A stretch of DNA of 64,000 nucleotides, taken from contig CAVSGI010000015.1 in the NCBI GenBank assembly GCA_963727445.1, positions 96,001 through 160,000 on the forward strand, read 5' to 3'. The translations under genes and the position numbers were made by a program. Source of the DNA: an uncultured delta proteobacterium. GTDB lineage: Bacteria; Myxococcota_A; Polyangia; Polyangiales; B10-G4. Below are positions 1-64,000 of the stretch, piece after piece (position 1 is the first letter of the stretch; each line of letters starts with the position of its first letter). Below the pieces are notes generated by a model. That model searched no databases. It worked only from the letters and a program-made list of their open reading frames with translations, and was not told the DNA's origin.

Positions 1-1750
1 ACTGCCCCCCATCTCGCGAAACTGGTTCCGGATCCGCCACGACCACCTGAAGAAGCGACGCAGCCCCTCGACCTGGGCACGCAGATCGTAACCCACCACG
101 TCCCGATTCCAGCGCGTGCGAAGCGCGTCCATCATCGCGCGAAGGTCGGCGAAAACCCCGTCGTCGCGGGCGACCTCGCCGCGCGCCGGCGGCGTCGGAT
201 CGAAGGTGACCCAACGTCCTTCGACGTATCCCTCGACCCAGCTGTGGGCGTCCCCATGACGCACGGCGTAGTAGTCGCCGTAGGGGTTGTAGATGGCGCC
301 CGCGAACCCGGTGACGTTGCGACTCGGGATGCCGAGGGTTCGGAGCATCACCGCCATCGCCGTCGAGTAGTACTCGCAGTGGCCGTAATGCGCGTCGAAG
401 AGGAAGACTTCGAGTGGGTCCTGGTTGGGCTCGACGGGGGGCATCTCGAGCGAGTAGGTGAGCTCGCCCGAGTCCCGGAGGTAACTCAGGAGCGCATCCG
501 CGCGCTCCTCGTCCGTCTCGACGTCGGCGGTGAGCCGGCGGGCGAGGGCGGCGACGCGATCGACGCCGTTCGGGAGCTCGAGATAGCGCTGTCGGTCTTC
601 GGGCTCGAGGGTGTCGAGGAGCTCCTCGCGTGGGTTGGTCGAGACGTAGGCGGTGTAGCGCAGCCCGAGCCCGTCGTCGTCCGCGTAGCGAACGTCGAGG
701 CCGAGGGAGCGCTCGACGCGGCGGGCGCGAGGCTGTGCGCGCACGACCTGCTCGGGGATGGTCGAGCCCGACGGTCTTGGGAGGCAGGAAGATCACCGGC
801 TCGTCGAGGTGGTCCAGAATGACCTGCACCTCGAGGTCTTCGAGACGCCGCTCTCGACGCAGCGGGTAGTAGTCCCCTTCGGCGCGCACCTGATGTGCGT
901 GGGCGTCGCTCCGCGTCCAGCGCCGTCCGTCGTAGCGATCGAAGGAAGTGCCGCGCATGCGCATGGCGACGTAGGGCGGGCGCGAGGCTCCCCCCACCGA
1001 GGGAAGCTTCAGTCGCATCACGACCTCGGGGTTGTCGCGGATCACGCCGAAGTCGCCCAGCTCGACGTTGCGACCGAAGCCCGCGGTGTGCTGGCCGCCG
1101 CGGCTGTCGAAGGAGAGGAAGCCGAGGCCGACGCGCGGGAACATCAAGAAGAGCGCCACCGTGACGAGGAAGATCGGCAGCGTCAGCGCGGCGGTCCCCG
1201 CGAGGAAGCCCGCGCCCACGATGCGTCGCGAGGAGAGCACCCTGGCCACGTCGGGACCGCGTCGCGTCCCCGCCTTCTCGTAGTTGCCTTCGATCTCCTG
1301 CCTCAGCTGAGTGAGCACCAGCATCCACGGCGTGGCGATGACGAAGCCGACGAAGACGAAGCCGTAGGCGAGGTCGGTGGAGAGCACCGTCGCGGCGATC
1401 AGGTGCAAGAAGGCGAGGACCGCGATCTGCTGGTGGTCGCGCGCGCCCCGTCGGTTGAAGAGCCGCGAGATCTGGAGGAAGCCCGCGAACTCCAGACCGA
1501 GGGCGAGGAAGGGCTCGCCGAGGATCCCGCGTCCGATCTCGATCACCAGGAACACGACCAGGGCGACGTTCCAACCCTGGATCCAGCGCTTGTCGGAGAG
1601 CCGCGCGCCCTCGACGAAGAAGCTCACGGCCCAGGCGACGAAGAACGCTCCCGAAGGCCCCGGGCCGAGCTCGCCCCCGAGGGAGAGCGCGTAGAGACCG
1701 AGGCCGCTGATCAGATAGGTGACCAGCTTGTGCAGGAGCGAAAAGCTCAC
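1..1750 (-). CDS. DUF3488 + transglutaminase-like domain membrane protein (TgpA-like); 3' end outside window; apparent +1 frameshift near 762
   Basis: GTG at 1750 overlaps the DUF58 stop (GTGA) and reads MSFSLLHKLVTYLISGLG with several TM segments. After removing one base at about 762 the frame reads GHCEYYSTAMAVMLRTLGIPSRNVTGF...DAHSWVEGY...WVTFDPTP (Cys-His-Asp triad). Confidence 0.9.
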   Translation of the reverse strand, partial: MSFSLLHKLVTYLISGLGLYALSLGGELGPGPSGAFFVAWAVSFFVEGARLSDKRWIQGWNVALVVFLVIEIGRGILGEPFLALGLEFAGFLQISRLFNRRGARDHQQIAVLAFLHLIAATVLSTDLAYGFVFVGFVIATPWMLVLTQLRQEIEGNYEKAGTRRGPDVARVLSSRRIVGAGFLAGTAALTLPIFLVTVALFLMFPRVGLGFLSFDSRGGQHTAGFGRNVELGDFGVIRDNPEVVMRLKLPSVGGASRPPYVAMRMRGTSFDRYDGRRWTRSDAHAHQVRAEGDYYPLRRERRLEDLEVQVILDHLDEPVIFLPPKTVGLDHPRAGRARTASRPPRRALPRPRRSLRGRRRARAALHRLRLDQPTRGAPRHPRARRPTALSRAPERRRSRRRPRPPAHRRRRDGRGARGCAPELPPGLGRAHLLARDAPRRAQPGPTRSLPLRRALRPLRVLLDGDGGDAPNPRHPESQRHRVRGRHLQPLRRLLRRASWGRPQLGRGIRRRTLGHLRSDAAGARRGRPRRRGFRRPSRDDGRASHALESGRGGLRSACPGRGAASLLQVVVADPEPVSRDGGQ

Positions 1751-2826
1751 GCCTTCTCTCCTTCGGGCGTCGCCCTGGGCACGACGTCGATGTAGATCGC
1801 GCCTTGCCCAGCCACGGGCGGGCTCGCCTCCGGGTCGGCGACCTCGAGTCGCGCCAGAAAGCGCCAGATGGGATCGGGCGCCGCGCCCGGGGCCAAGAGA
1901 GGCGAACGCGTGTCCCGTGCGACGACCTCGACGCTCGCGCCCCTCGCCGCCGCCTCCGCCGTGAGCGTGGCGATGCGGCTGATGGCGTGCTCGAAGCCGG
2001 CGGCCCAGCCCTCCTCTTCCACCCCCTCTGGGCGAAGATTGTCGAGGACGAAGACGACGCGCGACGACGCGTCTCGCTGTCGCTCCTTGACCACCAGGGT
2101 CCCGAGCGCTGCGCTTCGCCGCCAGTGGATCGCGCGCGCCTCGTCGCCAGCCACGTACTCGCGCAGCCCGGCGACCTCGATGCCCCGGCCGATGAAGGGA
2201 TCGGGGTGGTCGGTACCGGTGAAGCGACCGCGCAGGATCGCCGGATCGACGTCGATGAGCTCGGGATAGACGAGGAGCTCGCCCTCGCCCACGTGCACGT
2301 AGGCCTTCTCGACCAGACCGAAGGGATAGCGGGTGCCGATGCGGTAACCAATCAGCGCGAGCGCGCCCCGCTTCGACGGCACGCGCTGGTAGGCGGCGAC
2401 CTGCTCGCCTTCGGGAGAGACCTTGAGGAAGTAGCACCGCCGCTCGGTGGGCTCGTCTTTGGCGCGGTCCTCCACCTCGAGGGAGTAGCTGGGGAGGAAG
2501 CGCTTTTCGTTGCGGAGGACGAGCTCGACCAGCGATGGGGTGCGGGCGAAGGCGCGCGCCGGCAGGCGGCGCTCGACGAAGACCTTCCGGAGCGCGATCT
2601 CGCTCAGCACCATGCTCAACAAGAGCAGGCTGAGCATCAGACCGAGCATGAGGTAGAGGAGGTTGTTGCCGGTGTTCACCGCGGCGAATCCGACGCCGAC
2701 GGTGACGAAGACGAAGACCTTGCCCTCGCGGGTGAGGCGCGCCCGGCGCTGCGGGCGGCGGCGGCTCTTCTCTCGCTGCACCGCGATCGCACGGCCGAGC
2801 TTCGAGATCGCCGACGCCACGATCAC
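1747..2826 (-). CDS. DUF58 domain protein
   Basis: N-terminal TM pair with AAVNTGNNLLYL; motifs TRYPFGL, LLVYP, LREYVAGDEARAIHWRRSA; lies between MoxR and the transglutaminase gene. Confidence 0.9.
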   Translation of the reverse strand: MIVASAISKLGRAIAVQREKSRRRPQRRARLTREGKVFVFVTVGVGFAAVNTGNNLLYLMLGLMLSLLLLSMVLSEIALRKVFVERRLPARAFARTPSLVELVLRNEKRFLPSYSLEVEDRAKDEPTERRCYFLKVSPEGEQVAAYQRVPSKRGALALIGYRIGTRYPFGLVEKAYVHVGEGELLVYPELIDVDPAILRGRFTGTDHPDPFIGRGIEVAGLREYVAGDEARAIHWRRSAALGTLVVKERQRDASSRVVFVLDNLRPEGVEEEGWAAGFEHAISRIATLTAEAAARGASVEVVARDTRSPLLAPGAAPDPIWRFLARLEVADPEASPPVAGQGAIYIDVVPRATPEGEKA

Positions 2827-3794
2827 ACGGGCACGGCCAGGGAGCTCACCAGATCACGCACCACGCGCTCGGCGTCGGAGCGGCGTCCTGCGCCGTCCTG
2901 ATGGCCGGCGACGCGCACGCGGTGGCTCAGCACCGGCACCGCCAGGGCCTTCACGTCGTCGGGCGTGGCGTAGGTGCGGCCGAGGACCAGCGCATGGGCC
3001 CGCACCGCGCGGTCGAGCGCCAGCGCCGCGCGGGTGGACGCACCGAGCGAGAGCATCGGCGTGTCGCGCGTGGCCACTACGACCGAGTGCAGATAGTCGA
3101 GCACCGGCGCCTCGACGCGGACGCGGTCCACCGCTTCCTGCGCCGCGAGCAGGCCAGCCTCGTCGACCACGGACTCGAGCGAGTCGGTCGGCTCGGCGCC
3201 GCGGCGCGCGCCGAGGACCTTCCGCTCGACGTCCGCCGGTGGATAGCCGATGGCGATGCGCATCAAGAAGCGATCGAGCTGCGACTCGGGCAGCGGATAG
3301 GTGCCGTAGAACTCGTCCGGGTTCTGAGTGGCGACGACGAAGAAGGGCTCGTCGAGGGCGCGGGTCACGCCGTCGATGGAGACCTGCCTCTCGTCCATCG
3401 CTTCGAGGAGCGCGCTCTGGGTCTTGGGCGTGGTGCGGTTGATCTCGTCCGCGAGGAGCACGTTGGTGAAGACGGGACCCGGCCGGAAAGAGAAGTCACC
3501 CGCCTTCTGATCGTAGATGGACCCGCCCACGACGTCGGCCGGCATCAGGTCGCTGGTGAACTGGATGCGGCGGAACTGAACCCCGATGGAGCGCGCGAGC
3601 GCCCGCGCGAGGGTGGTCTTTCCGACACCCGGTACGTCCTCGATGAGGAGATGACCGCGCGCGAAGAGGGTCGTCACCGCGAGCTCGACCACGTCGCGCT
3701 TTCCTTCGAGCGCTTTTCCGACGTTGTCGACTATGCGGGCCGCGACACCCGCAGCGCCCTCGTCGATGGAGGTGACCGCCTGCAACACGCGCAC
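2823..3794 (-). CDS. moxR: MoxR-family AAA+ ATPase
   Basis: HLLIEDVPGVGKT, RIQFTSDLMPAD, LLADEINRTTPKTQSALLEAM, ATQNP, YPLPESQLDRF. Start position is approximate. Confidence 0.95.
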   Translation of the reverse strand: MRVLQAVTSIDEGAAGVAARIVDNVGKALEGKRDVVELAVTTLFARGHLLIEDVPGVGKTTLARALARSIGVQFRRIQFTSDLMPADVVGGSIYDQKAGDFSFRPGPVFTNVLLADEINRTTPKTQSALLEAMDERQVSIDGVTRALDEPFFVVATQNPDEFYGTYPLPESQLDRFLMRIAIGYPPADVERKVLGARRGAEPTDSLESVVDEAGLLAAQEAVDRVRVEAPVLDYLHSVVVATRDTPMLSLGASTRAALALDRAVRAHALVLGRTYATPDDVKALAVPVLSHRVRVAGHQDGAGRRSDAERVVRDLVSSLAVPV

Positions 3795-3825
3795 TGTAAC
3801 ACGCGGGCGCAGGTGGAGTATTCCG

Positions 3826-5400
3826 TCACTGCGTTTCCCCGCTCGCCGGGATGGTGACGTGGAAGGTCGTGCCCTCGGCGGAGGGGTCGTAGTGGATGTC
3901 GCCGCCATGGGCCCGTACCAGGGAGCGGGCGAGGGAGAGCGACAGGCCCATGCCGCCGATCCGACGGCCGGAGGCGGAGGTCATGGCGCGGAAAGCCTGG
4001 AAGACGCGCTCGCGATCCTCGTCGAGGAAGGCGGTCCCAGTGTCGGTGATCGACACGCGGACGTCTCCGTCCTCCACCTTCGCGGAGAGACGGATCGCGC
4101 CTCCCTCCATCACCATCGTGGCGTGGCGAAAGATGCAGAGGATCGCCTGCACGATGCGGTGGCTGTCCACGTAGACCGGCGGCAAGCCCGGCTCGAGCGT
4201 CTCCTCGATGGTGAAGCCCTTTCCAGTGCCGGTGCGGATCTGAACGATCTCGCGGCCCTTCTGGATCGCGTCGGTGAGCAGCTCGACGGTGGGCGTCCAC
4301 GCGCGCCGGAGCGGCAGGCGCAAAGCTTCGAGTCGCGCCGAATCGATGATGTCGTTGAGCAGCTCGAGGAGCTCCGAGCCGCTCCGTTGGATCACCGAGA
4401 CGCTCTCGCGCTGGCCGTCCGTCAGCTCTCCGCCGATGCCGGAGATCAGCAGCTCGGAAAATCCCATGATCGAATTGAGCGGGCTGCGCAGGTCGTGGCT
4501 CATGGACGCCATGAAGATCGTCTTGTTGCGCTGCGTCTCCTCGATCGACGACTTGGTGCGCTTCTCGGCGTCGGCGATGCGTCGGATCGACGTCGACGCT
4601 CGCTGGATGGCATCCGAGAGCGCGACGATCAGCGGATCGGCGCCCGGAGCCGCCCAGCTCTTCACGTCGACCAAGCGGCCCTGCTCGGCGGACTCCGCGA
4701 CGCTCGCGTGCAAGCGGGACAGATCCGCCGAGAGCCGTCGCGCGAGTCGCGCCGCGATCGACCCGGCGACCACCGCTACGCCCAGCGTGACCGAGCCACC
4801 GAGCGCGAGCGCGGCGACGCTGGCCTCGGCCGAATGGGCGCCCAGAGAGATGCCGATGAGGCCGACGCCGAGCACCGCGGAGGCCGTGGCCCAGGCGATG
4901 CGGCGCGCGTGCGCGCGGCTCTCGACCACGGCGAGCTCGCTTGGTGGAAAGGCGACGATCCAGGGACGCAGGGCCCGCCGAACACCGAGCCCATAGGCCG
5001 GCGCCAGAACGAGGGCGCTCCCCAGGACGGGGGTGAGCACCATGGCCGGATTCATCGCGCCGTGATAGCCGAGCACGCCGATCGCCCCCGCCAGCGCTTC
5101 GAGGGCCATGAAGACCTCGAGCGCACGATCGGGAGCGCGCGTGGCGTCGCTCAAGGCCGAGCGTGAAGGTGGCGGCGCGTCGCCCCCCGCGGCTGCGCGC
5201 CGAGCGCTCCTGTAGAGCGACGCGGTGCGCACGACGATGAACGCGCCGAAGACGGCGGTCACCGCGAGGGTGGGGATGGCGAAGACCACCGAGCTCGGAC
5301 GGATCGGCAGGAGGATGAGCGCTTGCAGGATCGTCACCCCGCTGCCCCAGATGGAGAGCTCGGTGAAGACGCGCGCCGGCGAGGGAAGCTGCGCGCTCAT
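3826..5400 (-). CDS. Membrane sensor histidine kinase with degenerate ATPase boxes
   Basis: Multiple TM helices; H-box SHDLRSPLNSIMGF; HATPase region QAILCIFRHA (N-box Asn absent), DTGTAF, GMGLSL. Confidence 0.85.
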   Translation of the reverse strand: MSAQLPSPARVFTELSIWGSGVTILQALILLPIRPSSVVFAIPTLAVTAVFGAFIVVRTASLYRSARRAAAGGDAPPPSRSALSDATRAPDRALEVFMALEALAGAIGVLGYHGAMNPAMVLTPVLGSALVLAPAYGLGVRRALRPWIVAFPPSELAVVESRAHARRIAWATASAVLGVGLIGISLGAHSAEASVAALALGGSVTLGVAVVAGSIAARLARRLSADLSRLHASVAESAEQGRLVDVKSWAAPGADPLIVALSDAIQRASTSIRRIADAEKRTKSSIEETQRNKTIFMASMSHDLRSPLNSIMGFSELLISGIGGELTDGQRESVSVIQRSGSELLELLNDIIDSARLEALRLPLRRAWTPTVELLTDAIQKGREIVQIRTGTGKGFTIEETLEPGLPPVYVDSHRIVQAILCIFRHATMVMEGGAIRLSAKVEDGDVRVSITDTGTAFLDEDRERVFQAFRAMTSASGRRIGGMGLSLSLARSLVRAHGGDIHYDPSAEGTTFHVTIPASGETQ

Positions 5401-6467
5401 TCGTTCTCCTCCGCAGGGAGCCAGACGTGGAAGGAGGAGCCCTCGCCCGTGACGCTGTCGAGCCAGATGCGACCGCCGTGGAGCTCGGTCAATCGCTTCA
5501 CGATCGCGAGCCCGAGACCGCTTCCCTGCGTCCGGCGCAGGATGCTTCCCGACACCTGCGTGAACTCGTGGAAGATCGAGTCGCGGTCGCCGGGTGGGAT
5601 CCCGGGACCCGTGTCGTGCACCGTGAGGCGCACGCCTCCGTCCTCCGCCACCGCCTCGAGCTTCACCTCCCCGGATTCGGTGAACTTGAGGGCGTTGGTG
5701 CCGAGATTCATCAGGATCTGACGCACGCGTTTCTCATCCGCGAGGACGGGGGGCAGATCGTCCGCGACCTCGCGCGCGAGGGCGACGGGCTTGTCGCGCA
5801 ACTGGCCGCGCAAGAGGCGCTCGACCTCCGCGATCAGCTTGTCGACCTGCACCGGCCGGCGCGCCAGCTTCACGTGACCCGAGTGAAGGGCCGCCATGTC
5901 CAGGACGTCGTCGACCAACGCGGAGAGATGGGACCCCGAGGAGCGAATGGTCTCCACGTCTTCGCGCTGCGAGTCAGTGAGGGGGCCGTCGATCTCGTCG
6001 AGGAGGACCTGGGAGAAGCCGAGGATCGAGTTGAGAGGCGTACGCAACTCGTGACTCAGCTCCGTGAGGAACTCTGTCTCGCTCTCGTCTTCCTTCTGCG
6101 CCTCGAGTCGTGCGTCGCGATGTTGGCTGAGGACCGTGTCGAGGCCGGTCAGGAGTCGTTCGATCTCGACCGCGATCATGGCGAGGCGTGGATCGGCGAC
6201 GCGGAGTGCCGGGACTCGCTCCTGCGCACCGGGCGTTGGTTCGCCCTCGCGGCGAAGAGCGCGGGTCAGCTCCGAGAGCTCGCTGCGCTTGGCGTCGGCC
6301 ACCGCGTGGATCACGAACCAGACGATCACGCTCGCGAGAGCGAGCACCGCGAGGGCGGGGACCGGAGACTCGGTGAACCCGAACGGCAGAAAGGACACCA
6401 GCGCCGCCGCGAGACCGAAACCGGTCGCGGCCGTCGCGATTCGTCCCGCTATCCCTCGCGCGTCCAT
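5397..6467 (-). CDS. Sensor histidine kinase
   Basis: Two TM helices; SHELRTPLNSILGF; NLGTNALKF; DTGPGI; GSGLGL. Confidence 0.93.
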   Translation of the reverse strand: MDARGIAGRIATAATGFGLAAALVSFLPFGFTESPVPALAVLALASVIVWFVIHAVADAKRSELSELTRALRREGEPTPGAQERVPALRVADPRLAMIAVEIERLLTGLDTVLSQHRDARLEAQKEDESETEFLTELSHELRTPLNSILGFSQVLLDEIDGPLTDSQREDVETIRSSGSHLSALVDDVLDMAALHSGHVKLARRPVQVDKLIAEVERLLRGQLRDKPVALAREVADDLPPVLADEKRVRQILMNLGTNALKFTESGEVKLEAVAEDGGVRLTVHDTGPGIPPGDRDSIFHEFTQVSGSILRRTQGSGLGLAIVKRLTELHGGRIWLDSVTGEGSSFHVWLPAEENE

Positions 6468-6507
6468 GCTCGCTCTCGCCGAGAGCGGCTCAGACTATCA
6501 GGTCGGC

Positions 6508-6870
6508 TCAGACGTCGCGGGAACGAACGGCGCGACTGACCGCTTCGAGGAGCGGAAGCAAACCGCCCTCCGGAGCCACGTGCGCCGTGACCGCGTAGCG
6601 CCGGGGCGCGAGGTGGCGCAGGGAGGCGATCACGCCGGGCGCGCGGATGCTCGCGCGGTCGCGATTCCACTCGCACGCGGTCTCGACGTCGGCGCTTGGC
6701 GGAAGGTCCGTCGTGACCGAGCAGAGCACCGAGGACAAAACACGCGCGTGCCCTTCCTGGGAATGCGGTATTTCGAGCGCCTCGACGTCGGAGAGGAGCT
6801 CGAAAGCAATCCCATCGAAGACGACGCGTTCGCCGTGTTGCGAATCCCTGCGGACGGCCGAGGCGGTCAT
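6508..6870 (-). CDS. Hypothetical protein
   Basis: ATG at 6870 preceded by GGAAGAGGGATC; 120-aa ORF co-oriented with the kinases; no motif recognised. Confidence 0.55.
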   Translation of the reverse strand: MTASAVRRDSQHGERVVFDGIAFELLSDVEALEIPHSQEGHARVLSSVLCSVTTDLPPSADVETACEWNRDRASIRAPGVIASLRHLAPRRYAVTAHVAPEGGLLPLLEAVSRAVRSRDV

Positions 6871-6890
6871 GATCCCTCTTCCTGGCCAGT

Positions 6891-6906
6891 TGCACGCGGG
6901 CGGCCA
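6891..6906 (-). promoter_or_regulatory. Possible sigma54 -24/-12 promoter
   Basis: Minus strand TGGCCGC-CCGC-GTGCA (GG-N10-GC spacing), about 20 nt upstream of ATG 6870; imperfect match. Confidence 0.35.
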
Positions 6907-7012
6907 AGCATTCGAAAAGACAAGGTGCCAATCGTAGCTCAGGTCGCTGGGACGCGCACGCCCAGCGAAATCCACCGTGATTGCGGGCCGCCGTGGCCCT
7001 GATCAAGTAGTG

Positions 7013-7804
7013 CTAGTTGCACGCGCCGTACTCGACTGCACCCACGACGGAGGGTGGTGTGAAGCTGTCACAGGATCCGGTGCAAGTGGCGGGGTCGCCG
7101 ACGCGACAGATGGGACGGCAGTGATCGGTGTTGCAGACGAGCGCCACCCCACAGTCGAGCGGGCCGACGCAGGGAGCGTCGATGCCGCCCGGCCCCGGTG
7201 GACTGCAGAGGTTCACCGAGACCACGTCGCCAGACGGCACTTCGTAGGCGAGCCCTAGACCGCACGATGTCGCCCCCGGGCACCCCGTCTGGTCTACGGG
7301 ATCACAGGTGGTCGAGCAGATCCCCGGCGGCGTCGACCACGACAGGCGCACGCATCGCGCGTCGGTCGGGCAGTCCGCGGCCGAATCGCAGAACGCGTGA
7401 CATACGCCGATGGATCCAAACGAGATGCAACCGGCACCGGGCACACATTCGTTGTCGCGTGTGCAGACCGCGCCCACGGGGACGGTGCCGGCGAGGACGC
7501 ACGCGCGTGGCGTCGAGGTGTTCCAGCCGCACATCTGACCGGTTGGGCAACCACATTGAGGGCTCACCAGCCGGCAGGGGGCTTCGCCGCACACGCCCGA
7601 GTCCGCCGCCGCGTCGGTGGTGCCGGCATCGGCATCGACTCCGGCGTCGGCCGATGTGTCGCCCGCGGCGTCCACGGGCGTCGTGTCGCCCGCGTCCACC
7701 GTTGCGTCCAGCGCTGCATCGGTGGACGAAGTGACCGCGTCATATGCGACGCGGCCACAACCGGTCACCAGGAGCGCGAGCGACAAGCCCCACACCGCAT
7801 GCAC
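7013..7804 (-). CDS. Cys-rich surface lipoprotein
   Basis: Lipobox LLVTGC, DA-rich linker, Cys-rich domain starting PCRLVSPQCGCPTGQMC. Confidence 0.8.
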   Translation of the reverse strand: MHAVWGLSLALLVTGCGRVAYDAVTSSTDAALDATVDAGDTTPVDAAGDTSADAGVDADAGTTDAAADSGVCGEAPCRLVSPQCGCPTGQMCGWNTSTPRACVLAGTVPVGAVCTRDNECVPGAGCISFGSIGVCHAFCDSAADCPTDARCVRLSWSTPPGICSTTCDPVDQTGCPGATSCGLGLAYEVPSGDVVSVNLCSPPGPGGIDAPCVGPLDCGVALVCNTDHCRPICRVGDPATCTGSCDSFTPPSVVGAVEYGACN

Positions 7805-7857
7805 GCTCCCATCGTAGCAGCGTGTGGGGTGCGTAGCTGGGGGGTAGACTCGGCGCG

Positions 7858-9936
7858 ATGGCCGAGATCGACACCGGCGCGCTGCTCGGGCGGAGGATCG
7901 ATGGACGCTATCGTCTGAGGAGCGTGCTCGGCGCGGGCGGGATGGGCGCGGTCTTCGAAGCCGAGGACGAACGCACGGGGACCATCGTCGCCCTCAAGCT
8001 GCTGCTCCCCGAGCTCGCCGGTGAGGCGGCGTACCTGGCGCGCTTCCAGCGCGAGACCGAGGTGATGAGCCTGCTGGCACATCCCCACGTCGTGCGTGCG
8101 CTCGACTCGGGCCTCGAAGACGACGGCATGCCCTGGCTGGTGATGGAGCGCGCCCCAGGTGAGTCGCTCGCGCAGCTCCTTCGGCGCGACGAGACGCTCT
8201 CGGTCGGTCGCGCGGTCGCGATCGTGCGTCAGATCGTAGCGGCGGTGGGCGCGGCGCACGAAGTGGGCATCGTGCATCGCGACCTCAAGCCCGCAAACGT
8301 GATGATCGACGGCGCGGGAGACGCGCTGCACGCGAAGGTCCTCGACTTCGGGATCGCGCGCTTCGTGCACAGCCCCACCTATCAGAGGCTGACCGTCACC
8401 GGTCACGTCGTCGGGACGCCGGCCTACATGGCGCCGGAGCAGGCCTTCGGCGAGCGCGTCGGTCCCGCGGCGGACGTCTACGCCATCGGTGCCATCCTGC
8501 AGGCGCTGCTCACCGGCGAGCCTCCCTATGGACGCGGTCCGATGCAGGAGGTTCTCCCACGATTGATGAGCGGTGACCGGACGTCCCTGACGCGCACCCA
8601 CCGCGAGCTCGGCCCGATCGTCGACGTCATCGAGCGTTGCCTCTCCCGCGAGCCCGAGCAACGGTACGCGAGCGCCGAGGAGCTGGACGCCGCGCTCGCG
8701 CCTTTCGACCAGCCACGAACCCTCGTTCGGAAGTGGACGCGTCCGCCGACGCTCCAGTCTCTCGTCCTGCCCCCGGATCCGGAGCTCGATGCGCCCGGTC
8801 GACGACGCCGGCGCTCACCTCGACCCGCGACGGCCGCTGCGATGCCGCCCGTCACTCGACAGGGCGCGACGCCCGGGGCCACGGCCACGGTCACGACGGA
8901 GAATCCAACGCCTCGACGTCTGCGCATGCCGGCGATGGTGCTGGCGGCGGTGATCGGCATCGCTGGCGGAGCGGGCCTGGTGGCGATCGCCATGACGGCG
9001 CTTCGAGGCTCGGATGATCGGAGCGAAGCGGCGAGCGAGCGGCTCACCGAGCCGGCGCCGACGCCCCCGATCCTACTCGACGCCTCTTCCGCCGAGGACG
9101 CTTCGGATGAGGGCGCGGCGCAGGCGTCAGCGGCGCCCGACCCTTCCACCGCGCCTTCATCGGATCATGCCGTTGCGACGGCTCGCGCGGAAGCGCGCAC
9201 CGCGCATGCACCCTCGACTCCACCCGAACCGCCCGCGGCGGCCGCCCACACCTATCGCTTCGTCCTCGCCGAAACGCACGTCGCCCCGAGCCGGCTGCGT
9301 CCGAGCTTGACCGCCGTCGCACGTCACCTCGACCGATGTCTACGCGGTGGGCCGCGCTGGGTGTTCGATGTCCACGTCTATCCAGATGACGCGATGATGA
9401 TGCACGACTACGGCGACCTCCCGCAGGGGCCGACGTTCGACTGCATCAACGTGGCGACCGTCGCCAACACGCCCCCACACGGCCCCGTCGGGGATTGGTC
9501 GCTTCGCTACCGCTTGACGGTCGAAACGGTCCCCGAAGGTGAGGGGGCGGTCGCCGTCGTCGACCAGACCGATTGGTCGTCGCGCGCGCAGGTTTCGCAT
9601 CCGAGGCTCCGCGTGACGGCGGAGGTGACCGAAGGGAAGTCCATGCTGCCGGAGGTTCGCGCCGTCATCTCCACGCGCGTGGACACGTTCAGGACGTGCC
9701 TCGAGCTGCTGGAGAACGTGTCGCCGCCGCCTCCCTACAGCGGAGAGTTCGGCTGGACCCACATCAACGGGATGATCTCCCGTGACTACCACCCGCCCGA
9801 CGGTACGCCCAATGGGATCGCCAATTGCCTCGGGTCGCTCTCGACCATACGGCCGATCGTGCCCGCCTCGGTCGGCCACGTCACCGTTCGCTTTCGCGCC
9901 GTCGCGGCCGATCGCACGACGGTCGAGGTTCGCTGA
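7858..9936 (+). CDS. Transmembrane Ser/Thr protein kinase
   Basis: GAGGMG, VALK, HRDLKPAN, DFG, GTPAYMAPEQ; TM helix; extracytoplasmic C-terminal domain. Confidence 0.95.
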   Translation: MAEIDTGALLGRRIDGRYRLRSVLGAGGMGAVFEAEDERTGTIVALKLLLPELAGEAAYLARFQRETEVMSLLAHPHVVRALDSGLEDDGMPWLVMERAPGESLAQLLRRDETLSVGRAVAIVRQIVAAVGAAHEVGIVHRDLKPANVMIDGAGDALHAKVLDFGIARFVHSPTYQRLTVTGHVVGTPAYMAPEQAFGERVGPAADVYAIGAILQALLTGEPPYGRGPMQEVLPRLMSGDRTSLTRTHRELGPIVDVIERCLSREPEQRYASAEELDAALAPFDQPRTLVRKWTRPPTLQSLVLPPDPELDAPGRRRRRSPRPATAAAMPPVTRQGATPGATATVTTENPTPRRLRMPAMVLAAVIGIAGGAGLVAIAMTALRGSDDRSEAASERLTEPAPTPPILLDASSAEDASDEGAAQASAAPDPSTAPSSDHAVATARAEARTAHAPSTPPEPPAAAAHTYRFVLAETHVAPSRLRPSLTAVARHLDRCLRGGPRWVFDVHVYPDDAMMMHDYGDLPQGPTFDCINVATVANTPPHGPVGDWSLRYRLTVETVPEGEGAVAVVDQTDWSSRAQVSHPRLRVTAEVTEGKSMLPEVRAVISTRVDTFRTCLELLENVSPPPPYSGEFGWTHINGMISRDYHPPDGTPNGIANCLGSLSTIRPIVPASVGHVTVRFRAVAADRTTVEVR

Positions 9937-9981
9937 CACACGCGACTTGCAGGCCTCGGCGAGCAGGGGCATCGTCAGCCC

Positions 9982-11034
9982 ATGCATGCTTCATCTTCGA
10001 TCGCCGCTTCGATCGCCGCCTGCCTCCTCTCCCTGCTCGTCCTGACAGCCTGCGGCGGTGATGACACCGCCCCCGCCGATTCGGGCACCACGGCGGATTC
10101 GAGCGCCATGCCGGATGGAAGCAGCAGCGATTCGAGCGTCGCCACCGACAGCGCACCGCCCGCCGACAGCGGGACCGCGGATGGGTCGACGCCCGGCAGC
10201 AACATCCAGACCGTCTTCATCGTCGTGATGGAGAACCACAACTGGTCGGACATCTCCGGCTCCTCGTCCGCCCCCTACATCAACTCGCTCCTCGACGAGG
10301 GCGCGCACTCCGAGAACTACTTCAACGCACCAGGCGTTCATCCCAGCGAGCCCAACTACATCTGGATGGAGGCGGGCACCGACTTCGGCATCGACGACGA
10401 CGCCAATCCCGACGCGAACCACCAGCCCGCCGACACGCCGCACCTCGTCACCATGCTCGAGGACGCCGGCGTCACGTGGCGCTCCTATCAGGAAGGGATC
10501 ACCGGCGACGACTGTCCGCTCTCGGGCCGCGGCCTCTACGCACCGAAGCACAACCCGATGATCTATTTCGACGACGTCACGGACGGCAACAGCACGACGG
10601 CCACGCGTTGCATCGAGCACGTGCGCCCGTACAGCGAGCTGGCGGACGACCTGGCGGCCGGGACCGCGGCGCAATACAACTTCGTGACGCCCGACCTCTG
10701 CCACGACATGCACAACTCGTCCGGATGCGACTCGTCGGACTCGGTCAAGAACGGCGACGACTGGCTCGCGGCCGAGCTGCCCGCGATGATCGACTATGTG
10801 AACGCGCACGACGGCGTCGTCTTCGTGACCTGGGACGAGAGCGAAGGCGGTGACCACCCGATCGGGATGATCGCTCTCGGCCCCTTCGCCCGCGTGGGCT
10901 TCACGGAGTCGACGACCCACTACACCCACGGCTCGCTCCTGCGCAGCGTGCAGGAGATCTTCGCGGTGACGCCCTACTTGAACGACGCGGCCGACCAGGA
11001 GTCGCTCGCGAACCTCTTCACGGCGTTTCCCTGA
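9982..11034 (+). CDS. Phosphoesterase-family (acid phosphatase / alkaline-phosphatase superfamily) lipoprotein
   Basis: Lipobox LVLTAC; VFIVVMENH, HPSEPNY, YAPKHNP, FVTPDLCHDMH, VTWDE, YTHGSLLR. Confidence 0.9.
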   Translation: MHASSSIAASIAACLLSLLVLTACGGDDTAPADSGTTADSSAMPDGSSSDSSVATDSAPPADSGTADGSTPGSNIQTVFIVVMENHNWSDISGSSSAPYINSLLDEGAHSENYFNAPGVHPSEPNYIWMEAGTDFGIDDDANPDANHQPADTPHLVTMLEDAGVTWRSYQEGITGDDCPLSGRGLYAPKHNPMIYFDDVTDGNSTTATRCIEHVRPYSELADDLAAGTAAQYNFVTPDLCHDMHNSSGCDSSDSVKNGDDWLAAELPAMIDYVNAHDGVVFVTWDESEGGDHPIGMIALGPFARVGFTESTTHYTHGSLLRSVQEIFAVTPYLNDAADQESLANLFTAFP

Positions 11035-11052
11035 GGGGGGGCTGGCGCGGCT

Positions 11053-11871
11053 TCAACGGCAACCGCCGTAGGTGGTGGAGCCGACGGTCGCAGTAGGTGT
11101 GCACGTGGTTCCACCCGCGCAATCGCCGGCCCCGACGACACAGTAGGGCACGCAGAGCCCGGACACGCAGGTCAAACCAGCAACGCATTGGCGAGCGGAG
11201 GTGCAGGCAGTGCCTGTGGTTCGCGTGCCGGTGGCAATACAGAACGTCGCCTGGACCGATGCGCCATCCTCCCATCGAGTCTCCGAGATGAGCCGGCACG
11301 CCAGGTCGGGGCTCGGGCAGGACATCGGATCCCTGGGGTCACATGGGTGAGTGCAGACGCCCGTCTGGCTGACGACTGCCGCTCTGACACAACTGCCCGA
11401 TGGGCAGTCTGAGTCCGTCGAGCACCACGGAACGCAAAGGCCGCCGAGCGTCCGCGAGGACCAGAAGCAGGTCAGCGATGCGGCGCACTGCTCCTCGTCG
11501 GTGCACAAGGCGTCAGCGGGGAGTGGCCCAGGCGCGGTGCAGTGGATGCCGAGGGCAGCGGTGTACTGGCACACCTCTCCCGCAGGACAGCCGCACTGAG
11601 GAGGGAGAAGCCGGCACGGGTCGAGGTCACACGAAGCCGCGTCGGCGGGCGACGTGTCGTCGCTCATCGCATCGACCACGATCGCGTCACCGGCGCTCTC
11701 ATCCGGAACGAAGAGCGTGTCGGTCGATGGCGCGTCCATCCGCATCGCCGAATCGAGCGTCGCATCGACCGTGTCTGCATCGGGCGACGGAATGGCTCCG
11801 TCCCGCCGCTCGTGCGGGTCCGCCTCGAGTACGAGCCCACATCCGGCGCAAGCGGAGAGCGCCGCACTCAC
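11053..11871 (-). CDS. Cys-rich surface lipoprotein, paralogue of 7013..7804; signal peptide possibly interrupted by TAG at 11899-11901
   Basis: PCRLLPPQCGCPAGEVC and C-terminal VGSTTYGGC mirror the 7013..7804 protein. Confidence 0.75.
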   Translation of the reverse strand: MSAALSACAGCGLVLEADPHERRDGAIPSPDADTVDATLDSAMRMDAPSTDTLFVPDESAGDAIVVDAMSDDTSPADAASCDLDPCRLLPPQCGCPAGEVCQYTAALGIHCTAPGPLPADALCTDEEQCAASLTCFWSSRTLGGLCVPWCSTDSDCPSGSCVRAAVVSQTGVCTHPCDPRDPMSCPSPDLACRLISETRWEDGASVQATFCIATGTRTTGTACTSARQCVAGLTCVSGLCVPYCVVGAGDCAGGTTCTPTATVGSTTYGGCR

Positions 11872-11953
11872 GATCAGAAGAACAGGGATGACACCAATCT
11901 ACCTCGGGGGAACGTGCGTGCTCAACGGCCCTGGATCTTCCGCCGGCGCCTCG

Positions 11954-12472
11954 CTACTCGATCACCTGGATGCCGAACTCCTCGCGCAGCTCGTCGAGGG
12001 GCCGGTCCATGTACTGCTCGTGATCGCGGAAGGGCCACTTGTGGGTCATGTGTGTGGCGCGCCAGAACGCCTTGGGCGTCGAGGTGGTGGTCTCGGCCAG
12101 CGCCTCCATCATCTGCTCGAAGGTCATGTCTCTGAACATGCTCTGGGTGCCGATGAAATCGAGGTACTTCTTGTAGGTCTTCAAGGTGACGGTGGACCCA
12201 AATATCGACCAGGTGTCCACCAACGCCTCGCCGTGGATCGACGTGTCGCAGCCGAAGAGCACGTGGCAGGTGTCGTGGAAGGTGAAGAGCTCTGCCATCT
12301 CTTCCGAAAGCTGGTCGGCGGTGAAGAGCCCATCGATGGACGCGTAATACTCCTCGAGCCCCTCGCGCAACGTCATCGTGGCCTTCGGGCTCATGTACGC
12401 GAGGTGACGGTGGGGATGAACCTTGGCGGGCGCGTCTTCGTCTTTGTGCCCGTGCTCTTCTTCGGTCGACAT
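11954..12472 (-). CDS. Coq4-like protein
   Basis: HDTCHVLFGCDTSIHGE fits the Coq4 HDxxH-x11-E motif; C-terminal DRPLDELREEFGI; GGAGG before ATG 12472. Confidence 0.7.
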   Translation of the reverse strand: MSTEEEHGHKDEDAPAKVHPHRHLAYMSPKATMTLREGLEEYYASIDGLFTADQLSEEMAELFTFHDTCHVLFGCDTSIHGEALVDTWSIFGSTVTLKTYKKYLDFIGTQSMFRDMTFEQMMEALAETTTSTPKAFWRATHMTHKWPFRDHEQYMDRPLDELREEFGIQVIE

Positions 12473-12735
12473 CGGCACCTCCGTGGCTGTGCCGATGCAG
12501 CCACGGCGTAGCGAAGCCCGTCAACCATCCGTGGGTAGGGGTGCACTTTCGTCCTCATCCCGCACGAGAAGTCGTCCGCGGGGCGGGTCGCCGCGCATCG
12601 ACGACCCACCCCGCGCACGTGCACGGTTGGAGAAATAATGGGTTGGGGTGTCTAGAGACTGTCGAATCAATGTCGTATCTCTGACAATGATCGTTCTAGG
12701 ACCGACCGCGCCCTCGTCAATGGGTCTCTACGAGC

Positions 12736-14052
12736 TCAGAGAAGCACGATGTCTTCGACGTCGAGCGCTTCCTGGGCGACGACGCTCTTCGTCTCGTCGT
12801 CGCGGGTCGTGGCCAGGTCGTAGAGCTCGCTCAGGAGCGAGGGATATTCCTTGATCGCCTCTTGGAACTTCTCGCGGCTGAGCTCGAGGGCCACCGTGTG
12901 GTGGGCGGCGGTGACGTCGGCGGTGGCGGGACGGCGGAGCACCAGGCTGATCTCGCCCACGACGTCGCCGGGGCCGAGGTCGACGATCTGGATGCGGTCG
13001 CCCTCGGCGTCGCGGCTGCTCACGGTGACGGTTCCGCTCGCGATGAGAAAGAGGCCGCCCGTCTCCTCGCCCTGCGTCACCAGGCGGTCGCCGGTCGTGA
13101 AGGTGCGGGTCTCGAAGCGATCCATGAGCGCCTGACGGTCGGCGGGATCGACCGAGGCGAGGATGCGGCTGTGACGTACGAGGTTCGCGACCATTCGCGC
13201 CTGACAGAAGCCGCCGAGCTCCTTGCCCAGGTTCGCGTCGCGCTCGGCGAGCTTCTCCAGGGTGTCGCGGGGAAATCGCAGGAGGCGTGTCGCCTCGAGC
13301 GCGCGCACCGAGGCCGCGCGCGGGGCGTCGCTCACCAGCGCCATCTCCCCGAAGAGCGCGCCCGGCCCGAGCGCCGCGAGGCGGACCTCGTCGTCGCCGA
13401 CGATGCGGACCGCTTCGGTCATGCCGCGCACCAACAAGAACGCCGCCTTGCCTTCGGTGCCCTGCTCGATGATGGCTTCGCCTTCGGCGGCGTCGCACAC
13501 CGACGCCGCTTCGAGGAGCCGCGCGAGGGTGCTCGAGGCGAGCGCGGACGAGAGGGGGAGCAGCGGAACCTTGGTGTCGGCGGGGACTGGATCGTCGGTC
13601 TTCAGCCAGGCGCTCAGGGCCTCGTCCGCCCGAGAGAGGAGCGCGTCGCCTTTCAGCTTCGCCAGCGCGGCGTCGACCTCGAGCTCCTGGGGAAGCGGCG
13701 GCGGCGCAGGGCTGGCTTCGGGTGACGCGCGCTTGGAGCCCTTGGCGAAAGCTTTGGCGATGGTGGCGCGAAGCGGATCGCCCTTCTCGCCAGCATCGAC
13801 CGCCAGACAGACAGCCACGGTGGCGCCGCCCATGTCGCCACGCCGCGTGTACGCATCGACGAGACGCTTCAGCGCCTTCACGGCGACGTCCTTGCGATCC
13901 TTCGAGGAGAGGATCTCGGCGAGGAGGGTGACCGCACCGAGATCGCCCGTCTTGTCGAGGGTCACGATCGCCAGGCGAAGCGCGTCATCGGCTTCGCCCG
14001 CGATGTGATGCGCGTACGCCCGGTCGAGGGGCGTTATCACTGAGCCGGCCAT
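12736..14052 (-). CDS. Protein with two cyclic-nucleotide-binding domains and a helical N-terminus
   Basis: FGEMALVSDAPRAASV and VGEISLVLRRPATADV phosphate-binding cassettes. Confidence 0.9.
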   Translation of the reverse strand: MAGSVITPLDRAYAHHIAGEADDALRLAIVTLDKTGDLGAVTLLAEILSSKDRKDVAVKALKRLVDAYTRRGDMGGATVAVCLAVDAGEKGDPLRATIAKAFAKGSKRASPEASPAPPPLPQELEVDAALAKLKGDALLSRADEALSAWLKTDDPVPADTKVPLLPLSSALASSTLARLLEAASVCDAAEGEAIIEQGTEGKAAFLLVRGMTEAVRIVGDDEVRLAALGPGALFGEMALVSDAPRAASVRALEATRLLRFPRDTLEKLAERDANLGKELGGFCQARMVANLVRHSRILASVDPADRQALMDRFETRTFTTGDRLVTQGEETGGLFLIASGTVTVSSRDAEGDRIQIVDLGPGDVVGEISLVLRRPATADVTAAHHTVALELSREKFQEAIKEYPSLLSELYDLATTRDDETKSVVAQEALDVEDIVLL

Positions 14053-14100
14053 GGGGGAGGGAGGGTAGCGCGGTTTGGGGTCGCAGGGCGGGTGGCCGGA

Positions 14101-14400
14101 AAGGTTATTTAACGGTCAGGGGGCTGCGCCCCCCCGACACCCCCCGAGGGGGAGGGTCCCCCTCGTCGCCTCGCGCTTCGCGCTCGGCTCTCACGTCTGC
14201 CCGGTCCCTGTGGTTGAGATTGACCCAGACGGTCGAGCTCTGAAATCCCCGGGACCTCTGCGGGCAGCGTTCGCACCCCCTCGCGGGCGCTTCGCGCCCG
14301 GGTCGCGTTGCTTCGCAACGCTCCACTCCGTCCAGGCAACCAGGGCAGGAGCGGAGCGGCCGCTTGGCGCGGCCTTCGTGGTCGTTGCACTCCCCGGTGT
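14101..14400 (-). repeat. Intergenic multi-hairpin (REP-like) element
   Basis: Plus-strand inverted repeats GGGGGC-TGC-GCCCCC (14119-14133), GCGC-TTC-GCGC (14173-14183), CGGGCGC-TTC-GCGCCCG (14284-14300), GCGTTGC-TTC-GCAACGC (14305-14321). Confidence 0.6.
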
Positions 14401-14450
14401 CGTGAAGCCTTGTGTGCGTCGGGCGTTTGCGACTTTGTCGCTAACGGCCG

Positions 14451-15860
14451 CTATGGCCCCATCATCATCATCGCGGCGGTGCCGACGATGGTGGCGGGGG
14501 CGGCGGTGAAGGGGAAGGCGGCCGAGAGGCCGTCGCGGATGTGCGGGTCGAGGAGGCAGTCGCGGCCCTCGATGCGGGTTCCGTCGCCGTCGATGCAGGC
14601 GGTCACGACGGGCTGGCAGCCAGCCCCGCGGGTCACCTCGAAGGCCTCGAGGCCGTCACCATCGAGGTCGACGTCCGGCGGGGTGGGAGGCAGCACCACG
14701 GCGCCGCCGACGATCAGGTCGGCGAAGCTCGGCGGTGCGTCCCCTTCACAGGCGGGCATGCCGCCGACGATGGGGATGCCGTCGGGGACCGGGAAGGCCG
14801 CGAGCAGGTCGAGGGGGACCGCGCCGCAGAGCAGACCGTCGTCGATGTTGCTGAGCTGGCCGCCCGTCTCGCGCGTGGTGCCGGCGAGGCGACTCTGGCG
14901 GATCTCCAGCGGAAGGATGAAGACCGGGATCGTGATGTCCTCGGGCCCGGCGGCGTACATGCGCATGTCGATCGAGCCCTCGAAGGTGACGGTGGGGTTG
15001 CCGTCCATGTCGAAGAAGGACTCGTCGGCCAGATACTCGCCGGGGGTGCTCGTCTCCATGCCGGGGAGCCAGGCCGCCGTCACGTCCGGGTCGTCGATGC
15101 CGTGGATGTCGTCGAGGCCCCGCATGTTGAGCAGGACCGTGAGGTTGTCCGCGAGGTTGCCCCCGCCGCCGCCCACGGCGCCCAGCACCGCGCCGATGCC
15201 CTCTCCGAACTTGTTGTCCGGCACGCCGTCGCCGCTGTAGTCGCAGCCGACGCCCATGCCAGCCACCATCAGGCTGTCGATCACCATGCTGATCTCGATG
15301 TGACAGTCCGCGGCGCAGCCGTCCCAGGGGTCGGTGTTGCCGTCGTCGCACTGCTCGCCCGCCGCGGTGTCGAGGACGCCGTCCCCGCAACCTTCGAGGA
15401 CGCGGCAATCGGCGGAGCAGCCGTCGCCGTCCATGGTGTTGCCGTCGTCACAGACCTCGCCGGCGGGGATGTCGCGGATGCCGTTGCCGCAGGTCTCGTC
15501 GGACGCGCAGTCGGAGCGGCAACCGTCGCCGGAGGCGTTGTTGCCGTCGTCGCAGACCTCGCCCGGGTCGAGGGCGTTGTCGCCGCAGCGGGCCTCACGG
15601 AAGCACATGGAGTCGCAGCCATCGCCGTCCATCGTGTTGCCGTCGTCGCAGGACTCGCCCGGGCTCAGGCGACCGTCGCCGCAGACGATCGGAACGCTCG
15701 TGTCGGGAGGGGTCGCGTCGCCAGCGTCCGCGTCCCCACCATCGGGCGTATCGGCATCGAAGGAGATGCCGCTGTCGTCGTCGGTGGAATGAGATTCGCC
15801 GCACGCGGCGAGTGAGAACAACAGCGCGATCGCCAGCGCCGAAAAGCCAAGTCGAGTCAT
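14451..15860 (-). CDS. DUF4215 / Myxococcus cysteine-rich repeat lipoprotein
   Basis: Lipobox SLAAC; four CG(D/N)x..E.CDDGN...DGC...C repeats; C-terminal domain with DLDGDG. Confidence 0.9.
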
Positions 15861-16089
15861 CCCTACACCTCCCGCCACACCGTCCAACCCCCAGACCGCG
15901 CGGTGCGTCACTGTACCCGTTTTGCCCACCTGCGCCACAGGGCCGGCGGGATCCTCCCATCGACCCTCCATATCGTGTGAGTGATCGCTCTGTGAGCACG
16001 TTCAGCCACCCTCCGCTCGCCCAACACCAGAGGGGGCCTGAGCCGGGTGGCCAACGCACCATCACGTCTGGTGGTGGCGGTGAGTTCCG

Positions 16090-16827
16090 TCAGTCGCTGA
16101 GGCGGGCCAGGGCGGTGCGGGCGCGCCTCAGCTCCTCGTGGAGCGTCAGGGATTTCGCGACGTCAGCGCTGGCGTTTCGACGGAGGAAGGCGCGCAGGAA
16201 GGTGGCGGCCCGGCCCTGATCTCCGAGCTTGTCGGCGATCATCCCGAGCAGATACTCGCCGTAGCCCTCCCGGCTCTCGCTCGACTCGAGGTCGTCGATG
16301 ATCTCCTCGAGCCCTTCTGGCGCGCCGCCGCTGTCGAGCTCGATGTAGGCCGCATGGGCGACGATGAGGGGCCGGTCCTTCTGGGCCCAACGCTCGGCGC
16401 GGCTCAGGGTGGAGAGCGCGTCCTCCACGTGGCCGGCGAAGTGCTGCAGGGTGGCCAGAGACCAGAGGTGGAAAGAGCGGCGCGAGGCCGGGGCTCGGCG
16501 CCCCGCCAGGCGCTGGTGGTGGATGGCGTCCTCTTCCCGGTCCAGGACCGAGAGCACCCGCGAAAGGTCGTGATGGGCGATATCCGACATCGGCCCGATC
16601 GAGGTCATCTGCCGGGCGACCTTCTCGGCCGCGCCGAAATTCCGCTCCTCGAGGTGCGCGAGATAGAGCTGCCGGAGCAGCAGAACCCGGGTATCAGGTT
16701 CGATGAAGTCGGGCTCGAGGGCGAGCCCGGCCTGCGCGTAGCGGGCGCGCCCCGCCGCGGAATCGGCCGAAAGAGCACGGGAGAGGTAGTCCTCCGGCAG
16801 CTCCCGTGGCTTGGATAGGTCGCTCAC
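16090..16827 (-). CDS. TPR-like helical repeat protein
   Basis: Helical repeats such as SLATLQHFAGHVEDALSTLSRA and YLLGMIADKLGDQGRAATFLRAFL. Start is approximate. Confidence 0.7.
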   Translation of the reverse strand: MSDLSKPRELPEDYLSRALSADSAAGRARYAQAGLALEPDFIEPDTRVLLLRQLYLAHLEERNFGAAEKVARQMTSIGPMSDIAHHDLSRVLSVLDREEDAIHHQRLAGRRAPASRRSFHLWSLATLQHFAGHVEDALSTLSRAERWAQKDRPLIVAHAAYIELDSGGAPEGLEEIIDDLESSESREGYGEYLLGMIADKLGDQGRAATFLRAFLRRNASADVAKSLTLHEELRRARTALARLSD

Positions 16828-16858
16828 GTGCGACACCCCTCGCTCCCTGCTTGATACG

Positions 16859-16968
16859 CTTTCCACAGTTGTAGCACAGCGCACGATCGGCGAGGAGCTC
16901 GTTTGATTCCCCGGAGATAGAACGATCTATCCACAGTTTTTCCAGCGCGTTCGGCGGACTGTGGATAT
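16859..16968. promoter_or_regulatory. Cluster of DnaA-box-like 9-mers
   Basis: CTTTCCACA (16859-67), CTATCCACA (16927-35) and inverted TGTGGATAT (16960-68), each one mismatch from TTWTNCACA; weaker copies at 16870 and 16938; locally AT-richer. Confidence 0.5.
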
Positions 16969-16986
16969 CGATCCTTCCGGTGGGGC

Positions 16987-19900
16987 TCAAAGGGCATCAC
17001 GAATGGCCTTCACGACGGGGGTCTGAAGGTATCGCTCTCGAATGCGGGGCGATCGGATCTGGGAGAGCCGAAGCTCCACCACCTTGTAGGCATCGGCGTA
17101 GGCGGAGCGCGCGTCGCTCTCGATGGAGAGCGCCTCGAAGGTGCGGGCGATCGCCAGATGAACCCGCTCTCCCCGCTCGATCGGGCCGCGGGCGAGGGCG
17201 CTCTTGCGGGCCACCTCGACGGCTGCTTTGGCCTCCTCGTCCTTGCCGCGAATGGCGAGGATCTCCGCCAGCCGGGCCTGGGCGAGGAGCTGGTAGAGCA
17301 GGATGTTCGCCGAGCGGGAGATCTCCACCGCCTCCCGCGCCGCCTCCTCCGCTTGCTCGAGCCGATCCGTCGCCACTTCGAGCGCAGCACGAACGATACG
17401 CTCCCTCGCCTGGTCGTAACGGTCCCCCGTGCGCTCGGCGATCCGGCGCGCGTGGTCCAGCTTCTCCGCCGCCTGGTCGGCGTCCCCCAGCACCTCGAGC
17501 ACCAGCTCGGCGGTCGCCGCGAGGGCATCCGCGCGAGCGCTGTCGTCGTGAATCACGGACAGCACCTGGTCCGCCCGCTCCAGAAAGGCGAGGGCGATCT
17601 CCACCTCGCCCAGCTCGGCGTTCAGCTGGCCGACATTGGAGAGCTTGCGCCCGAGATGCATGCGATCGCCGATCTCTCGATCCACGCCGATGGAGGCGCG
17701 TATCACGACTGCTGCATCTTCGAACTCGCCCTGGCTGGCGAGCGCAATGCCCAGACCGTTCAAAGCGAGGGATTCGTTCCGGCGGATCGCGAGGCGCCGG
17801 AAGATCACGATGGCCTCCGCGTTGGTCTCGATGGCCTGGTGAACGCGGCCCATGCGGCGAAGGACCTCGGCTTTCTGTACCAACACCGAGCCGCGCGCGG
17901 CGAGGAACGCCCGGTCGAGGCCGCAGCGGGCGAGGGCCTCGTCACAGTGCTCGAGGGCCTTCTGGGCGTCGCCGTTCTCGCGGGCGAGGAGCGCCGAGAG
18001 CCGCAGCGCTTCCACCTCACCCCCCTTGTCATCCGCCGTTCTCGAGGATCGCAGCGCCTCCTCGAGGTACTCCGCCACCCCCAGGGTGCGGGCGTGGTCG
18101 AGCTCGAAGCGCGCGCTCCGGTTCATGGCCATCGCCATCATCGCCGGGTCGTCCCCGCGCTTGGCGCACTCGCGCATCTCCTCGAGCTCGAGCTGCTGCT
18201 CCCGGGGGCTGCCCATCCCCCGGAGGATCTGCTCGCGGGCCTCGTGGGCGTAGAAGCGGCCGGGGGCGTCCGGCGGCAACAGGCTCAGGGCCCGCGCGAA
18301 GAAGCGGAGCGCCTCCCGGTTCGAGTAGACCGCCCGGGCCCGGGCCGCCGCCTGGAGGTAGGCGTCCGCGGCCGCGGCGAGGTCCCCGGCGCGCTCGAGG
18401 TGGCGGGCGACGCGGGCGGGCGGGGCCGGCACCCGCTGCTTCGAGAGCCAGGTGCCGATCTGCGCATGCATCGCCTCGCGGTCGGACTCGTCTGTGGTCT
18501 CGTAGGCCACGTGGCGCACCACGGCCGAGGGGAAGTTGTAGGTGTTGCCTTGGCCGCGAGAGACGAATCCCCGCGATTCGAGCACGGACAGGGCCTCCGA
18601 GAGATCGGCACCCGCCATCTCGGAGAGCGCATCGGATCCGATACCCGCGCCCGCAGCCGCCAACCAGCGAATGGCTCGCCGCTCGTTCTCGGGGAGCTCG
18701 TCGAGGCGCGCCGCGATCACGCCCTCCAGCGTCGTCGGCAGGCTGATCGGCACCCCGGGCTTGCGCACCACCCGCCGTTCGCTCCCCTCCCCTTCGATGT
18801 GCACGACGCCCCGATCCACCAGCGCCTCGACCAGCTCGATGATGAAGAAGGGGTTGCCGCCCGCGCGCTCGACTATCGCCTGTGACACCTCCCCGGGAAC
18901 CTGGGCGCCGTCGAAGCGGCCCTTGATCAGACGGCGCCGCTCGGCATCCGGCAACTCGCCGACCTCGATGTGCGGGAGCCCGGAGAGCACGCCCTTGGTG
19001 CGCGGATCGGTGCGGCTCGAGAAGACCGCCAGGAGCGGCACCTCGTCGTTGGAGGAAGAGAGGGCTCCGAAGAGCTCGAGGCTGGGCGCGTCTGCCCATT
19101 GCAGGGCATCGACCCAGATCACCAGCGGCTGGCGGGCGGCCAGGACCCCGATGAGGATCCGCGCGGCCTTGCGGATGTGACCGGGCCGCTCGGCCGCGTC
19201 CACACCCCCACCGAGCTCGGGTACCAGAAGGTCGCAGAGCCCTTTGACGAGCCGCTGTCGCTTCTCCTCGTCCGGAAGCTGCTCCGCCCACGCCGTGATC
19301 TCCTGGCGTACTTGCTCCGGCGGCGTTTCTTCTTCGATACCCATCGCCTCCCGCACCAGCTCGGCGGTGGTGGCGAAGGGGACGTCGCTGGTGCCGAAAG
19401 CGCACTCCGCGTGGAGCACGCGCGGGCGCGGCTCGAGGGAGTCCACCGCCGCCGAGACCAGCGCCGTCTTGCCGACCCCCAGGTCACCCGTGATGGCGAG
19501 AAAGACCGAGCGGCGTTCGCTTGTCCCTTCACGATAGGCCTCCCGGAAGGCGCCCAGCTCCTCTTCGCGCCCCACCAGCCCGGCCCCGGCGCCGATGCTC
19601 CGGGCGTCAGCGACGCGCTCCTCGCGGCTTCGCGCGCCGAGGAGACGATGCGCCCGGAGGAAAGAGCCGGTGCCGGTCCCCTGGGTGTCGACCTCGACCT
19701 CCCCCGCCTTTTCGAAGCTGAAGGCCCGGCGCACCAGACGAAAGACCTCGCCAGCGACCAGAACCTCTCCCGCCTCCCCCTCGTCGGCCAGGCGCTCGGC
19801 CACCGTGAGGACGCTCCCGATCGCTTCGTAGCGAACGAGGCGGCCATTGGGATCACGAACGGTGCTCACGATGCCGCGCGAGATCCCGAGCGAGGCGCTC

Positions 19901-21204
19901 ACGGGCTCCTCGAGATCCTCGGAGAGACCGGCCAGGGCATCCACCACGTCGAGCCCGAGGGTCATGGCGGCCAGCGGGTCGTGCACCGAGGCGCGCCTCA
20001 GGCCGAGGATGAATCGAAAGCGATCCCGCCCCGCGCCATCGGGCCAGGACAGGACGGCGTCGGTCTTGTACGCGATGTCCCCGAGGACCCGCGCCGCCTC
20101 CTCGCCCATGCCCTCTTCGTCCGGGGCGCCTGCGCGGCGCACCCGACCGGCCACCGCCACCACGTGACGCCGCTCGCGCAGCTCGCGCTCGGCGTTGGCC
20201 ACCGCGCTGGCGATGGTGGGCGCCGTGAGGTCCGGGCGCTCGGACCTCCCCACCGCGTCGGGGCTGGTGTTCTCCCGCGGCACCATGTCGGCGATGAAGG
20301 TCTCGAGGGTGTGGCCGTCCACGACCTGGTCCTGGCCGTGAAGCCAGTGGCCGAGCTCCGAGGCCAGCTCGCGCGCCGTCTGCTGGCGATCCCCCCGGTC
20401 CTCGGAAAGCGCCTTTTCGACGATGGTGGACAGGCCCTTGGGGATGGTGGGATCGACCGCGGTCGGCAGGGTCACCTTCGCGGAGCGCACCTGCTCGAGG
20501 ACGTCCAGGCCATGCTGTCCGGGATACATCGGCCGGTTCATCAAGAGCTCGGCCAGAAGGACGCCCAGCGAGTAGACGTCGCTCCGCCGGTCCACCCGCT
20601 CGCCCCGGGCCTGCTCGGGCGACATGTAGCTGAACTTGCCTTTGATGACGCCTGTCTCCTCCGAGACCATCCGCGCCTTGGCGATGCCGAAGTCCGCCGC
20701 TTTGACCACGCCTTCGTAGCTGAGCAGGACGTTCTGGGGGCTCACGTCGCGATGGACGATCTCCATCGGCTCGCCCCGCTCGTCCCGCCGCTTGTGGGCG
20801 TAGTCGAGGCCCTTGGCGACCTCCATCGTGACGTAGGCGGCGATGGTGTGGGGCAGGCGACTGCCCTTGCGGCGCGCCGCCGCCACCAGGCGTCCGAGGT
20901 CGAGACCGTCCACGAACTCCATCGCCAGCAGGAACTCGTCCTTCACCTGTTCGAAGGCATAGACCTGGACGATGTTCGGGTGGTTGAGGCGGGTCGCGAT
21001 CTTCGCCTCCTCGAGGAACATCGCGATGAACTTCTCGCTCCGGGCGAAGGTCGGCAGCACCCGCTTGACGACGAGTATCTTCTCGATCCCCTCGGCCCCG
21101 GTGCTCTTCGCCAGGAAGACCTCGGCCATCCCGCCGGCCCCGAGGCGCCGCAGGATCTGATACCGCCCCAGGGTCTTCGGGGTGGGCTCGTCGGAGGCCG
21201 GCAC
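16987..21204 (-). CDS. Ser/Thr kinase fused to a cyclase-like domain, an AAA/STAND-type ATPase and TPR repeats
   Basis: GAGGMA, HRDVSPQN, DFG, KGKFSYMSPEQ; LVGREEEL; Walker A GDLGVGKT; VDALQWAD; GGNPFFIIEL; C-terminal TPRs. Confidence 0.92.
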   Translation of the reverse strand: MPASDEPTPKTLGRYQILRRLGAGGMAEVFLAKSTGAEGIEKILVVKRVLPTFARSEKFIAMFLEEAKIATRLNHPNIVQVYAFEQVKDEFLLAMEFVDGLDLGRLVAAARRKGSRLPHTIAAYVTMEVAKGLDYAHKRRDERGEPMEIVHRDVSPQNVLLSYEGVVKAADFGIAKARMVSEETGVIKGKFSYMSPEQARGERVDRRSDVYSLGVLLAELLMNRPMYPGQHGLDVLEQVRSAKVTLPTAVDPTIPKGLSTIVEKALSEDRGDRQQTARELASELGHWLHGQDQVVDGHTLETFIADMVPRENTSPDAVGRSERPDLTAPTIASAVANAERELRERRHVVAVAGRVRRAGAPDEEGMGEEAARVLGDIAYKTDAVLSWPDGAGRDRFRFILGLRRASVHDPLAAMTLGLDVVDALAGLSEDLEEPVSASLGISRGIVSTVRDPNGRLVRYEAIGSVLTVAERLADEGEAGEVLVAGEVFRLVRRAFSFEKAGEVEVDTQGTGTGSFLRAHRLLGARSREERVADARSIGAGAGLVGREEELGAFREAYREGTSERRSVFLAITGDLGVGKTALVSAAVDSLEPRPRVLHAECAFGTSDVPFATTAELVREAMGIEEETPPEQVRQEITAWAEQLPDEEKRQRLVKGLCDLLVPELGGGVDAAERPGHIRKAARILIGVLAARQPLVIWVDALQWADAPSLELFGALSSSNDEVPLLAVFSSRTDPRTKGVLSGLPHIEVGELPDAERRRLIKGRFDGAQVPGEVSQAIVERAGGNPFFIIELVEALVDRGVVHIEGEGSERRVVRKPGVPISLPTTLEGVIAARLDELPENERRAIRWLAAAGAGIGSDALSEMAGADLSEALSVLESRGFVSRGQGNTYNFPSAVVRHVAYETTDESDREAMHAQIGTWLSKQRVPAPPARVARHLERAGDLAAAADAYLQAAARARAVYSNREALRFFARALSLLPPDAPGRFYAHEAREQILRGMGSPREQQLELEEMRECAKRGDDPAMMAMAMNRSARFELDHARTLGVAEYLEEALRSSRTADDKGGEVEALRLSALLARENGDAQKALEHCDEALARCGLDRAFLAARGSVLVQKAEVLRRMGRVHQAIETNAEAIVIFRRLAIRRNESLALNGLGIALASQGEFEDAAVVIRASIGVDREIGDRMHLGRKLSNVGQLNAELGEVEIALAFLERADQVLSVIHDDSARADALAATAELVLEVLGDADQAAEKLDHARRIAERTGDRYDQARERIVRAALEVATDRLEQAEEAAREAVEISRSANILLYQLLAQARLAEILAIRGKDEEAKAAVEVARKSALARGPIERGERVHLAIARTFEALSIESDARSAYADAYKVVELRLSQIRSPRIRERYLQTPVVKAIRDAL

Positions 21205-21258
21205 GACGCGAGTCTAACCCCAGAGCCCGCCCATGAGGATTGCTGTATTCTCGCGGCG

Positions 21259-22344
21259 ATGATCCCCCTCGCCCGTCCGACCCTCGGCGCCGAAGAAGCC
21301 GCCGCCGTCGCCGAGGTGCTGGCCAGCGGGATGCTCGTCCAAGGCGCGCGGGTCCAGGCCTTCGAGGCGGCCTTCGCCGAGCGCGCGGGCCGGGCCCACG
21401 GAGTGGCCGTCGCCAGCGGCACCACGGCCCTCGAGCTCGCCCTCGAGGCCCTCGCCGTCGGGCCCGGCGACGAGGTGCTGGTCCCCGACCTCACCTGGCC
21501 CAGCCCCGCCCACGCCGTCCGGCGACGGGGCGCCACACCGGTCCTGGTCGACGTCGACGCCGCCGAGTGGAACAGCGCTCCCGAAGCCCTCGCGGCCGCC
21601 CGCAGCGAAAAGACCCGGGCGGCGATCGTCATCGACCAATTCGGCGCCCCGGCGCGCCACGCCGCCATCGCCGCCGCCCTCGGCGACCTCCCCATCATCG
21701 AGGACGCGGCCTGCGCCATCAGCGCCACCGTCGACGGAAAGCCCGCCGGGGCCTTCGGCGCCATGGCCTGCTTCAGCCTCCATCCGCGCAAGGTGATCAC
21801 CACCGGCGAAGGCGGCCTGGTGGTCACGGACGATCCCCGCCTCGCCGAGCGCCTGCGCGTCCTTCGCAACCACGGCCAGCGCGCCCCAGGCGCCTTCGCC
21901 GAAGCCGCCGGCAACCACCGCATGACCGAGATCGCCGCGGCCATCGGCCTCTGCCAGCTGGACCGCCTCGACGCGATCGTGCGCCGGCGCCGCGCCCTCG
22001 GCGCGCGCTACCGCGAGGCCTTCGCCGATCTGCCCCTCAGGCCCCAGGCCTGGGCCGAGGGCGCCACCGGCAACGAGCAGACCTTCGGCGTCGTCCTCGC
22101 CGGAGAGGCGCCGCCACGCGACGAGGTCATCGCCGCCCTCTCGAAGGCGGGCGTCGCGGCCGGGATCCTCAGCTACGCCCTTCACCGCATCGAGACCATC
22201 GCGCCCCTCGCGCCCGACGCGGCTTTCCCGAACGCCAGCGCCATCGTCGATCGCGGCCTCGCCCTGCCCCTGCACGCCGAGCTCGACGACGCGGACCAGG
22301 CACTGGTCGTCGAGGCCATCCGCAGTATCCTCTCGCCACGATGA
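21259..22344 (+). CDS. DegT/DnrJ/EryC1/StrS PLP-dependent aminotransferase
   Basis: MIPLARP start, SGTTALEL, IIEDAAC, FSLHPRKVITTGEGG, LALPLH. Confidence 0.93.
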   Translation: MIPLARPTLGAEEAAAVAEVLASGMLVQGARVQAFEAAFAERAGRAHGVAVASGTTALELALEALAVGPGDEVLVPDLTWPSPAHAVRRRGATPVLVDVDAAEWNSAPEALAAARSEKTRAAIVIDQFGAPARHAAIAAALGDLPIIEDAACAISATVDGKPAGAFGAMACFSLHPRKVITTGEGGLVVTDDPRLAERLRVLRNHGQRAPGAFAEAAGNHRMTEIAAAIGLCQLDRLDAIVRRRRALGARYREAFADLPLRPQAWAEGATGNEQTFGVVLAGEAPPRDEVIAALSKAGVAAGILSYALHRIETIAPLAPDAAFPNASAIVDRGLALPLHAELDDADQALVVEAIRSILSPR

Positions 22345-23288
22345 GCGACGCCGAGCCGGTGCTGGCGGTGAAGGACCTCGCCAAGACCTTCCGCATCGGG
22401 TTCTTCCGCAAGCGGGTGGACGCGGTCCGCGGCATCGACTTCGAGGTGCGGGCCGGGGAGATCTTCGGCCTCCTCGGCCCCAACGGCGCCGGCAAGACGA
22501 CCACCATCAAGATGGTGCTCCGGCTGATCTTCCCGACCGCCGGCACCATCCGCCTCTTCGGCAGCGAGACCCACGACCACCGGAGCATGGGGCGCGTCGG
22601 TTACATGCCCGAGAACCCTTACGTCTATCAGTACCTCAAGCCCGGTGAGTTCCTCGACCTCTGCGGGCGCCTGCACGGGATGCCGCGGGAGCGTCGCACC
22701 GCGCGCATCGAGGAGATGCTCGACAAGGTCAGCCTCACCCACGCCGCCGACCGGCCCATCGGACGCTTCTCGAAGGGGATGATGCAGCGGGTGGGGCTGG
22801 CCCAGGCGCTGCTCCACGATCCCGAGCTCCTGATCCTCGACGAGCCGCTCTCGGGTCTCGACCCGGTCGGCCGCAAGGAGATCCGCGACATCCTGGTGGA
22901 GCAGCGACGCGCCGGAAAGACGCTGCTCTTCACCAGCCACATCCTCAGCGACGTGGAGATGCTCTGCGACCGCGTCACCATCCTGCAGAAGGGCAAGGTC
23001 ACGGCGGCCGGCACCCTCGACCAGCTCCTGGCGAAGGACGTGCGGCGTGTGGAGGTGGAGCTGAGCGCGGTGAGCGACGCGCTGCGCGAGGAGCTCACCG
23101 CCCTCGCCTCCGATCACCGCTACATCGAGGGGCGCCTGTCGCTGATCATCGAAGGTGACGACCGTGTGCCGGAGATCCTGGATCGGGCGCGCGAAGGCGG
23201 CGCGCGCATCGAAGCGGTGATCCCCCAGCGCGAGACCCTCGAGGGCCTCTTCCTGCGCGAGGCCGTGCCCGCCCAGCCTTCAGCGTGA
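22341..23288 (+). CDS. ABC transporter ATP-binding protein (PilH-like)
   Basis: GPNGAGKTT, FSKGMMQR, LILDEP, FTSH; ATGA coupling to the DegT gene. Confidence 0.93.
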   Translation: MSDAEPVLAVKDLAKTFRIGFFRKRVDAVRGIDFEVRAGEIFGLLGPNGAGKTTTIKMVLRLIFPTAGTIRLFGSETHDHRSMGRVGYMPENPYVYQYLKPGEFLDLCGRLHGMPRERRTARIEEMLDKVSLTHAADRPIGRFSKGMMQRVGLAQALLHDPELLILDEPLSGLDPVGRKEIRDILVEQRRAGKTLLFTSHILSDVEMLCDRVTILQKGKVTAAGTLDQLLAKDVRRVEVELSAVSDALREELTALASDHRYIEGRLSLIIEGDDRVPEILDRAREGGARIEAVIPQRETLEGLFLREAVPAQPSA

Positions 23289-24341
23289 GGTGACGAGGGT
23301 TCCGCTCGTCTGCTCGCCGAAGAGTATCGTGGGGTGGATCCCGGGCGCCATCAGGGTCGGCGTCACCTCGGAGCTCGGGAACATCTGGGGGAAGCTCGGG
23401 TTGGACGGCACCGGGTCGACGATGCTCTTTTCGACGATCATCGAGCAGTACTGGTCGCCGCCGAGCTCGGGGGTGTTGGCGTTGAGCACGACCTCCACCT
23501 CGTAGAGCTTCGCGTAGCGGGCGAGCCCCGGGATGCGCGAATCGAGGGGCGCCCAGTTGTCACAGCTGGTGCCGTTCTCCGAGCAGCCGAAGACGCCGCC
23601 GTCGCCGTGGACGAAGATCGTCTGGTTGCCGAGGGTGTGACCAGGGGTGCGGAGCACGGCACAGCCCTGACCGAGCATCAGGTCCTCCTCGGTGAACAGG
23701 ACGCGACTCTCGTCGACGTCGTTGCCGCCCTCGACGAACCAGGCGCGCTGGAAGGGGTGGCTTCCCCAGTCACGCCACTCGGCCCGCGGGGCGAGGAGGA
23801 GCGCGTTCGGGAAGCGCGGCAGGATCGCGCGCAGATCCTGGGTGTGAAAATGGTCGAAGGCGATCAGGTCGACGTCTTCGGGGCGCAAGCCCAGCTCCCG
23901 GAGCTGGGCGTCCACCGGCGGGTTCTTCTTCTGCAGGAGCGCCACGGTGCGCTCGCCGACCGTCGCGATGAGCTTGCGAAAGAAGGGCGTCGCCTTCGAG
24001 GCCTCGGCGTCGGTGGGATTCCACAAGACGTTCTTCACGCCGTCCCCGGTCTCGACCTGCACCAAGAGGCAGCGATGGCGCATCTCGACGAAGGGGAAGG
24101 GGAGAGGCACCGACGAGTTGAACGCGTGTCGGGTGGGGTAGAGGAAGCTCGAGACCGGCAGTGTGCGAACGCAGCGGACGCGCTCGCCCGCGCGAAGAGT
24201 GTCGCCGAAGGCGCGACCGGCCGCGCGCAGCGCCTCGACCCGATCGCCGGCGTGCGCCGTCTGCCGAGCCGCGTCGAGCTCGAAGAGCCGGCGAACCCAG
24301 GGGACGCGGGGGTCGATGGGCTCGCCGGCGTCCTCGCTCAT
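23280..24341 (-). CDS. Metallo-beta-lactamase-fold protein
   Basis: IAFDHFHTQDLR (variant HxHxDH) and RTPGHTLGN. Confidence 0.8.
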   Translation of the reverse strand: MSEDAGEPIDPRVPWVRRLFELDAARQTAHAGDRVEALRAAGRAFGDTLRAGERVRCVRTLPVSSFLYPTRHAFNSSVPLPFPFVEMRHRCLLVQVETGDGVKNVLWNPTDAEASKATPFFRKLIATVGERTVALLQKKNPPVDAQLRELGLRPEDVDLIAFDHFHTQDLRAILPRFPNALLLAPRAEWRDWGSHPFQRAWFVEGGNDVDESRVLFTEEDLMLGQGCAVLRTPGHTLGNQTIFVHGDGGVFGCSENGTSCDNWAPLDSRIPGLARYAKLYEVEVVLNANTPELGGDQYCSMIVEKSIVDPVPSNPSFPQMFPSSEVTPTLMAPGIHPTILFGEQTSGTLVTSR

Positions 24342-24733
24342 CCCTGGTCCTCGAGGATGTCTCTGTACCCGCGGCCGTCAGCGCTCTTCGACACGGGGTG
24401 GCCCTTCGGGCCCCAGGCATCGAAGCCGCCGTGCTGGTCCGCGAGCGCCTCGTAGCCCACCTGCGCGAGGGCGCCCGCGGCGCGGGCCGAGCGGCCCCCG
24501 GACTTGCAACCGAGGATCAGCTTCTCCGTCTTGCCGAACTTGTGGGCGACCTCCTCCAGGAAGCGGAGGTTTGGCTTCATCCCGGCGGGGGTCGCTTTCA
24601 TGAACGGGATGTTGAAGGCGCCTTCGGGGTGACCAGCATCGAACTCGGGAACCGAGCGGACGTCGAGGTAGACGTATCCCTCGTCCTGGACCATCCTCAG
24701 CGCCTCCTCGGGCGTCACGCGCTTGATCGTCAC
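24338..24733 (-). CDS. Rhodanese-like protein
   Basis: YLDVRSVPEFDAGHPEGAFNIP, active-site loop GCKSGGRS, GGFDAW. Confidence 0.92.
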   Translation of the reverse strand: MTIKRVTPEEALRMVQDEGYVYLDVRSVPEFDAGHPEGAFNIPFMKATPAGMKPNLRFLEEVAHKFGKTEKLILGCKSGGRSARAAGALAQVGYEALADQHGGFDAWGPKGHPVSKSADGRGYRDILEDQG

Positions 24734-24781
24734 GATGCCTCCTGCGGAGGCGAATCCTGAGGCGGAAGGCCGTCACTTTCA

Positions 24782-25621
24782 ATGGGCGATATGGGCGAAC
24801 GAGCGGACAATCGGCTTCTGTCTCTGAGCGAGTGGATGGGCGCGATCATGCGCTACCGCTCGAACCATCCGAGCACCCTGAGGACCCTCGACACCCTCGA
24901 GCGACTCCTCGACCGACCCTACCGCACGCACGTATTGATCCGCGGCGAGGCGGGTACGGGCAAGGAAGGTCTCGCGCGCGCGCTCCACGCCGCCATGCAT
25001 CCCCAACACGATGCGCCCTTCGTGAAGATCCCCACCGGCGGTCGCGACCCGCAGCTCCTCGCGTTTCACCTCTTCGGCACGGCCGAGCATCCGGGCGCGA
25101 TCGAGCGCGCCGCCGGCGGAACCATCTTCCTCGACGAGGTGGCGACGATGCCACGTGAGGTGCAGGCGCGCATCTCGCCCGCGCTCCGCGGGCGCTTTCG
25201 CCGCAACGACGACGAGGTGCCGCGCGAGGCCGACGTGGTGGTGATCGCCGCCACCGACCACGACCTGAACGAGCGCGTGCGCGAGGGAGAATTCCGCCAC
25301 GACCTCTTCTTCCGCCTGGCGCGGATCGACTTGACGATCCCGCCGCTTCGCGAGCGGCCCGAAGACGTCCGCCACGCGGTGGTTTGGATCGCCAACCGCC
25401 TCCTCGATCGCCACGAGAACGGCCGGACCCTCGCCCTCGCGGCCGACGCAGAGGACGACGACATCGTCCTCACCGACGACGCCCTCGCCGAGCTCGAGAG
25501 CGAAAAGCTTCGCGGCAATTTCCGCGAGCTCGATCAGATCATGGAACGCGCGCTGATGCTCTACCGCGAAGACGACGAGGTCACGGCGCAATCGGTGAAG
25601 CGCGCGCTCGGGAAGCGGTGA
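24782..25621 (+). CDS. Stand-alone sigma54-interaction-type AAA+ domain protein (no GAFTGA, no HTH)
   Basis: [47 protein letters not shown]. Confidence 0.85.
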   Translation: MGDMGERADNRLLSLSEWMGAIMRYRSNHPSTLRTLDTLERLLDRPYRTHVLIRGEAGTGKEGLARALHAAMHPQHDAPFVKIPTGGRDPQLLAFHLFGTAEHPGAIERAAGGTIFLDEVATMPREVQARISPALRGRFRRNDDEVPREADVVVIAATDHDLNERVREGEFRHDLFFRLARIDLTIPPLRERPEDVRHAVVWIANRLLDRHENGRTLALAADAEDDDIVLTDDALAELESEKLRGNFRELDQIMERALMLYREDDEVTAQSVKRALGKR

Positions 25622-25623
25622 GG

Positions 25624-26956
25624 ATGGGGCGCTCGGCTCCCTCGCTCACGGCGCTCGTGGCCGCCCTCGCGCTCTTCGGCTGCGACGACGACGCGCCGGC
25701 CGAGCCGAGCGAGCCCGAGACGATCGAGCCCACCCCCGCTCCCGAGCCCGAAGAAGCCGACCCGCTCGCCAATCTCGAGGGAGCCCCCGATCCGTCGGAG
25801 ATCGCGGGCACCTCCGGCAGCGGCACCATCGCCTCCGCCGAGACCCTCGAGGCCGCGGTCCCCGACGGGCAGTGCATCGCGCTCACCGAGGCGCCGGCGC
25901 GCGTCTGGCCCACGCCCGGGGTGCCAGCGATCGCCGCGGACGACACCCGCTTCTATCTCGCGCTCTACGCCCGAAGCGAGGCGGGCGAGGATGGGCTCCA
26001 CCTCGTCGCGGCCGCGCCCGAGGGCCCGCCGCGCCCCGTTCGGAGTCTGCGCGTCGATCCGCCTCTCGCCGGGGGCGCGGCGCGGGTGGCGCCTCCGGGC
26101 ATCGCCCTCGACGAGGGGAAGGTGGTGGTGGCCTTCGTCGACGGGCAGAACCACATCCGCCTCGGCGCCGCGGACCCACGCGAGCCCTCGGCACAGCTGC
26201 GAACCATCGAGGCCGGCTCCGGGGCGGACCTCCGCTTCGCGCCGGCGCTGGGCGTGGTGGGACAGGTGCGGGTGGTGGCGTGGACGGACGGCACCGGCAC
26301 GCCCATGCGGGTGCGTCTGGCCCGCGCCGATCGGACCGGGACGCTTCTCGACACGCACGACCTCACGATGACCGGCATGGGTGCGGCCGCGCCCGTCTTC
26401 GGCGCAGGCGGGGACACGAAGACGATCTACTTCGTCGACCCGCGCGCGGGGGTCTCGCCCATCGTGAAGGCCGAGCTGAACCCGGACGGCACGCCGCGGC
26501 CGAGCGCGGTGGCGCGGCCGGTGGGCACCGTGAGCGTGCCGCCCGAGGTCGCCGTGGCGGAGGACGGGTCGGGGCACGCGTACGCGGGCTACACGGCGAT
26601 CGGCAACCTGGCGACCACCGCGGTGGGGCTGATGCCGCTCTTCGGCGACGTCTCCGGACCGTCGGCGCTGGTGCCGGGCACGGGCTACGGGCTCTTGAAC
26701 GTCGCGGCGGTGGCTGGCCGGGGCGCCGTCGTCTTCGCGGCCGATGCTCCCAAGGGCGAAGCGCGCGACGCGCCCCGTGAGATCCACGTGCGCCTGGTGA
26801 AGGACGGGGCGGCGGGCGAGACGCTGACGGTCGCGGCGCCCGACGGAAACCGGCCACGACATCGCCCTCGCGCGGCGTCCGGACGGGATCATCGGCGCCG
26901 CGTTCTCCGCCGGCGACGGCGTGTACGTGGCCTGGCTTCGCTGCGACGACGCCTGA
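25624..26956 (+). CDS. Hypothetical lipoprotein (beta-rich); apparent +1 frameshift near 26847
   Basis: Lipobox ALFGC; removing one A in GGAAAC gives GHDIALARRPDGIIGAAFSAGDGVYVAWLRCDDA-stop at 26956. Confidence 0.75.
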
Positions 26957-27036
26957 CGGACACGGAAGTAGCGGTGGCCAGATGATGCGCCGCCAGTCCG
27001 ACCAGCGATCATCAATGATTCCGTTCGAAACGCGCC

Positions 27037-27052
27037 GGGCACGGCGAATGCT
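27037..27052 (+). promoter_or_regulatory. Possible sigma54 promoter
   Basis: GGGCACG-GCGA-ATGCT, about 15 nt before ATG 27068. Confidence 0.45.
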
Positions 27053-27067
27053 AGGCGTCGCGGCACG

Positions 27068-28204
27068 ATGTCTCTCCTTCGCTTCATCGGCGCCGCCGCG
27101 GCGGCCGCTGTCCTGGCTTCGTGCGCCCTGGCGCCCGATTACGATCACGATCCCGCGGCCGTGTCGGCGGCCTACGAACGCGCCTACGAGGAGCAGATGG
27201 ACGAGGGCAAATCCGACGGCCCCGGCTGCTCGGGCGTGCGCGTGCCCGACCGCGGTCCCTTCGATCATCGCATTGCGTTGACCTTCGACGACGGACCCAA
27301 CGCCGCCACGACGCCGAGGGTCCTCGCCCTGCTTCGCGAGCATTCGATCCCGGCGACCTTCTTCATGAACGGCGTCCGCGTGACGAACGACGAGACGCGC
27401 GCGCTCGTCCGCGAGATCGTCGAGGACCCGCTCTTCGAGCTCGGCAACCACAGCTGGGATCACCCCGACCTGGCCACGCTTCCGCCGGAGAGGGTCGCGT
27501 CGGAGATGGACCGCAACACCGCCGTCATCGAGGAAGCCGGCGGGACCCCGCGCTACTTCCGCTTCCCCTTCGGCAGCTCCACCTGCGAGACGGCCGCCGC
27601 GGCGCGAGAGCGGGGCTACGACATCACCGGATGGCACGTGGACAGCGCCGACTGGTGCTACGCCGCTGGCCACGGGGTGTGTAAGAAGCGGACCTTCCGC
27701 TACGTGCCCGACGAGTATCGCAGCGACCTCCAGGGGTACGTCATGTCGCAGGTGCACCACACGGGCGGCGGCATCGTCCTGTTCCACGACATCCACGCGT
27801 CGACCGTGGACGCCCTTCCCTCGATCATCGGGGCGCTCACCGACGCCGGCTACACCTTCACCAGCCTGGACGACATCGAGACCTTCCCGCGCTTGAACGG
27901 GATCGAGCCGCCCTTCGTGGGCGATGCCTGCAGCTCCGACGACGACTGCCGCTTCTCGGGAGGCTTCTGCCACGCCGCGGGTTTCTGCACGGAAGCGTGC
28001 GCCGGCTACTGCCCCGACGCCGGGGACGTGAGCACCTTCTGCATCCGCGACGGCGAGACCGACGGCGGCATCTGCGTGCCCAAGGCCTCGAGCGACGCCG
28101 CGTGCACGAACGTCCCGAACACCAGCGCCAAGACGACGGATCGATTCGTCGGTTCGAGCGGCGCCGCCGCGAAGACCGCTCAGGTCTGCGCGCCTCAGGG
28201 CTGA
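27068..28204 (+). CDS. Polysaccharide deacetylase (CE4) lipoprotein with Cys-rich C-terminus
   Basis: LTFDDGP, ATFF, GNHSWDH, FRFPFG, IVLFHD; lipobox VLASC. Confidence 0.93.
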   Translation: MSLLRFIGAAAAAAVLASCALAPDYDHDPAAVSAAYERAYEEQMDEGKSDGPGCSGVRVPDRGPFDHRIALTFDDGPNAATTPRVLALLREHSIPATFFMNGVRVTNDETRALVREIVEDPLFELGNHSWDHPDLATLPPERVASEMDRNTAVIEEAGGTPRYFRFPFGSSTCETAAAARERGYDITGWHVDSADWCYAAGHGVCKKRTFRYVPDEYRSDLQGYVMSQVHHTGGGIVLFHDIHASTVDALPSIIGALTDAGYTFTSLDDIETFPRLNGIEPPFVGDACSSDDDCRFSGGFCHAAGFCTEACAGYCPDAGDVSTFCIRDGETDGGICVPKASSDAACTNVPNTSAKTTDRFVGSSGAAAKTAQVCAPQG

Positions 28205-30114
28205 GACCCGTACCACGCGGCGACCTCGTCGAGGGTCGCGCAGCGCGTGGCGGGAGGCAGGCTCGACAGGAACGTCTTGCCGTAGCTCTTCTGGACGATG
28301 CGCCGGTCGAGCACGGCGACGATGCCGCGGTCGGCGGCGCTGCGTACCAGGCGCCCGAAGCCCTGCTTGAGGGTGAGCGCGGCGGAGGGGACGAGGTATT
28401 TCGAGAAGGGGCGGCTGGCCGTCCTCGGTGATGCGCTCGCAGCGCGCGGCGACCAGCGGATCGGTGGGGACGTCGAAGGGGAGCTTGTCGATCACGACGA
28501 GTCGGAGCGCCTCGCCGGGGACGTCGACGCCCTGCCAGAAGCTGCCGGTGGCGAAGAGCACCGCGTGACCGTCCTCTCTGAAGCGCTCGAGGAGCGCCGG
28601 CTTGGGCGCGTCGCCCTGAACGAGCACGGGCTGCTCGAGGAGCGTGCGGCTTCGATGCGCGAGCTCGTCCATGATGCGGAAGCGAGGTGCAGAGGACGAA
28701 GGCGCCGCCACCGGTGAGATCGACGAGGGCGAGGATCTCGTCGGTCGCCGCGGCGGCGAAGTCCTGGTCGCGCGGATCGGGCAGATGCGTCGGCAGGTAG
28801 AGCGCCGATTGACGCGGCGTAGTCGAAGGGGGAGTCGAGGACCTCTTCGCGCGCGTCGAAGTCGATCCCGAGGCGCTCCTTGACGAACGCGAAGCTGCCG
28901 CCGGCGGAGAGCGTGGCGCTGGTGAGCACCACCGCGCCCGTTTTGTAGAAGAGCTCCTCGCGCAGGATGCGGCTCACGTCGACGGGGCTCGCGCCGACCG
29001 AGGTGCGGCGGCCGCGGCTCTCGGTCCAGGTGACGTTCTGACGGCCGCCCTCGACCACGACGCCGACGTCGTCACGGATGGCGCCCGCGCGCCGCGCCAT
29101 CTGCGCCACCGACTCGGCCTCGGAGGCGTGCCGCGAGGCGAAGAGCTCGGTCGCCTCGAGCGCAGCGTCGAGCCGCAGCATGGCGTCCTCGAGATCGCCC
29201 GTCCACGCCTCGCGGGGCAGGCTGGCGCGACCCGATGCGTGGCCCGGACGCGGCAGGCGCTCGAAGAAGAGCGCCGCCGCCTGGCCGAGCTCGCGGATGA
29301 CGCCGCGGTGATCGTCGGAGAGTCGCGCGGCCGCGAAGGCGCGCTCCGCATCGCGAAGGAGCACCTCGAGGCGCGTGCTCGACACGGTCACGCCGAAGAA
29401 CTGGGTGACGACGTCCTCGATGCGATGCGCCTCGTCGAAGATCACGGCGTCGTAATCGGGGATGATTCCGCCGCCGTGCGGGCCTCGGGTCGCGAGGTCC
29501 GCGAAGAAGAGGTGGTGGTTGACGACGATCAGCTGCGCTTCTTCGGCGCGGCGGCGCATGGCGGTCACGAAGCACTCGTCGTAGTGACGACAGCGCGCCC
29601 CGATGCGCGTCTCGGAGCTGCTGGTGACGTGCGACCAGATCGGGGCGTCCTCGCCGAGGGCGTCCTGTTCGGCGCGGTCGCCGGTCTCGGTGGATTCGCG
29701 CCACTTGGAGATGATGGGGAGGTGGCGGGCCACGGGGCCTTCGGCGCCGTGGACACTGGCCAGGGTCTCTTCGAGGCGGCGGAGGCACAGGTAGTTGGCG
29801 AGGCCCTTCATGGAGGAGGCGCGGGCGTCGAGGCCCAGGCGCGTCTCGAGGAAGGGAATGTCGCTCTCCATGATCTGATCCTGCAGGGTCTTGGTGCCGG
29901 TGGAGACGACGACCTTTCGTCCGGAGAGGATCGCGGGCAGCAGATAGGCCAGGGTCTTGCCGGTGCCGGTGCCCGCCTCGACCAGGAGCACCCCGTCGCG
30001 CTCGAGGGTCTTCTGCACCGCTTCCGCCATGACCAGCTGGCTCGGCCGATGCTCGAAGCGCTCGAGCGTTCGCGAGACCGGCCCGCCCGGGATGAGGTAG
30101 TCGACCGCTCGCAT
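28195..30114 (-). CDS. ATP-dependent DNA helicase, DinG/YoaA family; three apparent +1 frameshifts (about 28812, 28680, 28410)
   Basis: EAGTGTGKT, VVNHHLFFAD, IFDEAH, LTSATL, SPFDY; then in shifted frames SFWQGVDVPG, IDKLPF, LKQGFGRLVR, VLDRR. Confidence 0.92.
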
Positions 30115-30175
30115 CGAGGAGCTTTCTTACGTTTGCCCAGGGCTCGTGTCGAGTCACCTGATGTATGGTTCGCGC

Positions 30176-31849
30176 GTGTTGGCTCGTCGGGCTTGGGCAG
30201 CGCTGGTGTTGCTGCAATTCTTCGCGCTCTCTCAGGGCTGTGAGAGCTGCGACCACGAGGACGCGCCGCCGCCGAACATCGAGGTCCTGGCGCATCCACC
30301 GGCGCCGCCGCCGGCGACTTTGACCTTCGAAGCCTCCCTCGCCGGCGGCGCCGAGACGCTGAGCGCAGCGCGCCGATTTCTCGGCAGGCAACCGGCGCGG
30401 CTGCTGATGCCAGGCTCCCCGGGAGAGCTCGTCGAGCGGATGGTGGGCGAGGACATCGGGCTCGCCGAGCGCGTCGCCGAGGACGCGCCGCTCTTCGCGG
30501 TGGGGGTGGACAGCGGGTGGGCGCTCGCGGTGCCGATCCGTGTCGACGACGATCCGGCGCATCCGCTCGGCGCGGGAATGCCGCTGGTGCCGGGCGCACC
30601 CGAGGGCGCGCTGTGGTTGGGCGCTGCGCCCGCCGGCGACCACGACGAGGCCGCCGCCCTCGCCGGCGGAGTGCTCGTCCTCAGCGAGGACGCGTCGGCC
30701 CTGCGTGAGACGCTCCCCTACGCCGCTTTCACCCTCGCCGCCGCGGAGCCAGACGCGAGCGCGGGCGCGCTGAAGGTGAAGCTCGCCGCTCAGGTGCCGT
30801 CCGAGCTGCGCCAGATGCTCGAGGCGCTCATCGAGCGCACGGTCGTCGACGCGCGGGCGAGCATCCACGACGAACGCGAGCAGCACGAGAGCCCGCCGGA
30901 CTTCGGCGAGCCCGAGGCGCTCCTCAATCACCTCGCTCGCCTCGCGCGGGCGTGGCTCGCCTATCTTCCCGATCTCGGCCAGAGCGAGATGACGCTCGCC
31001 TTCGACGGAGGGCTCGCCGAGCTGACGCTCCGCGCGGACGTGCGCGACGGCTCGCCTCTCGCAGCACGTCTCGCCGAGACGCCGGCGCGGAGTCTCGAAG
31101 AGCTCGGCGCGCTCCCGCGCGACACCGCCTTCGCGATCTCCATGCGCTCGGCGCCCGGCGCCGAGTCGCGCTTCTCGTTCCTCGAAGCCTTCACCGACGT
31201 CGCGGGCGAGCGTCTCAGCGCGCGCGAGCGAGCGTCTCTCGATGCGCTCGCCGCCGCGTGGGACGCGGCGGCGGGCCCCGAGACGCTCGTCGCCGCCGGC
31301 GGCGGCGCCGAAGACGCGTGGGTCGCCGCGTCGCTCGCCGCACCCCGCGGCGAGCTCGCCGAGAGCGCGCTCGCCGCCGTCACGAGCGCGCGCTTCACCG
31401 CGTCCCTCCTCGGTCTGCTCTTCGATTGCGCGCGACCGCCGCGCCCGCGCTTCGGCGCCCCACTCTGCGCGGGCGCGCCGGCGCTGGCCTTCGAGCGCAG
31501 CGAAGCGCGCACCGTCTTCGGCATCGGCCGTGACGCCGCATCCATTCCCGCCATCGCGAACCCCGATGGCGCGCGCCTCGCGGCCGAGCCGGACGTCGCG
31601 CGCGCCGTGGCTCCTCTGGGCGACGCGCCCGTCTTCGCGGCGATCGTCTTTCCTTCGCGGCTCATGCCGCTCGCCGGGCTGTCGGGCTCCGAGCCTCTGC
31701 AGCAGCTCAGCCGCGTCTCCGCACTCGCCGCCCGCCCCGCCCCCATCGCCCTCGCAATCGCCGCGGAAGACGATCAGCTCGTCCTGCGCGTCATCGCGAG
31801 CGATCGCGCCGTCGAGGACGCCATGGCCTTCGCCGGCAGCTTGGATTGA
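30176..31849 (+). CDS. Hypothetical lipoprotein
   Basis: Signal peptide ending LSQGC; long Ala-rich ORF with host-like codon usage; start chosen from TATGGT-N6-GTG. Confidence 0.7.
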   Translation: MLARRAWAALVLLQFFALSQGCESCDHEDAPPPNIEVLAHPPAPPPATLTFEASLAGGAETLSAARRFLGRQPARLLMPGSPGELVERMVGEDIGLAERVAEDAPLFAVGVDSGWALAVPIRVDDDPAHPLGAGMPLVPGAPEGALWLGAAPAGDHDEAAALAGGVLVLSEDASALRETLPYAAFTLAAAEPDASAGALKVKLAAQVPSELRQMLEALIERTVVDARASIHDEREQHESPPDFGEPEALLNHLARLARAWLAYLPDLGQSEMTLAFDGGLAELTLRADVRDGSPLAARLAETPARSLEELGALPRDTAFAISMRSAPGAESRFSFLEAFTDVAGERLSARERASLDALAAAWDAAAGPETLVAAGGGAEDAWVAASLAAPRGELAESALAAVTSARFTASLLGLLFDCARPPRPRFGAPLCAGAPALAFERSEARTVFGIGRDAASIPAIANPDGARLAAEPDVARAVAPLGDAPVFAAIVFPSRLMPLAGLSGSEPLQQLSRVSALAARPAPIALAIAAEDDQLVLRVIASDRAVEDAMAFAGSLD

Positions 31850-31880
31850 CGGGACCGCGCTCGGTACCTAGGTTGGCTGA

Positions 31881-32624
31881 GTGATCCCGATACGCGACCA
31901 CAATCCCACGCGGTCGCGACCCGTGGTCGTCTACGCGATCATCGCCCTCAACGCGTTCGTGTGGCTCTACGAAGTCTCGCTCCAGTGGGGGCCCGGCGGT
32001 GACATGTCGCTGGCCCGCTTCATTCAGGAGTGGGGCGCGGTTCCCATCCGCCTCACCTACGGCCCCGACCCTCTCGCGTATCTCACGCCGCTCACCAGCA
32101 TGTTCATGCACGGCGGCTGGCTCCACATCATCGGCAACATGTGGTTCCTCTGGGTCTTCGGTGACAACGTCGAAGACGTGCTCGGCAAGGGCCGCTTCAT
32201 CGTCTTCTACCTCGCGTGCGGGCTCTTCGCCGTCGCCGCGCAGGTCTTCATCAATCCCGGGAGTCAGGTCCCGATGGTCGGCGCCTCGGGCGCCATCGCC
32301 GGCGTCCTCGCGGGCTACGTGATGCTCCACCCGAAGGCGCGGGTCACGACGTTGATCCCGTTCATCTTCATCATGTTCGTGGAGCTCCCGGCCTACGTCT
32401 TCATCTTCGTGTGGTTCGGCTACCAGCTGATCCTCGGCGTCGGCTCCCTGGGCATCGGCGACCAGGGGGGCGGCACCGCCTTCTTCGCCCACATCGGCGG
32501 CTTCCTCGCCGGCCTCGCGCTCATCAAGGTGATGGCGCCCCGTGGACCCCGGCCGCCCCAGCGTCGCGTGCTCGAGCCGCACCCCGGCGAGTGGGGCTAC
32601 GACCGACACCGTCCGCTCCACTGA
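31881..32624 (+). CDS. Rhomboid-family intramembrane serine protease
   Basis: SMFMHGGWLHIIGNMWFL, GASGAIAG (catalytic Ser), AHIGGF (catalytic His). Confidence 0.95.
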   Translation: MIPIRDHNPTRSRPVVVYAIIALNAFVWLYEVSLQWGPGGDMSLARFIQEWGAVPIRLTYGPDPLAYLTPLTSMFMHGGWLHIIGNMWFLWVFGDNVEDVLGKGRFIVFYLACGLFAVAAQVFINPGSQVPMVGASGAIAGVLAGYVMLHPKARVTTLIPFIFIMFVELPAYVFIFVWFGYQLILGVGSLGIGDQGGGTAFFAHIGGFLAGLALIKVMAPRGPRPPQRRVLEPHPGEWGYDRHRPLH

Positions 32625-32655
32625 AAGCCGGCGAGCTCGCCCTCGGGCGCGCCGC

Positions 32656-34545
32656 TCAGAAGGGATTGTCTGGAACGCCGCCCGACGACTCCATGGTCGT
32701 TTCCATGGTCGCTTCCATGGTGGGCTCTGCTTCCATGGTCGCCGCCTCCATCGTCGCGGCTTCCATGGTCGTTTCCATCGTCGTCATGGCCGTGACCTCT
32801 GGCTCCCCACCTTCATCGGGTGTCGTCATGGTGGTCGTGGTCATCGCCATCACGCTCGTCATCGTGGGACGGGCGCCGTGCTCGCGCTCTTCGAGGGAGA
32901 AGCTCACCCGCGCGACCATGCGCTCCCCGTCCTGCGTGAAGGCGTTGCGGAGCACGGTCTGGGTGTCGCTCTCGAAGCCCGAGGAGCTGGCGGTGACGCT
33001 GACCGGGCCACGCGGCTCGTTTCGCAGGACGATCTCTCCCTCGTCGTTGGGCGTGGCCCCGGCGGAGACTACCCGTGCATCGCTTGGCGTCACGCTGACG
33101 GCGACGACCCAGGGCATCGGCTCGAGCTGCACGGTGAGCGGGCCTTGATCTTCGGTGGCCGTGACCATCTGACGCGAGGACACGAAGCCGTCCTTGCTCA
33201 CCACCACCTCGACCTCGTGACCGATGGGCAGGCGGATGGCGAAGGGCGTCTCGCCCTCCTGCGCTTCGCCGGCCACCTCGACGCTCGCGCCAGGAGGTGA
33301 GGTCGCGACGCGCACTTCCACCCGCGGCGCGTCCTCGGGGATCGCGGCCATCTCACCATCGGCCGCCGCTGCGTCGGGCTCCGCCACGGAGGTGTCGGGC
33401 GTCTCGTCGGCCTCGCTGATGGTGCCTACGTCGTCCGTCGTGCCCGCCGGGTTCTGCTGGCTGTAGATGAACAGGCCGATGCCCACGACCGCGGCGACGC
33501 CGATGAGGATGGGGACCATCATCGAGCGCGGCTCCTCGGGCTCCTTGGCGGGCGCTGCGGCCGCCTTCTTCGGCTCGTCCTTCCTGGCGGCGGCCTCGCG
33601 ATCGCGGCGCTTCGCGGTCGCTTCGGCCTTCTTTCGCTCCGCCTCGGCCTTCTTTCGCTCCGCCTCGGCCTCGGCAGCCTTGTCCTCGGCGGCCTTCTTC
33701 TCCGCCGCCTTCTTCTCGTCAGCCTTCTTCGCGGCGGCCTCGTCGGCACCGGCCTTCTTCGCGTCGGCCTTCTTCTCGTCAGCCTTCTTCGCGTCAGCCT
33801 CGTCGGCACCGGCCTTCGCCTCGGCAGCCTTCTTCTCCGCCTTGGGCTCTTCCTTCTTCGCGGGCGCGGCCGAAGCCGCCGCGGCCTCGGCCTTCTTCTC
33901 CGCCTTCGGCGCTTCCTTCTCGTCGGCCTCGGCCTTCGCCGCCGCTTCCTTCTCCCGACGCGCCGCTTCCTCGCGCTCGCGCGCGATCTCCTCGCCACGC
34001 TTGCGCGCGCGCTCCGCGTCCTGGGCGGCCTCCTTGGCCGCGTCCTCGTCGCCTGCCGAGAGCGCCTCCGCGAGGAACTCGCTCGCATGCCGGACCTGAG
34101 TGCTGTCCTCGGGCGCGGGCAACTGATCCTGGGGCAGCGGTGCCGGGAAGAAGGCCTGGGTCTTCTTGACGCTCTTGACCTTCTTGCGCCCCTGCTCGAA
34201 CTCGCCCGGGCTATCGCCGCGCTGCGAGACGATCTGCTCGACCAGGCTTCGGCTCTGGGGATCCATCTTGATGAACTTGATGCCCATCCCCGGCGGCTTG
34301 TCCTCCTCGCCGCCGTCGCGCTTCCAAACCACGCGACCGACCCCGTGGATCAGACGCGATTCGTCCTTGAGCTGAAACTCGAACTTGAGCAGCGTCCCGA
34401 TCGGCATCGGGCTCTTGCTCTTGATGAAGATCCCGCCGCGGGAGATGTCCATCGCGTACTGCTCGACGAACTCGTCCACGGTCGCGCTCTTGAAGCGGAC
34501 CTTCAACGAAACGGGCGCGCGTCGATCCTTGCGCGTATCAGCCAT
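32656..34545 (-). CDS. TIGR02266-family (PilZ-like) membrane protein with Ala/Lys/Glu linker and PEGA-like domain
   Basis: RKDRRAPV...DISRGGIFIKS...GRVVW...GMGIKF; TM MVPILIGVAAVVGIGLFIY; VATSPPGASV. Confidence 0.87.
   Translation of the reverse strand: MADTRKDRRAPVSLKVRFKSATVDEFVEQYAMDISRGGIFIKSKSPMPIGTLLKFEFQLKDESRLIHGVGRVVWKRDGGEEDKPPGMGIKFIKMDPQSRSLVEQIVSQRGDSPGEFEQGRKKVKSVKKTQAFFPAPLPQDQLPAPEDSTQVRHASEFLAEALSAGDEDAAKEAAQDAERARKRGEEIAREREEAARREKEAAAKAEADEKEAPKAEKKAEAAAASAAPAKKEEPKAEKKAAEAKAGADEADAKKADEKKADAKKAGADEAAAKKADEKKAAEKKAAEDKAAEAEAERKKAEAERKKAEATAKRRDREAAARKDEPKKAAAAPAKEPEEPRSMMVPILIGVAAVVGIGLFIYSQQNPAGTTDDVGTISEADETPDTSVAEPDAAAADGEMAAIPEDAPRVEVRVATSPPGASVEVAGEAQEGETPFAIRLPIGHEVEVVVSKDGFVSSRQMVTATEDQGPLTVQLEPMPWVVAVSVTPSDARVVSAGATPNDEGEIVLRNEPRGPVSVTASSSGFESDTQTVLRNAFTQDGERMVARVSFSLEEREHGARPTMTSVMAMTTTTMTTPDEGGEPEVTAMTTMETTMEAATMEAATMEAEPTMEATMETTMESSGGVPDNPF
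33624..33830. repeat. Coding tandem repeats (21-bp x2 and about 60-bp x2)
   Basis: CGGCCTTCTTTCGCTCCGCCT twice; lines 33721 and 33781 nearly identical; encode AEAERKK and KKADEKKA-type repeats. Confidence 0.8.
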
Positions 34546-34615
34546 CCAATCTCCTTGGGCTCCGGCGGGGCCGCGAGCGGGGCGTATCGTAACGAAAGAC
34601 GCCGCTCATCCACAA

Positions 34616-35101
34616 TCACTTGGGTGCCCTGAGCGCCTCGCGCACGGGTTTTGGCGGGCCTCCGAGGACGGAAAGTCGCTCGTGGAGCGCGGAGGGCGCC
34701 TCGGGCAGCACATCGAGAAGCGGCGCCAGGGCGAAGCTGCGGTCGAGGAGGCGGGGATGGGGCACCGTGAGCTGAGGCATCTCGATCGCCTGCTCCGCCC
34801 ACAGAATGTCGATGTCGAGGGTACGCGGCCCCCATCGTTCGTGGCGCACCCGGCCCGCCGCCACTTCGATGGACAGGGTGAGCGAGAGGAGGTCGGGCAG
34901 CGCGAGATCGGTCTCGAGGCGCACCGCCGCGTTCAAGAAGCGCGGCTGAGGTGGCCCGACTGGATCCGTTTCGTAAACGGGTGACACCGCCATGACACGT
35001 ACGCCGTTCGCCCGCGCGAGGGCGTCCACCGCCTCCTGCAAGCGAGCGAAGCGATCGCCGAGGTTCGAGCCCAGGCCGACGACGACGACCTGCGCCTTCA
35101 C
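34616..35101 (-). CDS. folK: 2-amino-4-hydroxy-6-hydroxymethyldihydropteridine diphosphokinase
   Basis: GLGSNLGD, SPVYETDP, QPRFLNAA, RWGPRTLDIDIL, PHPRLLDRSF. Confidence 0.95.
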   Translation of the reverse strand: MKAQVVVVGLGSNLGDRFARLQEAVDALARANGVRVMAVSPVYETDPVGPPQPRFLNAAVRLETDLALPDLLSLTLSIEVAAGRVRHERWGPRTLDIDILWAEQAIEMPQLTVPHPRLLDRSFALAPLLDVLPEAPSALHERLSVLGGPPKPVREALRAPK

Positions 35102-35463
35102 TGGAAGGTGCGCACCTTCGCGGTCGGACGCTCCTCGCCGTTCCACCGGAGCATGCCCCCGACCAGGTGGTAGACCTCGACGAAACCGTGGTCCTGCACC
35201 AGCGCCACGGCGGCGTCCCGACTCTCGCGACCGTCGTTGCAGACCACGACGATCGGCGTCGCCAGGTCGACCCCCTCGAGGCCGCTGTCGCGCAGCTTCT
35301 TCAACGGGACGTGGTGCACGCCGTGAATGTGGCCCATGTCCCCGAGCAGGTCCGACTCCTCGGCCCGCACGTCGACGAAGTACAGGTCGTCCCGCCGTGC
35401 CACGTCCCCGGGCCGGACCTGCGCGTAGCCCTCGGGCATCCTGTGTGCCTCCCCGATGCGCAT
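35098..35463 (-). CDS. Rhodanese-like protein
   Basis: FVDVR, GHIHG, VVCNDGRES, LVGGMLRW; GTGA coupling to folK. Confidence 0.88.
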   Translation of the reverse strand: MRIGEAHRMPEGYAQVRPGDVARRDDLYFVDVRAEESDLLGDMGHIHGVHHVPLKKLRDSGLEGVDLATPIVVVCNDGRESRDAAVALVQDHGFVEVYHLVGGMLRWNGEERPTAKVRTFQ

Positions 35464-35480
35464 CCCTCTCTACGTGTACC

Positions 35481-36950
35481 ATGCGCGCCGTGTCGACGCT
35501 GGACCTCTTCGACCGGCGAGGTCGGGATGACGAGCCCGAGAAGCCGACGGTGCTTCGCGTGGCGGAGGTCAACCGCGCGGTTCGCCACCGCCTCGAGAGC
35601 GAGTACCGTGACGTGTGGATCGAGGGCGAGCTCTCCGACGTGACGCGGGCGTCGAGCGGCCACGTCTACTTCACGCTGAACGACGAGCGGGAGCCCGCGC
35701 AGCTCAAGGGCGTGATGTTTCGCGGCGACGCGCGGCGCGCCAAGGCACGCCTCGAGCGGGGCGCCGTCGTTCGCATGCGCGGCCAGCTCACCCTCTACGA
35801 GGCACGAGGCAACTACCAGCTGGTGGCGCGGATCGCCCTGCCCGCGGGCGAGGGGGATCTCCACGCGCAGTTCGAGCGGATTCGGCGCAAGCTCGACGCG
35901 GAGGGACTCTTCGCCGACGCGCGCAAGCGCCCTCTGCCGCGCTTCCCGAAAGTCGTGGGCGTGGTGACCAGCGCCGCCGGCGCGGCGATGCACGACATCG
36001 TGCGGGTGGCCGCGGGCAGGTGCCCGGTGCGGATCGTGGTGGCCGACTGTCGGGTGCAGGGCCAGGAGGCTCCTACCAGCATCGTTCGCGCGCTTCGACT
36101 GGTGGCGCGCCTTCCCGAGCTCGACGTGGTCATCGTCGGCCGCGGCGGCGGCAGCGCCGAGGACCTCTGGGCCTTCAACTACGAGTCGGTGGCGCGCGCC
36201 ATCGCCGAGTGTCCGGTGCCGGTGGTGAGCGCCGTGGGTCACGAGGTGGACGTGACCATCGCCGACCTCGTCGCCGACGTACGTGCCTCCACGCCCTCCA
36301 ACGCCGCCGAGATCGTCGTCCCGGACAAGCGGACGTTGCAGCAGGAGATCGAGGCCTGGGAGCGTCGCCTGTCGCGCGCTCTCGACGGGCGCATCGCCCA
36401 GGGCCGTCTGCGTCTCGAGCGGCTGGCGCGAGCCCTGGGCGACCCTCGACATCAGCTCGAACGCGATCGCGGGCGCCTCGACGCCCAGACCGCCGCGATG
36501 GTGCGGGCGATGCAGCGCTACCTGGCGGAACGCAGAGAGACGGTCCAGAAGGCCGAGGCCACGGCCCGCCGAAACGATCCGCGCGCGCGCATCGCGAAGG
36601 GCCGTAGGCGTCACGCCGAGCTCGACGCGCGCCTGAAGGCCGCGCTCGGACCCGCGATGAACGCGCGGCAGCGGGCGCTGTCGGAGCTGACGTCTCGGCT
36701 GACCCAGGCGGAGCGAGCCTTCATCGAGCGGCGAAAGGCGACGCTCGGTCGGCGCGTCGCGAGCCTCGAAGCGCTCTCGCCCCTCGCCGTGCTCTGTCGC
36801 GGCTACGCCATCGCCCTGTCGGAGCGCACGGGCCAGGCCCTCACACGCGCCGAGGACGCAGCGGTAGGCGACGCCCTCGACATCGTCCTTCACCAGGGCC
36901 GCGTGCGCGCGCGCGTGGAGGAGACGAAGCCACCGGAGAAAGGCGAGTGA
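35481..36950 (+). CDS. xseA: Exodeoxyribonuclease VII large subunit
   Basis: VWIEGELS, SGHVYFTL, GVVTS, RGGGSAEDLWAFN, SAVGHEVD, STPSNAAE, LSPLAVLCRGY. Start may be GTG 35490. Confidence 0.96.
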   Translation: MRAVSTLDLFDRRGRDDEPEKPTVLRVAEVNRAVRHRLESEYRDVWIEGELSDVTRASSGHVYFTLNDEREPAQLKGVMFRGDARRAKARLERGAVVRMRGQLTLYEARGNYQLVARIALPAGEGDLHAQFERIRRKLDAEGLFADARKRPLPRFPKVVGVVTSAAGAAMHDIVRVAAGRCPVRIVVADCRVQGQEAPTSIVRALRLVARLPELDVVIVGRGGGSAEDLWAFNYESVARAIAECPVPVVSAVGHEVDVTIADLVADVRASTPSNAAEIVVPDKRTLQQEIEAWERRLSRALDGRIAQGRLRLERLARALGDPRHQLERDRGRLDAQTAAMVRAMQRYLAERRETVQKAEATARRNDPRARIAKGRRRHAELDARLKAALGPAMNARQRALSELTSRLTQAERAFIERRKATLGRRVASLEALSPLAVLCRGYAIALSERTGQALTRAEDAAVGDALDIVLHQGRVRARVEETKPPEKGE

Positions 36951-37792
36951 GCGCGCTTCGATTCGCGGTCATCGGCTCTCCGATCGCGCACTCGCGCTCA
37001 CCCGAGATGCACCAGGCCGCGTACCGTGCGCTCGGGATCGACGCGACCTACGAGCGCATCCTGGTCGCGCCCGAGGCGCTCGAGGGCTTCGTCGCGGCGC
37101 TCCCGACGAGCGGCCTCGGCGGTGTGAACGTGACGCTGCCGCACAAGGAGCGCATCGCCAGCCTGGTGGACGTCTCGACGAAGGTCGCGACGAGCGTCGG
37201 GGCGGTCAACTGCGTCACCGTCCTGGACGACGGCCGCCTCGAGGGCGACAACACCGACGCCCCGGGTTCGATCCGCGCCCTCGCCGAGGCCGGATGCGAG
37301 GTGTGTGGCCGCCGCTGCGTCGTCCTCGGCGCAGGTGGCGCGGCGCGTGCGGCGGTGGTGGGTCTCGTCGAAGCGGGGGCCGAAGAGGTGGTGATCGCGG
37401 CGCGGCGACCCGACGCGGCCGAAGCCCTGGTCGCCGGCCTCACCCGTCATCTCGGCGCCCCGCCGCTTCGCGCCTCTGGGCTCGGCGAGGAGCTCGAGGG
37501 GGTCTTCGCCGCTGCGGGGCTCCTCGTGCAGGCGACGAGCGCGACCCTCAAAGACACCGAGACCGCCCGCACATTCGCGGCGTCGCTGCCACTGGCCGCG
37601 CTCCCCGCCACGGCGGTGGTGACGGATCTGGTCTACGCGCCGCTCTGCACCACGGTCCTGGCGGCCGCCGAAGCCCGCGGCCTCACGACCGTCGACGGGC
37701 TCGGCCTCCTCATCCACCAGGGTGCCCTGTCCTTCGAACGCTGGCTCGGCCGGACCGCGCCGATCGACGTCATGCGCCGCGCTGTCGTCTGA
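36947..37792 (+). CDS. aroE: Shikimate dehydrogenase
   Basis: HSRSPEMH, NVTLPHK, GAVN, NTD, GAGGAARA, DLVY, DGLGLLIHQG. Confidence 0.96.
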   Translation: MSALRFAVIGSPIAHSRSPEMHQAAYRALGIDATYERILVAPEALEGFVAALPTSGLGGVNVTLPHKERIASLVDVSTKVATSVGAVNCVTVLDDGRLEGDNTDAPGSIRALAEAGCEVCGRRCVVLGAGGAARAAVVGLVEAGAEEVVIAARRPDAAEALVAGLTRHLGAPPLRASGLGEELEGVFAAAGLLVQATSATLKDTETARTFAASLPLAALPATAVVTDLVYAPLCTTVLAAAEARGLTTVDGLGLLIHQGALSFERWLGRTAPIDVMRRAVV

Positions 37793-37831
37793 GATGAGAC
37801 ACGCGCGCGCCGAGACGGTATCGTGGGCCCC

Positions 37832-38545
37832 ATGAAGCGATGGGGGTGTGACATGAGGTTCGGCGGTTTCGCTCTGGGCATGACGATCGTCGCAGGAGCC
37901 TTCGTCGGGCTCGGGGGCGCCGCCGAGGCGCAGAGCTGCCCCGCCGGGACCACCTGGAACCCACAGTTCCATTCCTGCGAAGCCGCGCAGCAGCAGACCC
38001 AGCAGCAGCAGCAGACCCAGCAGCAGCAGACCCAGCAGCAGCAACAGGTGCAGCCCGTTGGTCAGCAGCAGCAGGTCGTCCCCGTCGGTCAGCAGCAGCA
38101 AGTGGTCCCCGTTGGTCAGCAGCAGCAGGTGACGTCTGTGAACACGGTTCCAGTACAGGCGCAGCAGACCCGGAGCCGACCGCGCTTCGGCCTCATGATC
38201 AGCGGCGTCATCATGTTCGTCGTGATGTACGCGCTGACCGCTTCGATCGTCTCGCTCGGCGACGGCGGAAACGAAGACTTCATGTATATCCCCGTCGTCG
38301 GGCCGTGGGTCGCCCTCGGCGCGAGCGGCACCGACGACTGGACGCCGCTGATCTATCCGAGCGGCATCATCCAGGTCGCGGGCATCACCCTCTTCATCCT
38401 CGGGCTCACCCTCCGCCGCGAGGTCGTGGTGCGCGCCGACGGCGGCATGGGCATCCCCATCGCCGACGGATGGTCGCTCTCGCCTGTGGTCGCGCCGTCG
38501 ACGAACGGCGGCTCGGTCGGCGCGCTCCTCTCCGCGGATCTTTGA
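37832..38545 (+). CDS. Exported/membrane hypothetical protein with poly-Gln repeats
   Basis: Signal peptide to AEA-Q, CPAGTTWNPQFHSC, Gln-rich repeats, then hydrophobic segments including IPVVGPW. Confidence 0.75.
   Translation: MKRWGCDMRFGGFALGMTIVAGAFVGLGGAAEAQSCPAGTTWNPQFHSCEAAQQQTQQQQQTQQQQTQQQQQVQPVGQQQQVVPVGQQQQVVPVGQQQQVTSVNTVPVQAQQTRSRPRFGLMISGVIMFVVMYALTASIVSLGDGGNEDFMYIPVVGPWVALGASGTDDWTPLIYPSGIIQVAGITLFILGLTLRREVVVRADGGMGIPIADGWSLSPVVAPSTNGGSVGALLSADL
37988..38130 (+). repeat. CAG-rich coding repeat
   Basis: (CAG)3-5 ACC units followed by 27-bp units encoding QQQQVVPVG / QQQQVQPVG. Confidence 0.85.
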
Positions 38546-38555
38546 GCTCCGGCGC

Positions 38556-39971
38556 TCAGGCGAGGAAGCCAGGAAGCGAACCCGTCAGGTCGATGGTGCT
38601 TCCGTCTTCGGCGGTCGCGCTGGTGATGCCGAGGCTGGTCCGGTCGAGGCCGAAGGCCTGCATGATCGAGACGAGGAGCTTGGTGTGCGGCGGACCGATG
38701 GTGAGGCCGCGGCCGCCCGGGGGCGACGGCAGGTTCTGGTCGTAGCGGAGGTAGCGGCCGGTGGGGATCGCGCCACCTGCGCCACCCGCCATCACGAACA
38801 TCATGTCGTGCATGTCGTGCCAGCCATTGGCGTGCTCCGGCATCCAGATGAGCAGGCTGTTGTCGAGCATGGTGCCGCCGTCTTCGGGGACCGAATCGAA
38901 GGCCTCCACCAGACGCGCGAACTGCTGCGCGTGATAGCTGTAGTAGTTGACCATCCAGGTCTGCGCCGGGTCGGACTGAGAGGGATGGGAGACGTCCTGA
39001 TGCACGTCGAGGCCCGAGGGCGCGCCGATGTCGCTGGTGCTCAGCTGCCCGGCGGCGAGCATGCCGACCCGCGTGAGGTCGCAGGCCATCGCCACGGGAA
39101 AGAGCTGGGTCAGAGCGCTGTCCGTGACCTCGGCGGTGGACAGGCCCGAGGCGGGCGAGGCCGGGCGCTCGCAGGAGAGCGCCGCCGCGGTGGAGACGCG
39201 GTTTTCGAGGTCGCGGATCATGTCGCGATGTCGCTCGAGCTTCTGTCGGTCCTCGAGGGAGAGGCGACCGACCACCTGATCGTATTCGCCGCGCACGAGC
39301 GCGAGCGTGCTCTCGCGGCGCATGCGGCTCATCTCGAGGGGCGTCGGGGTGGTGGGCGCGCCCGAAGCGGGGAGCGCCCCGAAGACGCGATCGAAGGCGT
39401 TCGGCAGGAAGCTGAAACCGCCGAGACGACCCGGGTTCACCTGAGAGCCGGCGGTGTCGTAGATGGGGGAGCTCGACCAGCAGGCGCAGCTGCCATTCGA
39501 GTAGAAGAGGTAGGGGAAGCCGCCGGAAGGCGTCGACGCTTCGGCGATGAGCTGGTCGTAGGACGGGCCGGAGACGCCGCCCTGAGCGGCGAGGCGATTG
39601 GCGATGGCGGCGCCGTGGTTGTTCGAGCTGAAGCCGTGCTCGATGTAGGCCGAGGTCATGGAGAGGCCCTCGACGATGTTGAGCTTTTCGCGGTGCGGAT
39701 GGAGCGGCCGGAGCACGTCCGAGAAGGACATGGGATCGGGATCGTCGAGAGGCATCACCCAATCGGAGCCGGTGTCGGGGTAGCCGGGCCGGCGCATCTC
39801 CCAGCGACCGGTGGGCGGTCCATGCTGGCTGAAGAAGATCATCAGACGCTTCGGCGGCACGGCGCGGGCGGTGCGAGGCCCGAAGAGGGAAGGCAGAAAG
39901 AGCGAGCCCGAGGCGAGGCCCATGGCCTGGAGGAGACGTCGACGGTGGATGCCTCTGGATCGTTTCTTCAT
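38556..39971 (-). CDS. DUF1552 domain protein (Tat signal)
   Basis: MKKRSRGIHRRRLLQAMG; PKRLMIFFSQHG; SYDQLIA; AMACDLTRV; EDGGTMLDNS; MAGGAGG..TGRYL. Confidence 0.88.
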   Translation of the reverse strand: MKKRSRGIHRRRLLQAMGLASGSLFLPSLFGPRTARAVPPKRLMIFFSQHGPPTGRWEMRRPGYPDTGSDWVMPLDDPDPMSFSDVLRPLHPHREKLNIVEGLSMTSAYIEHGFSSNNHGAAIANRLAAQGGVSGPSYDQLIAEASTPSGGFPYLFYSNGSCACWSSSPIYDTAGSQVNPGRLGGFSFLPNAFDRVFGALPASGAPTTPTPLEMSRMRRESTLALVRGEYDQVVGRLSLEDRQKLERHRDMIRDLENRVSTAAALSCERPASPASGLSTAEVTDSALTQLFPVAMACDLTRVGMLAAGQLSTSDIGAPSGLDVHQDVSHPSQSDPAQTWMVNYYSYHAQQFARLVEAFDSVPEDGGTMLDNSLLIWMPEHANGWHDMHDMMFVMAGGAGGAIPTGRYLRYDQNLPSPPGGRGLTIGPPHTKLLVSIMQAFGLDRTSLGITSATAEDGSTIDLTGSLPGFLA

Positions 39972-41650
39972 CGCCCTGCCTCGAATGCTGGCCGCTCTGT
40001 GAACGCGGGCTTCATCGCGAAGGAGACGAGGAGCTCGCGCATGTCTCCGCCCGATGCCTCGAAGTCGTCGAAGACCGACGCGACCCGGCACTGATCGGTG
40101 GCGTCGCTCGCGCGCCCCGCGGCGTACTCGAACCAGCGACCCGCGACGCAGCCCAGCGCTTCGTCGCTGTCGGCGAGGCGGTGGCTGAGATCCACCGCGT
40201 CGGCGATGTCCCAGGTCTCGCCGTCGGCGTCGAAGGTGCCGGTGGCGTCGACCGGCAGGCCGTTGTCGGTGGTGCGGAAGCGGCCGATGGCGTCGAAATT
40301 CTCGAAGGCGAAGCCGAGGCCTTCGAAGTTCGAATGGCAGCCGTGGCAGGCCGGTGGAGACGTGCGCTCCTCGAAGAGCTGGCGGTTGGTCATCGTCCCC
40401 GCGCCGCTCGACGCGGGCTCGCTGAGGTCGGCGTCCGCTGGGGGGCTGGGCGGAGCGCGGCAGAGGATGCGCTCGTAGACGAAGATGCCGCGGAGGGGCG
40501 GCGAGCCCTCGAGGCGATGGGCGCGTCCGGCGAGGAAGCCGGCGCGGGTGAGGATGCCGGCGCGCTCGGTGGCGTCGAGGGTCGCGGGCTGCCAGCCGCT
40601 CGACGGCGCGGACACACCGTAGAGATCGGCGAGCGCGGGGTTCACCTCGGTCTCGGTGCTGGTCAAGAGCGCGCGGAAGGTCCCCTCGCCCTGCCAGATC
40701 ACGCGCGAGACGAAGCGATCCGATTCCTCGCGCGCCGCCTGGACGAGCGACGAATCCCATTCGGGATAGCGGCCGCTGTCCTTCGATTCGTCGTAGAGCT
40801 GGTCGAAGTCGAGCCACTGGCGGTGGAAGTCCTCGAGCATCCGGCTCGCGCGCGGATCGTCGAGCATCCGCCGCGCCTGCGCCTCGCGCTGCTCTGGCGT
40901 CGTCAGCTCGTCGGCCCCCGCCACCGCGAGGAGCTCTTCGTCCGGCGCGCTGCCCCAGAGCAGATACGACAGCCGCGTCGCCACCTCGTAGGGTGTGAGC
41001 TCGAAGGTGGTGTCGGTCCCACCGCTGGGCCGGCCGAGCTCGAGACGGTAGAGAAACTGCGGCGCCTGGAGCATCGCCTCGACGGTGAGCTGCACCGCGG
41101 TGTCGAAGCTGCTCGCCGCGCGCTCCGCGTCGAGGAAGGTCTGGTAGCGATCGATCTCCTCGGCGGTGAGTGGACGCCGGAAGATGCGCAACCCGACCTG
41201 CGCGAGGAAGGTGGCGGCGCAAGCGTCCTCGCCATCGACGCTCGCGTCGCAGGGCATCCACGAGGCCTTGTCGGCGATCGCCGCCGCCGCGACCTCCGCC
41301 GCCACGTCGCTGTACTGCTCGATGAGGAGCGGCTGCGGGCTCAGAAGCTCCGCGCGGTTTTCGAACCCGTGCTCGTCGGGATCGGAGACCAGCTCGAAGT
41401 CGACGCTGACGGTCGGGAAGAGGTCCTCGAGGGTGGCGCGATACTCGGTCCGGCTCAGCCGCCGCACCGGCGCGGGCGCGACGTCGGTGCAGAGCTCGGG
41501 GTTGGTCACCGTCCCGGGCGGCGGCGGCGGCGTCGTGCTCCCTCCGCCGGGCGTCGTCGGCTCCTCGGGCGACGCCCCGGGGTCGAAGATCAGCCCGGTG
41601 CACCCCGTGAGGAGCAGCGAGAGAAGTCCGAGCCGAGCGAGAGCACCCAT
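39968..41650 (-). CDS. DUF1592-family (DUF1587/1595/1592/1588/1585) lipoprotein with a CxxCH motif
   Basis: Lipobox LLTGC; RRLSRTEY; FLYRLE; RLSYLLWGSAPDEEL; RAGILT; CHGCH; GFAFENFDAIGRFR. Confidence 0.9.
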   Translation of the reverse strand: MGALARLGLLSLLLTGCTGLIFDPGASPEEPTTPGGGSTTPPPPPGTVTNPELCTDVAPAPVRRLSRTEYRATLEDLFPTVSVDFELVSDPDEHGFENRAELLSPQPLLIEQYSDVAAEVAAAAIADKASWMPCDASVDGEDACAATFLAQVGLRIFRRPLTAEEIDRYQTFLDAERAASSFDTAVQLTVEAMLQAPQFLYRLELGRPSGGTDTTFELTPYEVATRLSYLLWGSAPDEELLAVAGADELTTPEQREAQARRMLDDPRASRMLEDFHRQWLDFDQLYDESKDSGRYPEWDSSLVQAAREESDRFVSRVIWQGEGTFRALLTSTETEVNPALADLYGVSAPSSGWQPATLDATERAGILTRAGFLAGRAHRLEGSPPLRGIFVYERILCRAPPSPPADADLSEPASSGAGTMTNRQLFEERTSPPACHGCHSNFEGLGFAFENFDAIGRFRTTDNGLPVDATGTFDADGETWDIADAVDLSHRLADSDEALGCVAGRWFEYAAGRASDATDQCRVASVFDDFEASGGDMRELLVSFAMKPAFTERPAFEAGR

Positions 41651-41672
41651 CCCCTCTGAGACTAGGGAACCG

Positions 41673-41693
41673 CTGTAATCCCCGCACTTACAG
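41673..41693. promoter_or_regulatory. Inverted repeat, candidate operator in a divergent promoter region
   Basis: CTGTAA-N9-TTACAG between the divergent starts at 41650 and 41753. Confidence 0.35.
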
Positions 41694-41752
41694 TTCGTTC
41701 GCGGTCGCCGAGAGGCGCCCATGACGCGGATATCCGGGCGGATCCGCGCGGC

Positions 41753-42712
41753 ATGCCTCGTGAGTTACCATCGCGTTCGGTGCGAGCTCCGGCGGCCATC
41801 GCAATCCTCTTCCTGCTCCTTTCGGGGTGTGGCGACGCGAGCGCGGTCGACGACGCAGGCGCTGACACCGCGGCCCCCTTCGACGGAGGCCCGGGGGTCG
41901 TGCCCAGCGGCCCGGACATCCTTCCCCGGGACTGCGTCCCCCGCTCGCTTCTCGTCGTCTACGACCCCTTGGGCATGTCCACGGACGACCCGAGCCATCC
42001 CCTCGCCGCCGTCCCGCTGGAGGTCGACGGTGAGCCGGTCTTCGTCTCGGCGGGCCTCCGGTTCTCCGATGCGACAGGCGCCATCGCGATCCTCAGCGTC
42101 GGCAGCGACCTCTACCGCCTCACCCCCGGCTACGAGCTGGGTTTCTTCGGCGAGGCCAAGGATCTCGCCGGCAACCTCGTGTCCCCCGACGCGCTCTTCG
42201 ATGGCGTCCTCACCGGCGGTCTCTTCGGCGCGGAGATGCGCCTGTTCACCGCGGCTCAGGGTCAGTTCGGCTCGCCGTTCACCCCCTACCGGAACGACAT
42301 CGAGGACGTCCCCCCCTTTCCCTTTCGGCCCCGGAACATCCTGTACGTCGAGATCCCTCCCTTCGCCTTCCTGGTCGCCGTGACCGGCACGGGCGAGATC
42401 CTGAGCGCCGACGCCACTTCGAGCCGGGACGTGTTCGGGATGTCCTACGTGGTGAATCGACTGCATGGGGCAACTCCAAAGACGGCCCCTCTCTCAATCC
42501 AGCAGCTGTTCCGGTTCGAAACAGAGTTCGGCGCCATCGACGAAGGGCGGGTCATCTATCAGGCCAACTTCGAGAACTCACCAATCGTGGACTTCGACCT
42601 GGTCGTGCATCTCGAGGCCGACCCGCGCGTGGGCGCGCATCCCCCGCGCGCCGTCGTCTATCAGCCCACGATCCACAGGCTCCTGGTCGTGGAGGATCTG
42701 CCTTGCGAGTAG
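41753..42712 (+). CDS. Hypothetical lipoprotein (domain shared with 48331..49503)
   Basis: Lipobox LLSGC; colinear similarity to the C-terminal part of the Kazal lipoprotein. Start may be GTG 41780. Confidence 0.75.
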   Translation: MPRELPSRSVRAPAAIAILFLLLSGCGDASAVDDAGADTAAPFDGGPGVVPSGPDILPRDCVPRSLLVVYDPLGMSTDDPSHPLAAVPLEVDGEPVFVSAGLRFSDATGAIAILSVGSDLYRLTPGYELGFFGEAKDLAGNLVSPDALFDGVLTGGLFGAEMRLFTAAQGQFGSPFTPYRNDIEDVPPFPFRPRNILYVEIPPFAFLVAVTGTGEILSADATSSRDVFGMSYVVNRLHGATPKTAPLSIQQLFRFETEFGAIDEGRVIYQANFENSPIVDFDLVVHLEADPRVGAHPPRAVVYQPTIHRLLVVEDLPCE

Positions 42713-44556
42713 CGTGTCGTGCCGCCGCCCTCCTGGCCGCGGTCGCCGGATGCGACGCGAGCTGGACGATCGACGACGGCGCCCTCGCGTCGGAGCCCAC
42801 CGACGGAAGGCTCGTCATCACGCGCTTCGCCGACGGGGCGTGCACCGACGAGGCCGTGTACTGGGCGGAGGCGAAGAGCGCCGAGCCGCCCGCGCCGCTC
42901 GATCTCGCGGCCGGCGACTACTGCTTCTACGCCTACCGGTGGGATGACACCTGTTCGGCCGCGTCCCTCGGCTGGGGCGTCGCCGAGAACGTCTCCCTTC
43001 CCTCGTCCTCGGCCATCGTGACCACCCTCGAGCCCGGGTGCGAGGGCCCGTGCTTGTCGGCCTGCACGCCACCAGCGCAGCTCTGGCCTCAGGAAGCGGA
43101 CTTTCTGCGCCGCGAGGACGTCACGTTCCGCGTGGCCATCCCACCGCGACCGGGATCGGAGCATCCGCGGCCCGATCGCTTCGTGGTCCGCGTCCAGCCG
43201 TGCGCGGGGGAGGCCTGCGGGAAGCGCGACGATCCCCTCGAAGGCGCGGGCGAGACCCCCGCCATCCGCGTGGCGGAAGACGAGACGAGCTGGACCGTTC
43301 CCCTCTCGAGCGTTCCCGGCCTCACGCCCAGCGGCCGCCTCGCATGGCAGGTGGAGGCGTGCTTCGGCGCGCGATGCATCCGCTCGCCTTCGCGCTACTT
43401 CCATGCCGGCCGCTCCCGCCGAGACGTCGATGGAGACGCCCTCGACGACGTCACGGTCGGTGACACCCTCAGCGGCAAAGCCTACTTCTACCGGACCGGC
43501 CCGGGCGGGAGCCATGCCCAGAGGCTCGACGAGGTGTGCACCGACGACGGCACCGGGATCGTCTTCGACAGCGTCGGCGACGTGAACGACGACGACAGGG
43601 GACAGCTCGCGCTCTCGCGGCGCGGCTGCAGCGAGGTCACCTTCTTCATCGCGGACCCTGGCACCGGCTACCTCGAAGCCGACCGAAGCGTCGGCGTCGA
43701 CGGCCGCGTGTCCGGGATCAGCGCCGGTGGAGACGTCGACGCCGACGGCTGGCTGGACGTCCTCGTCGCGACGACCTCTTCGGTGCAGAGGCTCGGAAGG
43801 GACGGCGACGCCATCCCCCTCGAAGGACCGCCGAGCGCGCGCGCCGGCAGGCGCCCGATCGCCGGAGGCGCGGACTTCGACGCCGATGGGTTCTCGGACT
43901 TCGCGGTCCTCGGCCCGACCGGTCCGGTCCTCTGTTTCGGCGCCGCCTCCGCGGCGACCGATGCGCTCGACTGCCACTCGCTGCCGCTGTCCGACTTCGT
44001 CGCCGACGGCGCCTCCATTCGATTCGCCACCGACGCGAACGGTGACGCCTTCGCCGACCTGGTGATCGGCGAGGCCCAGGGCACGGAGGCCGTCTGGGTG
44101 GTGTTGGGGAACGAGGCCCGGACGTACGCGCCCCTCGAGGTGGGACCCTTCGACCCTCGCGGCTCCCTCGCGACCGGCGACGTGAACGAGGACGGCCTGT
44201 CGGATCTCCTCGTCGGTCGCCCCGGGAGCAACCAGGTCGATGTCTACATCGGGGTGGCGGGCGACCAGCCCTACCCGGTGGAAGCGATCACCGTCACCGA
44301 CCAGCGAACGGTGCCGCCGGTGCCGAACGTGGTGACGGATATGGGGCGCGCCGTGGTCGCCGCCGGCGGAAGACAAGGTGCGCAGCGCTACGACTTCGGC
44401 CTCGCGCGGCTCATGGCCTATGCGGGCGGCACGATTCCAGAGGTCCGTCTCTACGAGTGGTCCGATCGTCTGGGCCCGCGCCCCAGCGTCACGATCACGG
44501 CGCCCGATCTCACGAGCACCTCCGCGATCTCCCTGGGCTTCGGAGGCGAGCTGTGA
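42703..44556 (+). CDS. FG-GAP/VCBS repeat lipoprotein
   Basis: Lipobox VAGC; repeated DVDGDALDD, GDVDADGWLDV, DFDADGFSDF, GDVNEDGLSDL. Start is uncertain. Confidence 0.83.
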   Translation: MRVACRAAALLAAVAGCDASWTIDDGALASEPTDGRLVITRFADGACTDEAVYWAEAKSAEPPAPLDLAAGDYCFYAYRWDDTCSAASLGWGVAENVSLPSSSAIVTTLEPGCEGPCLSACTPPAQLWPQEADFLRREDVTFRVAIPPRPGSEHPRPDRFVVRVQPCAGEACGKRDDPLEGAGETPAIRVAEDETSWTVPLSSVPGLTPSGRLAWQVEACFGARCIRSPSRYFHAGRSRRDVDGDALDDVTVGDTLSGKAYFYRTGPGGSHAQRLDEVCTDDGTGIVFDSVGDVNDDDRGQLALSRRGCSEVTFFIADPGTGYLEADRSVGVDGRVSGISAGGDVDADGWLDVLVATTSSVQRLGRDGDAIPLEGPPSARAGRRPIAGGADFDADGFSDFAVLGPTGPVLCFGAASAATDALDCHSLPLSDFVADGASIRFATDANGDAFADLVIGEAQGTEAVWVVLGNEARTYAPLEVGPFDPRGSLATGDVNEDGLSDLLVGRPGSNQVDVYIGVAGDQPYPVEAITVTDQRTVPPVPNVVTDMGRAVVAAGGRQGAQRYDFGLARLMAYAGGTIPEVRLYEWSDRLGPRPSVTITAPDLTSTSAISLGFGGEL

Positions 44557-45305
44557 AGTCCCTCCTCCTCGCCATGCTCTGTTGGCTCGCCCTGACGAGC
44601 GCCGCGGCCGCGACCGCCCCCGACCTCGAGCGCGCGCGAGAGCTCTATGAAGCGGCGTCCTTCGAGGAGGTCCTCGAGGTGCTCGCCCGAGTCGAGGCCG
44701 GCTCGGAGCTGTCGCGCAGAGAGGTGAGCGAGATGCTCTTCCTCCGCGCGCTCACGCGCCGCGCGATGGGCTCGGAGGACGCTGCCGAACGCGACCTCGA
44801 ACGCATCGCCTACCTCGACCCCGACTATCAGCTTCCGGCGGAGGCACCGCCTTCGATGCGCGCGATCTTCCAGTCGACCCGCGCGGCGGTCGAGCCGCTG
44901 CGCCTCCTCGACGAGCTCACCCGCACCGCCGACGGCGTTCGCTTCGCGGTCCGCGCTTCGGGGGATCCTCGCGGCACGGTGCGCAGCATCGACGCCGCGT
45001 GCCGCACCGGCGATGGCGGGTGGCAGCGGGGCGACGGGGGCGTCGTGACGATCCGCGCCCAGGAGGGAGCCACCGTCGAGTGCGCGTCGAAGCTCGTGGG
45101 GCCGGGCGGCGCGGTGCTGCGCGAGCGCGGAACGCGCGAGGCGCCGCTCGGGTTCACCGTGGGCCCACAGATCACGGCCGACGAGGGCCCGAGCGCGTGG
45201 CCCTTCGTCATCGCCGGCGCTGGCGTGCTGGTGGCGGCGGCGATCGCCACCGTCATCATCTTCGCGGTGGCGCCGCCCAACACGACCGTGACCCCGAACC
45301 TCTGA
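44553..45305 (+). CDS. Exported TPR-like protein with C-terminal TM anchor
   Basis: GTGA coupling; signal peptide; LERARELYEAASFEEV helical domain; WPFVIAGAGVLVAAAIATVIIF. Confidence 0.75.
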   Translation: MKSLLLAMLCWLALTSAAAATAPDLERARELYEAASFEEVLEVLARVEAGSELSRREVSEMLFLRALTRRAMGSEDAAERDLERIAYLDPDYQLPAEAPPSMRAIFQSTRAAVEPLRLLDELTRTADGVRFAVRASGDPRGTVRSIDAACRTGDGGWQRGDGGVVTIRAQEGATVECASKLVGPGGAVLRERGTREAPLGFTVGPQITADEGPSAWPFVIAGAGVLVAAAIATVIIFAVAPPNTTVTPNL

Positions 45306-45310
45306 GTCGA

Positions 45311-46675
45311 TCAGCCCGAGAGCAGCCCGGCGAGCGGCCCATCCGGCCCCTCGTCCAGGCTGCCGAAGCGGTCGATGTCGGACAGGCCCATGTAGCGACA
45401 CATCGCCACCAGGAGGCGATTGTGATCGGTGTCGGAGAAGGAGAGGAAGCGACCGGTGCGGACGCCGCCCGCGCCGCCACCCGCCACGACGAATGGCACG
45501 TTGCCGAAGTCGTGATCGTAGCCGCGGCCGAGCTCGCTGCCCCACACGACCATGGTGTTGTCGAGGAGGGTGCCGTCGCCCTCGGGCACCGAGGCGAGCC
45601 GATCGAGGAAGCGGGCGAAGTGCTCCGCGTAGAAGGAGTAGATTCTCGTGAGCTCCTCCTCGGCCTGCGCCGTGCGCTCGTGGGTGATCAGGTGATGCAC
45701 CTCGCGACTGACGCCGATGAAGTCGTAGAGCATTCCGTCGTTCTCTCCCACCGCGTACTGCATGCTCGCGACCCGGGTCAGATCACAGGTGAGCGCCGCG
45801 GTGATGAGCTCGAATTGCCGGTCGAAGATCTCGGGCACGTTCGCCCGGTCGAGGAGGTCGAGGGGATCGCCGATGTCGGGGATGGCGCATTCGAGCGTCG
45901 TCGACAGGCCACGCTCGATGTCGCGGACGGACTCGAGGTGCGCGTCGATCTTGTCCCGATCCGCGCGGGCGACGCGCGCGCGCATTCGCCCGAGGTCGGC
46001 CGTGAGCGAGTCGAGCACGCTGCGTCGTTCCGCCATCCGACGCTCGTTCTCGGCGCCGGGAGCGCCGGCTCCGAAGACGCGTGAGAAGAGCGCGTGGGGG
46101 CTTGGCTCTGGCGAGACCGGCTGCTCGGCGCCGCGATAGATCATGCGGTGCCCCGGGTGATTGCCGCCGCTCGCGAGCCCGGCCTCGATCGAGCGATAGG
46201 GCAGCTCTGCTCCGATGCGATCGGCGATCACCTGATCCACCGACGGACCGCTGTTCCAGCCGTAGTAGTAGACGCCCATCCCGTCGTCGCGGGAGAAGGT
46301 GCGGTCCTCGCGCAGGGGCGAGCCGGTCCAGAGCAGGGGCGGGCCCTTGGTGTGAGGGGCGCCCACGCTCTCGGACGCGCGCATCCGGAGCCCGTCGAGC
46401 ACCACGATCTGATCGCGGTGGCGCTCGAGCGGGGAGAGGATCTCGCCGAGGGTGAAGTCCGTCTCGCCGCCGGAAGGCAGCCAGCGGTCGTGGACGGTCC
46501 CGTGGGGCGTGAAGAAGAGGACCAGGCGCTTGGGCGCGACCTCGCCGTCTCCGCTCGCGTTCAGCAGTGGGACGAAGGGGCTCAGCAGGGCGGCCGCGCC
46601 CGCGGCGCCTGCCCCCTCGAGGAAAGCGCGCCGCGACAAGCGCCGTCGACCGGGGCGTCGTGCTCGGTTGCTCAT
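45311..46675 (-). CDS. DUF1552 domain protein (Tat signal)
   Basis: LSRRAFLEGAG; PKRLVLFFTPHG; SVDQVIA; ALTCDLTRV; EGDGTLLDNT; VAGGGAGG..TGRFL. Confidence 0.9.
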   Translation of the reverse strand: MSNRARRPGRRRLSRRAFLEGAGAAGAAALLSPFVPLLNASGDGEVAPKRLVLFFTPHGTVHDRWLPSGGETDFTLGEILSPLERHRDQIVVLDGLRMRASESVGAPHTKGPPLLWTGSPLREDRTFSRDDGMGVYYYGWNSGPSVDQVIADRIGAELPYRSIEAGLASGGNHPGHRMIYRGAEQPVSPEPSPHALFSRVFGAGAPGAENERRMAERRSVLDSLTADLGRMRARVARADRDKIDAHLESVRDIERGLSTTLECAIPDIGDPLDLLDRANVPEIFDRQFELITAALTCDLTRVASMQYAVGENDGMLYDFIGVSREVHHLITHERTAQAEEELTRIYSFYAEHFARFLDRLASVPEGDGTLLDNTMVVWGSELGRGYDHDFGNVPFVVAGGGAGGVRTGRFLSFSDTDHNRLLVAMCRYMGLSDIDRFGSLDEGPDGPLAGLLSG

Positions 46676-46684
46676 GCTCTGCTC

Positions 46685-48334
46685 CTATTCGGTGGGGACG
46701 ATGCGATGTCGAAAGCCGTCGCTGACGGCGATGGCGAAGAGGAGCGCGCGCAGATCGTCGGGCTCCTCCATGGCGGCGTCGAGAGACGCGAGGGTGCAGG
46801 CGTCGGCGTCCGTCTCCCGCCGCCCGAAGGCGAAGCGGAACCACTGGCGCGCGACGCACGCTTCGACCTCCGGGCTCTCGACCAGGCGCTCGGTGAGCTC
46901 GGCCGCGCCGGTGAAGGGTCCGTCGACGTCGGTGCGGGTGAGACGCCCGCTCGCGTCGACGGGCACACCGTTGTCCATCGTGCGGAAGGCGCCGATGGCG
47001 TCGTAGCTCTCGAGGCCGAAGCCGATCTCGTCGATGAGCTCGTGGCAGGAAGCGCAAGGGGGAGCCGTGTGCTCGGCGAAGCGCTCCCGTGTGGTGGCGC
47101 CCGGCTGCGGCTCGGGCAGGGTGATGTCGACGTCGGGGGGCGGATCAGGCAGGTCCTGACAGAAGAAGCTCTCGCGAACGAGCTTGCCCCGGAGCGTGAG
47201 CGACGACTGCGAGACGTGGGCGTGCGCGGTCAAGACGCTCGGATGGGTGAGGATGCCGTGACGCTCGCCGGGCAGGAGCGCCACGCGATCGCCCTCCGCG
47301 TATCCAGGAGGCTCGGCGATGCCGTAGAGGTCGAAGAGCGGCCCGGTCGGATAGGAGAAGTCCGCGGTCAAGAGCGTCCGGAGGCTCCCGTCGCCGCGCC
47401 GGATCACCGCGTCAGCGAAGGTGAGCGTCTCCTCGCGCATGGCGTCGACCAGCGCGGGATCGAAGCTCGGATAGAGCACCGGGTTCTTCACGGCCGTGCC
47501 GAGACGCTCCAGTCCGAGCCACTGCTCGTGAAAGTCGGCGATGCCGCGCGCCGCGCGCGGATCGTCGAGCATCCGCGAGACCTCCGCGCGCACCCCGTCG
47601 GCGTCCTCGAGGAGGCCCGCCTCGGCAGCGTCGAGGAGCTCCGCGTCGGGCGCCGCGCGGAAGAGGAAGAACGAGAGCCGCGAGGCGAGCGCGTGAGGCT
47701 CGAGGGGGACCATCGCGCCGGCGGTGCCCTCTTCGGGGACGAGCGCGTCGGGGTGGTAGAGGAAGGCCGGCGAGGCGAGCATCGCGGTGAGCGCCAACCG
47801 CCGGCCCTGCGCGTAATCGTCGGTGCCGTACGACACGAAGAGCGCGATGAGCCCCGCGCGCTCGGCGTCGGTGAGAGGACGCCGGTAGACGCGGCGGCCG
47901 ACCGCGGAGACGAATCGTTCGGCGCATTCGGCGACGCTCGTCGTGAGACGGTTGCAGTCGTCGAGGGGGCCGTAGTCCACCGAAGCCGCCGCCGCCTCCG
48001 CCGCCTCCAGGTACTGCTGCACCTCCAGGCGACCCACGGGCGTCAAGGCGTTGCTGGTGAACACCCCGGCTCGCTCGTCGACGGGCAGCGAGATCTCGCT
48101 GTCCAGGCGCACACCGAAGAGGTCGAGGAGCGTGTTTTCGTACTCGGTGCGGGTCAGCCGCCGGAGCGGCGTGGGGCCGGTGGTGAGCATCGCGGCCGGA
48201 TCGCAGAGGACGGCCGGACCGGGAGGATCGGGGGGACCCAGAGGTCCGTGACCGTCGCCGATGACGCCCTGGCAACCCAGGGCGAGCGCCGCAGTGAGCG
48301 CCACCGGCAGAGCGGATCTCGGGATGGGCCTCAC
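46685..48334 (-). CDS. DUF1592-family lipoprotein with a CxxCH motif
   Basis: GTG overlaps the upstream stop; lipobox LALGC; RRLTRTEYENT; RLSFFLF; RHGILT; CASCH; GFGLESYDAIGAFR. Confidence 0.9.
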   Translation of the reverse strand: MRPIPRSALPVALTAALALGCQGVIGDGHGPLGPPDPPGPAVLCDPAAMLTTGPTPLRRLTRTEYENTLLDLFGVRLDSEISLPVDERAGVFTSNALTPVGRLEVQQYLEAAEAAAASVDYGPLDDCNRLTTSVAECAERFVSAVGRRVYRRPLTDAERAGLIALFVSYGTDDYAQGRRLALTAMLASPAFLYHPDALVPEEGTAGAMVPLEPHALASRLSFFLFRAAPDAELLDAAEAGLLEDADGVRAEVSRMLDDPRAARGIADFHEQWLGLERLGTAVKNPVLYPSFDPALVDAMREETLTFADAVIRRGDGSLRTLLTADFSYPTGPLFDLYGIAEPPGYAEGDRVALLPGERHGILTHPSVLTAHAHVSQSSLTLRGKLVRESFFCQDLPDPPPDVDITLPEPQPGATTRERFAEHTAPPCASCHELIDEIGFGLESYDAIGAFRTMDNGVPVDASGRLTRTDVDGPFTGAAELTERLVESPEVEACVARQWFRFAFGRRETDADACTLASLDAAMEEPDDLRALLFAIAVSDGFRHRIVPTE

Positions 48335-49503
48335 GGCGCCTCCGCCTCGAGGTAGACGAGCTCGTCCGTCCCGTCGCCGTCGATGTCGGCCGCGAGGATC
48401 GAATCGGGCACCACCTCGGCGCCGCTCTCGTCGCGCAGGGTGAAGGTCTCCGTGAGGCAGCCGGAGGTCGCCGAGAGCTCGTAGACGGTGGAGCCGTCGA
48501 CCACGAGGACCGCGTCGCCCGGGCCGGAGAGCCGCGCGCCGACCAGGAAATCGCCGGCGACCGGCACCCCGTCGGTGCACCGAACCACCCCCGGCAACAG
48601 CTCGATGAAGCGCAGCATGTCGTCGAGGACGAGGAGCCGACCCGTGGCGTCGATGGCGGTGAGCGCGCCGGCGCCCGAACCGTAGAGGTCCACCAGGTCC
48701 AGCGTCACCGGCTCGAAGGGACGCGTCGTGCCGCTCGCCGCCACGTACTCGACGATCGGCAACGGCCCGGAGAACGTGCCGGCCGACGCGGACAAGAGCC
48801 AGAGGCCTTCGCTGTCCTTGGCGGCGACCACCGGCGTGCTGGCGACGCGGCCGGTGATCAGGAGCTCGGGCGAGAGGAAGCTGTCGTCTTCCTTCTTGAG
48901 ATCGACGGGCGTGGTGAAGGCGTGGGTGGCGGGATCGAGCTGCCAGGCCTCGTGGCCGTCGACGAAGATCAGCTCTTCACCGCCGGTCCCGTCGAGGTCC
49001 ACTGCGCCGCCGAGGTCGAGGGTCAAAGGGACGCCCTCGTCACTGCGGGTCTCGAAGCTCAGCGGTCCGGAGCCGAGGCGGATGGTGACGCGCGAGGTGG
49101 GCCCAGCGCATCGGCAGACGGTGCAGCCGTCTTCATCCACGGCGAGGCCCGCGGGGCAGGGGAGGTCGCACTCGGGAGCGAGTGGGCACGTGGCTTCGCA
49201 CTCGCCCTCGTGGTCGATCTCGACCATCGCACACTCGGCCTCGCACGCGTTGCCGTAGGTCTCGCCGTCGACGCCGCAGACCGGCGCGTAGACGTCGGAG
49301 CAGACACACAGAGCGCGGCAGACGCCCTCCTCCCGGTCGCAGTACTCGCCGTCGTCGCAGTCGGCGTCGTTGGTACACACACCACCGGCGTCACCACCGG
49401 CGTCACCACCGGCGTCACCACCAGAGGGCGGCGAGCCCGAGGCCATGCAGGCGGAGAGAGCGAGGACGGGGAGCAGGGCGCTCGGGAGGAAGATTCGATT
49501 CAT
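48331..49503 (-). CDS. Lipoprotein with Kazal-type and antistasin-like Cys domains plus an unnamed repeat domain
   Basis: Lipobox LSAC; CSDVYAPVCGVDGETYGNACEAEC (Kazal); CDLPCPAGLAVDEDGCTVCRC; GGDA x3 linker (12-bp repeat at about 49381-49420). Confidence 0.83.
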   Translation of the reverse strand: MNRIFLPSALLPVLALSACMASGSPPSGGDAGGDAGGDAGGVCTNDADCDDGEYCDREEGVCRALCVCSDVYAPVCGVDGETYGNACEAECAMVEIDHEGECEATCPLAPECDLPCPAGLAVDEDGCTVCRCAGPTSRVTIRLGSGPLSFETRSDEGVPLTLDLGGAVDLDGTGGEELIFVDGHEAWQLDPATHAFTTPVDLKKEDDSFLSPELLITGRVASTPVVAAKDSEGLWLLSASAGTFSGPLPIVEYVAASGTTRPFEPVTLDLVDLYGSGAGALTAIDATGRLLVLDDMLRFIELLPGVVRCTDGVPVAGDFLVGARLSGPGDAVLVVDGSTVYELSATSGCLTETFTLRDESGAEVVPDSILAADIDGDGTDELVYLEAEAP

Positions 49504-49558
49504 GGTGGGCACCTCGGAGAGAGAAGGGGGAGGCGATGTCGCCTCGGTGCCCACCATG

Positions 49559-49574
49559 TGCGAGAAGCGTACCG
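49559..49574 (-). promoter_or_regulatory. Possible sigma54 promoter of the Kazal-DUF1592-DUF1552 operon
   Basis: Minus strand CGGTACG-CTTC-TCGCA (GG-N10-GC), about 55 nt upstream of ATG 49503. Confidence 0.4.
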
Positions 49575-49651
49575 TCGGAGATCACTGCGCTTTCACGCAG
49601 CTCGGTCTCGGACCTGTTCCCTCGCCGTCGACACCTGCTGTGCCAGCTTCT

Positions 49652-51577
49652 TCAGTCGAGGGGAACCGTGATGCGCTGTCGACCGCCGGGCTCCACCACG
49701 ACCCGGACGCGGCGGCCGGGTGGTGTCCCGTTGGGGCGCACCTCGAGGAGATGCTCGCCGGCTGGGAGGGTGAAGCGGCCCGGCGTCTCGCCGAGGCGGC
49801 GGCCGTTCAGGAAGACCAGCGCCCAGCCGCCGGTGGTGACGACGTTCACCGTGCCCTCGCCCGAGGGTTGGCTCTGCGCCACCGCCGTCGCGCTTTCCAT
49901 CGCGCCCGCTGCGGTCATGGTCATGCGCGGGCGGCGGCGGCGGCGTGCCGAGGGCGTCCGCGTCTCGTCGCTCGTCGAGGACGGCGACTCGTCGGCCACA
50001 GGTGGATCGCCGGCGTGCGACCCCGGCGTCTCGGGCGAGCCCGCCTCTTCGGTGCTGGGCGGCTCGTCCCCCTCGTCCACTTCGGACCCGTTCGCCTCTT
50101 CGGCGGTCGCCGCTTCCCCGGCCGCCGTCTCGTGGGCCTGCGCGGGCGCGGGCGGGTTCACGAACGCGCCTCGGAACGCGACGAAGGAGCCAGCGATCAC
50201 CGCGAGCCCCACCGCCGCAGCACCCACGACGAGAGCGCGACGGGGGCGAGGGGTGGGCGCGGGAGCGGGCGCGGCGCGCGGACGCGTCGGCATCTGCGAT
50301 TGGCGCAAACCCTCCGTGGGTATCGTGGAAGCCCGCGCATCATCCGGCGCGGGCTCGGCGGCCTTGGCGCCACGGCTCGGCCGCGGGGAACCGCCCGCAC
50401 CGACGGTGGGCGACAGGGGGCTGACCGCCGTCTCGAGCTGGCTGCGCCGACGCTTGCGCCGCGGTGGGTGCACGCCGGACTGTCCCGGGTCGTCCTCGAT
50501 GTCGCCCATCCGCGCCTCGGAGACCTGCGGCACGGGGACGGCGGCCTGGTTCGCGAGCTCGAGGAGCTGCTGCTTCTGACTGAGCGCCGCCGGGAACAGA
50601 TCCTCGAGCCACTCGGCGATGTCCGGCAGCCCGATGGTCACGCCTTCGGCGTTCAGGAAGCGGAGGATTTCCCTCCCGAGCTCGCGCGCGCTCCGGTGGC
50701 GCTTCTTCGGGTCGCGATCGAGTGCGCGCATCACGATCGCGTCGAGCGCCGGCGGCACGCGCGGGTCCGCATCGCTCGGCTTGGGGATCGGTTCCATGGT
50801 CACGGCCAGAACGGTCTTGGTCGCGGTCTTGCGATGGAAGAGGCGCTTGCCCGTGGCGACCTCCCAGAGCACCACGCCCATCGACCAGACATCGGTGGTG
50901 CGATCGACGGTCTCGCCGTGGGCCTGCTCGGGGGACATGTACGCCCACTTGCCCTTCACCGAGCCGGTGGTGGTGTCGTGGATCTGATCGGCGGCGCGCG
51001 CGATCCCGAAGTCCACCACCTTCACTCCACCGTCGAAGGTGACGAAGAGGTTGTGTGGCGAGATGTCGCGATGCACGACGTGGAGCGGATCGCCGCGCGT
51101 GCCGCGCAGCTCGTGGGCGGCGTGGAGGCCTTCGCAAGCGTCGGCCACGATGCGGCAGCCGATGAGCATTCGCTCGCGCCCCCCGCGGCCCTCGACTCGC
51201 GAGCAGCCAGCGAGGATGCGCGATAGCGGCTCGCCCACCAGATAGTCCATCGCGATGTAGTAGGTGCCGTCCTGTTCGCCGAAGTCGAAGACCGAGCAGA
51301 CGTTGGGGTGGCTGATGCGTGAGGCGATGCGGGCCTCGTCCAGGAACATCTCGACGAAGGTGCGCTCCTCGGCGAGGTGGGGGTGGATCCGCTTGAGCGC
51401 GACCAGCTTCTCGAAGCCCTCCGGCCCCTCGGCGCGCGCCAGGAAGACCTTCCCCATTCCCCCGGCGGCGAGCTCGAAGCAGAGACGGTAGCGGCCGTAC
51501 TTCTGGTCGGACTCGGCGGGGACCGAAGCAGACGCCTCGGGGGAGATGGTGTCGTCGGGGAGGGGAAGAGTGCTCAT
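49652..51577 (-). CDS. Transmembrane Ser/Thr protein kinase with C-terminal PEGA-like domain
   Basis: AAGGMG, VALK, HRDISPHN, DFG, KGKWAYMSPEQ; TM; VFLNGRRLGETP..LPAGEHLLEV. Confidence 0.95.
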   Translation of the reverse strand: MSTLPLPDDTISPEASASVPAESDQKYGRYRLCFELAAGGMGKVFLARAEGPEGFEKLVALKRIHPHLAEERTFVEMFLDEARIASRISHPNVCSVFDFGEQDGTYYIAMDYLVGEPLSRILAGCSRVEGRGGRERMLIGCRIVADACEGLHAAHELRGTRGDPLHVVHRDISPHNLFVTFDGGVKVVDFGIARAADQIHDTTTGSVKGKWAYMSPEQAHGETVDRTTDVWSMGVVLWEVATGKRLFHRKTATKTVLAVTMEPIPKPSDADPRVPPALDAIVMRALDRDPKKRHRSARELGREILRFLNAEGVTIGLPDIAEWLEDLFPAALSQKQQLLELANQAAVPVPQVSEARMGDIEDDPGQSGVHPPRRKRRRSQLETAVSPLSPTVGAGGSPRPSRGAKAAEPAPDDARASTIPTEGLRQSQMPTRPRAAPAPAPTPRPRRALVVGAAAVGLAVIAGSFVAFRGAFVNPPAPAQAHETAAGEAATAEEANGSEVDEGDEPPSTEEAGSPETPGSHAGDPPVADESPSSTSDETRTPSARRRRRPRMTMTAAGAMESATAVAQSQPSGEGTVNVVTTGGWALVFLNGRRLGETPGRFTLPAGEHLLEVRPNGTPPGRRVRVVVEPGGRQRITVPLD

Positions 51578-51623
51578 CCCGTGCGGGTGATTCTATCATC
51601 GATCGAGCTGCTACCCTCCTGGT

Positions 51624-52946
51624 GTGAGCGGCGACGAATGGGCGGTCGACGCGACCGTGAAGACCGACGATGCGCTCCTGGTGCGGCGCTTCTCGCTTCG
51701 CGTCCTCGAGGGTCCGGACGCCGGCGAGGTCTGGCGCTCGAATGCCGACGCCTGCTCGATCGGCACCAACGCGGCCAACGATCTCGTGTTGAGCGACCTG
51801 ACGGTCTCGCGCTTTCACGCGGAGGTCCGGATCGAGGAGCGAGGCGCGCGGCTCCGCGACCTCGGGAGCAGCAACGGGACGCGCCTCGACGGAACGAAGG
51901 TGCTCGACGCGCTCCCGCGCAACGGGAGCCTCATCCGCATCGGGCGCACGACCCTGGCATTCGACGTAGGCCAGAGCCGCAACCGGCTGCCCATCAGCGA
52001 GCACCGGCGCTTCGGCACGCTGGTCGGCGAGTCGGCGGCGCTACGCGCGGTCTTCTCGACCCTCGAGAAGGTCGCCCCCACCGACGTGACGGTGTTGATC
52101 GAGGGGGAGACGGGCACCGGCAAAGAAGAAGTGGCCACCAGCATCCACCAGGGCAGCGCGCGCGCCGACCAGGAGATGGTGGTGGTGGACTGTGGGGCGA
52201 TCCCGGCGAACCTGATCGAGAGCTACCTCTTCGGCCACGAAGCCGGCGCCTTCACCGGAGCCACGTCGGCACGCGCCGGCGCCTTCGAGGAGGCAGACGG
52301 CGGCACCCTGCTCCTGGACGAGATCGGAGAGCTGCCCCTCGAGATGCAACCCAAGCTGCTGCGCGTCCTCGAAGCCCGTGAGGTGCGGCGGATCGGAAGC
52401 ACCCACGAGCGCCCGGTGGACGTGCGCGTCGTCGCCGCCACGAACCGCGACCTCCGTCGAGAAGTGAGCGAAGGACGGTTTCGCGAGGATCTCTACTACC
52501 GTCTCGCCGTGGTGCGGGTGACGATCCCTCCGCTCCGCGAGCGGCCCGAGGACATCCCCGTCCTGGTCGACGATCTTCTCGGACGGCTGCGCCTCGATGA
52601 CGAGGCGCGCGAGCGGCTCTCCTCTGCCGAGCATCTCGCCGCTCTCCGAGCTGGGGCGTGGCCCGGCAACGTCCGCGAGCTCCGCAATCACCTCGAGCGG
52701 GCGGCGCTCTTCGACGACGTGGTCATCACCGCTCCTTCCGGCGCCAGCTCCCTCGACAATCTCGTCGATCCGACGCTGCCCTACGCCGAAGCGCGGCGGC
52801 GCGTCCTCGAGCTCTTCGAGGCGAGCTACGGGCGCGCGCTCGTCGAGCGTCACGGAGGCAACGTCAGCAAGGCGGCGCGCGAGGCCGGGATGGGGCGGAC
52901 CTACCTTCACCGGATCCTCAAGCGCCACGGCTACCGGCGGGAGTGA
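51624..52946 (+). CDS. FHA-domain sigma54-dependent enhancer-binding protein (Fis-type HTH)
   Basis: VSRFHA / DLGSSNGT (FHA); [41 protein letters not shown]. Confidence 0.95.
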
Positions 52947-53056
52947 GCGCGCTCGGCTCCCGTGAGGAGCGCGAACGTGTCCCCTCCGCGTGTACACCCA
53001 CCGGGCACGCCCGGTCTCTCGGCGCGCTGCCCATCGTGAACACGAGCGATTTCGGA

Positions 53057-53072
53057 AGGCACGAGCCTTGCC
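53057..53072 (+). promoter_or_regulatory. Sigma54 -24/-12 promoter
   Basis: AGGCACG-AGCC-TTGCC, about 25 nt upstream of ATG 53097, with GGAGG before the ATG. Confidence 0.7.
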
Positions 53073-53096
53073 TTGGCCGGGGGGCGGAGGTTCTCG

Positions 53097-55631
53097 ATGT
53101 CGCTTCGCCCGCTGCTCTGGCTCTCTGTGCCCCTGACCCTCGCACTCGCGTGCGCGCCGCCGAGCGCCGTCGACGGCGCCGATGGGGGCGCCGCGCCCGA
53201 CGGCAGCGTTGGCGACGATGGGGGTGGTGGCGGCGACGCCGCGCGGCGACCTCCTACGGGCGACCCCATCGCGCGCTTCTTTGCGTCACACCTGAGCCAC
53301 GCCGACTCGGGAGGTGCCGCGTCGGAAGTGGTCGCGATCCTCCGCGACACCGCGGGCGTCGAACGGGACGAGGTCGTCCCGGTCTCTCTGCCTTTCGCGC
53401 GCGGCCAGGTGAGCGACCTCTCCACCCTGGCGCTGGTCGATGCTGCGAACGGAGAGAGCTTCGACACGAGCTGGCAGCCGATCCGCCATTGGCGTGACGG
53501 CACTGTCCACACCGCGATCGCGCACGCGCGGATCTCCCTCGGTCGCAGCGAGACGCGCCGCCTGGCGCTCGCGACCGACGCCACGTCCACCGACGCCGCC
53601 TTCCAGCCGCACCCCTGCGTCGGCGATCCCGCGAACGCGCTGCTGGAGGTGGAGGTCCGCGATCGACCGGGGGCGACCTACGCGTTCGACGCCAGCGCCC
53701 CCGACGCCCACGACCGGGTGGAGGTCGTCAGGGAGGACCCCTTCGGGCAGACGGTCCGGATCGACGGTTGGCTGCGCACCAGCGATTCCCTCGGTGTCAC
53801 CTACGATGACGGGACGCCCCGCGACTTCCTGCACGTCATCGCCTACGTGCGGACGCCCTCCGCCCTCGCCCCGCCCGTCGTCACCGTCGAGCTCGCGCTC
53901 GCGAACGACTACCTGGGCTGGGGCAATCCCACCGAGGGCTACGGCGACGATGAGCTCGGACCGCCGCCGAGCGACGACCCCACCTTCTTCCCCCTCGGCC
54001 CGGTGCTCGTCGCCGACGCGCGCGTGCACCTCCGCGGCGGCTCGAGCACCGTCGCCTTTCTCGAGGACGCGAACGGCCTCGAGCGGATCGAAGGCGAGGG
54101 CGAGACGACCTTCGTCCTCGGCCGAGACTTTCTCCTCGCCGACCACCAGCGTCTGGGCACCCGCTACCGGGTGGGCTACGCGTGCGAGACCGAGGGGACG
54201 CCCAGCGAAACCGCGCTCGCCGCCTCGGTCGAGCACGCGCTCCTCGGCATCGCCACCCCCACCGCCCACGCCGATGCCGGAGCGCTGGGTCTCGTCGGCA
54301 CCCTCGACGTAGGCGCGATCCCCAACGACGCCGCGGCGCGCGCGAGCGACGAGCTGGACGGATGGCCGAGCCTCGACGCCGATCCGTTCTCGTCCTTCGG
54401 CGAGTCGAAGACGCCGAACGGCGGTGGCGGCTCTCCGCTCATGGGTGCGATCAGCGAGCCCTACCTGCGCATGATCCTCACGGGCGACCCGCGCTATGCC
54501 GACAAGCTCCGCCAAGCCGCCCTCAACCGACTCAAGTGGCCCGAGTGGCTCCACGGGCTCGGAGCCCACCGCGCCGACGTCGACCTCTTCTGGCAGCAGG
54601 GGATCCACTTCGCCTCTCGCAACCAGCTCGGCCGCCCCCGCGAGAGCCAGTGGCGCACGGCGGTGCTCCATCCGGAGCTCGCGCCCGCGGACCTGCCCGA
54701 GGGTTATCCGCACGACTACCCCGGCAACGACAGCCAGCACTGGACGATCAATGCCCTCGTCGATCACTTCGCGGTCACGGGCGAACGCTGGGCCTGGGAC
54801 GCCGTCCGTGACGAGGCCATCCTTCTGACGCGCGCGCTCCCCAACGAAGGCTATGCATCCGCACCGAGCGGCCAGAACCGCAACGAGCGCGAGACGGGGT
54901 GGACCTTCTATGCGATGGCCCAGGCCATCGCCATCGGAGTCGATGTCGACGCGGACCGACCGCTGACCACCTGGCTCGAGGACCGTACGCGCCTCCTCGT
55001 GGAGGCGAGCGACAATCCCTTGGAAGCCGGCGCGACGCCACCGGTCTTCACCGCTCACACGCCGGACGCGCGATCTGGCTACGATCTCGTCGGCGCTCGC
55101 GACTACCGCATGTCCATCACCTGGATGGTCGGGATTGCGATCCTCGGCGGCGTCGCCGCCTACGAGCATGCCGGGATCGACGAGGCGCTGGAGGGCCTGG
55201 TGGCGCCGGCGCTGCGCTCCCTCGCCGATGGCTATGAGCGCGACTTCACAGATCCGGTCACCGGGGCGCACTTCACACACGGTCTGCGCTACATGACGAT
55301 GACGCACCTCGACGAAGGCTCGGGCCTGGTTCGCATCCATCCGCGCCAGGCCGACGCGCTGCGTTCGGAGGGTGCGGGCCTGTCGCTGGGGAGCACCCGC
55401 CGCTTCTCCTTCACCGGCGTGACCGCCGCCGTCGCCTTGTTGCCCGAGGGTAGCTACGAGCGCTCCATCGCGCAGTGCGTCGGCTCGGCGCTCTACGACT
55501 CGGGAACCGGCACCCGTGAGCGCTCCGCGTGGGAGCGCTACGATCTGCTGGGTGCCGGCTTCGACTACGACACTTCGGGCTGCGCCGCGATGATCGCCGC
55601 CCGCGACGCCGCGTATTCGTCTGCACCCTGA
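53097..55631 (+). CDS. Large lipoprotein, possibly PcRGLX/YetA-like (lyase-type fold)
   Basis: Lipobox LALAC; N-terminal VPVSLPFARG...WRDGTV resembles the YetA/exo-rhamnogalacturonan-lyase N-terminal barrel; helical C-terminal half with NERETGW. Confidence 0.55.
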   Translation: MSLRPLLWLSVPLTLALACAPPSAVDGADGGAAPDGSVGDDGGGGGDAARRPPTGDPIARFFASHLSHADSGGAASEVVAILRDTAGVERDEVVPVSLPFARGQVSDLSTLALVDAANGESFDTSWQPIRHWRDGTVHTAIAHARISLGRSETRRLALATDATSTDAAFQPHPCVGDPANALLEVEVRDRPGATYAFDASAPDAHDRVEVVREDPFGQTVRIDGWLRTSDSLGVTYDDGTPRDFLHVIAYVRTPSALAPPVVTVELALANDYLGWGNPTEGYGDDELGPPPSDDPTFFPLGPVLVADARVHLRGGSSTVAFLEDANGLERIEGEGETTFVLGRDFLLADHQRLGTRYRVGYACETEGTPSETALAASVEHALLGIATPTAHADAGALGLVGTLDVGAIPNDAAARASDELDGWPSLDADPFSSFGESKTPNGGGGSPLMGAISEPYLRMILTGDPRYADKLRQAALNRLKWPEWLHGLGAHRADVDLFWQQGIHFASRNQLGRPRESQWRTAVLHPELAPADLPEGYPHDYPGNDSQHWTINALVDHFAVTGERWAWDAVRDEAILLTRALPNEGYASAPSGQNRNERETGWTFYAMAQAIAIGVDVDADRPLTTWLEDRTRLLVEASDNPLEAGATPPVFTAHTPDARSGYDLVGARDYRMSITWMVGIAILGGVAAYEHAGIDEALEGLVAPALRSLADGYERDFTDPVTGAHFTHGLRYMTMTHLDEGSGLVRIHPRQADALRSEGAGLSLGSTRRFSFTGVTAAVALLPEGSYERSIAQCVGSALYDSGTGTRERSAWERYDLLGAGFDYDTSGCAAMIAARDAAYSSAP

Positions 55632-55873
55632 GGTGGGCGAGCCGGCTCGGACTCGGCGAACCCGCGTCAGAAGCTTCTGATCGAATGTATGCTCGTGGCG
55701 GCCAATCCGAGTACGGGATCGCGGGCAACGACAACCCGCTGGTGATCGCGCTCGGTCAGGAGTCCTCGGAAGAGGGCAGCTCGACGCCGGGATCGTCGAC
55801 CCTGAACGATGGCGTCCTCGACGAGCTCCGCCTCAGCTCGGTCCGGCGGGACTTCAGCCTCGTCGCACCCTGA
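55632..55873 (+). pseudogene. Orphan 3' gene fragment (LamG/concanavalin-like C-terminus)
   Basis: Reads ...NDNPLVIALGQE...DGVLDELRLSSVRRDF..stop in a frame different from the upstream gene, with no convincing start. Confidence 0.45.
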
Positions 55874-55917
55874 ATCGCGGACCGCTCGCGGAGCGGTGCT
55901 GTTAGGATGCGGCTCCC

Positions 55918-57243
55918 ATGGAGGTCAACTTCGACGGCATCGTCGGCCCGACGCACAACTACGCGGGGCTCTCGCTGGGTAACGTCGCCTCCGCGACCCA
56001 CGGCGGGCAGACCTCGCGACCGCGCGCGGCGGCGCTTCAGGGCCTCGACAAGATGAAGGCGCTCTTCGATCTGGGCGTTCGCCAGGCGGTGCTCCCACCG
56101 CACGAGCGTCCGCACCTGCCGACGCTCCGTCGCCTGGGCTTCTCCGGTTCGGACGCCGACGTCCTCGCTGCGGCCGCCGAGGAGCCCCCTCTGCTGGCGG
56201 TCGTGAGCTCGGCGTCGGCGATGTGGGCGGCGAACGCGGCGACCGTCGCGCCCAGCGCGGACACGCGCGATGGTCGGGTGCACCTCACCCCGGCCAACCT
56301 CCGCGCGACGCTCCATCGCTCCATCGAGCCGCCCGCCACGCGCGCGATCCTCGAGCGCATCTTCGCCGCGCCGGCTTTCGTCGTTCACGAGCCGCTCCCC
56401 GGGAGCGCACATCTGGGCGACGAGGGGGCGGCGAACCACACCCGCCTCGTCGCGCCAGGGCGCGAGGCCCTCCACGTCTTCGTGTACGGACAGACGGCGC
56501 TCGACAGCGCGACCGCTCGGCCGACGCGCTACCCAGCGCGCCAGACCCTCGAAGCCTCGCGCGCCGTCGCCCGCTTGCATCAGCTCGACCCGGCGCGATG
56601 CCTCTTCGTCCACCAGAACCCCGAGGTCGTCGACCGGGGTGTGTTCCACAACGACGTGATCGCCGTGGGTCACGACAACGTGCTGCTTCATCACGAGCTG
56701 GCCTTCGTGGGCGGCGACCGGGTGGTCGACGAGATGCGTTCGCTCCTGGATGGCGACCTCGAGACGATCCGGATCAGCGAGAGCGAAGCGAGCGTCGACG
56801 AGGTCGTCGCGTCGTACCTCTTCAACTCGCAGATCGTGAGCACCGCCGAGGGCAGGCGGATCCTCGTCGCCCCGACCGACTGCCGCGAACGCGCCGCGAC
56901 ACGGCGTGTCGTCGACAGGATCGTCGAGGGTCGGTCCCCCATCGACGACGCTCTCTACCTCGATGTCCGTCAGAGCATGGACAATGGAGGCGGCCCGGCC
57001 TGTCTGCGCCTGCGCGTCGAGCTCACGGACGAGGAGTGGGGCGCCGTGCTGCCGAGCGTTCGCTTCGACGACGCGCTCCACGAGAGGCTCCGCGCCTGGG
57101 TGGAGAAGCACTACCGCGAGGAGCTCCATCCCGACGACCTCTCGGATCCCGCGCTGCTCCGCGAATCGAGACGAGCCCTCGACGCGCTGACCCAGATCCT
57201 GGGTCTCGGCAGCGTCTACGCGTTTCAGCGATCCGCTGCGTGA
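55918..57243 (+). CDS. astB: N-succinylarginine dihydrolase
   Basis: EVNFDGIVGPTHNYAGLS.GN.AS, SASAMWAANAAT, GDEGAANH, GVFHNDVI, YLFNSQ, SMDNGGGPACLRLRV. Confidence 0.96.
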   Translation: MEVNFDGIVGPTHNYAGLSLGNVASATHGGQTSRPRAAALQGLDKMKALFDLGVRQAVLPPHERPHLPTLRRLGFSGSDADVLAAAAEEPPLLAVVSSASAMWAANAATVAPSADTRDGRVHLTPANLRATLHRSIEPPATRAILERIFAAPAFVVHEPLPGSAHLGDEGAANHTRLVAPGREALHVFVYGQTALDSATARPTRYPARQTLEASRAVARLHQLDPARCLFVHQNPEVVDRGVFHNDVIAVGHDNVLLHHELAFVGGDRVVDEMRSLLDGDLETIRISESEASVDEVVASYLFNSQIVSTAEGRRILVAPTDCRERAATRRVVDRIVEGRSPIDDALYLDVRQSMDNGGGPACLRLRVELTDEEWGAVLPSVRFDDALHERLRAWVEKHYREELHPDDLSDPALLRESRRALDALTQILGLGSVYAFQRSAA

Positions 57244-57312
57244 GCGATCGGCGCGCCCTTGGCCAACGTCGAGATGGACCCCGCCTCGGAGCGAGCCTCT
57301 TCACGAGGCAGG

Positions 57313-57897
57313 TCAGCCCGCGGTGGCCGGCGGATGCGGCGGCCCGACCACCCCGCAGGCGATGGGCTCGGCGGCGCCAGCGGGCGACTGGTCACCGGTG
57401 TGCGGACCAGCGTGAACGACGATCGCATGTCCGACGACGCTGGGTCGCTGATCGCCTCCGACCGACAGCGTCTCGAGCCTGCGGGTCACGTCGACCCGGC
57501 CTCGGTCGTCGGCCGTGAAGTCGCCCATGTCCCCCACATCGCGCCCGTTGGCAGCGAGGGGAGCCTCCTCGCCGGCGCTGTTCATGCTGTCTGCGTCACA
57601 ATCGCCGCCCTCGTCGATCCGGAACGAGTGTGCGCTGTGCGGCGCGAGGCCGCTGATATCCACGTGCATCTGCACGGCATCTCCGAGGCGCTTGAAAGTG
57701 ACGCTGCCTGCGACATCGTCGTTCCCCTCGGTGGGAAGGAGCACCGCGCCCGCTTCGGGCGCTTCACTCGCTTCGGTCTCTTCGACGTGCGTCTGGTCGA
57801 TCGCCTCCGAGGGTGATTCCACTCCGATCTGATCACAGCCGGTGAGCATCGTGATCTGCGCCGCTACGAGAATCGTGACTCGAATGATCTGTTTCAT
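57313..57897 (-). CDS. Cu/Zn superoxide dismutase-fold lipoprotein lacking most metal ligands
   Basis: Lipobox MLTGC; GSVTF, HSFRIDEGGDC, SAG, GDMGD, GHAIVVHAG, IACGVV. Confidence 0.8.
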   Translation of the reverse strand: MKQIIRVTILVAAQITMLTGCDQIGVESPSEAIDQTHVEETEASEAPEAGAVLLPTEGNDDVAGSVTFKRLGDAVQMHVDISGLAPHSAHSFRIDEGGDCDADSMNSAGEEAPLAANGRDVGDMGDFTADDRGRVDVTRRLETLSVGGDQRPSVVGHAIVVHAGPHTGDQSPAGAAEPIACGVVGPPHPPATAG

Positions 57898-57923
57898 CTG
57901 TGGCCCTTTCTCGCTCGAGGAGC

Positions 57924-57939
57924 AGCAACAGACGTGCCA
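57924..57939 (-). promoter_or_regulatory. Sigma54 -24/-12 promoter
   Basis: Minus strand TGGCACG-TCTG-TTGCT, a perfect consensus about 27 nt upstream of ATG 57897. Confidence 0.85.
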
Positions 57940-57957
57940 TTCCGAGGCGGCCGGATG

Positions 57958-58014
57958 TCGCGGGTGACCCGCGAACAGCGCCGCTTTTCGTGTCGAGATG
58001 CCACGATCGTGGCA
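57958..58014. promoter_or_regulatory. Two perfect palindromes, candidate regulator binding sites
   Basis: TCGCGGGT-G-ACCCGCGA (57958-57974) and TGCCACGA-TCGTGGCA (57999-58014), upstream of the sigma54 promoter. Confidence 0.5.
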
Positions 58015-58070
58015 GTTCACGACAGCTCCGCGTCGCCCGCTCGTCCCGCATTTCGTGTGATGCTCTGGGC

Positions 58071-59721
58071 GTGGCTCTGGACCGCGAGGCTGCCAGCGAA
58101 TGGTTGGGTGAAGTCGTCGGGGCGGGTCGCTATCGGCTCGAGGCCGTCCTCGGCGGCGGCGGGATGGGGGTCGTCTTCGGTGCGCGCGACCTGCGCGACC
58201 AGCGCAGAGTCGCCCTGAAGCTGCTCCACCCCGACCTCGACGAAGAGGGAAAGTACGCCGCGAGATTTCGCCGCGAGGCGGAGCTCGCCTCGGCGGTGGA
58301 GCATCCACACATCGTGCGCCTGCTGGACTCAGGCGCAGGCGAAGGCGAGGCCCCTTTCCTCGTGATGGAGCTCCTCGAGGGCGAGTCCCTCGACGCACGG
58401 ATTCGAGCGGGAAAGCGCGCTCGACACGGCGTTCGTCGTGCAGATCGGCCGCGAGATCGCGTCGGCGCTCGATGTCGTCCACTCCATCGGAGTCATCCAC
58501 CGCGACCTCAAGCCGGCCAACGTCATGCTGGTGGAACAGGGCGGGACCGAGCACGCGAAGGTCGTCGACTTCGGCCTGGCACGCCTGATGGAAGGGCGGG
58601 GCTACGAGAAGCTCACGAGGACCGGGCAGGTCGTGGGCACGCCCGCCTACATGGCGCCGGAGCAGCTCTTCGGAGGACGGATGGACGAGCGCACCGACGT
58701 CTATGCGCTCGGCGCGCTGCTCTACACCGCGCTCGCCGGAGGCCGGCCCTACTCGGGCGAGCCCGCCGAGCTTCTCGCGAAGGTCCTCGCCGGCGAGCAC
58801 CGGAGCCTGCGCGAGGTCGCTCCGCTGGTCCCGCCCCGACTCGCCGAGATCGTCGAGCGCGCCATGTCACCCGAAGCGGCGGATCGCTTCGCCACGATGG
58901 GCGAGCTCGCGGACGCCCTGTCGTCGCTCGCCTCCGGGCCGCTGTCCTCCCTCGTCGGATGGAAGCCCGCCGTGCCCATCGAGACGCTGAGGCAACGGGC
59001 GGAGAGGCTCGAGCAGCCACGAGACGAGCCGCCGCCCGAGAGCCCCGTCACCGTGGTGAGCTCCCCGCCTCGACCGTCCCGCCGCGTCTTGCTGCTCGCC
59101 GGATTCGCGGCCGCGCTCCTCGGCGCGTTGGTGGTCGGCGCCGTCCTCTTCTTCGCGGGGCCGAAAGGCGCCTCGGTGGTCGCGGTTTCGGACGGTCCCG
59201 TTCTTCCTGCCGTGACTCCGGTGTCCGTGGTGGAGGATGCCGCGATCCAGCCGCAGGATGCCTCCCCGCCCGATGCGACCGACGACGGTGAGAAGCGCCG
59301 GGGCGCCGCGAGCAGCGAGGCGCCCGAGGTCGCACGCGTTCACCGGCGACAGCCGCCACCTTCCTCGGCGCCGCAGCATCACGACGCGGGATCAGCGTCG
59401 CGCATCCGGATCTCCATCGTTCACATGGAGCGAGACGAAGCGCTGTCGGAGGCGAGCATCCGGCGGGGTTTCGCGCGCCAACGGGGCGCGATCGAACGTT
59501 GCCTGGCTGGGCTTTCGTCGCTGCCGCCGCGGCCCCTCGAGGCCGAGGTCTCTCTGGGAGTGGCCGAGAACGGAGCGGTACCCGGTTTCGGCGGGCACTT
59601 TCCGAATGGTGCTCATGGGTGCTTCAGCAGTCTCCAAGACGAACGGTACTCGCGTCGGCCATCGCCGCGGCCGACGGCGACCGTCCGGATCACCATCAGC
59701 ATCGAGGACGCTGGTGAGTAG
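58071..59721 (+). CDS. Transmembrane Ser/Thr protein kinase; apparent +1 frameshift near 58402
   Basis: GGGGMG, VALK, LVMELLEGE in one frame; HRDLKPAN, DFG, GTPAYMAPEQ in the next; TM; paralogue of 7858..9936. Confidence 0.9.
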
Positions 59722-59795
59722 ACGCGGGCGCGATCGCCTCATCGGCCCTTAATGAAGGGCGTGACGATTCTGTATGGACCTGTCGGAGAAGGCCC

Positions 59796-60776
59796 ATGCA
59801 CCCATTCGACTCCGCGCGATTTGCTTCCCTCTGTCTCGGGCTCGCCCTGACGCTCGCCGCCGGTTGCCACGATGGCTCCCGAAGCCGCGGTCCCGACCTC
59901 GTCCCCCCGACCGACGCCGGCGCCACGAGCGACGCCGCGACCGACGACGCCGAGGTCGTGACGCCGCCCGACGGAGGTGCCGACGCCTCCATCGCCTGCG
60001 CCCTGGGTCCGGAGGACGACTGGCCTTCCTGCACCGATGGGTGCAGCAACGACGGCGACCCCTACGTCGACTGCGATGATCGCGACTGTTGCGCCGTCCT
60101 CGCCGACTGCCCGGCGACGACCTGGTGCGGAGGCGGCGAGTCCATGGATGACGCGGGCGCCGCGACATGCACGCCCGGCCCCGAAGACTCGGCGGCGCTC
60201 TGCAGCGACGGTTGCAGCAACGACGGCGACCCGTTCGTGGACTGCGACGACTACGACTGCTGCGACGCGGTCTCTTGCCCGGCGAGCAGCGCGTGCGGCA
60301 CGCGGAGCACCACCCCCAGCGACTTCGTCAGCACCCGAGCGACGGAGTGCGTCGGAAGCGGATCGGTCTGGTACACGTTCTCGGGGGAGAGCTACGAGAT
60401 GGTCACGGTCGCCTTCGCGACGAGCTCGGGCTATCAGGTCTTCGGCTACACGAGGGGAGACATCACCAGCGGCCCCTTTCCACTCACCGGCACCACGGGG
60501 GAGCGACAGGTACGCGTGGCCGACCTCGGCTCGGGCCTGCAGATGGCGCTCTCACGCTGGGGTGGCAGCTCGTGGACGGACAGCGAGGGCGGCGCCGCGA
60601 GCTTCTCGGACAGCACCACCGTGAACCTCGCGACGGACGCCGACGCTCGCTACGCCACCCACGCGTGCGTCGGCTACGTGGAAGGCTCGGCCACCGCACC
60701 GGTGCTCGGCGGCGTCGACTTCATGCACTTCGAGTTCGTGGCGCCGGTGCTCGGCCTCGCGTTTCCGGGGATCTGA
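59796..60776 (+). CDS. Cys/Asp-rich repeat lipoprotein
   Basis: Lipobox LAAGC; two copies of GPED...C.DGCSNDGDP.VDCDD.DCC. Confidence 0.8.
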   Translation: MHPFDSARFASLCLGLALTLAAGCHDGSRSRGPDLVPPTDAGATSDAATDDAEVVTPPDGGADASIACALGPEDDWPSCTDGCSNDGDPYVDCDDRDCCAVLADCPATTWCGGGESMDDAGAATCTPGPEDSAALCSDGCSNDGDPFVDCDDYDCCDAVSCPASSACGTRSTTPSDFVSTRATECVGSGSVWYTFSGESYEMVTVAFATSSGYQVFGYTRGDITSGPFPLTGTTGERQVRVADLGSGLQMALSRWGGSSWTDSEGGAASFSDSTTVNLATDADARYATHACVGYVEGSATAPVLGGVDFMHFEFVAPVLGLAFPGI

Positions 60777-60847
60777 AGAAGCTCGACGGACGGTGTCGGC
60801 GGGAAGGCGGTTGGCTTCCGTGGAAGCTGGAAACGAGACCGCTGAGT

Positions 60848-62521
60848 GTGCATCCTGTCCTCGTGACGTCCACAGCGGCGCCCCTTCACACCCCGCATCT
60901 GCTCACAGCATGCGGCCTCGTCCTCGGGCTGACCGCCGTCGGCTGTCACGGCTGTGACGACTCCCCTCGCGCGACCGATGCCGGAGACGCTCGGCCCCCC
61001 GTAGACGCGGCGGGTGACACCGGAGCCGCCCCGGAGAACACCCTCGCGGCGTGCATGGATGGTCGCGACAACGACACCGATGGACGGTCCGACTGCGACG
61101 ACCCGGACTGCGCGGCGTTCTGCGGTCCGGCCAGCTGCACGGTCAGCGACGGGCTCGACGGCACACCTGGGCCCTGCGAGGTACGCGCTCCGCCGAACAG
61201 CTTCGAGCCAGACATCCAGTGGGCTTGGAGCGGCGAGGGCGAGGACGTCCTCAGCGTGGTCATTCCGCTGGTGGCCAATCTGAGCGACGACAACTCCGAC
61301 GGCGCCATCGACCTCTGCGACGTTCCCGACGTCGTGGTGATCGCCTCACCCGGCATTCAGGGTACCCTCCTCGCCCCGGGCCATGTGTACGTGCTGGATG
61401 GCGCGACGGGGGCGATGATCCGGCGCTTCGAGCATCCCGTCAGCCCGGTCGTCCACCCGGCGCTCGGCGACCTCGACGATGACGGGATCCCCGAGATCGT
61501 GGCCTACACACTCGACGACGAGCTCATCTGCTTCGAGCACGATGGCACGGTCAAGTGGACCACGCCGGCGATCGGCGGGAGTTCGGTGGCGCTCGCCGAC
61601 ATGGACAACGATGGAGACGTCGAGATCAGCTACGGGCCAGCGATCTTCGATCACCGTGGCGAAGTGGTGGTCGCGATGGCGCTCGCCAGTTATGGAGGGC
61701 TCGCCACGTTTGCGGACATGGACGGTGACGGAGACCTCGAGCTCGTCATGTCCGGTGGGATCGTCGAGACGGACGGGACCGTCTCCGTGACCTTCGAGGT
61801 AGCTGGACTGTATCCGCATGTGGCTGACTTCGACCTCGACGGCCTGCCGGAGGTGCTCATCACCGGCGTCGACGGGATTCACATGTTCGAGCACGATGGC
61901 GCGCGGATCTTCGGCCCCCTGGTCCCCAGCGGCGCGCCGATGGAGTGGGGTCGGCCTGCGGCGGTGCACAACATGGATGCCGACGCTGCTCCCGAATTCG
62001 TCGTGGCCAACGCCCACCAGCTCCACGTGTTCTCCGCGGATGGATCGGAAGAGTGGAGTGCACCCATCGTCGACGAGAGCGGAGCCGCGGGCGCCACGGC
62101 TTTCGATTTCCTGGGCGATGGCTCGGCCGAGGCGATGTACGCCGACGAAGAGTCGCTCTACGTGTTCGGTGCGATGGGCGATGTCCTGCTAGAGACGCCT
62201 CGCACCAGCGTCACGTTGACCGAATATCCGGTCGTCGCCGACATCGACAACGACGGATCGGCCGAGATTCTCGTCGTCTCCAATCATTTGATCACCGACC
62301 CCAGCGTGCGCTCCGCTCCGACGCTGCAGGCGATCCGAGACGTCGACGACCGCTGGATTCAAGCCCGTCGGATCTGGAATCAGCACACGTACCACGTGAC
62401 CAACGTTCGCGAGGACGGCACGGTGCCGCAGTTCGAAGCGCCTGCCTGGGAAGCGCTGAACACGTTCCGAACGAACGCTCAGATCGAGGGCGATCGCGTC
62501 TGCGTACCCGACCTGATCTGA
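60848..62521 (+). CDS. FG-GAP/VCBS repeat lipoprotein
   Basis: Lipobox AVGC; CMDGRDNDTDGRSDCDDPDC; repeated GDLDDDGIPEI, ADMDGDGDLEL, FDFLGDGSAE, ADIDNDGSAEI; RRIWNQHTYHVTNV. Start is approximate. Confidence 0.87.
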   Translation: MHPVLVTSTAAPLHTPHLLTACGLVLGLTAVGCHGCDDSPRATDAGDARPPVDAAGDTGAAPENTLAACMDGRDNDTDGRSDCDDPDCAAFCGPASCTVSDGLDGTPGPCEVRAPPNSFEPDIQWAWSGEGEDVLSVVIPLVANLSDDNSDGAIDLCDVPDVVVIASPGIQGTLLAPGHVYVLDGATGAMIRRFEHPVSPVVHPALGDLDDDGIPEIVAYTLDDELICFEHDGTVKWTTPAIGGSSVALADMDNDGDVEISYGPAIFDHRGEVVVAMALASYGGLATFADMDGDGDLELVMSGGIVETDGTVSVTFEVAGLYPHVADFDLDGLPEVLITGVDGIHMFEHDGARIFGPLVPSGAPMEWGRPAAVHNMDADAAPEFVVANAHQLHVFSADGSEEWSAPIVDESGAAGATAFDFLGDGSAEAMYADEESLYVFGAMGDVLLETPRTSVTLTEYPVVADIDNDGSAEILVVSNHLITDPSVRSAPTLQAIRDVDDRWIQARRIWNQHTYHVTNVREDGTVPQFEAPAWEALNTFRTNAQIEGDRVCVPDLI

Positions 62522-62532
62522 GACGAGCCGCC

Positions 62533-62853
62533 CTACTCTTCGCGGTCGGGCATCCGCGCTTCGATGGCGTCCACGCGCGCGGCGAGCTTCACGAGATCAT
62601 TCTCGATCTGACGGTCTCGGCGCGTGCCCGCCTTGAGCCAGCGTACGACGAAGGTCTGTTGTTGGGCGAGGTCGACCATTGTCAGCTCGAGATGCCCGAG
62701 GCGCTGGTTCGTCTCGTCGAGGCGTGCGTTCGTCACGTCGAGGCGTGCGTTCGTCTCGTCTAGACGACTCGTCAAGTCGACCCGTGTCTCGCGGAGCTCA
62801 TCCCTGATCTCTCGGAGGACTCCGAGCATGAGCGCGTCATCGGTCAACGGCAT
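62533..62853 (-). CDS. Small coiled-coil protein
   Basis: AAGGGAG before ATG; heptads RLDETNA-RLDVTNA-RLDETNQ from a 21-bp DNA repeat. Confidence 0.75.
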   Translation of the reverse strand: MPLTDDALMLGVLREIRDELRETRVDLTSRLDETNARLDVTNARLDETNQRLGHLELTMVDLAQQQTFVVRWLKAGTRRDRQIENDLVKLAARVDAIEARMPDREE

Positions 62854-62868
62854 CTCCCTTCGATTCTA

Positions 62869-62896
62869 ACGCCCGGCCCCAGGCGGGGCCAGGCGT
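62869..62896. terminator. GC-rich hairpin between two minus-strand genes
   Basis: ACGCC-C-GGCCCC-AGGC-GGGGCC-A-GGCGT; no long U-tract. Confidence 0.3.
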
Positions 62897-62940
62897 CCCG
62901 TTATCGACGCCGCATCTCTGCGGTTGCGTCCGCGACGGGG

Positions 62941-63999
62941 CTACTGGGCGAGCTCGCGGATCTCGATCTGGTACTGGCCGGTCTCGCCTGCGCGGTAGCT
63001 GTTCGCCCACACCGCGTACGCGCCGTCTCGGGGAGCGGTCCAGACGAGGCGGCTGTCGGTGCCGAAGGCGTCGTCGTTGGCGGCGATGCGCTCATCGGTC
63101 GCCGGATCGACGAGGAGCAGGTAGGTGTCGAAGTCCTCGCTGCGCATGGTGGCGACGTAGGTGTTTCCGCCCGTGACCTCGAGCGGGTAGGCGTCGTAGA
63201 AGCTGCCGTCGCGTGCGGTCTCATCGCCCTCGGCGAGAAGGCCGGTGGCGTGGACGCGCTCCTCGCCGGAGAGCTCCGTGGTGACCGAGAGGGTGTAGGG
63301 GCCGCCGCTGCTCTCGGACGCGGTGTTGGCGATGACATGCACCAGGCCGTCGCTCGTGGCGTCGTAGACGGTGCGGGCCTCACCGACGACGTCGGTGGAC
63401 TGGCTCTGCGTGAGGCGACGCCCGTCGTCGTTTTCGACGAAGACCGCCGGACCGAAGCCCTCGGCGCTCATCACCACCACGTAGGTCTCGCCGGCGGTCA
63501 CGCGGAGCGCGTAGCTGTCGTAGAGCGTGTCGTCCTCGTAGTAGAGCGCGTCCTCTCCCTCGCGAAGGAAGCCTTCGGTGGGCGCATCGGCCACGAGGAG
63601 AGGATCGCCTTCCACACGCGCCGACAAGAGGTAGTTCCCACGTCCGGTGTCGCGCTCGCTCGTGACCAGGACGTCGTATGTGCGCGCCTCGGGCGACGCG
63701 TCTATCACCACCTCGGCGCTCCGGCCGAGCCCGGGGGCGTCGTGACTGGTCATGAGCTCGAAGCCGCCTTCGTCGCGCAGGACCAGGACTGGATCGAAAT
63801 CGGCGGAGCGCAGCGTCAGGACGTAGGTGGTGTCGGGGGCCGCTTGGAAGGGCACGCGATGAAAGGCGCTGCCTTCTTTGGGGCGGCGATCGTCGTCGTC
63901 CGTCAGCTCGTCCTCGCGCGCGGCGCCGACGCCGAAGGCGGGTGTGACGGGTGGGGCGACGAGCGCTGCTCCCGCATCGCCTTCCGCACCTTCGCTGGG
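62941..63999 (-). CDS. Protein with tandem PPC (pre-peptidase C-terminal)-like domains; 5' end outside window
   Basis: Three repeats such as YVLTLRSADFDPVLVL and YVATMRSEDFDTYLLL...NDDAFGTDSRL...GQYQI; frame open to the window edge. Confidence 0.8.
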   Translation of the reverse strand, partial: PSEGAEGDAGAALVAPPVTPAFGVGAAREDELTDDDDRRPKEGSAFHRVPFQAAPDTTYVLTLRSADFDPVLVLRDEGGFELMTSHDAPGLGRSAEVVIDASPEARTYDVLVTSERDTGRGNYLLSARVEGDPLLVADAPTEGFLREGEDALYYEDDTLYDSYALRVTAGETYVVVMSAEGFGPAVFVENDDGRRLTQSQSTDVVGEARTVYDATSDGLVHVIANTASESSGGPYTLSVTTELSGEERVHATGLLAEGDETARDGSFYDAYPLEVTGGNTYVATMRSEDFDTYLLLVDPATDERIAANDDAFGTDSRLVWTAPRDGAYAVWANSYRAGETGQYQIEIRELAQ

Positions 64000-64000
64000 C

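Follow-up and report, generated by a model that had tools for sequence, protein, structure and literature searches.

Myxobacteria possess dozens of FHA-type σ54 activators and hundreds of Ser/Thr kinases, few of which, to our knowledge, have been connected with a kinase, with a DNA site and with target genes. The FHA-domain σ54 enhancer-binding proteins of Myxococcus xanthus were reportedly described by Jelsbak, Givskov and Kaiser in 2005. The locus presented here resembles them in its FHA–AAA+–HTH architecture, a nearby kinase gene and a σ54 output, but it can be assigned an inverted-repeat box and the promoters of its targets, it has a dedicated TPR partner and its FHA domain is devoid of Gly-Arg. 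Kinase/FHA-activator circuits are already known in myxobacteria; what appears to be new is a variant with candidate enhancer sites.

In Actinobacteria, the FHA domain of GarA/OdhI is an intramolecular phospho-switch: it is preceded by a threonine-bearing N-terminal arm, as in the activator described here. GarA keeps Gly-Arg and regulates enzymes; in the present protein, the FHA domain is part of a transcription activator.

The output genes also have described relatives. He et al. (2017, PMC5615132) presented PSCyt3/PSD (DUF1587-1595-1592-1588-1585) genes paired with DUF1552 genes, with the same domains and gene pairing as here; that article gives their function as unknown and suggests carbohydrate metabolism from context. 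Compared with the pairs presented there, the present ones occur in lipoprotein form and in Myxococcota, and one copy seems to be under a definable kinase/σ54 switch together with a lyase-like gene. No function for the DUF1592–DUF1552 pair was found in the papers searched.

Organization of the locus

The window, i.e., the whole stretch of 64,000 nucleotides that was analysed, comes from a draft assembly (G000). Genes were called with a GC3 heuristic, on whose calls the counts of leaders depend. The divergent kinase and activator genes described in an earlier note, with their 46-nt gap, were confirmed by Pfam and translation, as were the intact GAFTGA of the activator among its AAA+ motifs and, by Pfam, a second DUF1592–DUF1552 pair (cassette B). 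Between the cassettes lie three further genes on the plus strand (41753-45305), which the earlier note overlooked. The features are collected in Table 1.

Table 1. Genes and putative regulatory elements of the locus, in positions of the window.
Feature	Position	Strand	Basis or detail
Hanks-type Ser/Thr kinase	49652..51577	-	Pfam Pkinase 1.9e-33, PEGA 0.005; catalytic motifs
FHA–AAA+–HTH σ54 enhancer-binding protein	51624..52946	+	Pfam and motifs
Kazal/antistasin lipoprotein (with lipoX domain)	48331..49503	-	Pfam; alignment
DUF1592-A lipoprotein	46685..48334	-	Pfam
DUF1552-A (HXXSHH)	45311..46675	-	Pfam and TIGR01409
844-aa lipoprotein, predicted PL26/PcRGLX-like architecture	53097..55631	+	fold prediction
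Exported TPR/β-sandwich protein, C-terminal TM	44553..45305	+	complex prediction, genome neighbours
Two lipoproteins (about 310 aa; 617-aa FG-GAP)	41753..44556	+	Pfam FG-GAP
Cassette B	38556..41650	-	DUF1592-B 39968-41650 and DUF1552-B 38556-39971, Pfam
Left σ54 -24/-12 motif	49560..49574	-	GG 49573, GC 49561
Right σ54 -24/-12 motif	53057..53071	+	GG 53058, GC 53070, ATG 53097
Left enhancer-like palindrome TGT-N13-ACA	49615..49633	.	starts 60 nt upstream of left GG
Right enhancer-like palindrome TGT-N13-ACA	52978..52996	.	starts 80 nt upstream of right GG

The kinase and the activator

The kinase has the attributes of a Hanks-type transmembrane Ser/Thr kinase: the catalytic Lys in VALK, HRD, DFG189, an APE-like motif (MSPE), a transmembrane helix (448-466) and, at the C-terminus, a PEGA domain which forms an extracytoplasmic tail. 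The AAA+ domain of the activator (PF00158, 1e-70) contains Walker A and B, the GAFTGA loop and the arginine finger (motifs at 161, 199, 229 and 285). A C-terminal HTH_8, putative -24/-12 promoters with an upstream box, and rpoN in the genome complete the picture of a σ54 enhancer-binding protein; cytochrome c assembly genes are also found in the genome. The R-T-Y-L-H-R helix is peculiar to this activator within a list of 24 activator C-termini from G000.

Five relatives of this myxobacterium share the head-to-head arrangement, which makes six genomes from four families, and the pairs are orthologous. In trees built from a quick search, the six activator-divergent kinases form one clade (SH-aLRT 92) and so do the six activators (SH-aLRT 89). 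The kinase and the activator are co-inherited across the six genomes. The kinase family is mostly found without an activator nearby, since only 7 of 156 kinase-centred loci have one.

The FHA domain

At the position of the canonical Gly-Arg, in the β3-β4 loop, the FHA domain of the activator has G47-T48, and all close homologues carry a Ser, Thr or Ala there. According to PMC6509490, the β3-β4 arginine belongs to the phosphothreonine site of FHA domains. The canonical arginine being missing, the reading of phosphothreonine by this FHA domain is only putative.

It may be asked whether the activator drives both promoters although its FHA domain is no phosphothreonine reader and relies on phosphate-free docking, to the kinase or to some other protein, or on another kind of sensing, the kinase–TPR module acting on other substrates. 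The Gly-Arg is indeed replaced in 17 of the 24 scored FHA activators of G000, against 3 of 37 other FHA domains; Pfam ranks the FHA-like Yop-YscD_cpl first for this domain; and kinase–TPR modules usually occur without an activator. However, the Ser-x-x-His and Asn-Gly-Thr elements are kept (S62-R-F-H65, with Ser62, Arg63 and His65, and N84-G-T86), and the closest solved structures are those of GarA/OdhI (PDB 6i2q, 2kfu, 2kb3; E 2e-11). The conservation of the head-to-head pair across four families also argues against this alternative, as does a conserved (D/E)AT threonine of the N-terminal arm (T11), which is common to the six orthologues. We regard the alternative as doubtful, and prefer a phospho-switch within the activator.

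The σ54 promoters and the TGT-N13-ACA box

The scoring of σ54 motifs was seeded with the σ54 consensus. The right motif, which the earlier note judged good and placed before a large lipoprotein gene, scores 17.2 (16.2 when it is left out of the training), and no shuffled leader reaches 17. The left motif, before the Kazal–DUF1592–DUF1552 operon, is real and was correctly described as the weaker of the two: it scores 7.7, a value reached by 3.3% of shuffled leaders, and is therefore weak by itself. The orthologous sites are strong in three relatives (15.4, 11.7 and 15.7).

A palindromic box, TGT-N13-ACA, lies upstream of both motifs. It was first spotted with the promoters of the window in view, and was then scored with a matrix derived from five boxes of relatives and none of the window. 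The left box scores 14.7 and is the sole one among 4255 leaders to score at least 14; the right box scores 13.5. Both deviate from the consensus of the relatives. With this matrix, the two promoters of the window rank 1st and 2nd of the 495 leaders whose σ54 score is at least 7. When the test was repeated genome-wide without gene calls, 9 of 2612 σ54-like sites had a box score of at least 12, for about 1.8 expected. No description of this box or of a TPR–PEGA module was found in the literature searched, which was mostly without subscription papers. The Nla28 site consists of 8-bp tandem repeats, as stated in PMC7910581, unlike the inverted repeat found here.

At seven further sites of G000 the box score equals or comes close to those of the window, and two of these sites have strong promoters and are far from the locus (C6:498287, C20:639762). 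These sites could mean that the box is bound by another regulator, or jointly by several paralogues of the activator, so that the neighbouring activator would not be its sole or main reader; hetero-oligomeric activators of M. xanthus are said to have been reported by Volz in 2012. Yet, across families, the box goes together with activators having this HTH: outside the training set, it recurs at six loci with a similar HTH (L067, L070, L071, L081, L082, L083), plus L104 and L084, and is seen at none of 742 sites in 156 control loci without this activator type. The loci of several activators with the same helix (L033, L077) show no box. The distances from box to promoter lie on one helical face (R 0.91 for 7 untrained boxes, simulated p 0.0006, in a test devised after the distances had been seen), which fits a looping activator. 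A different or shared reader is very improbable. That one type of box precedes both flanking promoters points to the activator as the switch for the flanking genes, and the activator likely drives both σ54 promoters.

The left operon and the extent of its conservation

The first gene of the left operon encodes a Kazal/antistasin Cys-rich part fused to a domain of about 260 residues, which we call lipoX. The lipoX gene is the conserved target gene in relatives. It adjoins the orthologous pair in L005, L066 and L084+L065, and has a σ54 motif and a box in 3 of the 3 relatives having enough sequence; the pairs of the other two relatives are on 5-kb contigs, too short for this count. The box and the promoter before the lipoX gene are conserved in four genomes. 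Among further lipoX genes, 1 of 7 has a box. No PDB match was obtained for lipoX.

DUF1592-A is composed of PSD3-PSD5-PSD4-PSCyt3-PSD2 with one CxxCH (427-431), which is invariant in an alignment of 31 sequences. DUF1552-A has a Tat signal (TIGR01409, over the cut-off) and conserved histidines (His108, His327/328/332 and His388). Both cassettes contain PSD2-5, PSCyt3 and CxxCH with an adjoining DUF1552 gene, and DUF1552-B has twin arginines. Neither the DUF1552 nor the DUF1592 alignment had a significant match in profile searches of the PDB, DUF1552-A had no usable match in the Atlas outside PF07586, and its single-sequence fold was unusable (pLDDT 35.7). The "heme/metal enzyme complex" of the earlier note would be consistent with the single CxxCH, the Tat signal and the conserved His cluster; the module may also serve in the "surface sensing" that it proposed.

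The best match of DUF1592-A among 401 genomes sits in the module of G264. This genome has the kinase, the activator, both lipoproteins, the TPR protein, a Kazal gene and DUF1592A–DUF1552A; they are spread over two contigs whose ends overlap exactly by 141 nt. The whole module with DUF1592A–DUF1552A is present in two genomes. The DUF genes are linked to the pair in 1 of 3 informative relatives. A search for related loci starting from DUF1592-A found nothing and, leaving the G264 join aside, none of the 20 fetched loci of close DUF1592-A homologues has an FHA activator. Control of the Kazal-lipoprotein–DUF1592A–DUF1552A operon by the activator, as first suggested in that note, is likely in view of the conserved box, the strong orthologous promoters and the relative with the whole module.

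Cassette B does not share these features: its leader has a σ54 score of -2.0 and no box, and within 12 kb of the orthologous cassette in G022 neither a kinase nor an activator is encoded. It is probably unrelated and outside the circuit, in which the earlier note had included it. A local duplication giving cassettes A and B was ruled out, as B ranks only 12th–18th among the paralogues of A.

A general linkage between DUF1592/DUF1552 genes and activators, as would follow from that note, did not withstand the neighbourhood check (3 of 40 activator-centred and 0 of 156 kinase-centred loci). Among the matches listed, DUF1592 is within 10 kb of an FHA activator in 3/29 cases in G022, 1/6 in G035, 0/11 in G037, 0/4 in G040 and 0/9 in G001, and the general linkage was rejected. 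General σ54 control of DUF cassettes was also rejected: none of 41 leaders of relatives scores at least 10, save L033 and L047, which were miscalled there. These two divergent activator/DUF1592 loci have σ54 scores of 13.8 and 18.0, and neither has a box.

With 24 DUF pairs, 25 FHA activators and 269 kinases in G000, neighbours of this kind might also come together by chance in a lipoprotein-rich island, the lyase-like lipoprotein being the sole working target here, the left promoter decaying and the DUF cassette a passenger. DUF1552 is within 10 kb of a kinase/FHA-activator pair in 3 of 29 cases for 0.96 expected, which is not significant genome-wide (P=0.07). The weakness of the left motif points the same way, and σ54 motifs are common before lipoproteins of all kinds (61/509), with no excess before DUF cassettes (5/24, p=0.16). 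A chance assembly would nevertheless have to accommodate a left box with the best score of all leaders, an operon with a strong promoter and a box beside the orthologous pair in G264, and the tight coupling of the three genes of the left operon (4-nt overlap, 9-nt gap). We consider it improbable.

The lyase-like lipoprotein

The AF2 model of the 844-aa lipoprotein (pLDDT 75.7) consists of β-sandwich domains and an α/α barrel, as in the PL26 fold, which Foldseek matches with an E of 2e-6. The best full-length fold match of the model is the PL26 exo-rhamnogalacturonan lyase PcRGLX (PDB 5xq3, 5xqg): the VIA comparison gives a Z of 14.1 over 555 aligned residues (10.0 for the next unrelated entry). 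In the Atlas, clusters with PcRGLX were matched at 0.86-0.90. It differs from PcRGLX by its low identity (8%), an rmsd of 4.7 and the lack of a Pfam PcRGLX match (PF19501, PF21345, PF21346); 2 of 22 homologues match PF19501. Sequence searches gave no match for it in the PDB, nor any full-length homologue in 201 genomes belonging to the class, and the gene is absent from every relative's module examined. The protein is predicted to have a PL26-lyase-like fold.

The TPR protein and the upstream lipoproteins

The model of the complex between the TPR protein and the PEGA domain scores 0.83, against 0.00 for the best control; among solved complexes 116 of 157 attain the mark used, as do 2 of 215 mismatched pairs. 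The runs agree in 100% of the contacts, and the partner has a pLDDT of at least 90. In the numbering of the modelled pieces, the contact is predicted to involve residues 12-17 and 47-53 of the TPR protein and 9-16 and 28-32 of PEGA. The TPR protein is thus predicted to bind the outer PEGA tail of the kinase. The TPR paralogues of G000 adjoin a kinase in 5 of 5 cases, and a TPR gene is present in 43 of 60 PEGA-kinase loci. The two lipoprotein genes are in line with the TPR gene; of the loci fetched, only that of G264 has this three-gene order, there immediately following the activator. The two lipoproteins are candidates for the sensory input.

Proposed circuit and significance

On balance, we favor a trans-envelope circuit, which seems reasonably probable. 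The signal would be caught by the lipoproteins encoded in line with the TPR gene. By prediction, the exported TPR protein clasps the kinase's PEGA tail outside the membrane, and the kinase may dimerise and autophosphorylate. It would in turn activate its neighbour, the FHA-type σ54 activator: phosphorylation of T11 in the activator's arm could switch its own Arg-less FHA domain in the manner of GarA/OdhI. The activator would oligomerise and bind both TGT-N13-ACA boxes, and the DNA would loop to open the flanking σ54 promoters. The exported output would comprise the Kazal/lipoX lipoprotein, the one-heme DUF1592 lipoprotein with the Tat-exported His-cluster DUF1552, and the glycan-lyase-like lipoprotein. 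The most likely job of this output as a whole is the processing of extracellular or envelope glycan. In this picture, the cargo genes are swappable from one genome to another.

A bolder reading, which we consider unlikely, is that of a hitherto undescribed four-layer envelope pathway of Polyangiales (lipoprotein, TPR clamp on the PEGA tail, Ser/Thr kinase, and Arg-less FHA activator reading the kinase through a non-canonical switch) with its own TGT-N13-ACA enhancer. The DUF1592–DUF1552 pair would be a heme-fed enzyme that processes extracellular glycan, and this would be the reason for its co-induction with the PL26-like lyase.

That activator FHA domains have systematically lost the arginine calls into question the usual assumption that they read phosphothreonine. 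Exact parts can be named at this locus: a 19-nt box and a promoter on either side, the arm threonine and the predicted TPR–PEGA contact. At related loci of a genus with large genomes, targets can likewise be predicted from the box. The locus further gives a means of inducing a DUF1592–DUF1552 pair, whose link to the module is conserved in one relative only. If the four-layer reading were true, this widespread orphan pair would gain its first inducing signal and a substrate class.

Genes of the locus and their conservation

The genes described in the earlier note are all real according to gene calls, Pfam and translation, and the kinase and the activator indeed diverge, across a gap of 46 nt. 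Three plus-strand genes between cassettes A and B (41753-45305) had been missed.

Features of the window, which spans C15:96001-160000 of the source genome G000 (plain coordinates), and related sites elsewhere in that genome (contig C6, C10 or C20)
Feature	Position	Strand	Remarks
Membrane protein	37823-38545	+	Gln-rich repeats; flanks region
Cassette B	38556-39971; 39968-41650		DUF1552-B; DUF1592-B
Inverted repeat TGTAA-N9-TTACA	41674-41692		divergent gap between cassette B and lipoprotein-TPR genes
310-aa lipoprotein	within 41753-45305	+	between cassettes
FG-GAP lipoprotein	within 41753-45305	+	between cassettes
TPR protein	within 41753-45305	+	between cassettes; exported, C-terminal TM
Cassette A	45311-46675; 46685-48334		DUF1552-A; DUF1592-A
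Left box	49615-49633		score 14.7, 1st of 495 leaders with sigma54 score of at least 7
Right box	52978-52996		score 13.5, 2nd of the same 495
astB, succinylarginine dihydrolase	55918-57243	+	stand-alone; flanks region
Cu/Zn superoxide dismutase-like lipoprotein	57313-57897	-	strong sigma54 motif (18.8), no TGT-N13-ACA box
Ser/Thr kinase	57900-59721	+	N-lobe in 57900 frame (Pfam), C-lobe in 58438-59721 frame; apparently a frameshift or assembly error
DUF1592-DUF1552 cassette	C10:702307-712488		<7 kb from kinase/FHA-activator pair; sigma54 motif 12.7
DUF1592-DUF1552 cassette	C10:821727-830780		<7 kb from kinase/FHA-activator pair; sigma54 motif 14.4
DUF1552 gene	C10:1154667-1156989		split across several frames
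One-strand cluster	C20:675759-682617		kinase, FHA activator, sigma54-like motif (8.8), lipoprotein, DUF1592-like gene, Tat protein (presumably DUF1501-like)
Boxed promoter	C6:498287	-	sigma54 motif 19.7; in-phase box 15.5
Boxed promoter	C20:639762	-	sigma54 motif 17.4; in-phase box 12.7

Orthologues were searched in 41 and 401 genomes, and 40 loci were examined. Five other head-to-head kinase/activator pairs were found (L004, L005, L064, L065 and L066), from three other families; in quick trees, the kinases of the head-to-head pairs group together in a single clade (154 rows, SH-aLRT 92), as do the activators (66 rows, SH-aLRT 89). L004 and L064 are 5-kb contigs only. In the other three relatives, lipoX (the domain at the C-terminus of the Kazal lipoprotein that heads the cassette A operon) stands beside the pair, behind sigma54 motifs of 11.7, 15.7 and 15.4. 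One relative, G264, keeps the kinase, the activator (61%), both lipoproteins, the TPR protein (52%), the Kazal gene, lipoX, DUF1592A (51%, the best match of 401 genomes) and DUF1552A; the module is spread across two contigs that overlap exactly over 141 nt. Its Kazal gene is separate from lipoX and has a sigma54 motif of 17.8, and the order lipoX-DUF1592A-DUF1552A is followed; since the gene order differs from that of the window, the parts stayed together through rearrangement. The proposed linkage of the pair to cassette A holds in G264; G022 and G462 keep lipoX and lack the cassette. The circuit is real, and partly conserved.

Promoters and candidate enhancer

G000 has rpoN. A sigma54 matrix, trained on 99 of its leader sites and seeded with a sigma54 consensus, shows enrichment of motifs near activators (14/97 vs 183/4154 leaders). 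It scores the right motif, before the 844-aa lipoprotein, at 17.2 and the left one, before the Kazal lipoprotein, at 7.7, in agreement with their earlier description as good and weaker. Lipoprotein leaders of this genome are generally marked by such motifs (61/509 vs 136/3742 other leaders); DUF cassettes (5/24) are not significantly above that rate (p=0.16), and those in the vicinity of an FHA activator have somewhat higher scores (Mann-Whitney p=0.05).

The palindrome TGT-N13-ACA (consensus TGT(T/G)CAC-N5-GTG(C/G)ACA) is found in 6/6 promoters inspected, 49-93 nt upstream of the GG. Several of these boxes are closer to the promoter than the 80-150 bp that a passage of PMC7910581 gives as usual for enhancers. 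The motif was first noticed with the window's own promoters in view; the box matrix was built from five boxes of relatives. Independently of gene calls, 9 of 2612 sigma54-like sites in G000 have a box of at least 12, compared to about 1.8 expected, and two of the seven others, with strong promoters, may be further targets. These possible remote targets (C6:498287 and C20:639762) lie before a gene for a large membrane protein and a very small ORF.

Boxes of at least 9 occur at 23/741 sites: untrained ones accompany activators whose recognition helix is similar, in six near-related loci, and another precedes a second lipoX gene. Where the locus has no activator of this kind, the count is 0/742 sites. 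Against the enhancer reading, some same-helix activators have no box in their loci, and only 1/7 further lipoX genes has one. The box-promoter distances share one helical face, in a phasing test devised post hoc. In five loci of relatives (L067, L070, L071, L082 and L083), a strong sigma54 motif is preceded by the same box at a distance of about 91 nt (70 nt in L070); this promoter lies before a 725-aa lipoprotein, and a ~1550-aa kinase and an FHA activator adjoin.

Input and the kinase-activator step

The TPR family is the likely partner of the kinase family: its five other copies in G000 all adjoin a kinase, four of these having a readable PEGA tail, and TPR is present in 43/60 PEGA-kinase loci. 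The TPR-PEGA complex model passes (0.83 vs 0.00 for the best control), runs agree in 100% of contacts and the partner pLDDT is at least 90; the mark is reached by 116/157 solved and 2/215 mismatched pairs, counts that hold only roughly because self-made alignments were used. The lipoprotein slot beside the TPR gene holds a different ~730-aa family in L005, L064 and L066, as would be expected of a swappable sensor.

The FHA domain had been assumed to bind phosphothreonine. Ser62, Arg63, His65 and Asn-Gly-Thr are kept, whereas Gly47-Thr48 replaces the Gly-Arg seen in GarA, whose arginine is named as part of the pThr site in a passage of PMC6509490. This arginine is lost systematically, in 17/24 scored FHA activators of G000 vs 3/37 other FHA domains (six domains unparsed). 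Docking of the FHA domain without phosphate is a real rival to phosphorylation of the activator's N-terminal arm, where the threonine of a (D/E)AT motif is conserved in six orthologues. We favour arm phosphorylation, which would be the switch of the activator. An activator is nearby in only 7/156 loci of this kinase family.

The cassettes and the output proteins

Activators number 69 in G000, of which 25 carry an FHA domain; kinases number 269, and there are 24 complete DUF1592-DUF1552 pairs. Of the 29 DUF1552 matches, three are at most 10 kb away from a kinase/FHA-activator pair (expected 0.96, P=0.07). In relatives, DUF1552 is found in 3/40 loci centred on an activator (22 of these 40 span 15 kb or more) and 0/156 centred on a kinase, so the linkage suggested by the earlier note does not hold in general; the cassettes act like cargo recruited by several regulators (loci L033, L047, L069 and L074). 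Cassette B probably lies outside the proposed module: its leader scores -2.0 for sigma54, it is distant from cassette A, and at its orthologue (L030, 65-73%) neither a kinase nor an activator occurs in 12 kb. With the box matrix, the inverted repeat beside cassette B reaches -4.3; it lacks a sigma54 motif, and thus may be the site of another regulator.

The lipoprotein DUF1592-A contains a single, invariant CxxCH, and the genome has genes for cytochrome c assembly. In DUF1552-A, histidines are conserved and a Tat signal is present. For the 844-aa lipoprotein, 23 distant relatives were found; its predicted structure matches that of the PL26 lyase PcRGLX. He et al. (PMC5615132) describe the function of the DUF1592-DUF1552 pair as unknown and suggest carbohydrate metabolism. 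Co-regulation with a lyase-like gene, predicted in this genome only, would be consistent with such a role.

Relation to known circuits

Kinases paired with FHA activators are a theme of M. xanthus, and the circuit described here is a variant of it. Our literature search found no description of the candidate enhancer, its promoters, the TPR-PEGA contact or the Arg-less FHA domain. To the theme the circuit adds two promoters and a candidate enhancer, an FHA domain devoid of the arginine and, by prediction, a contact between TPR protein and PEGA tail.
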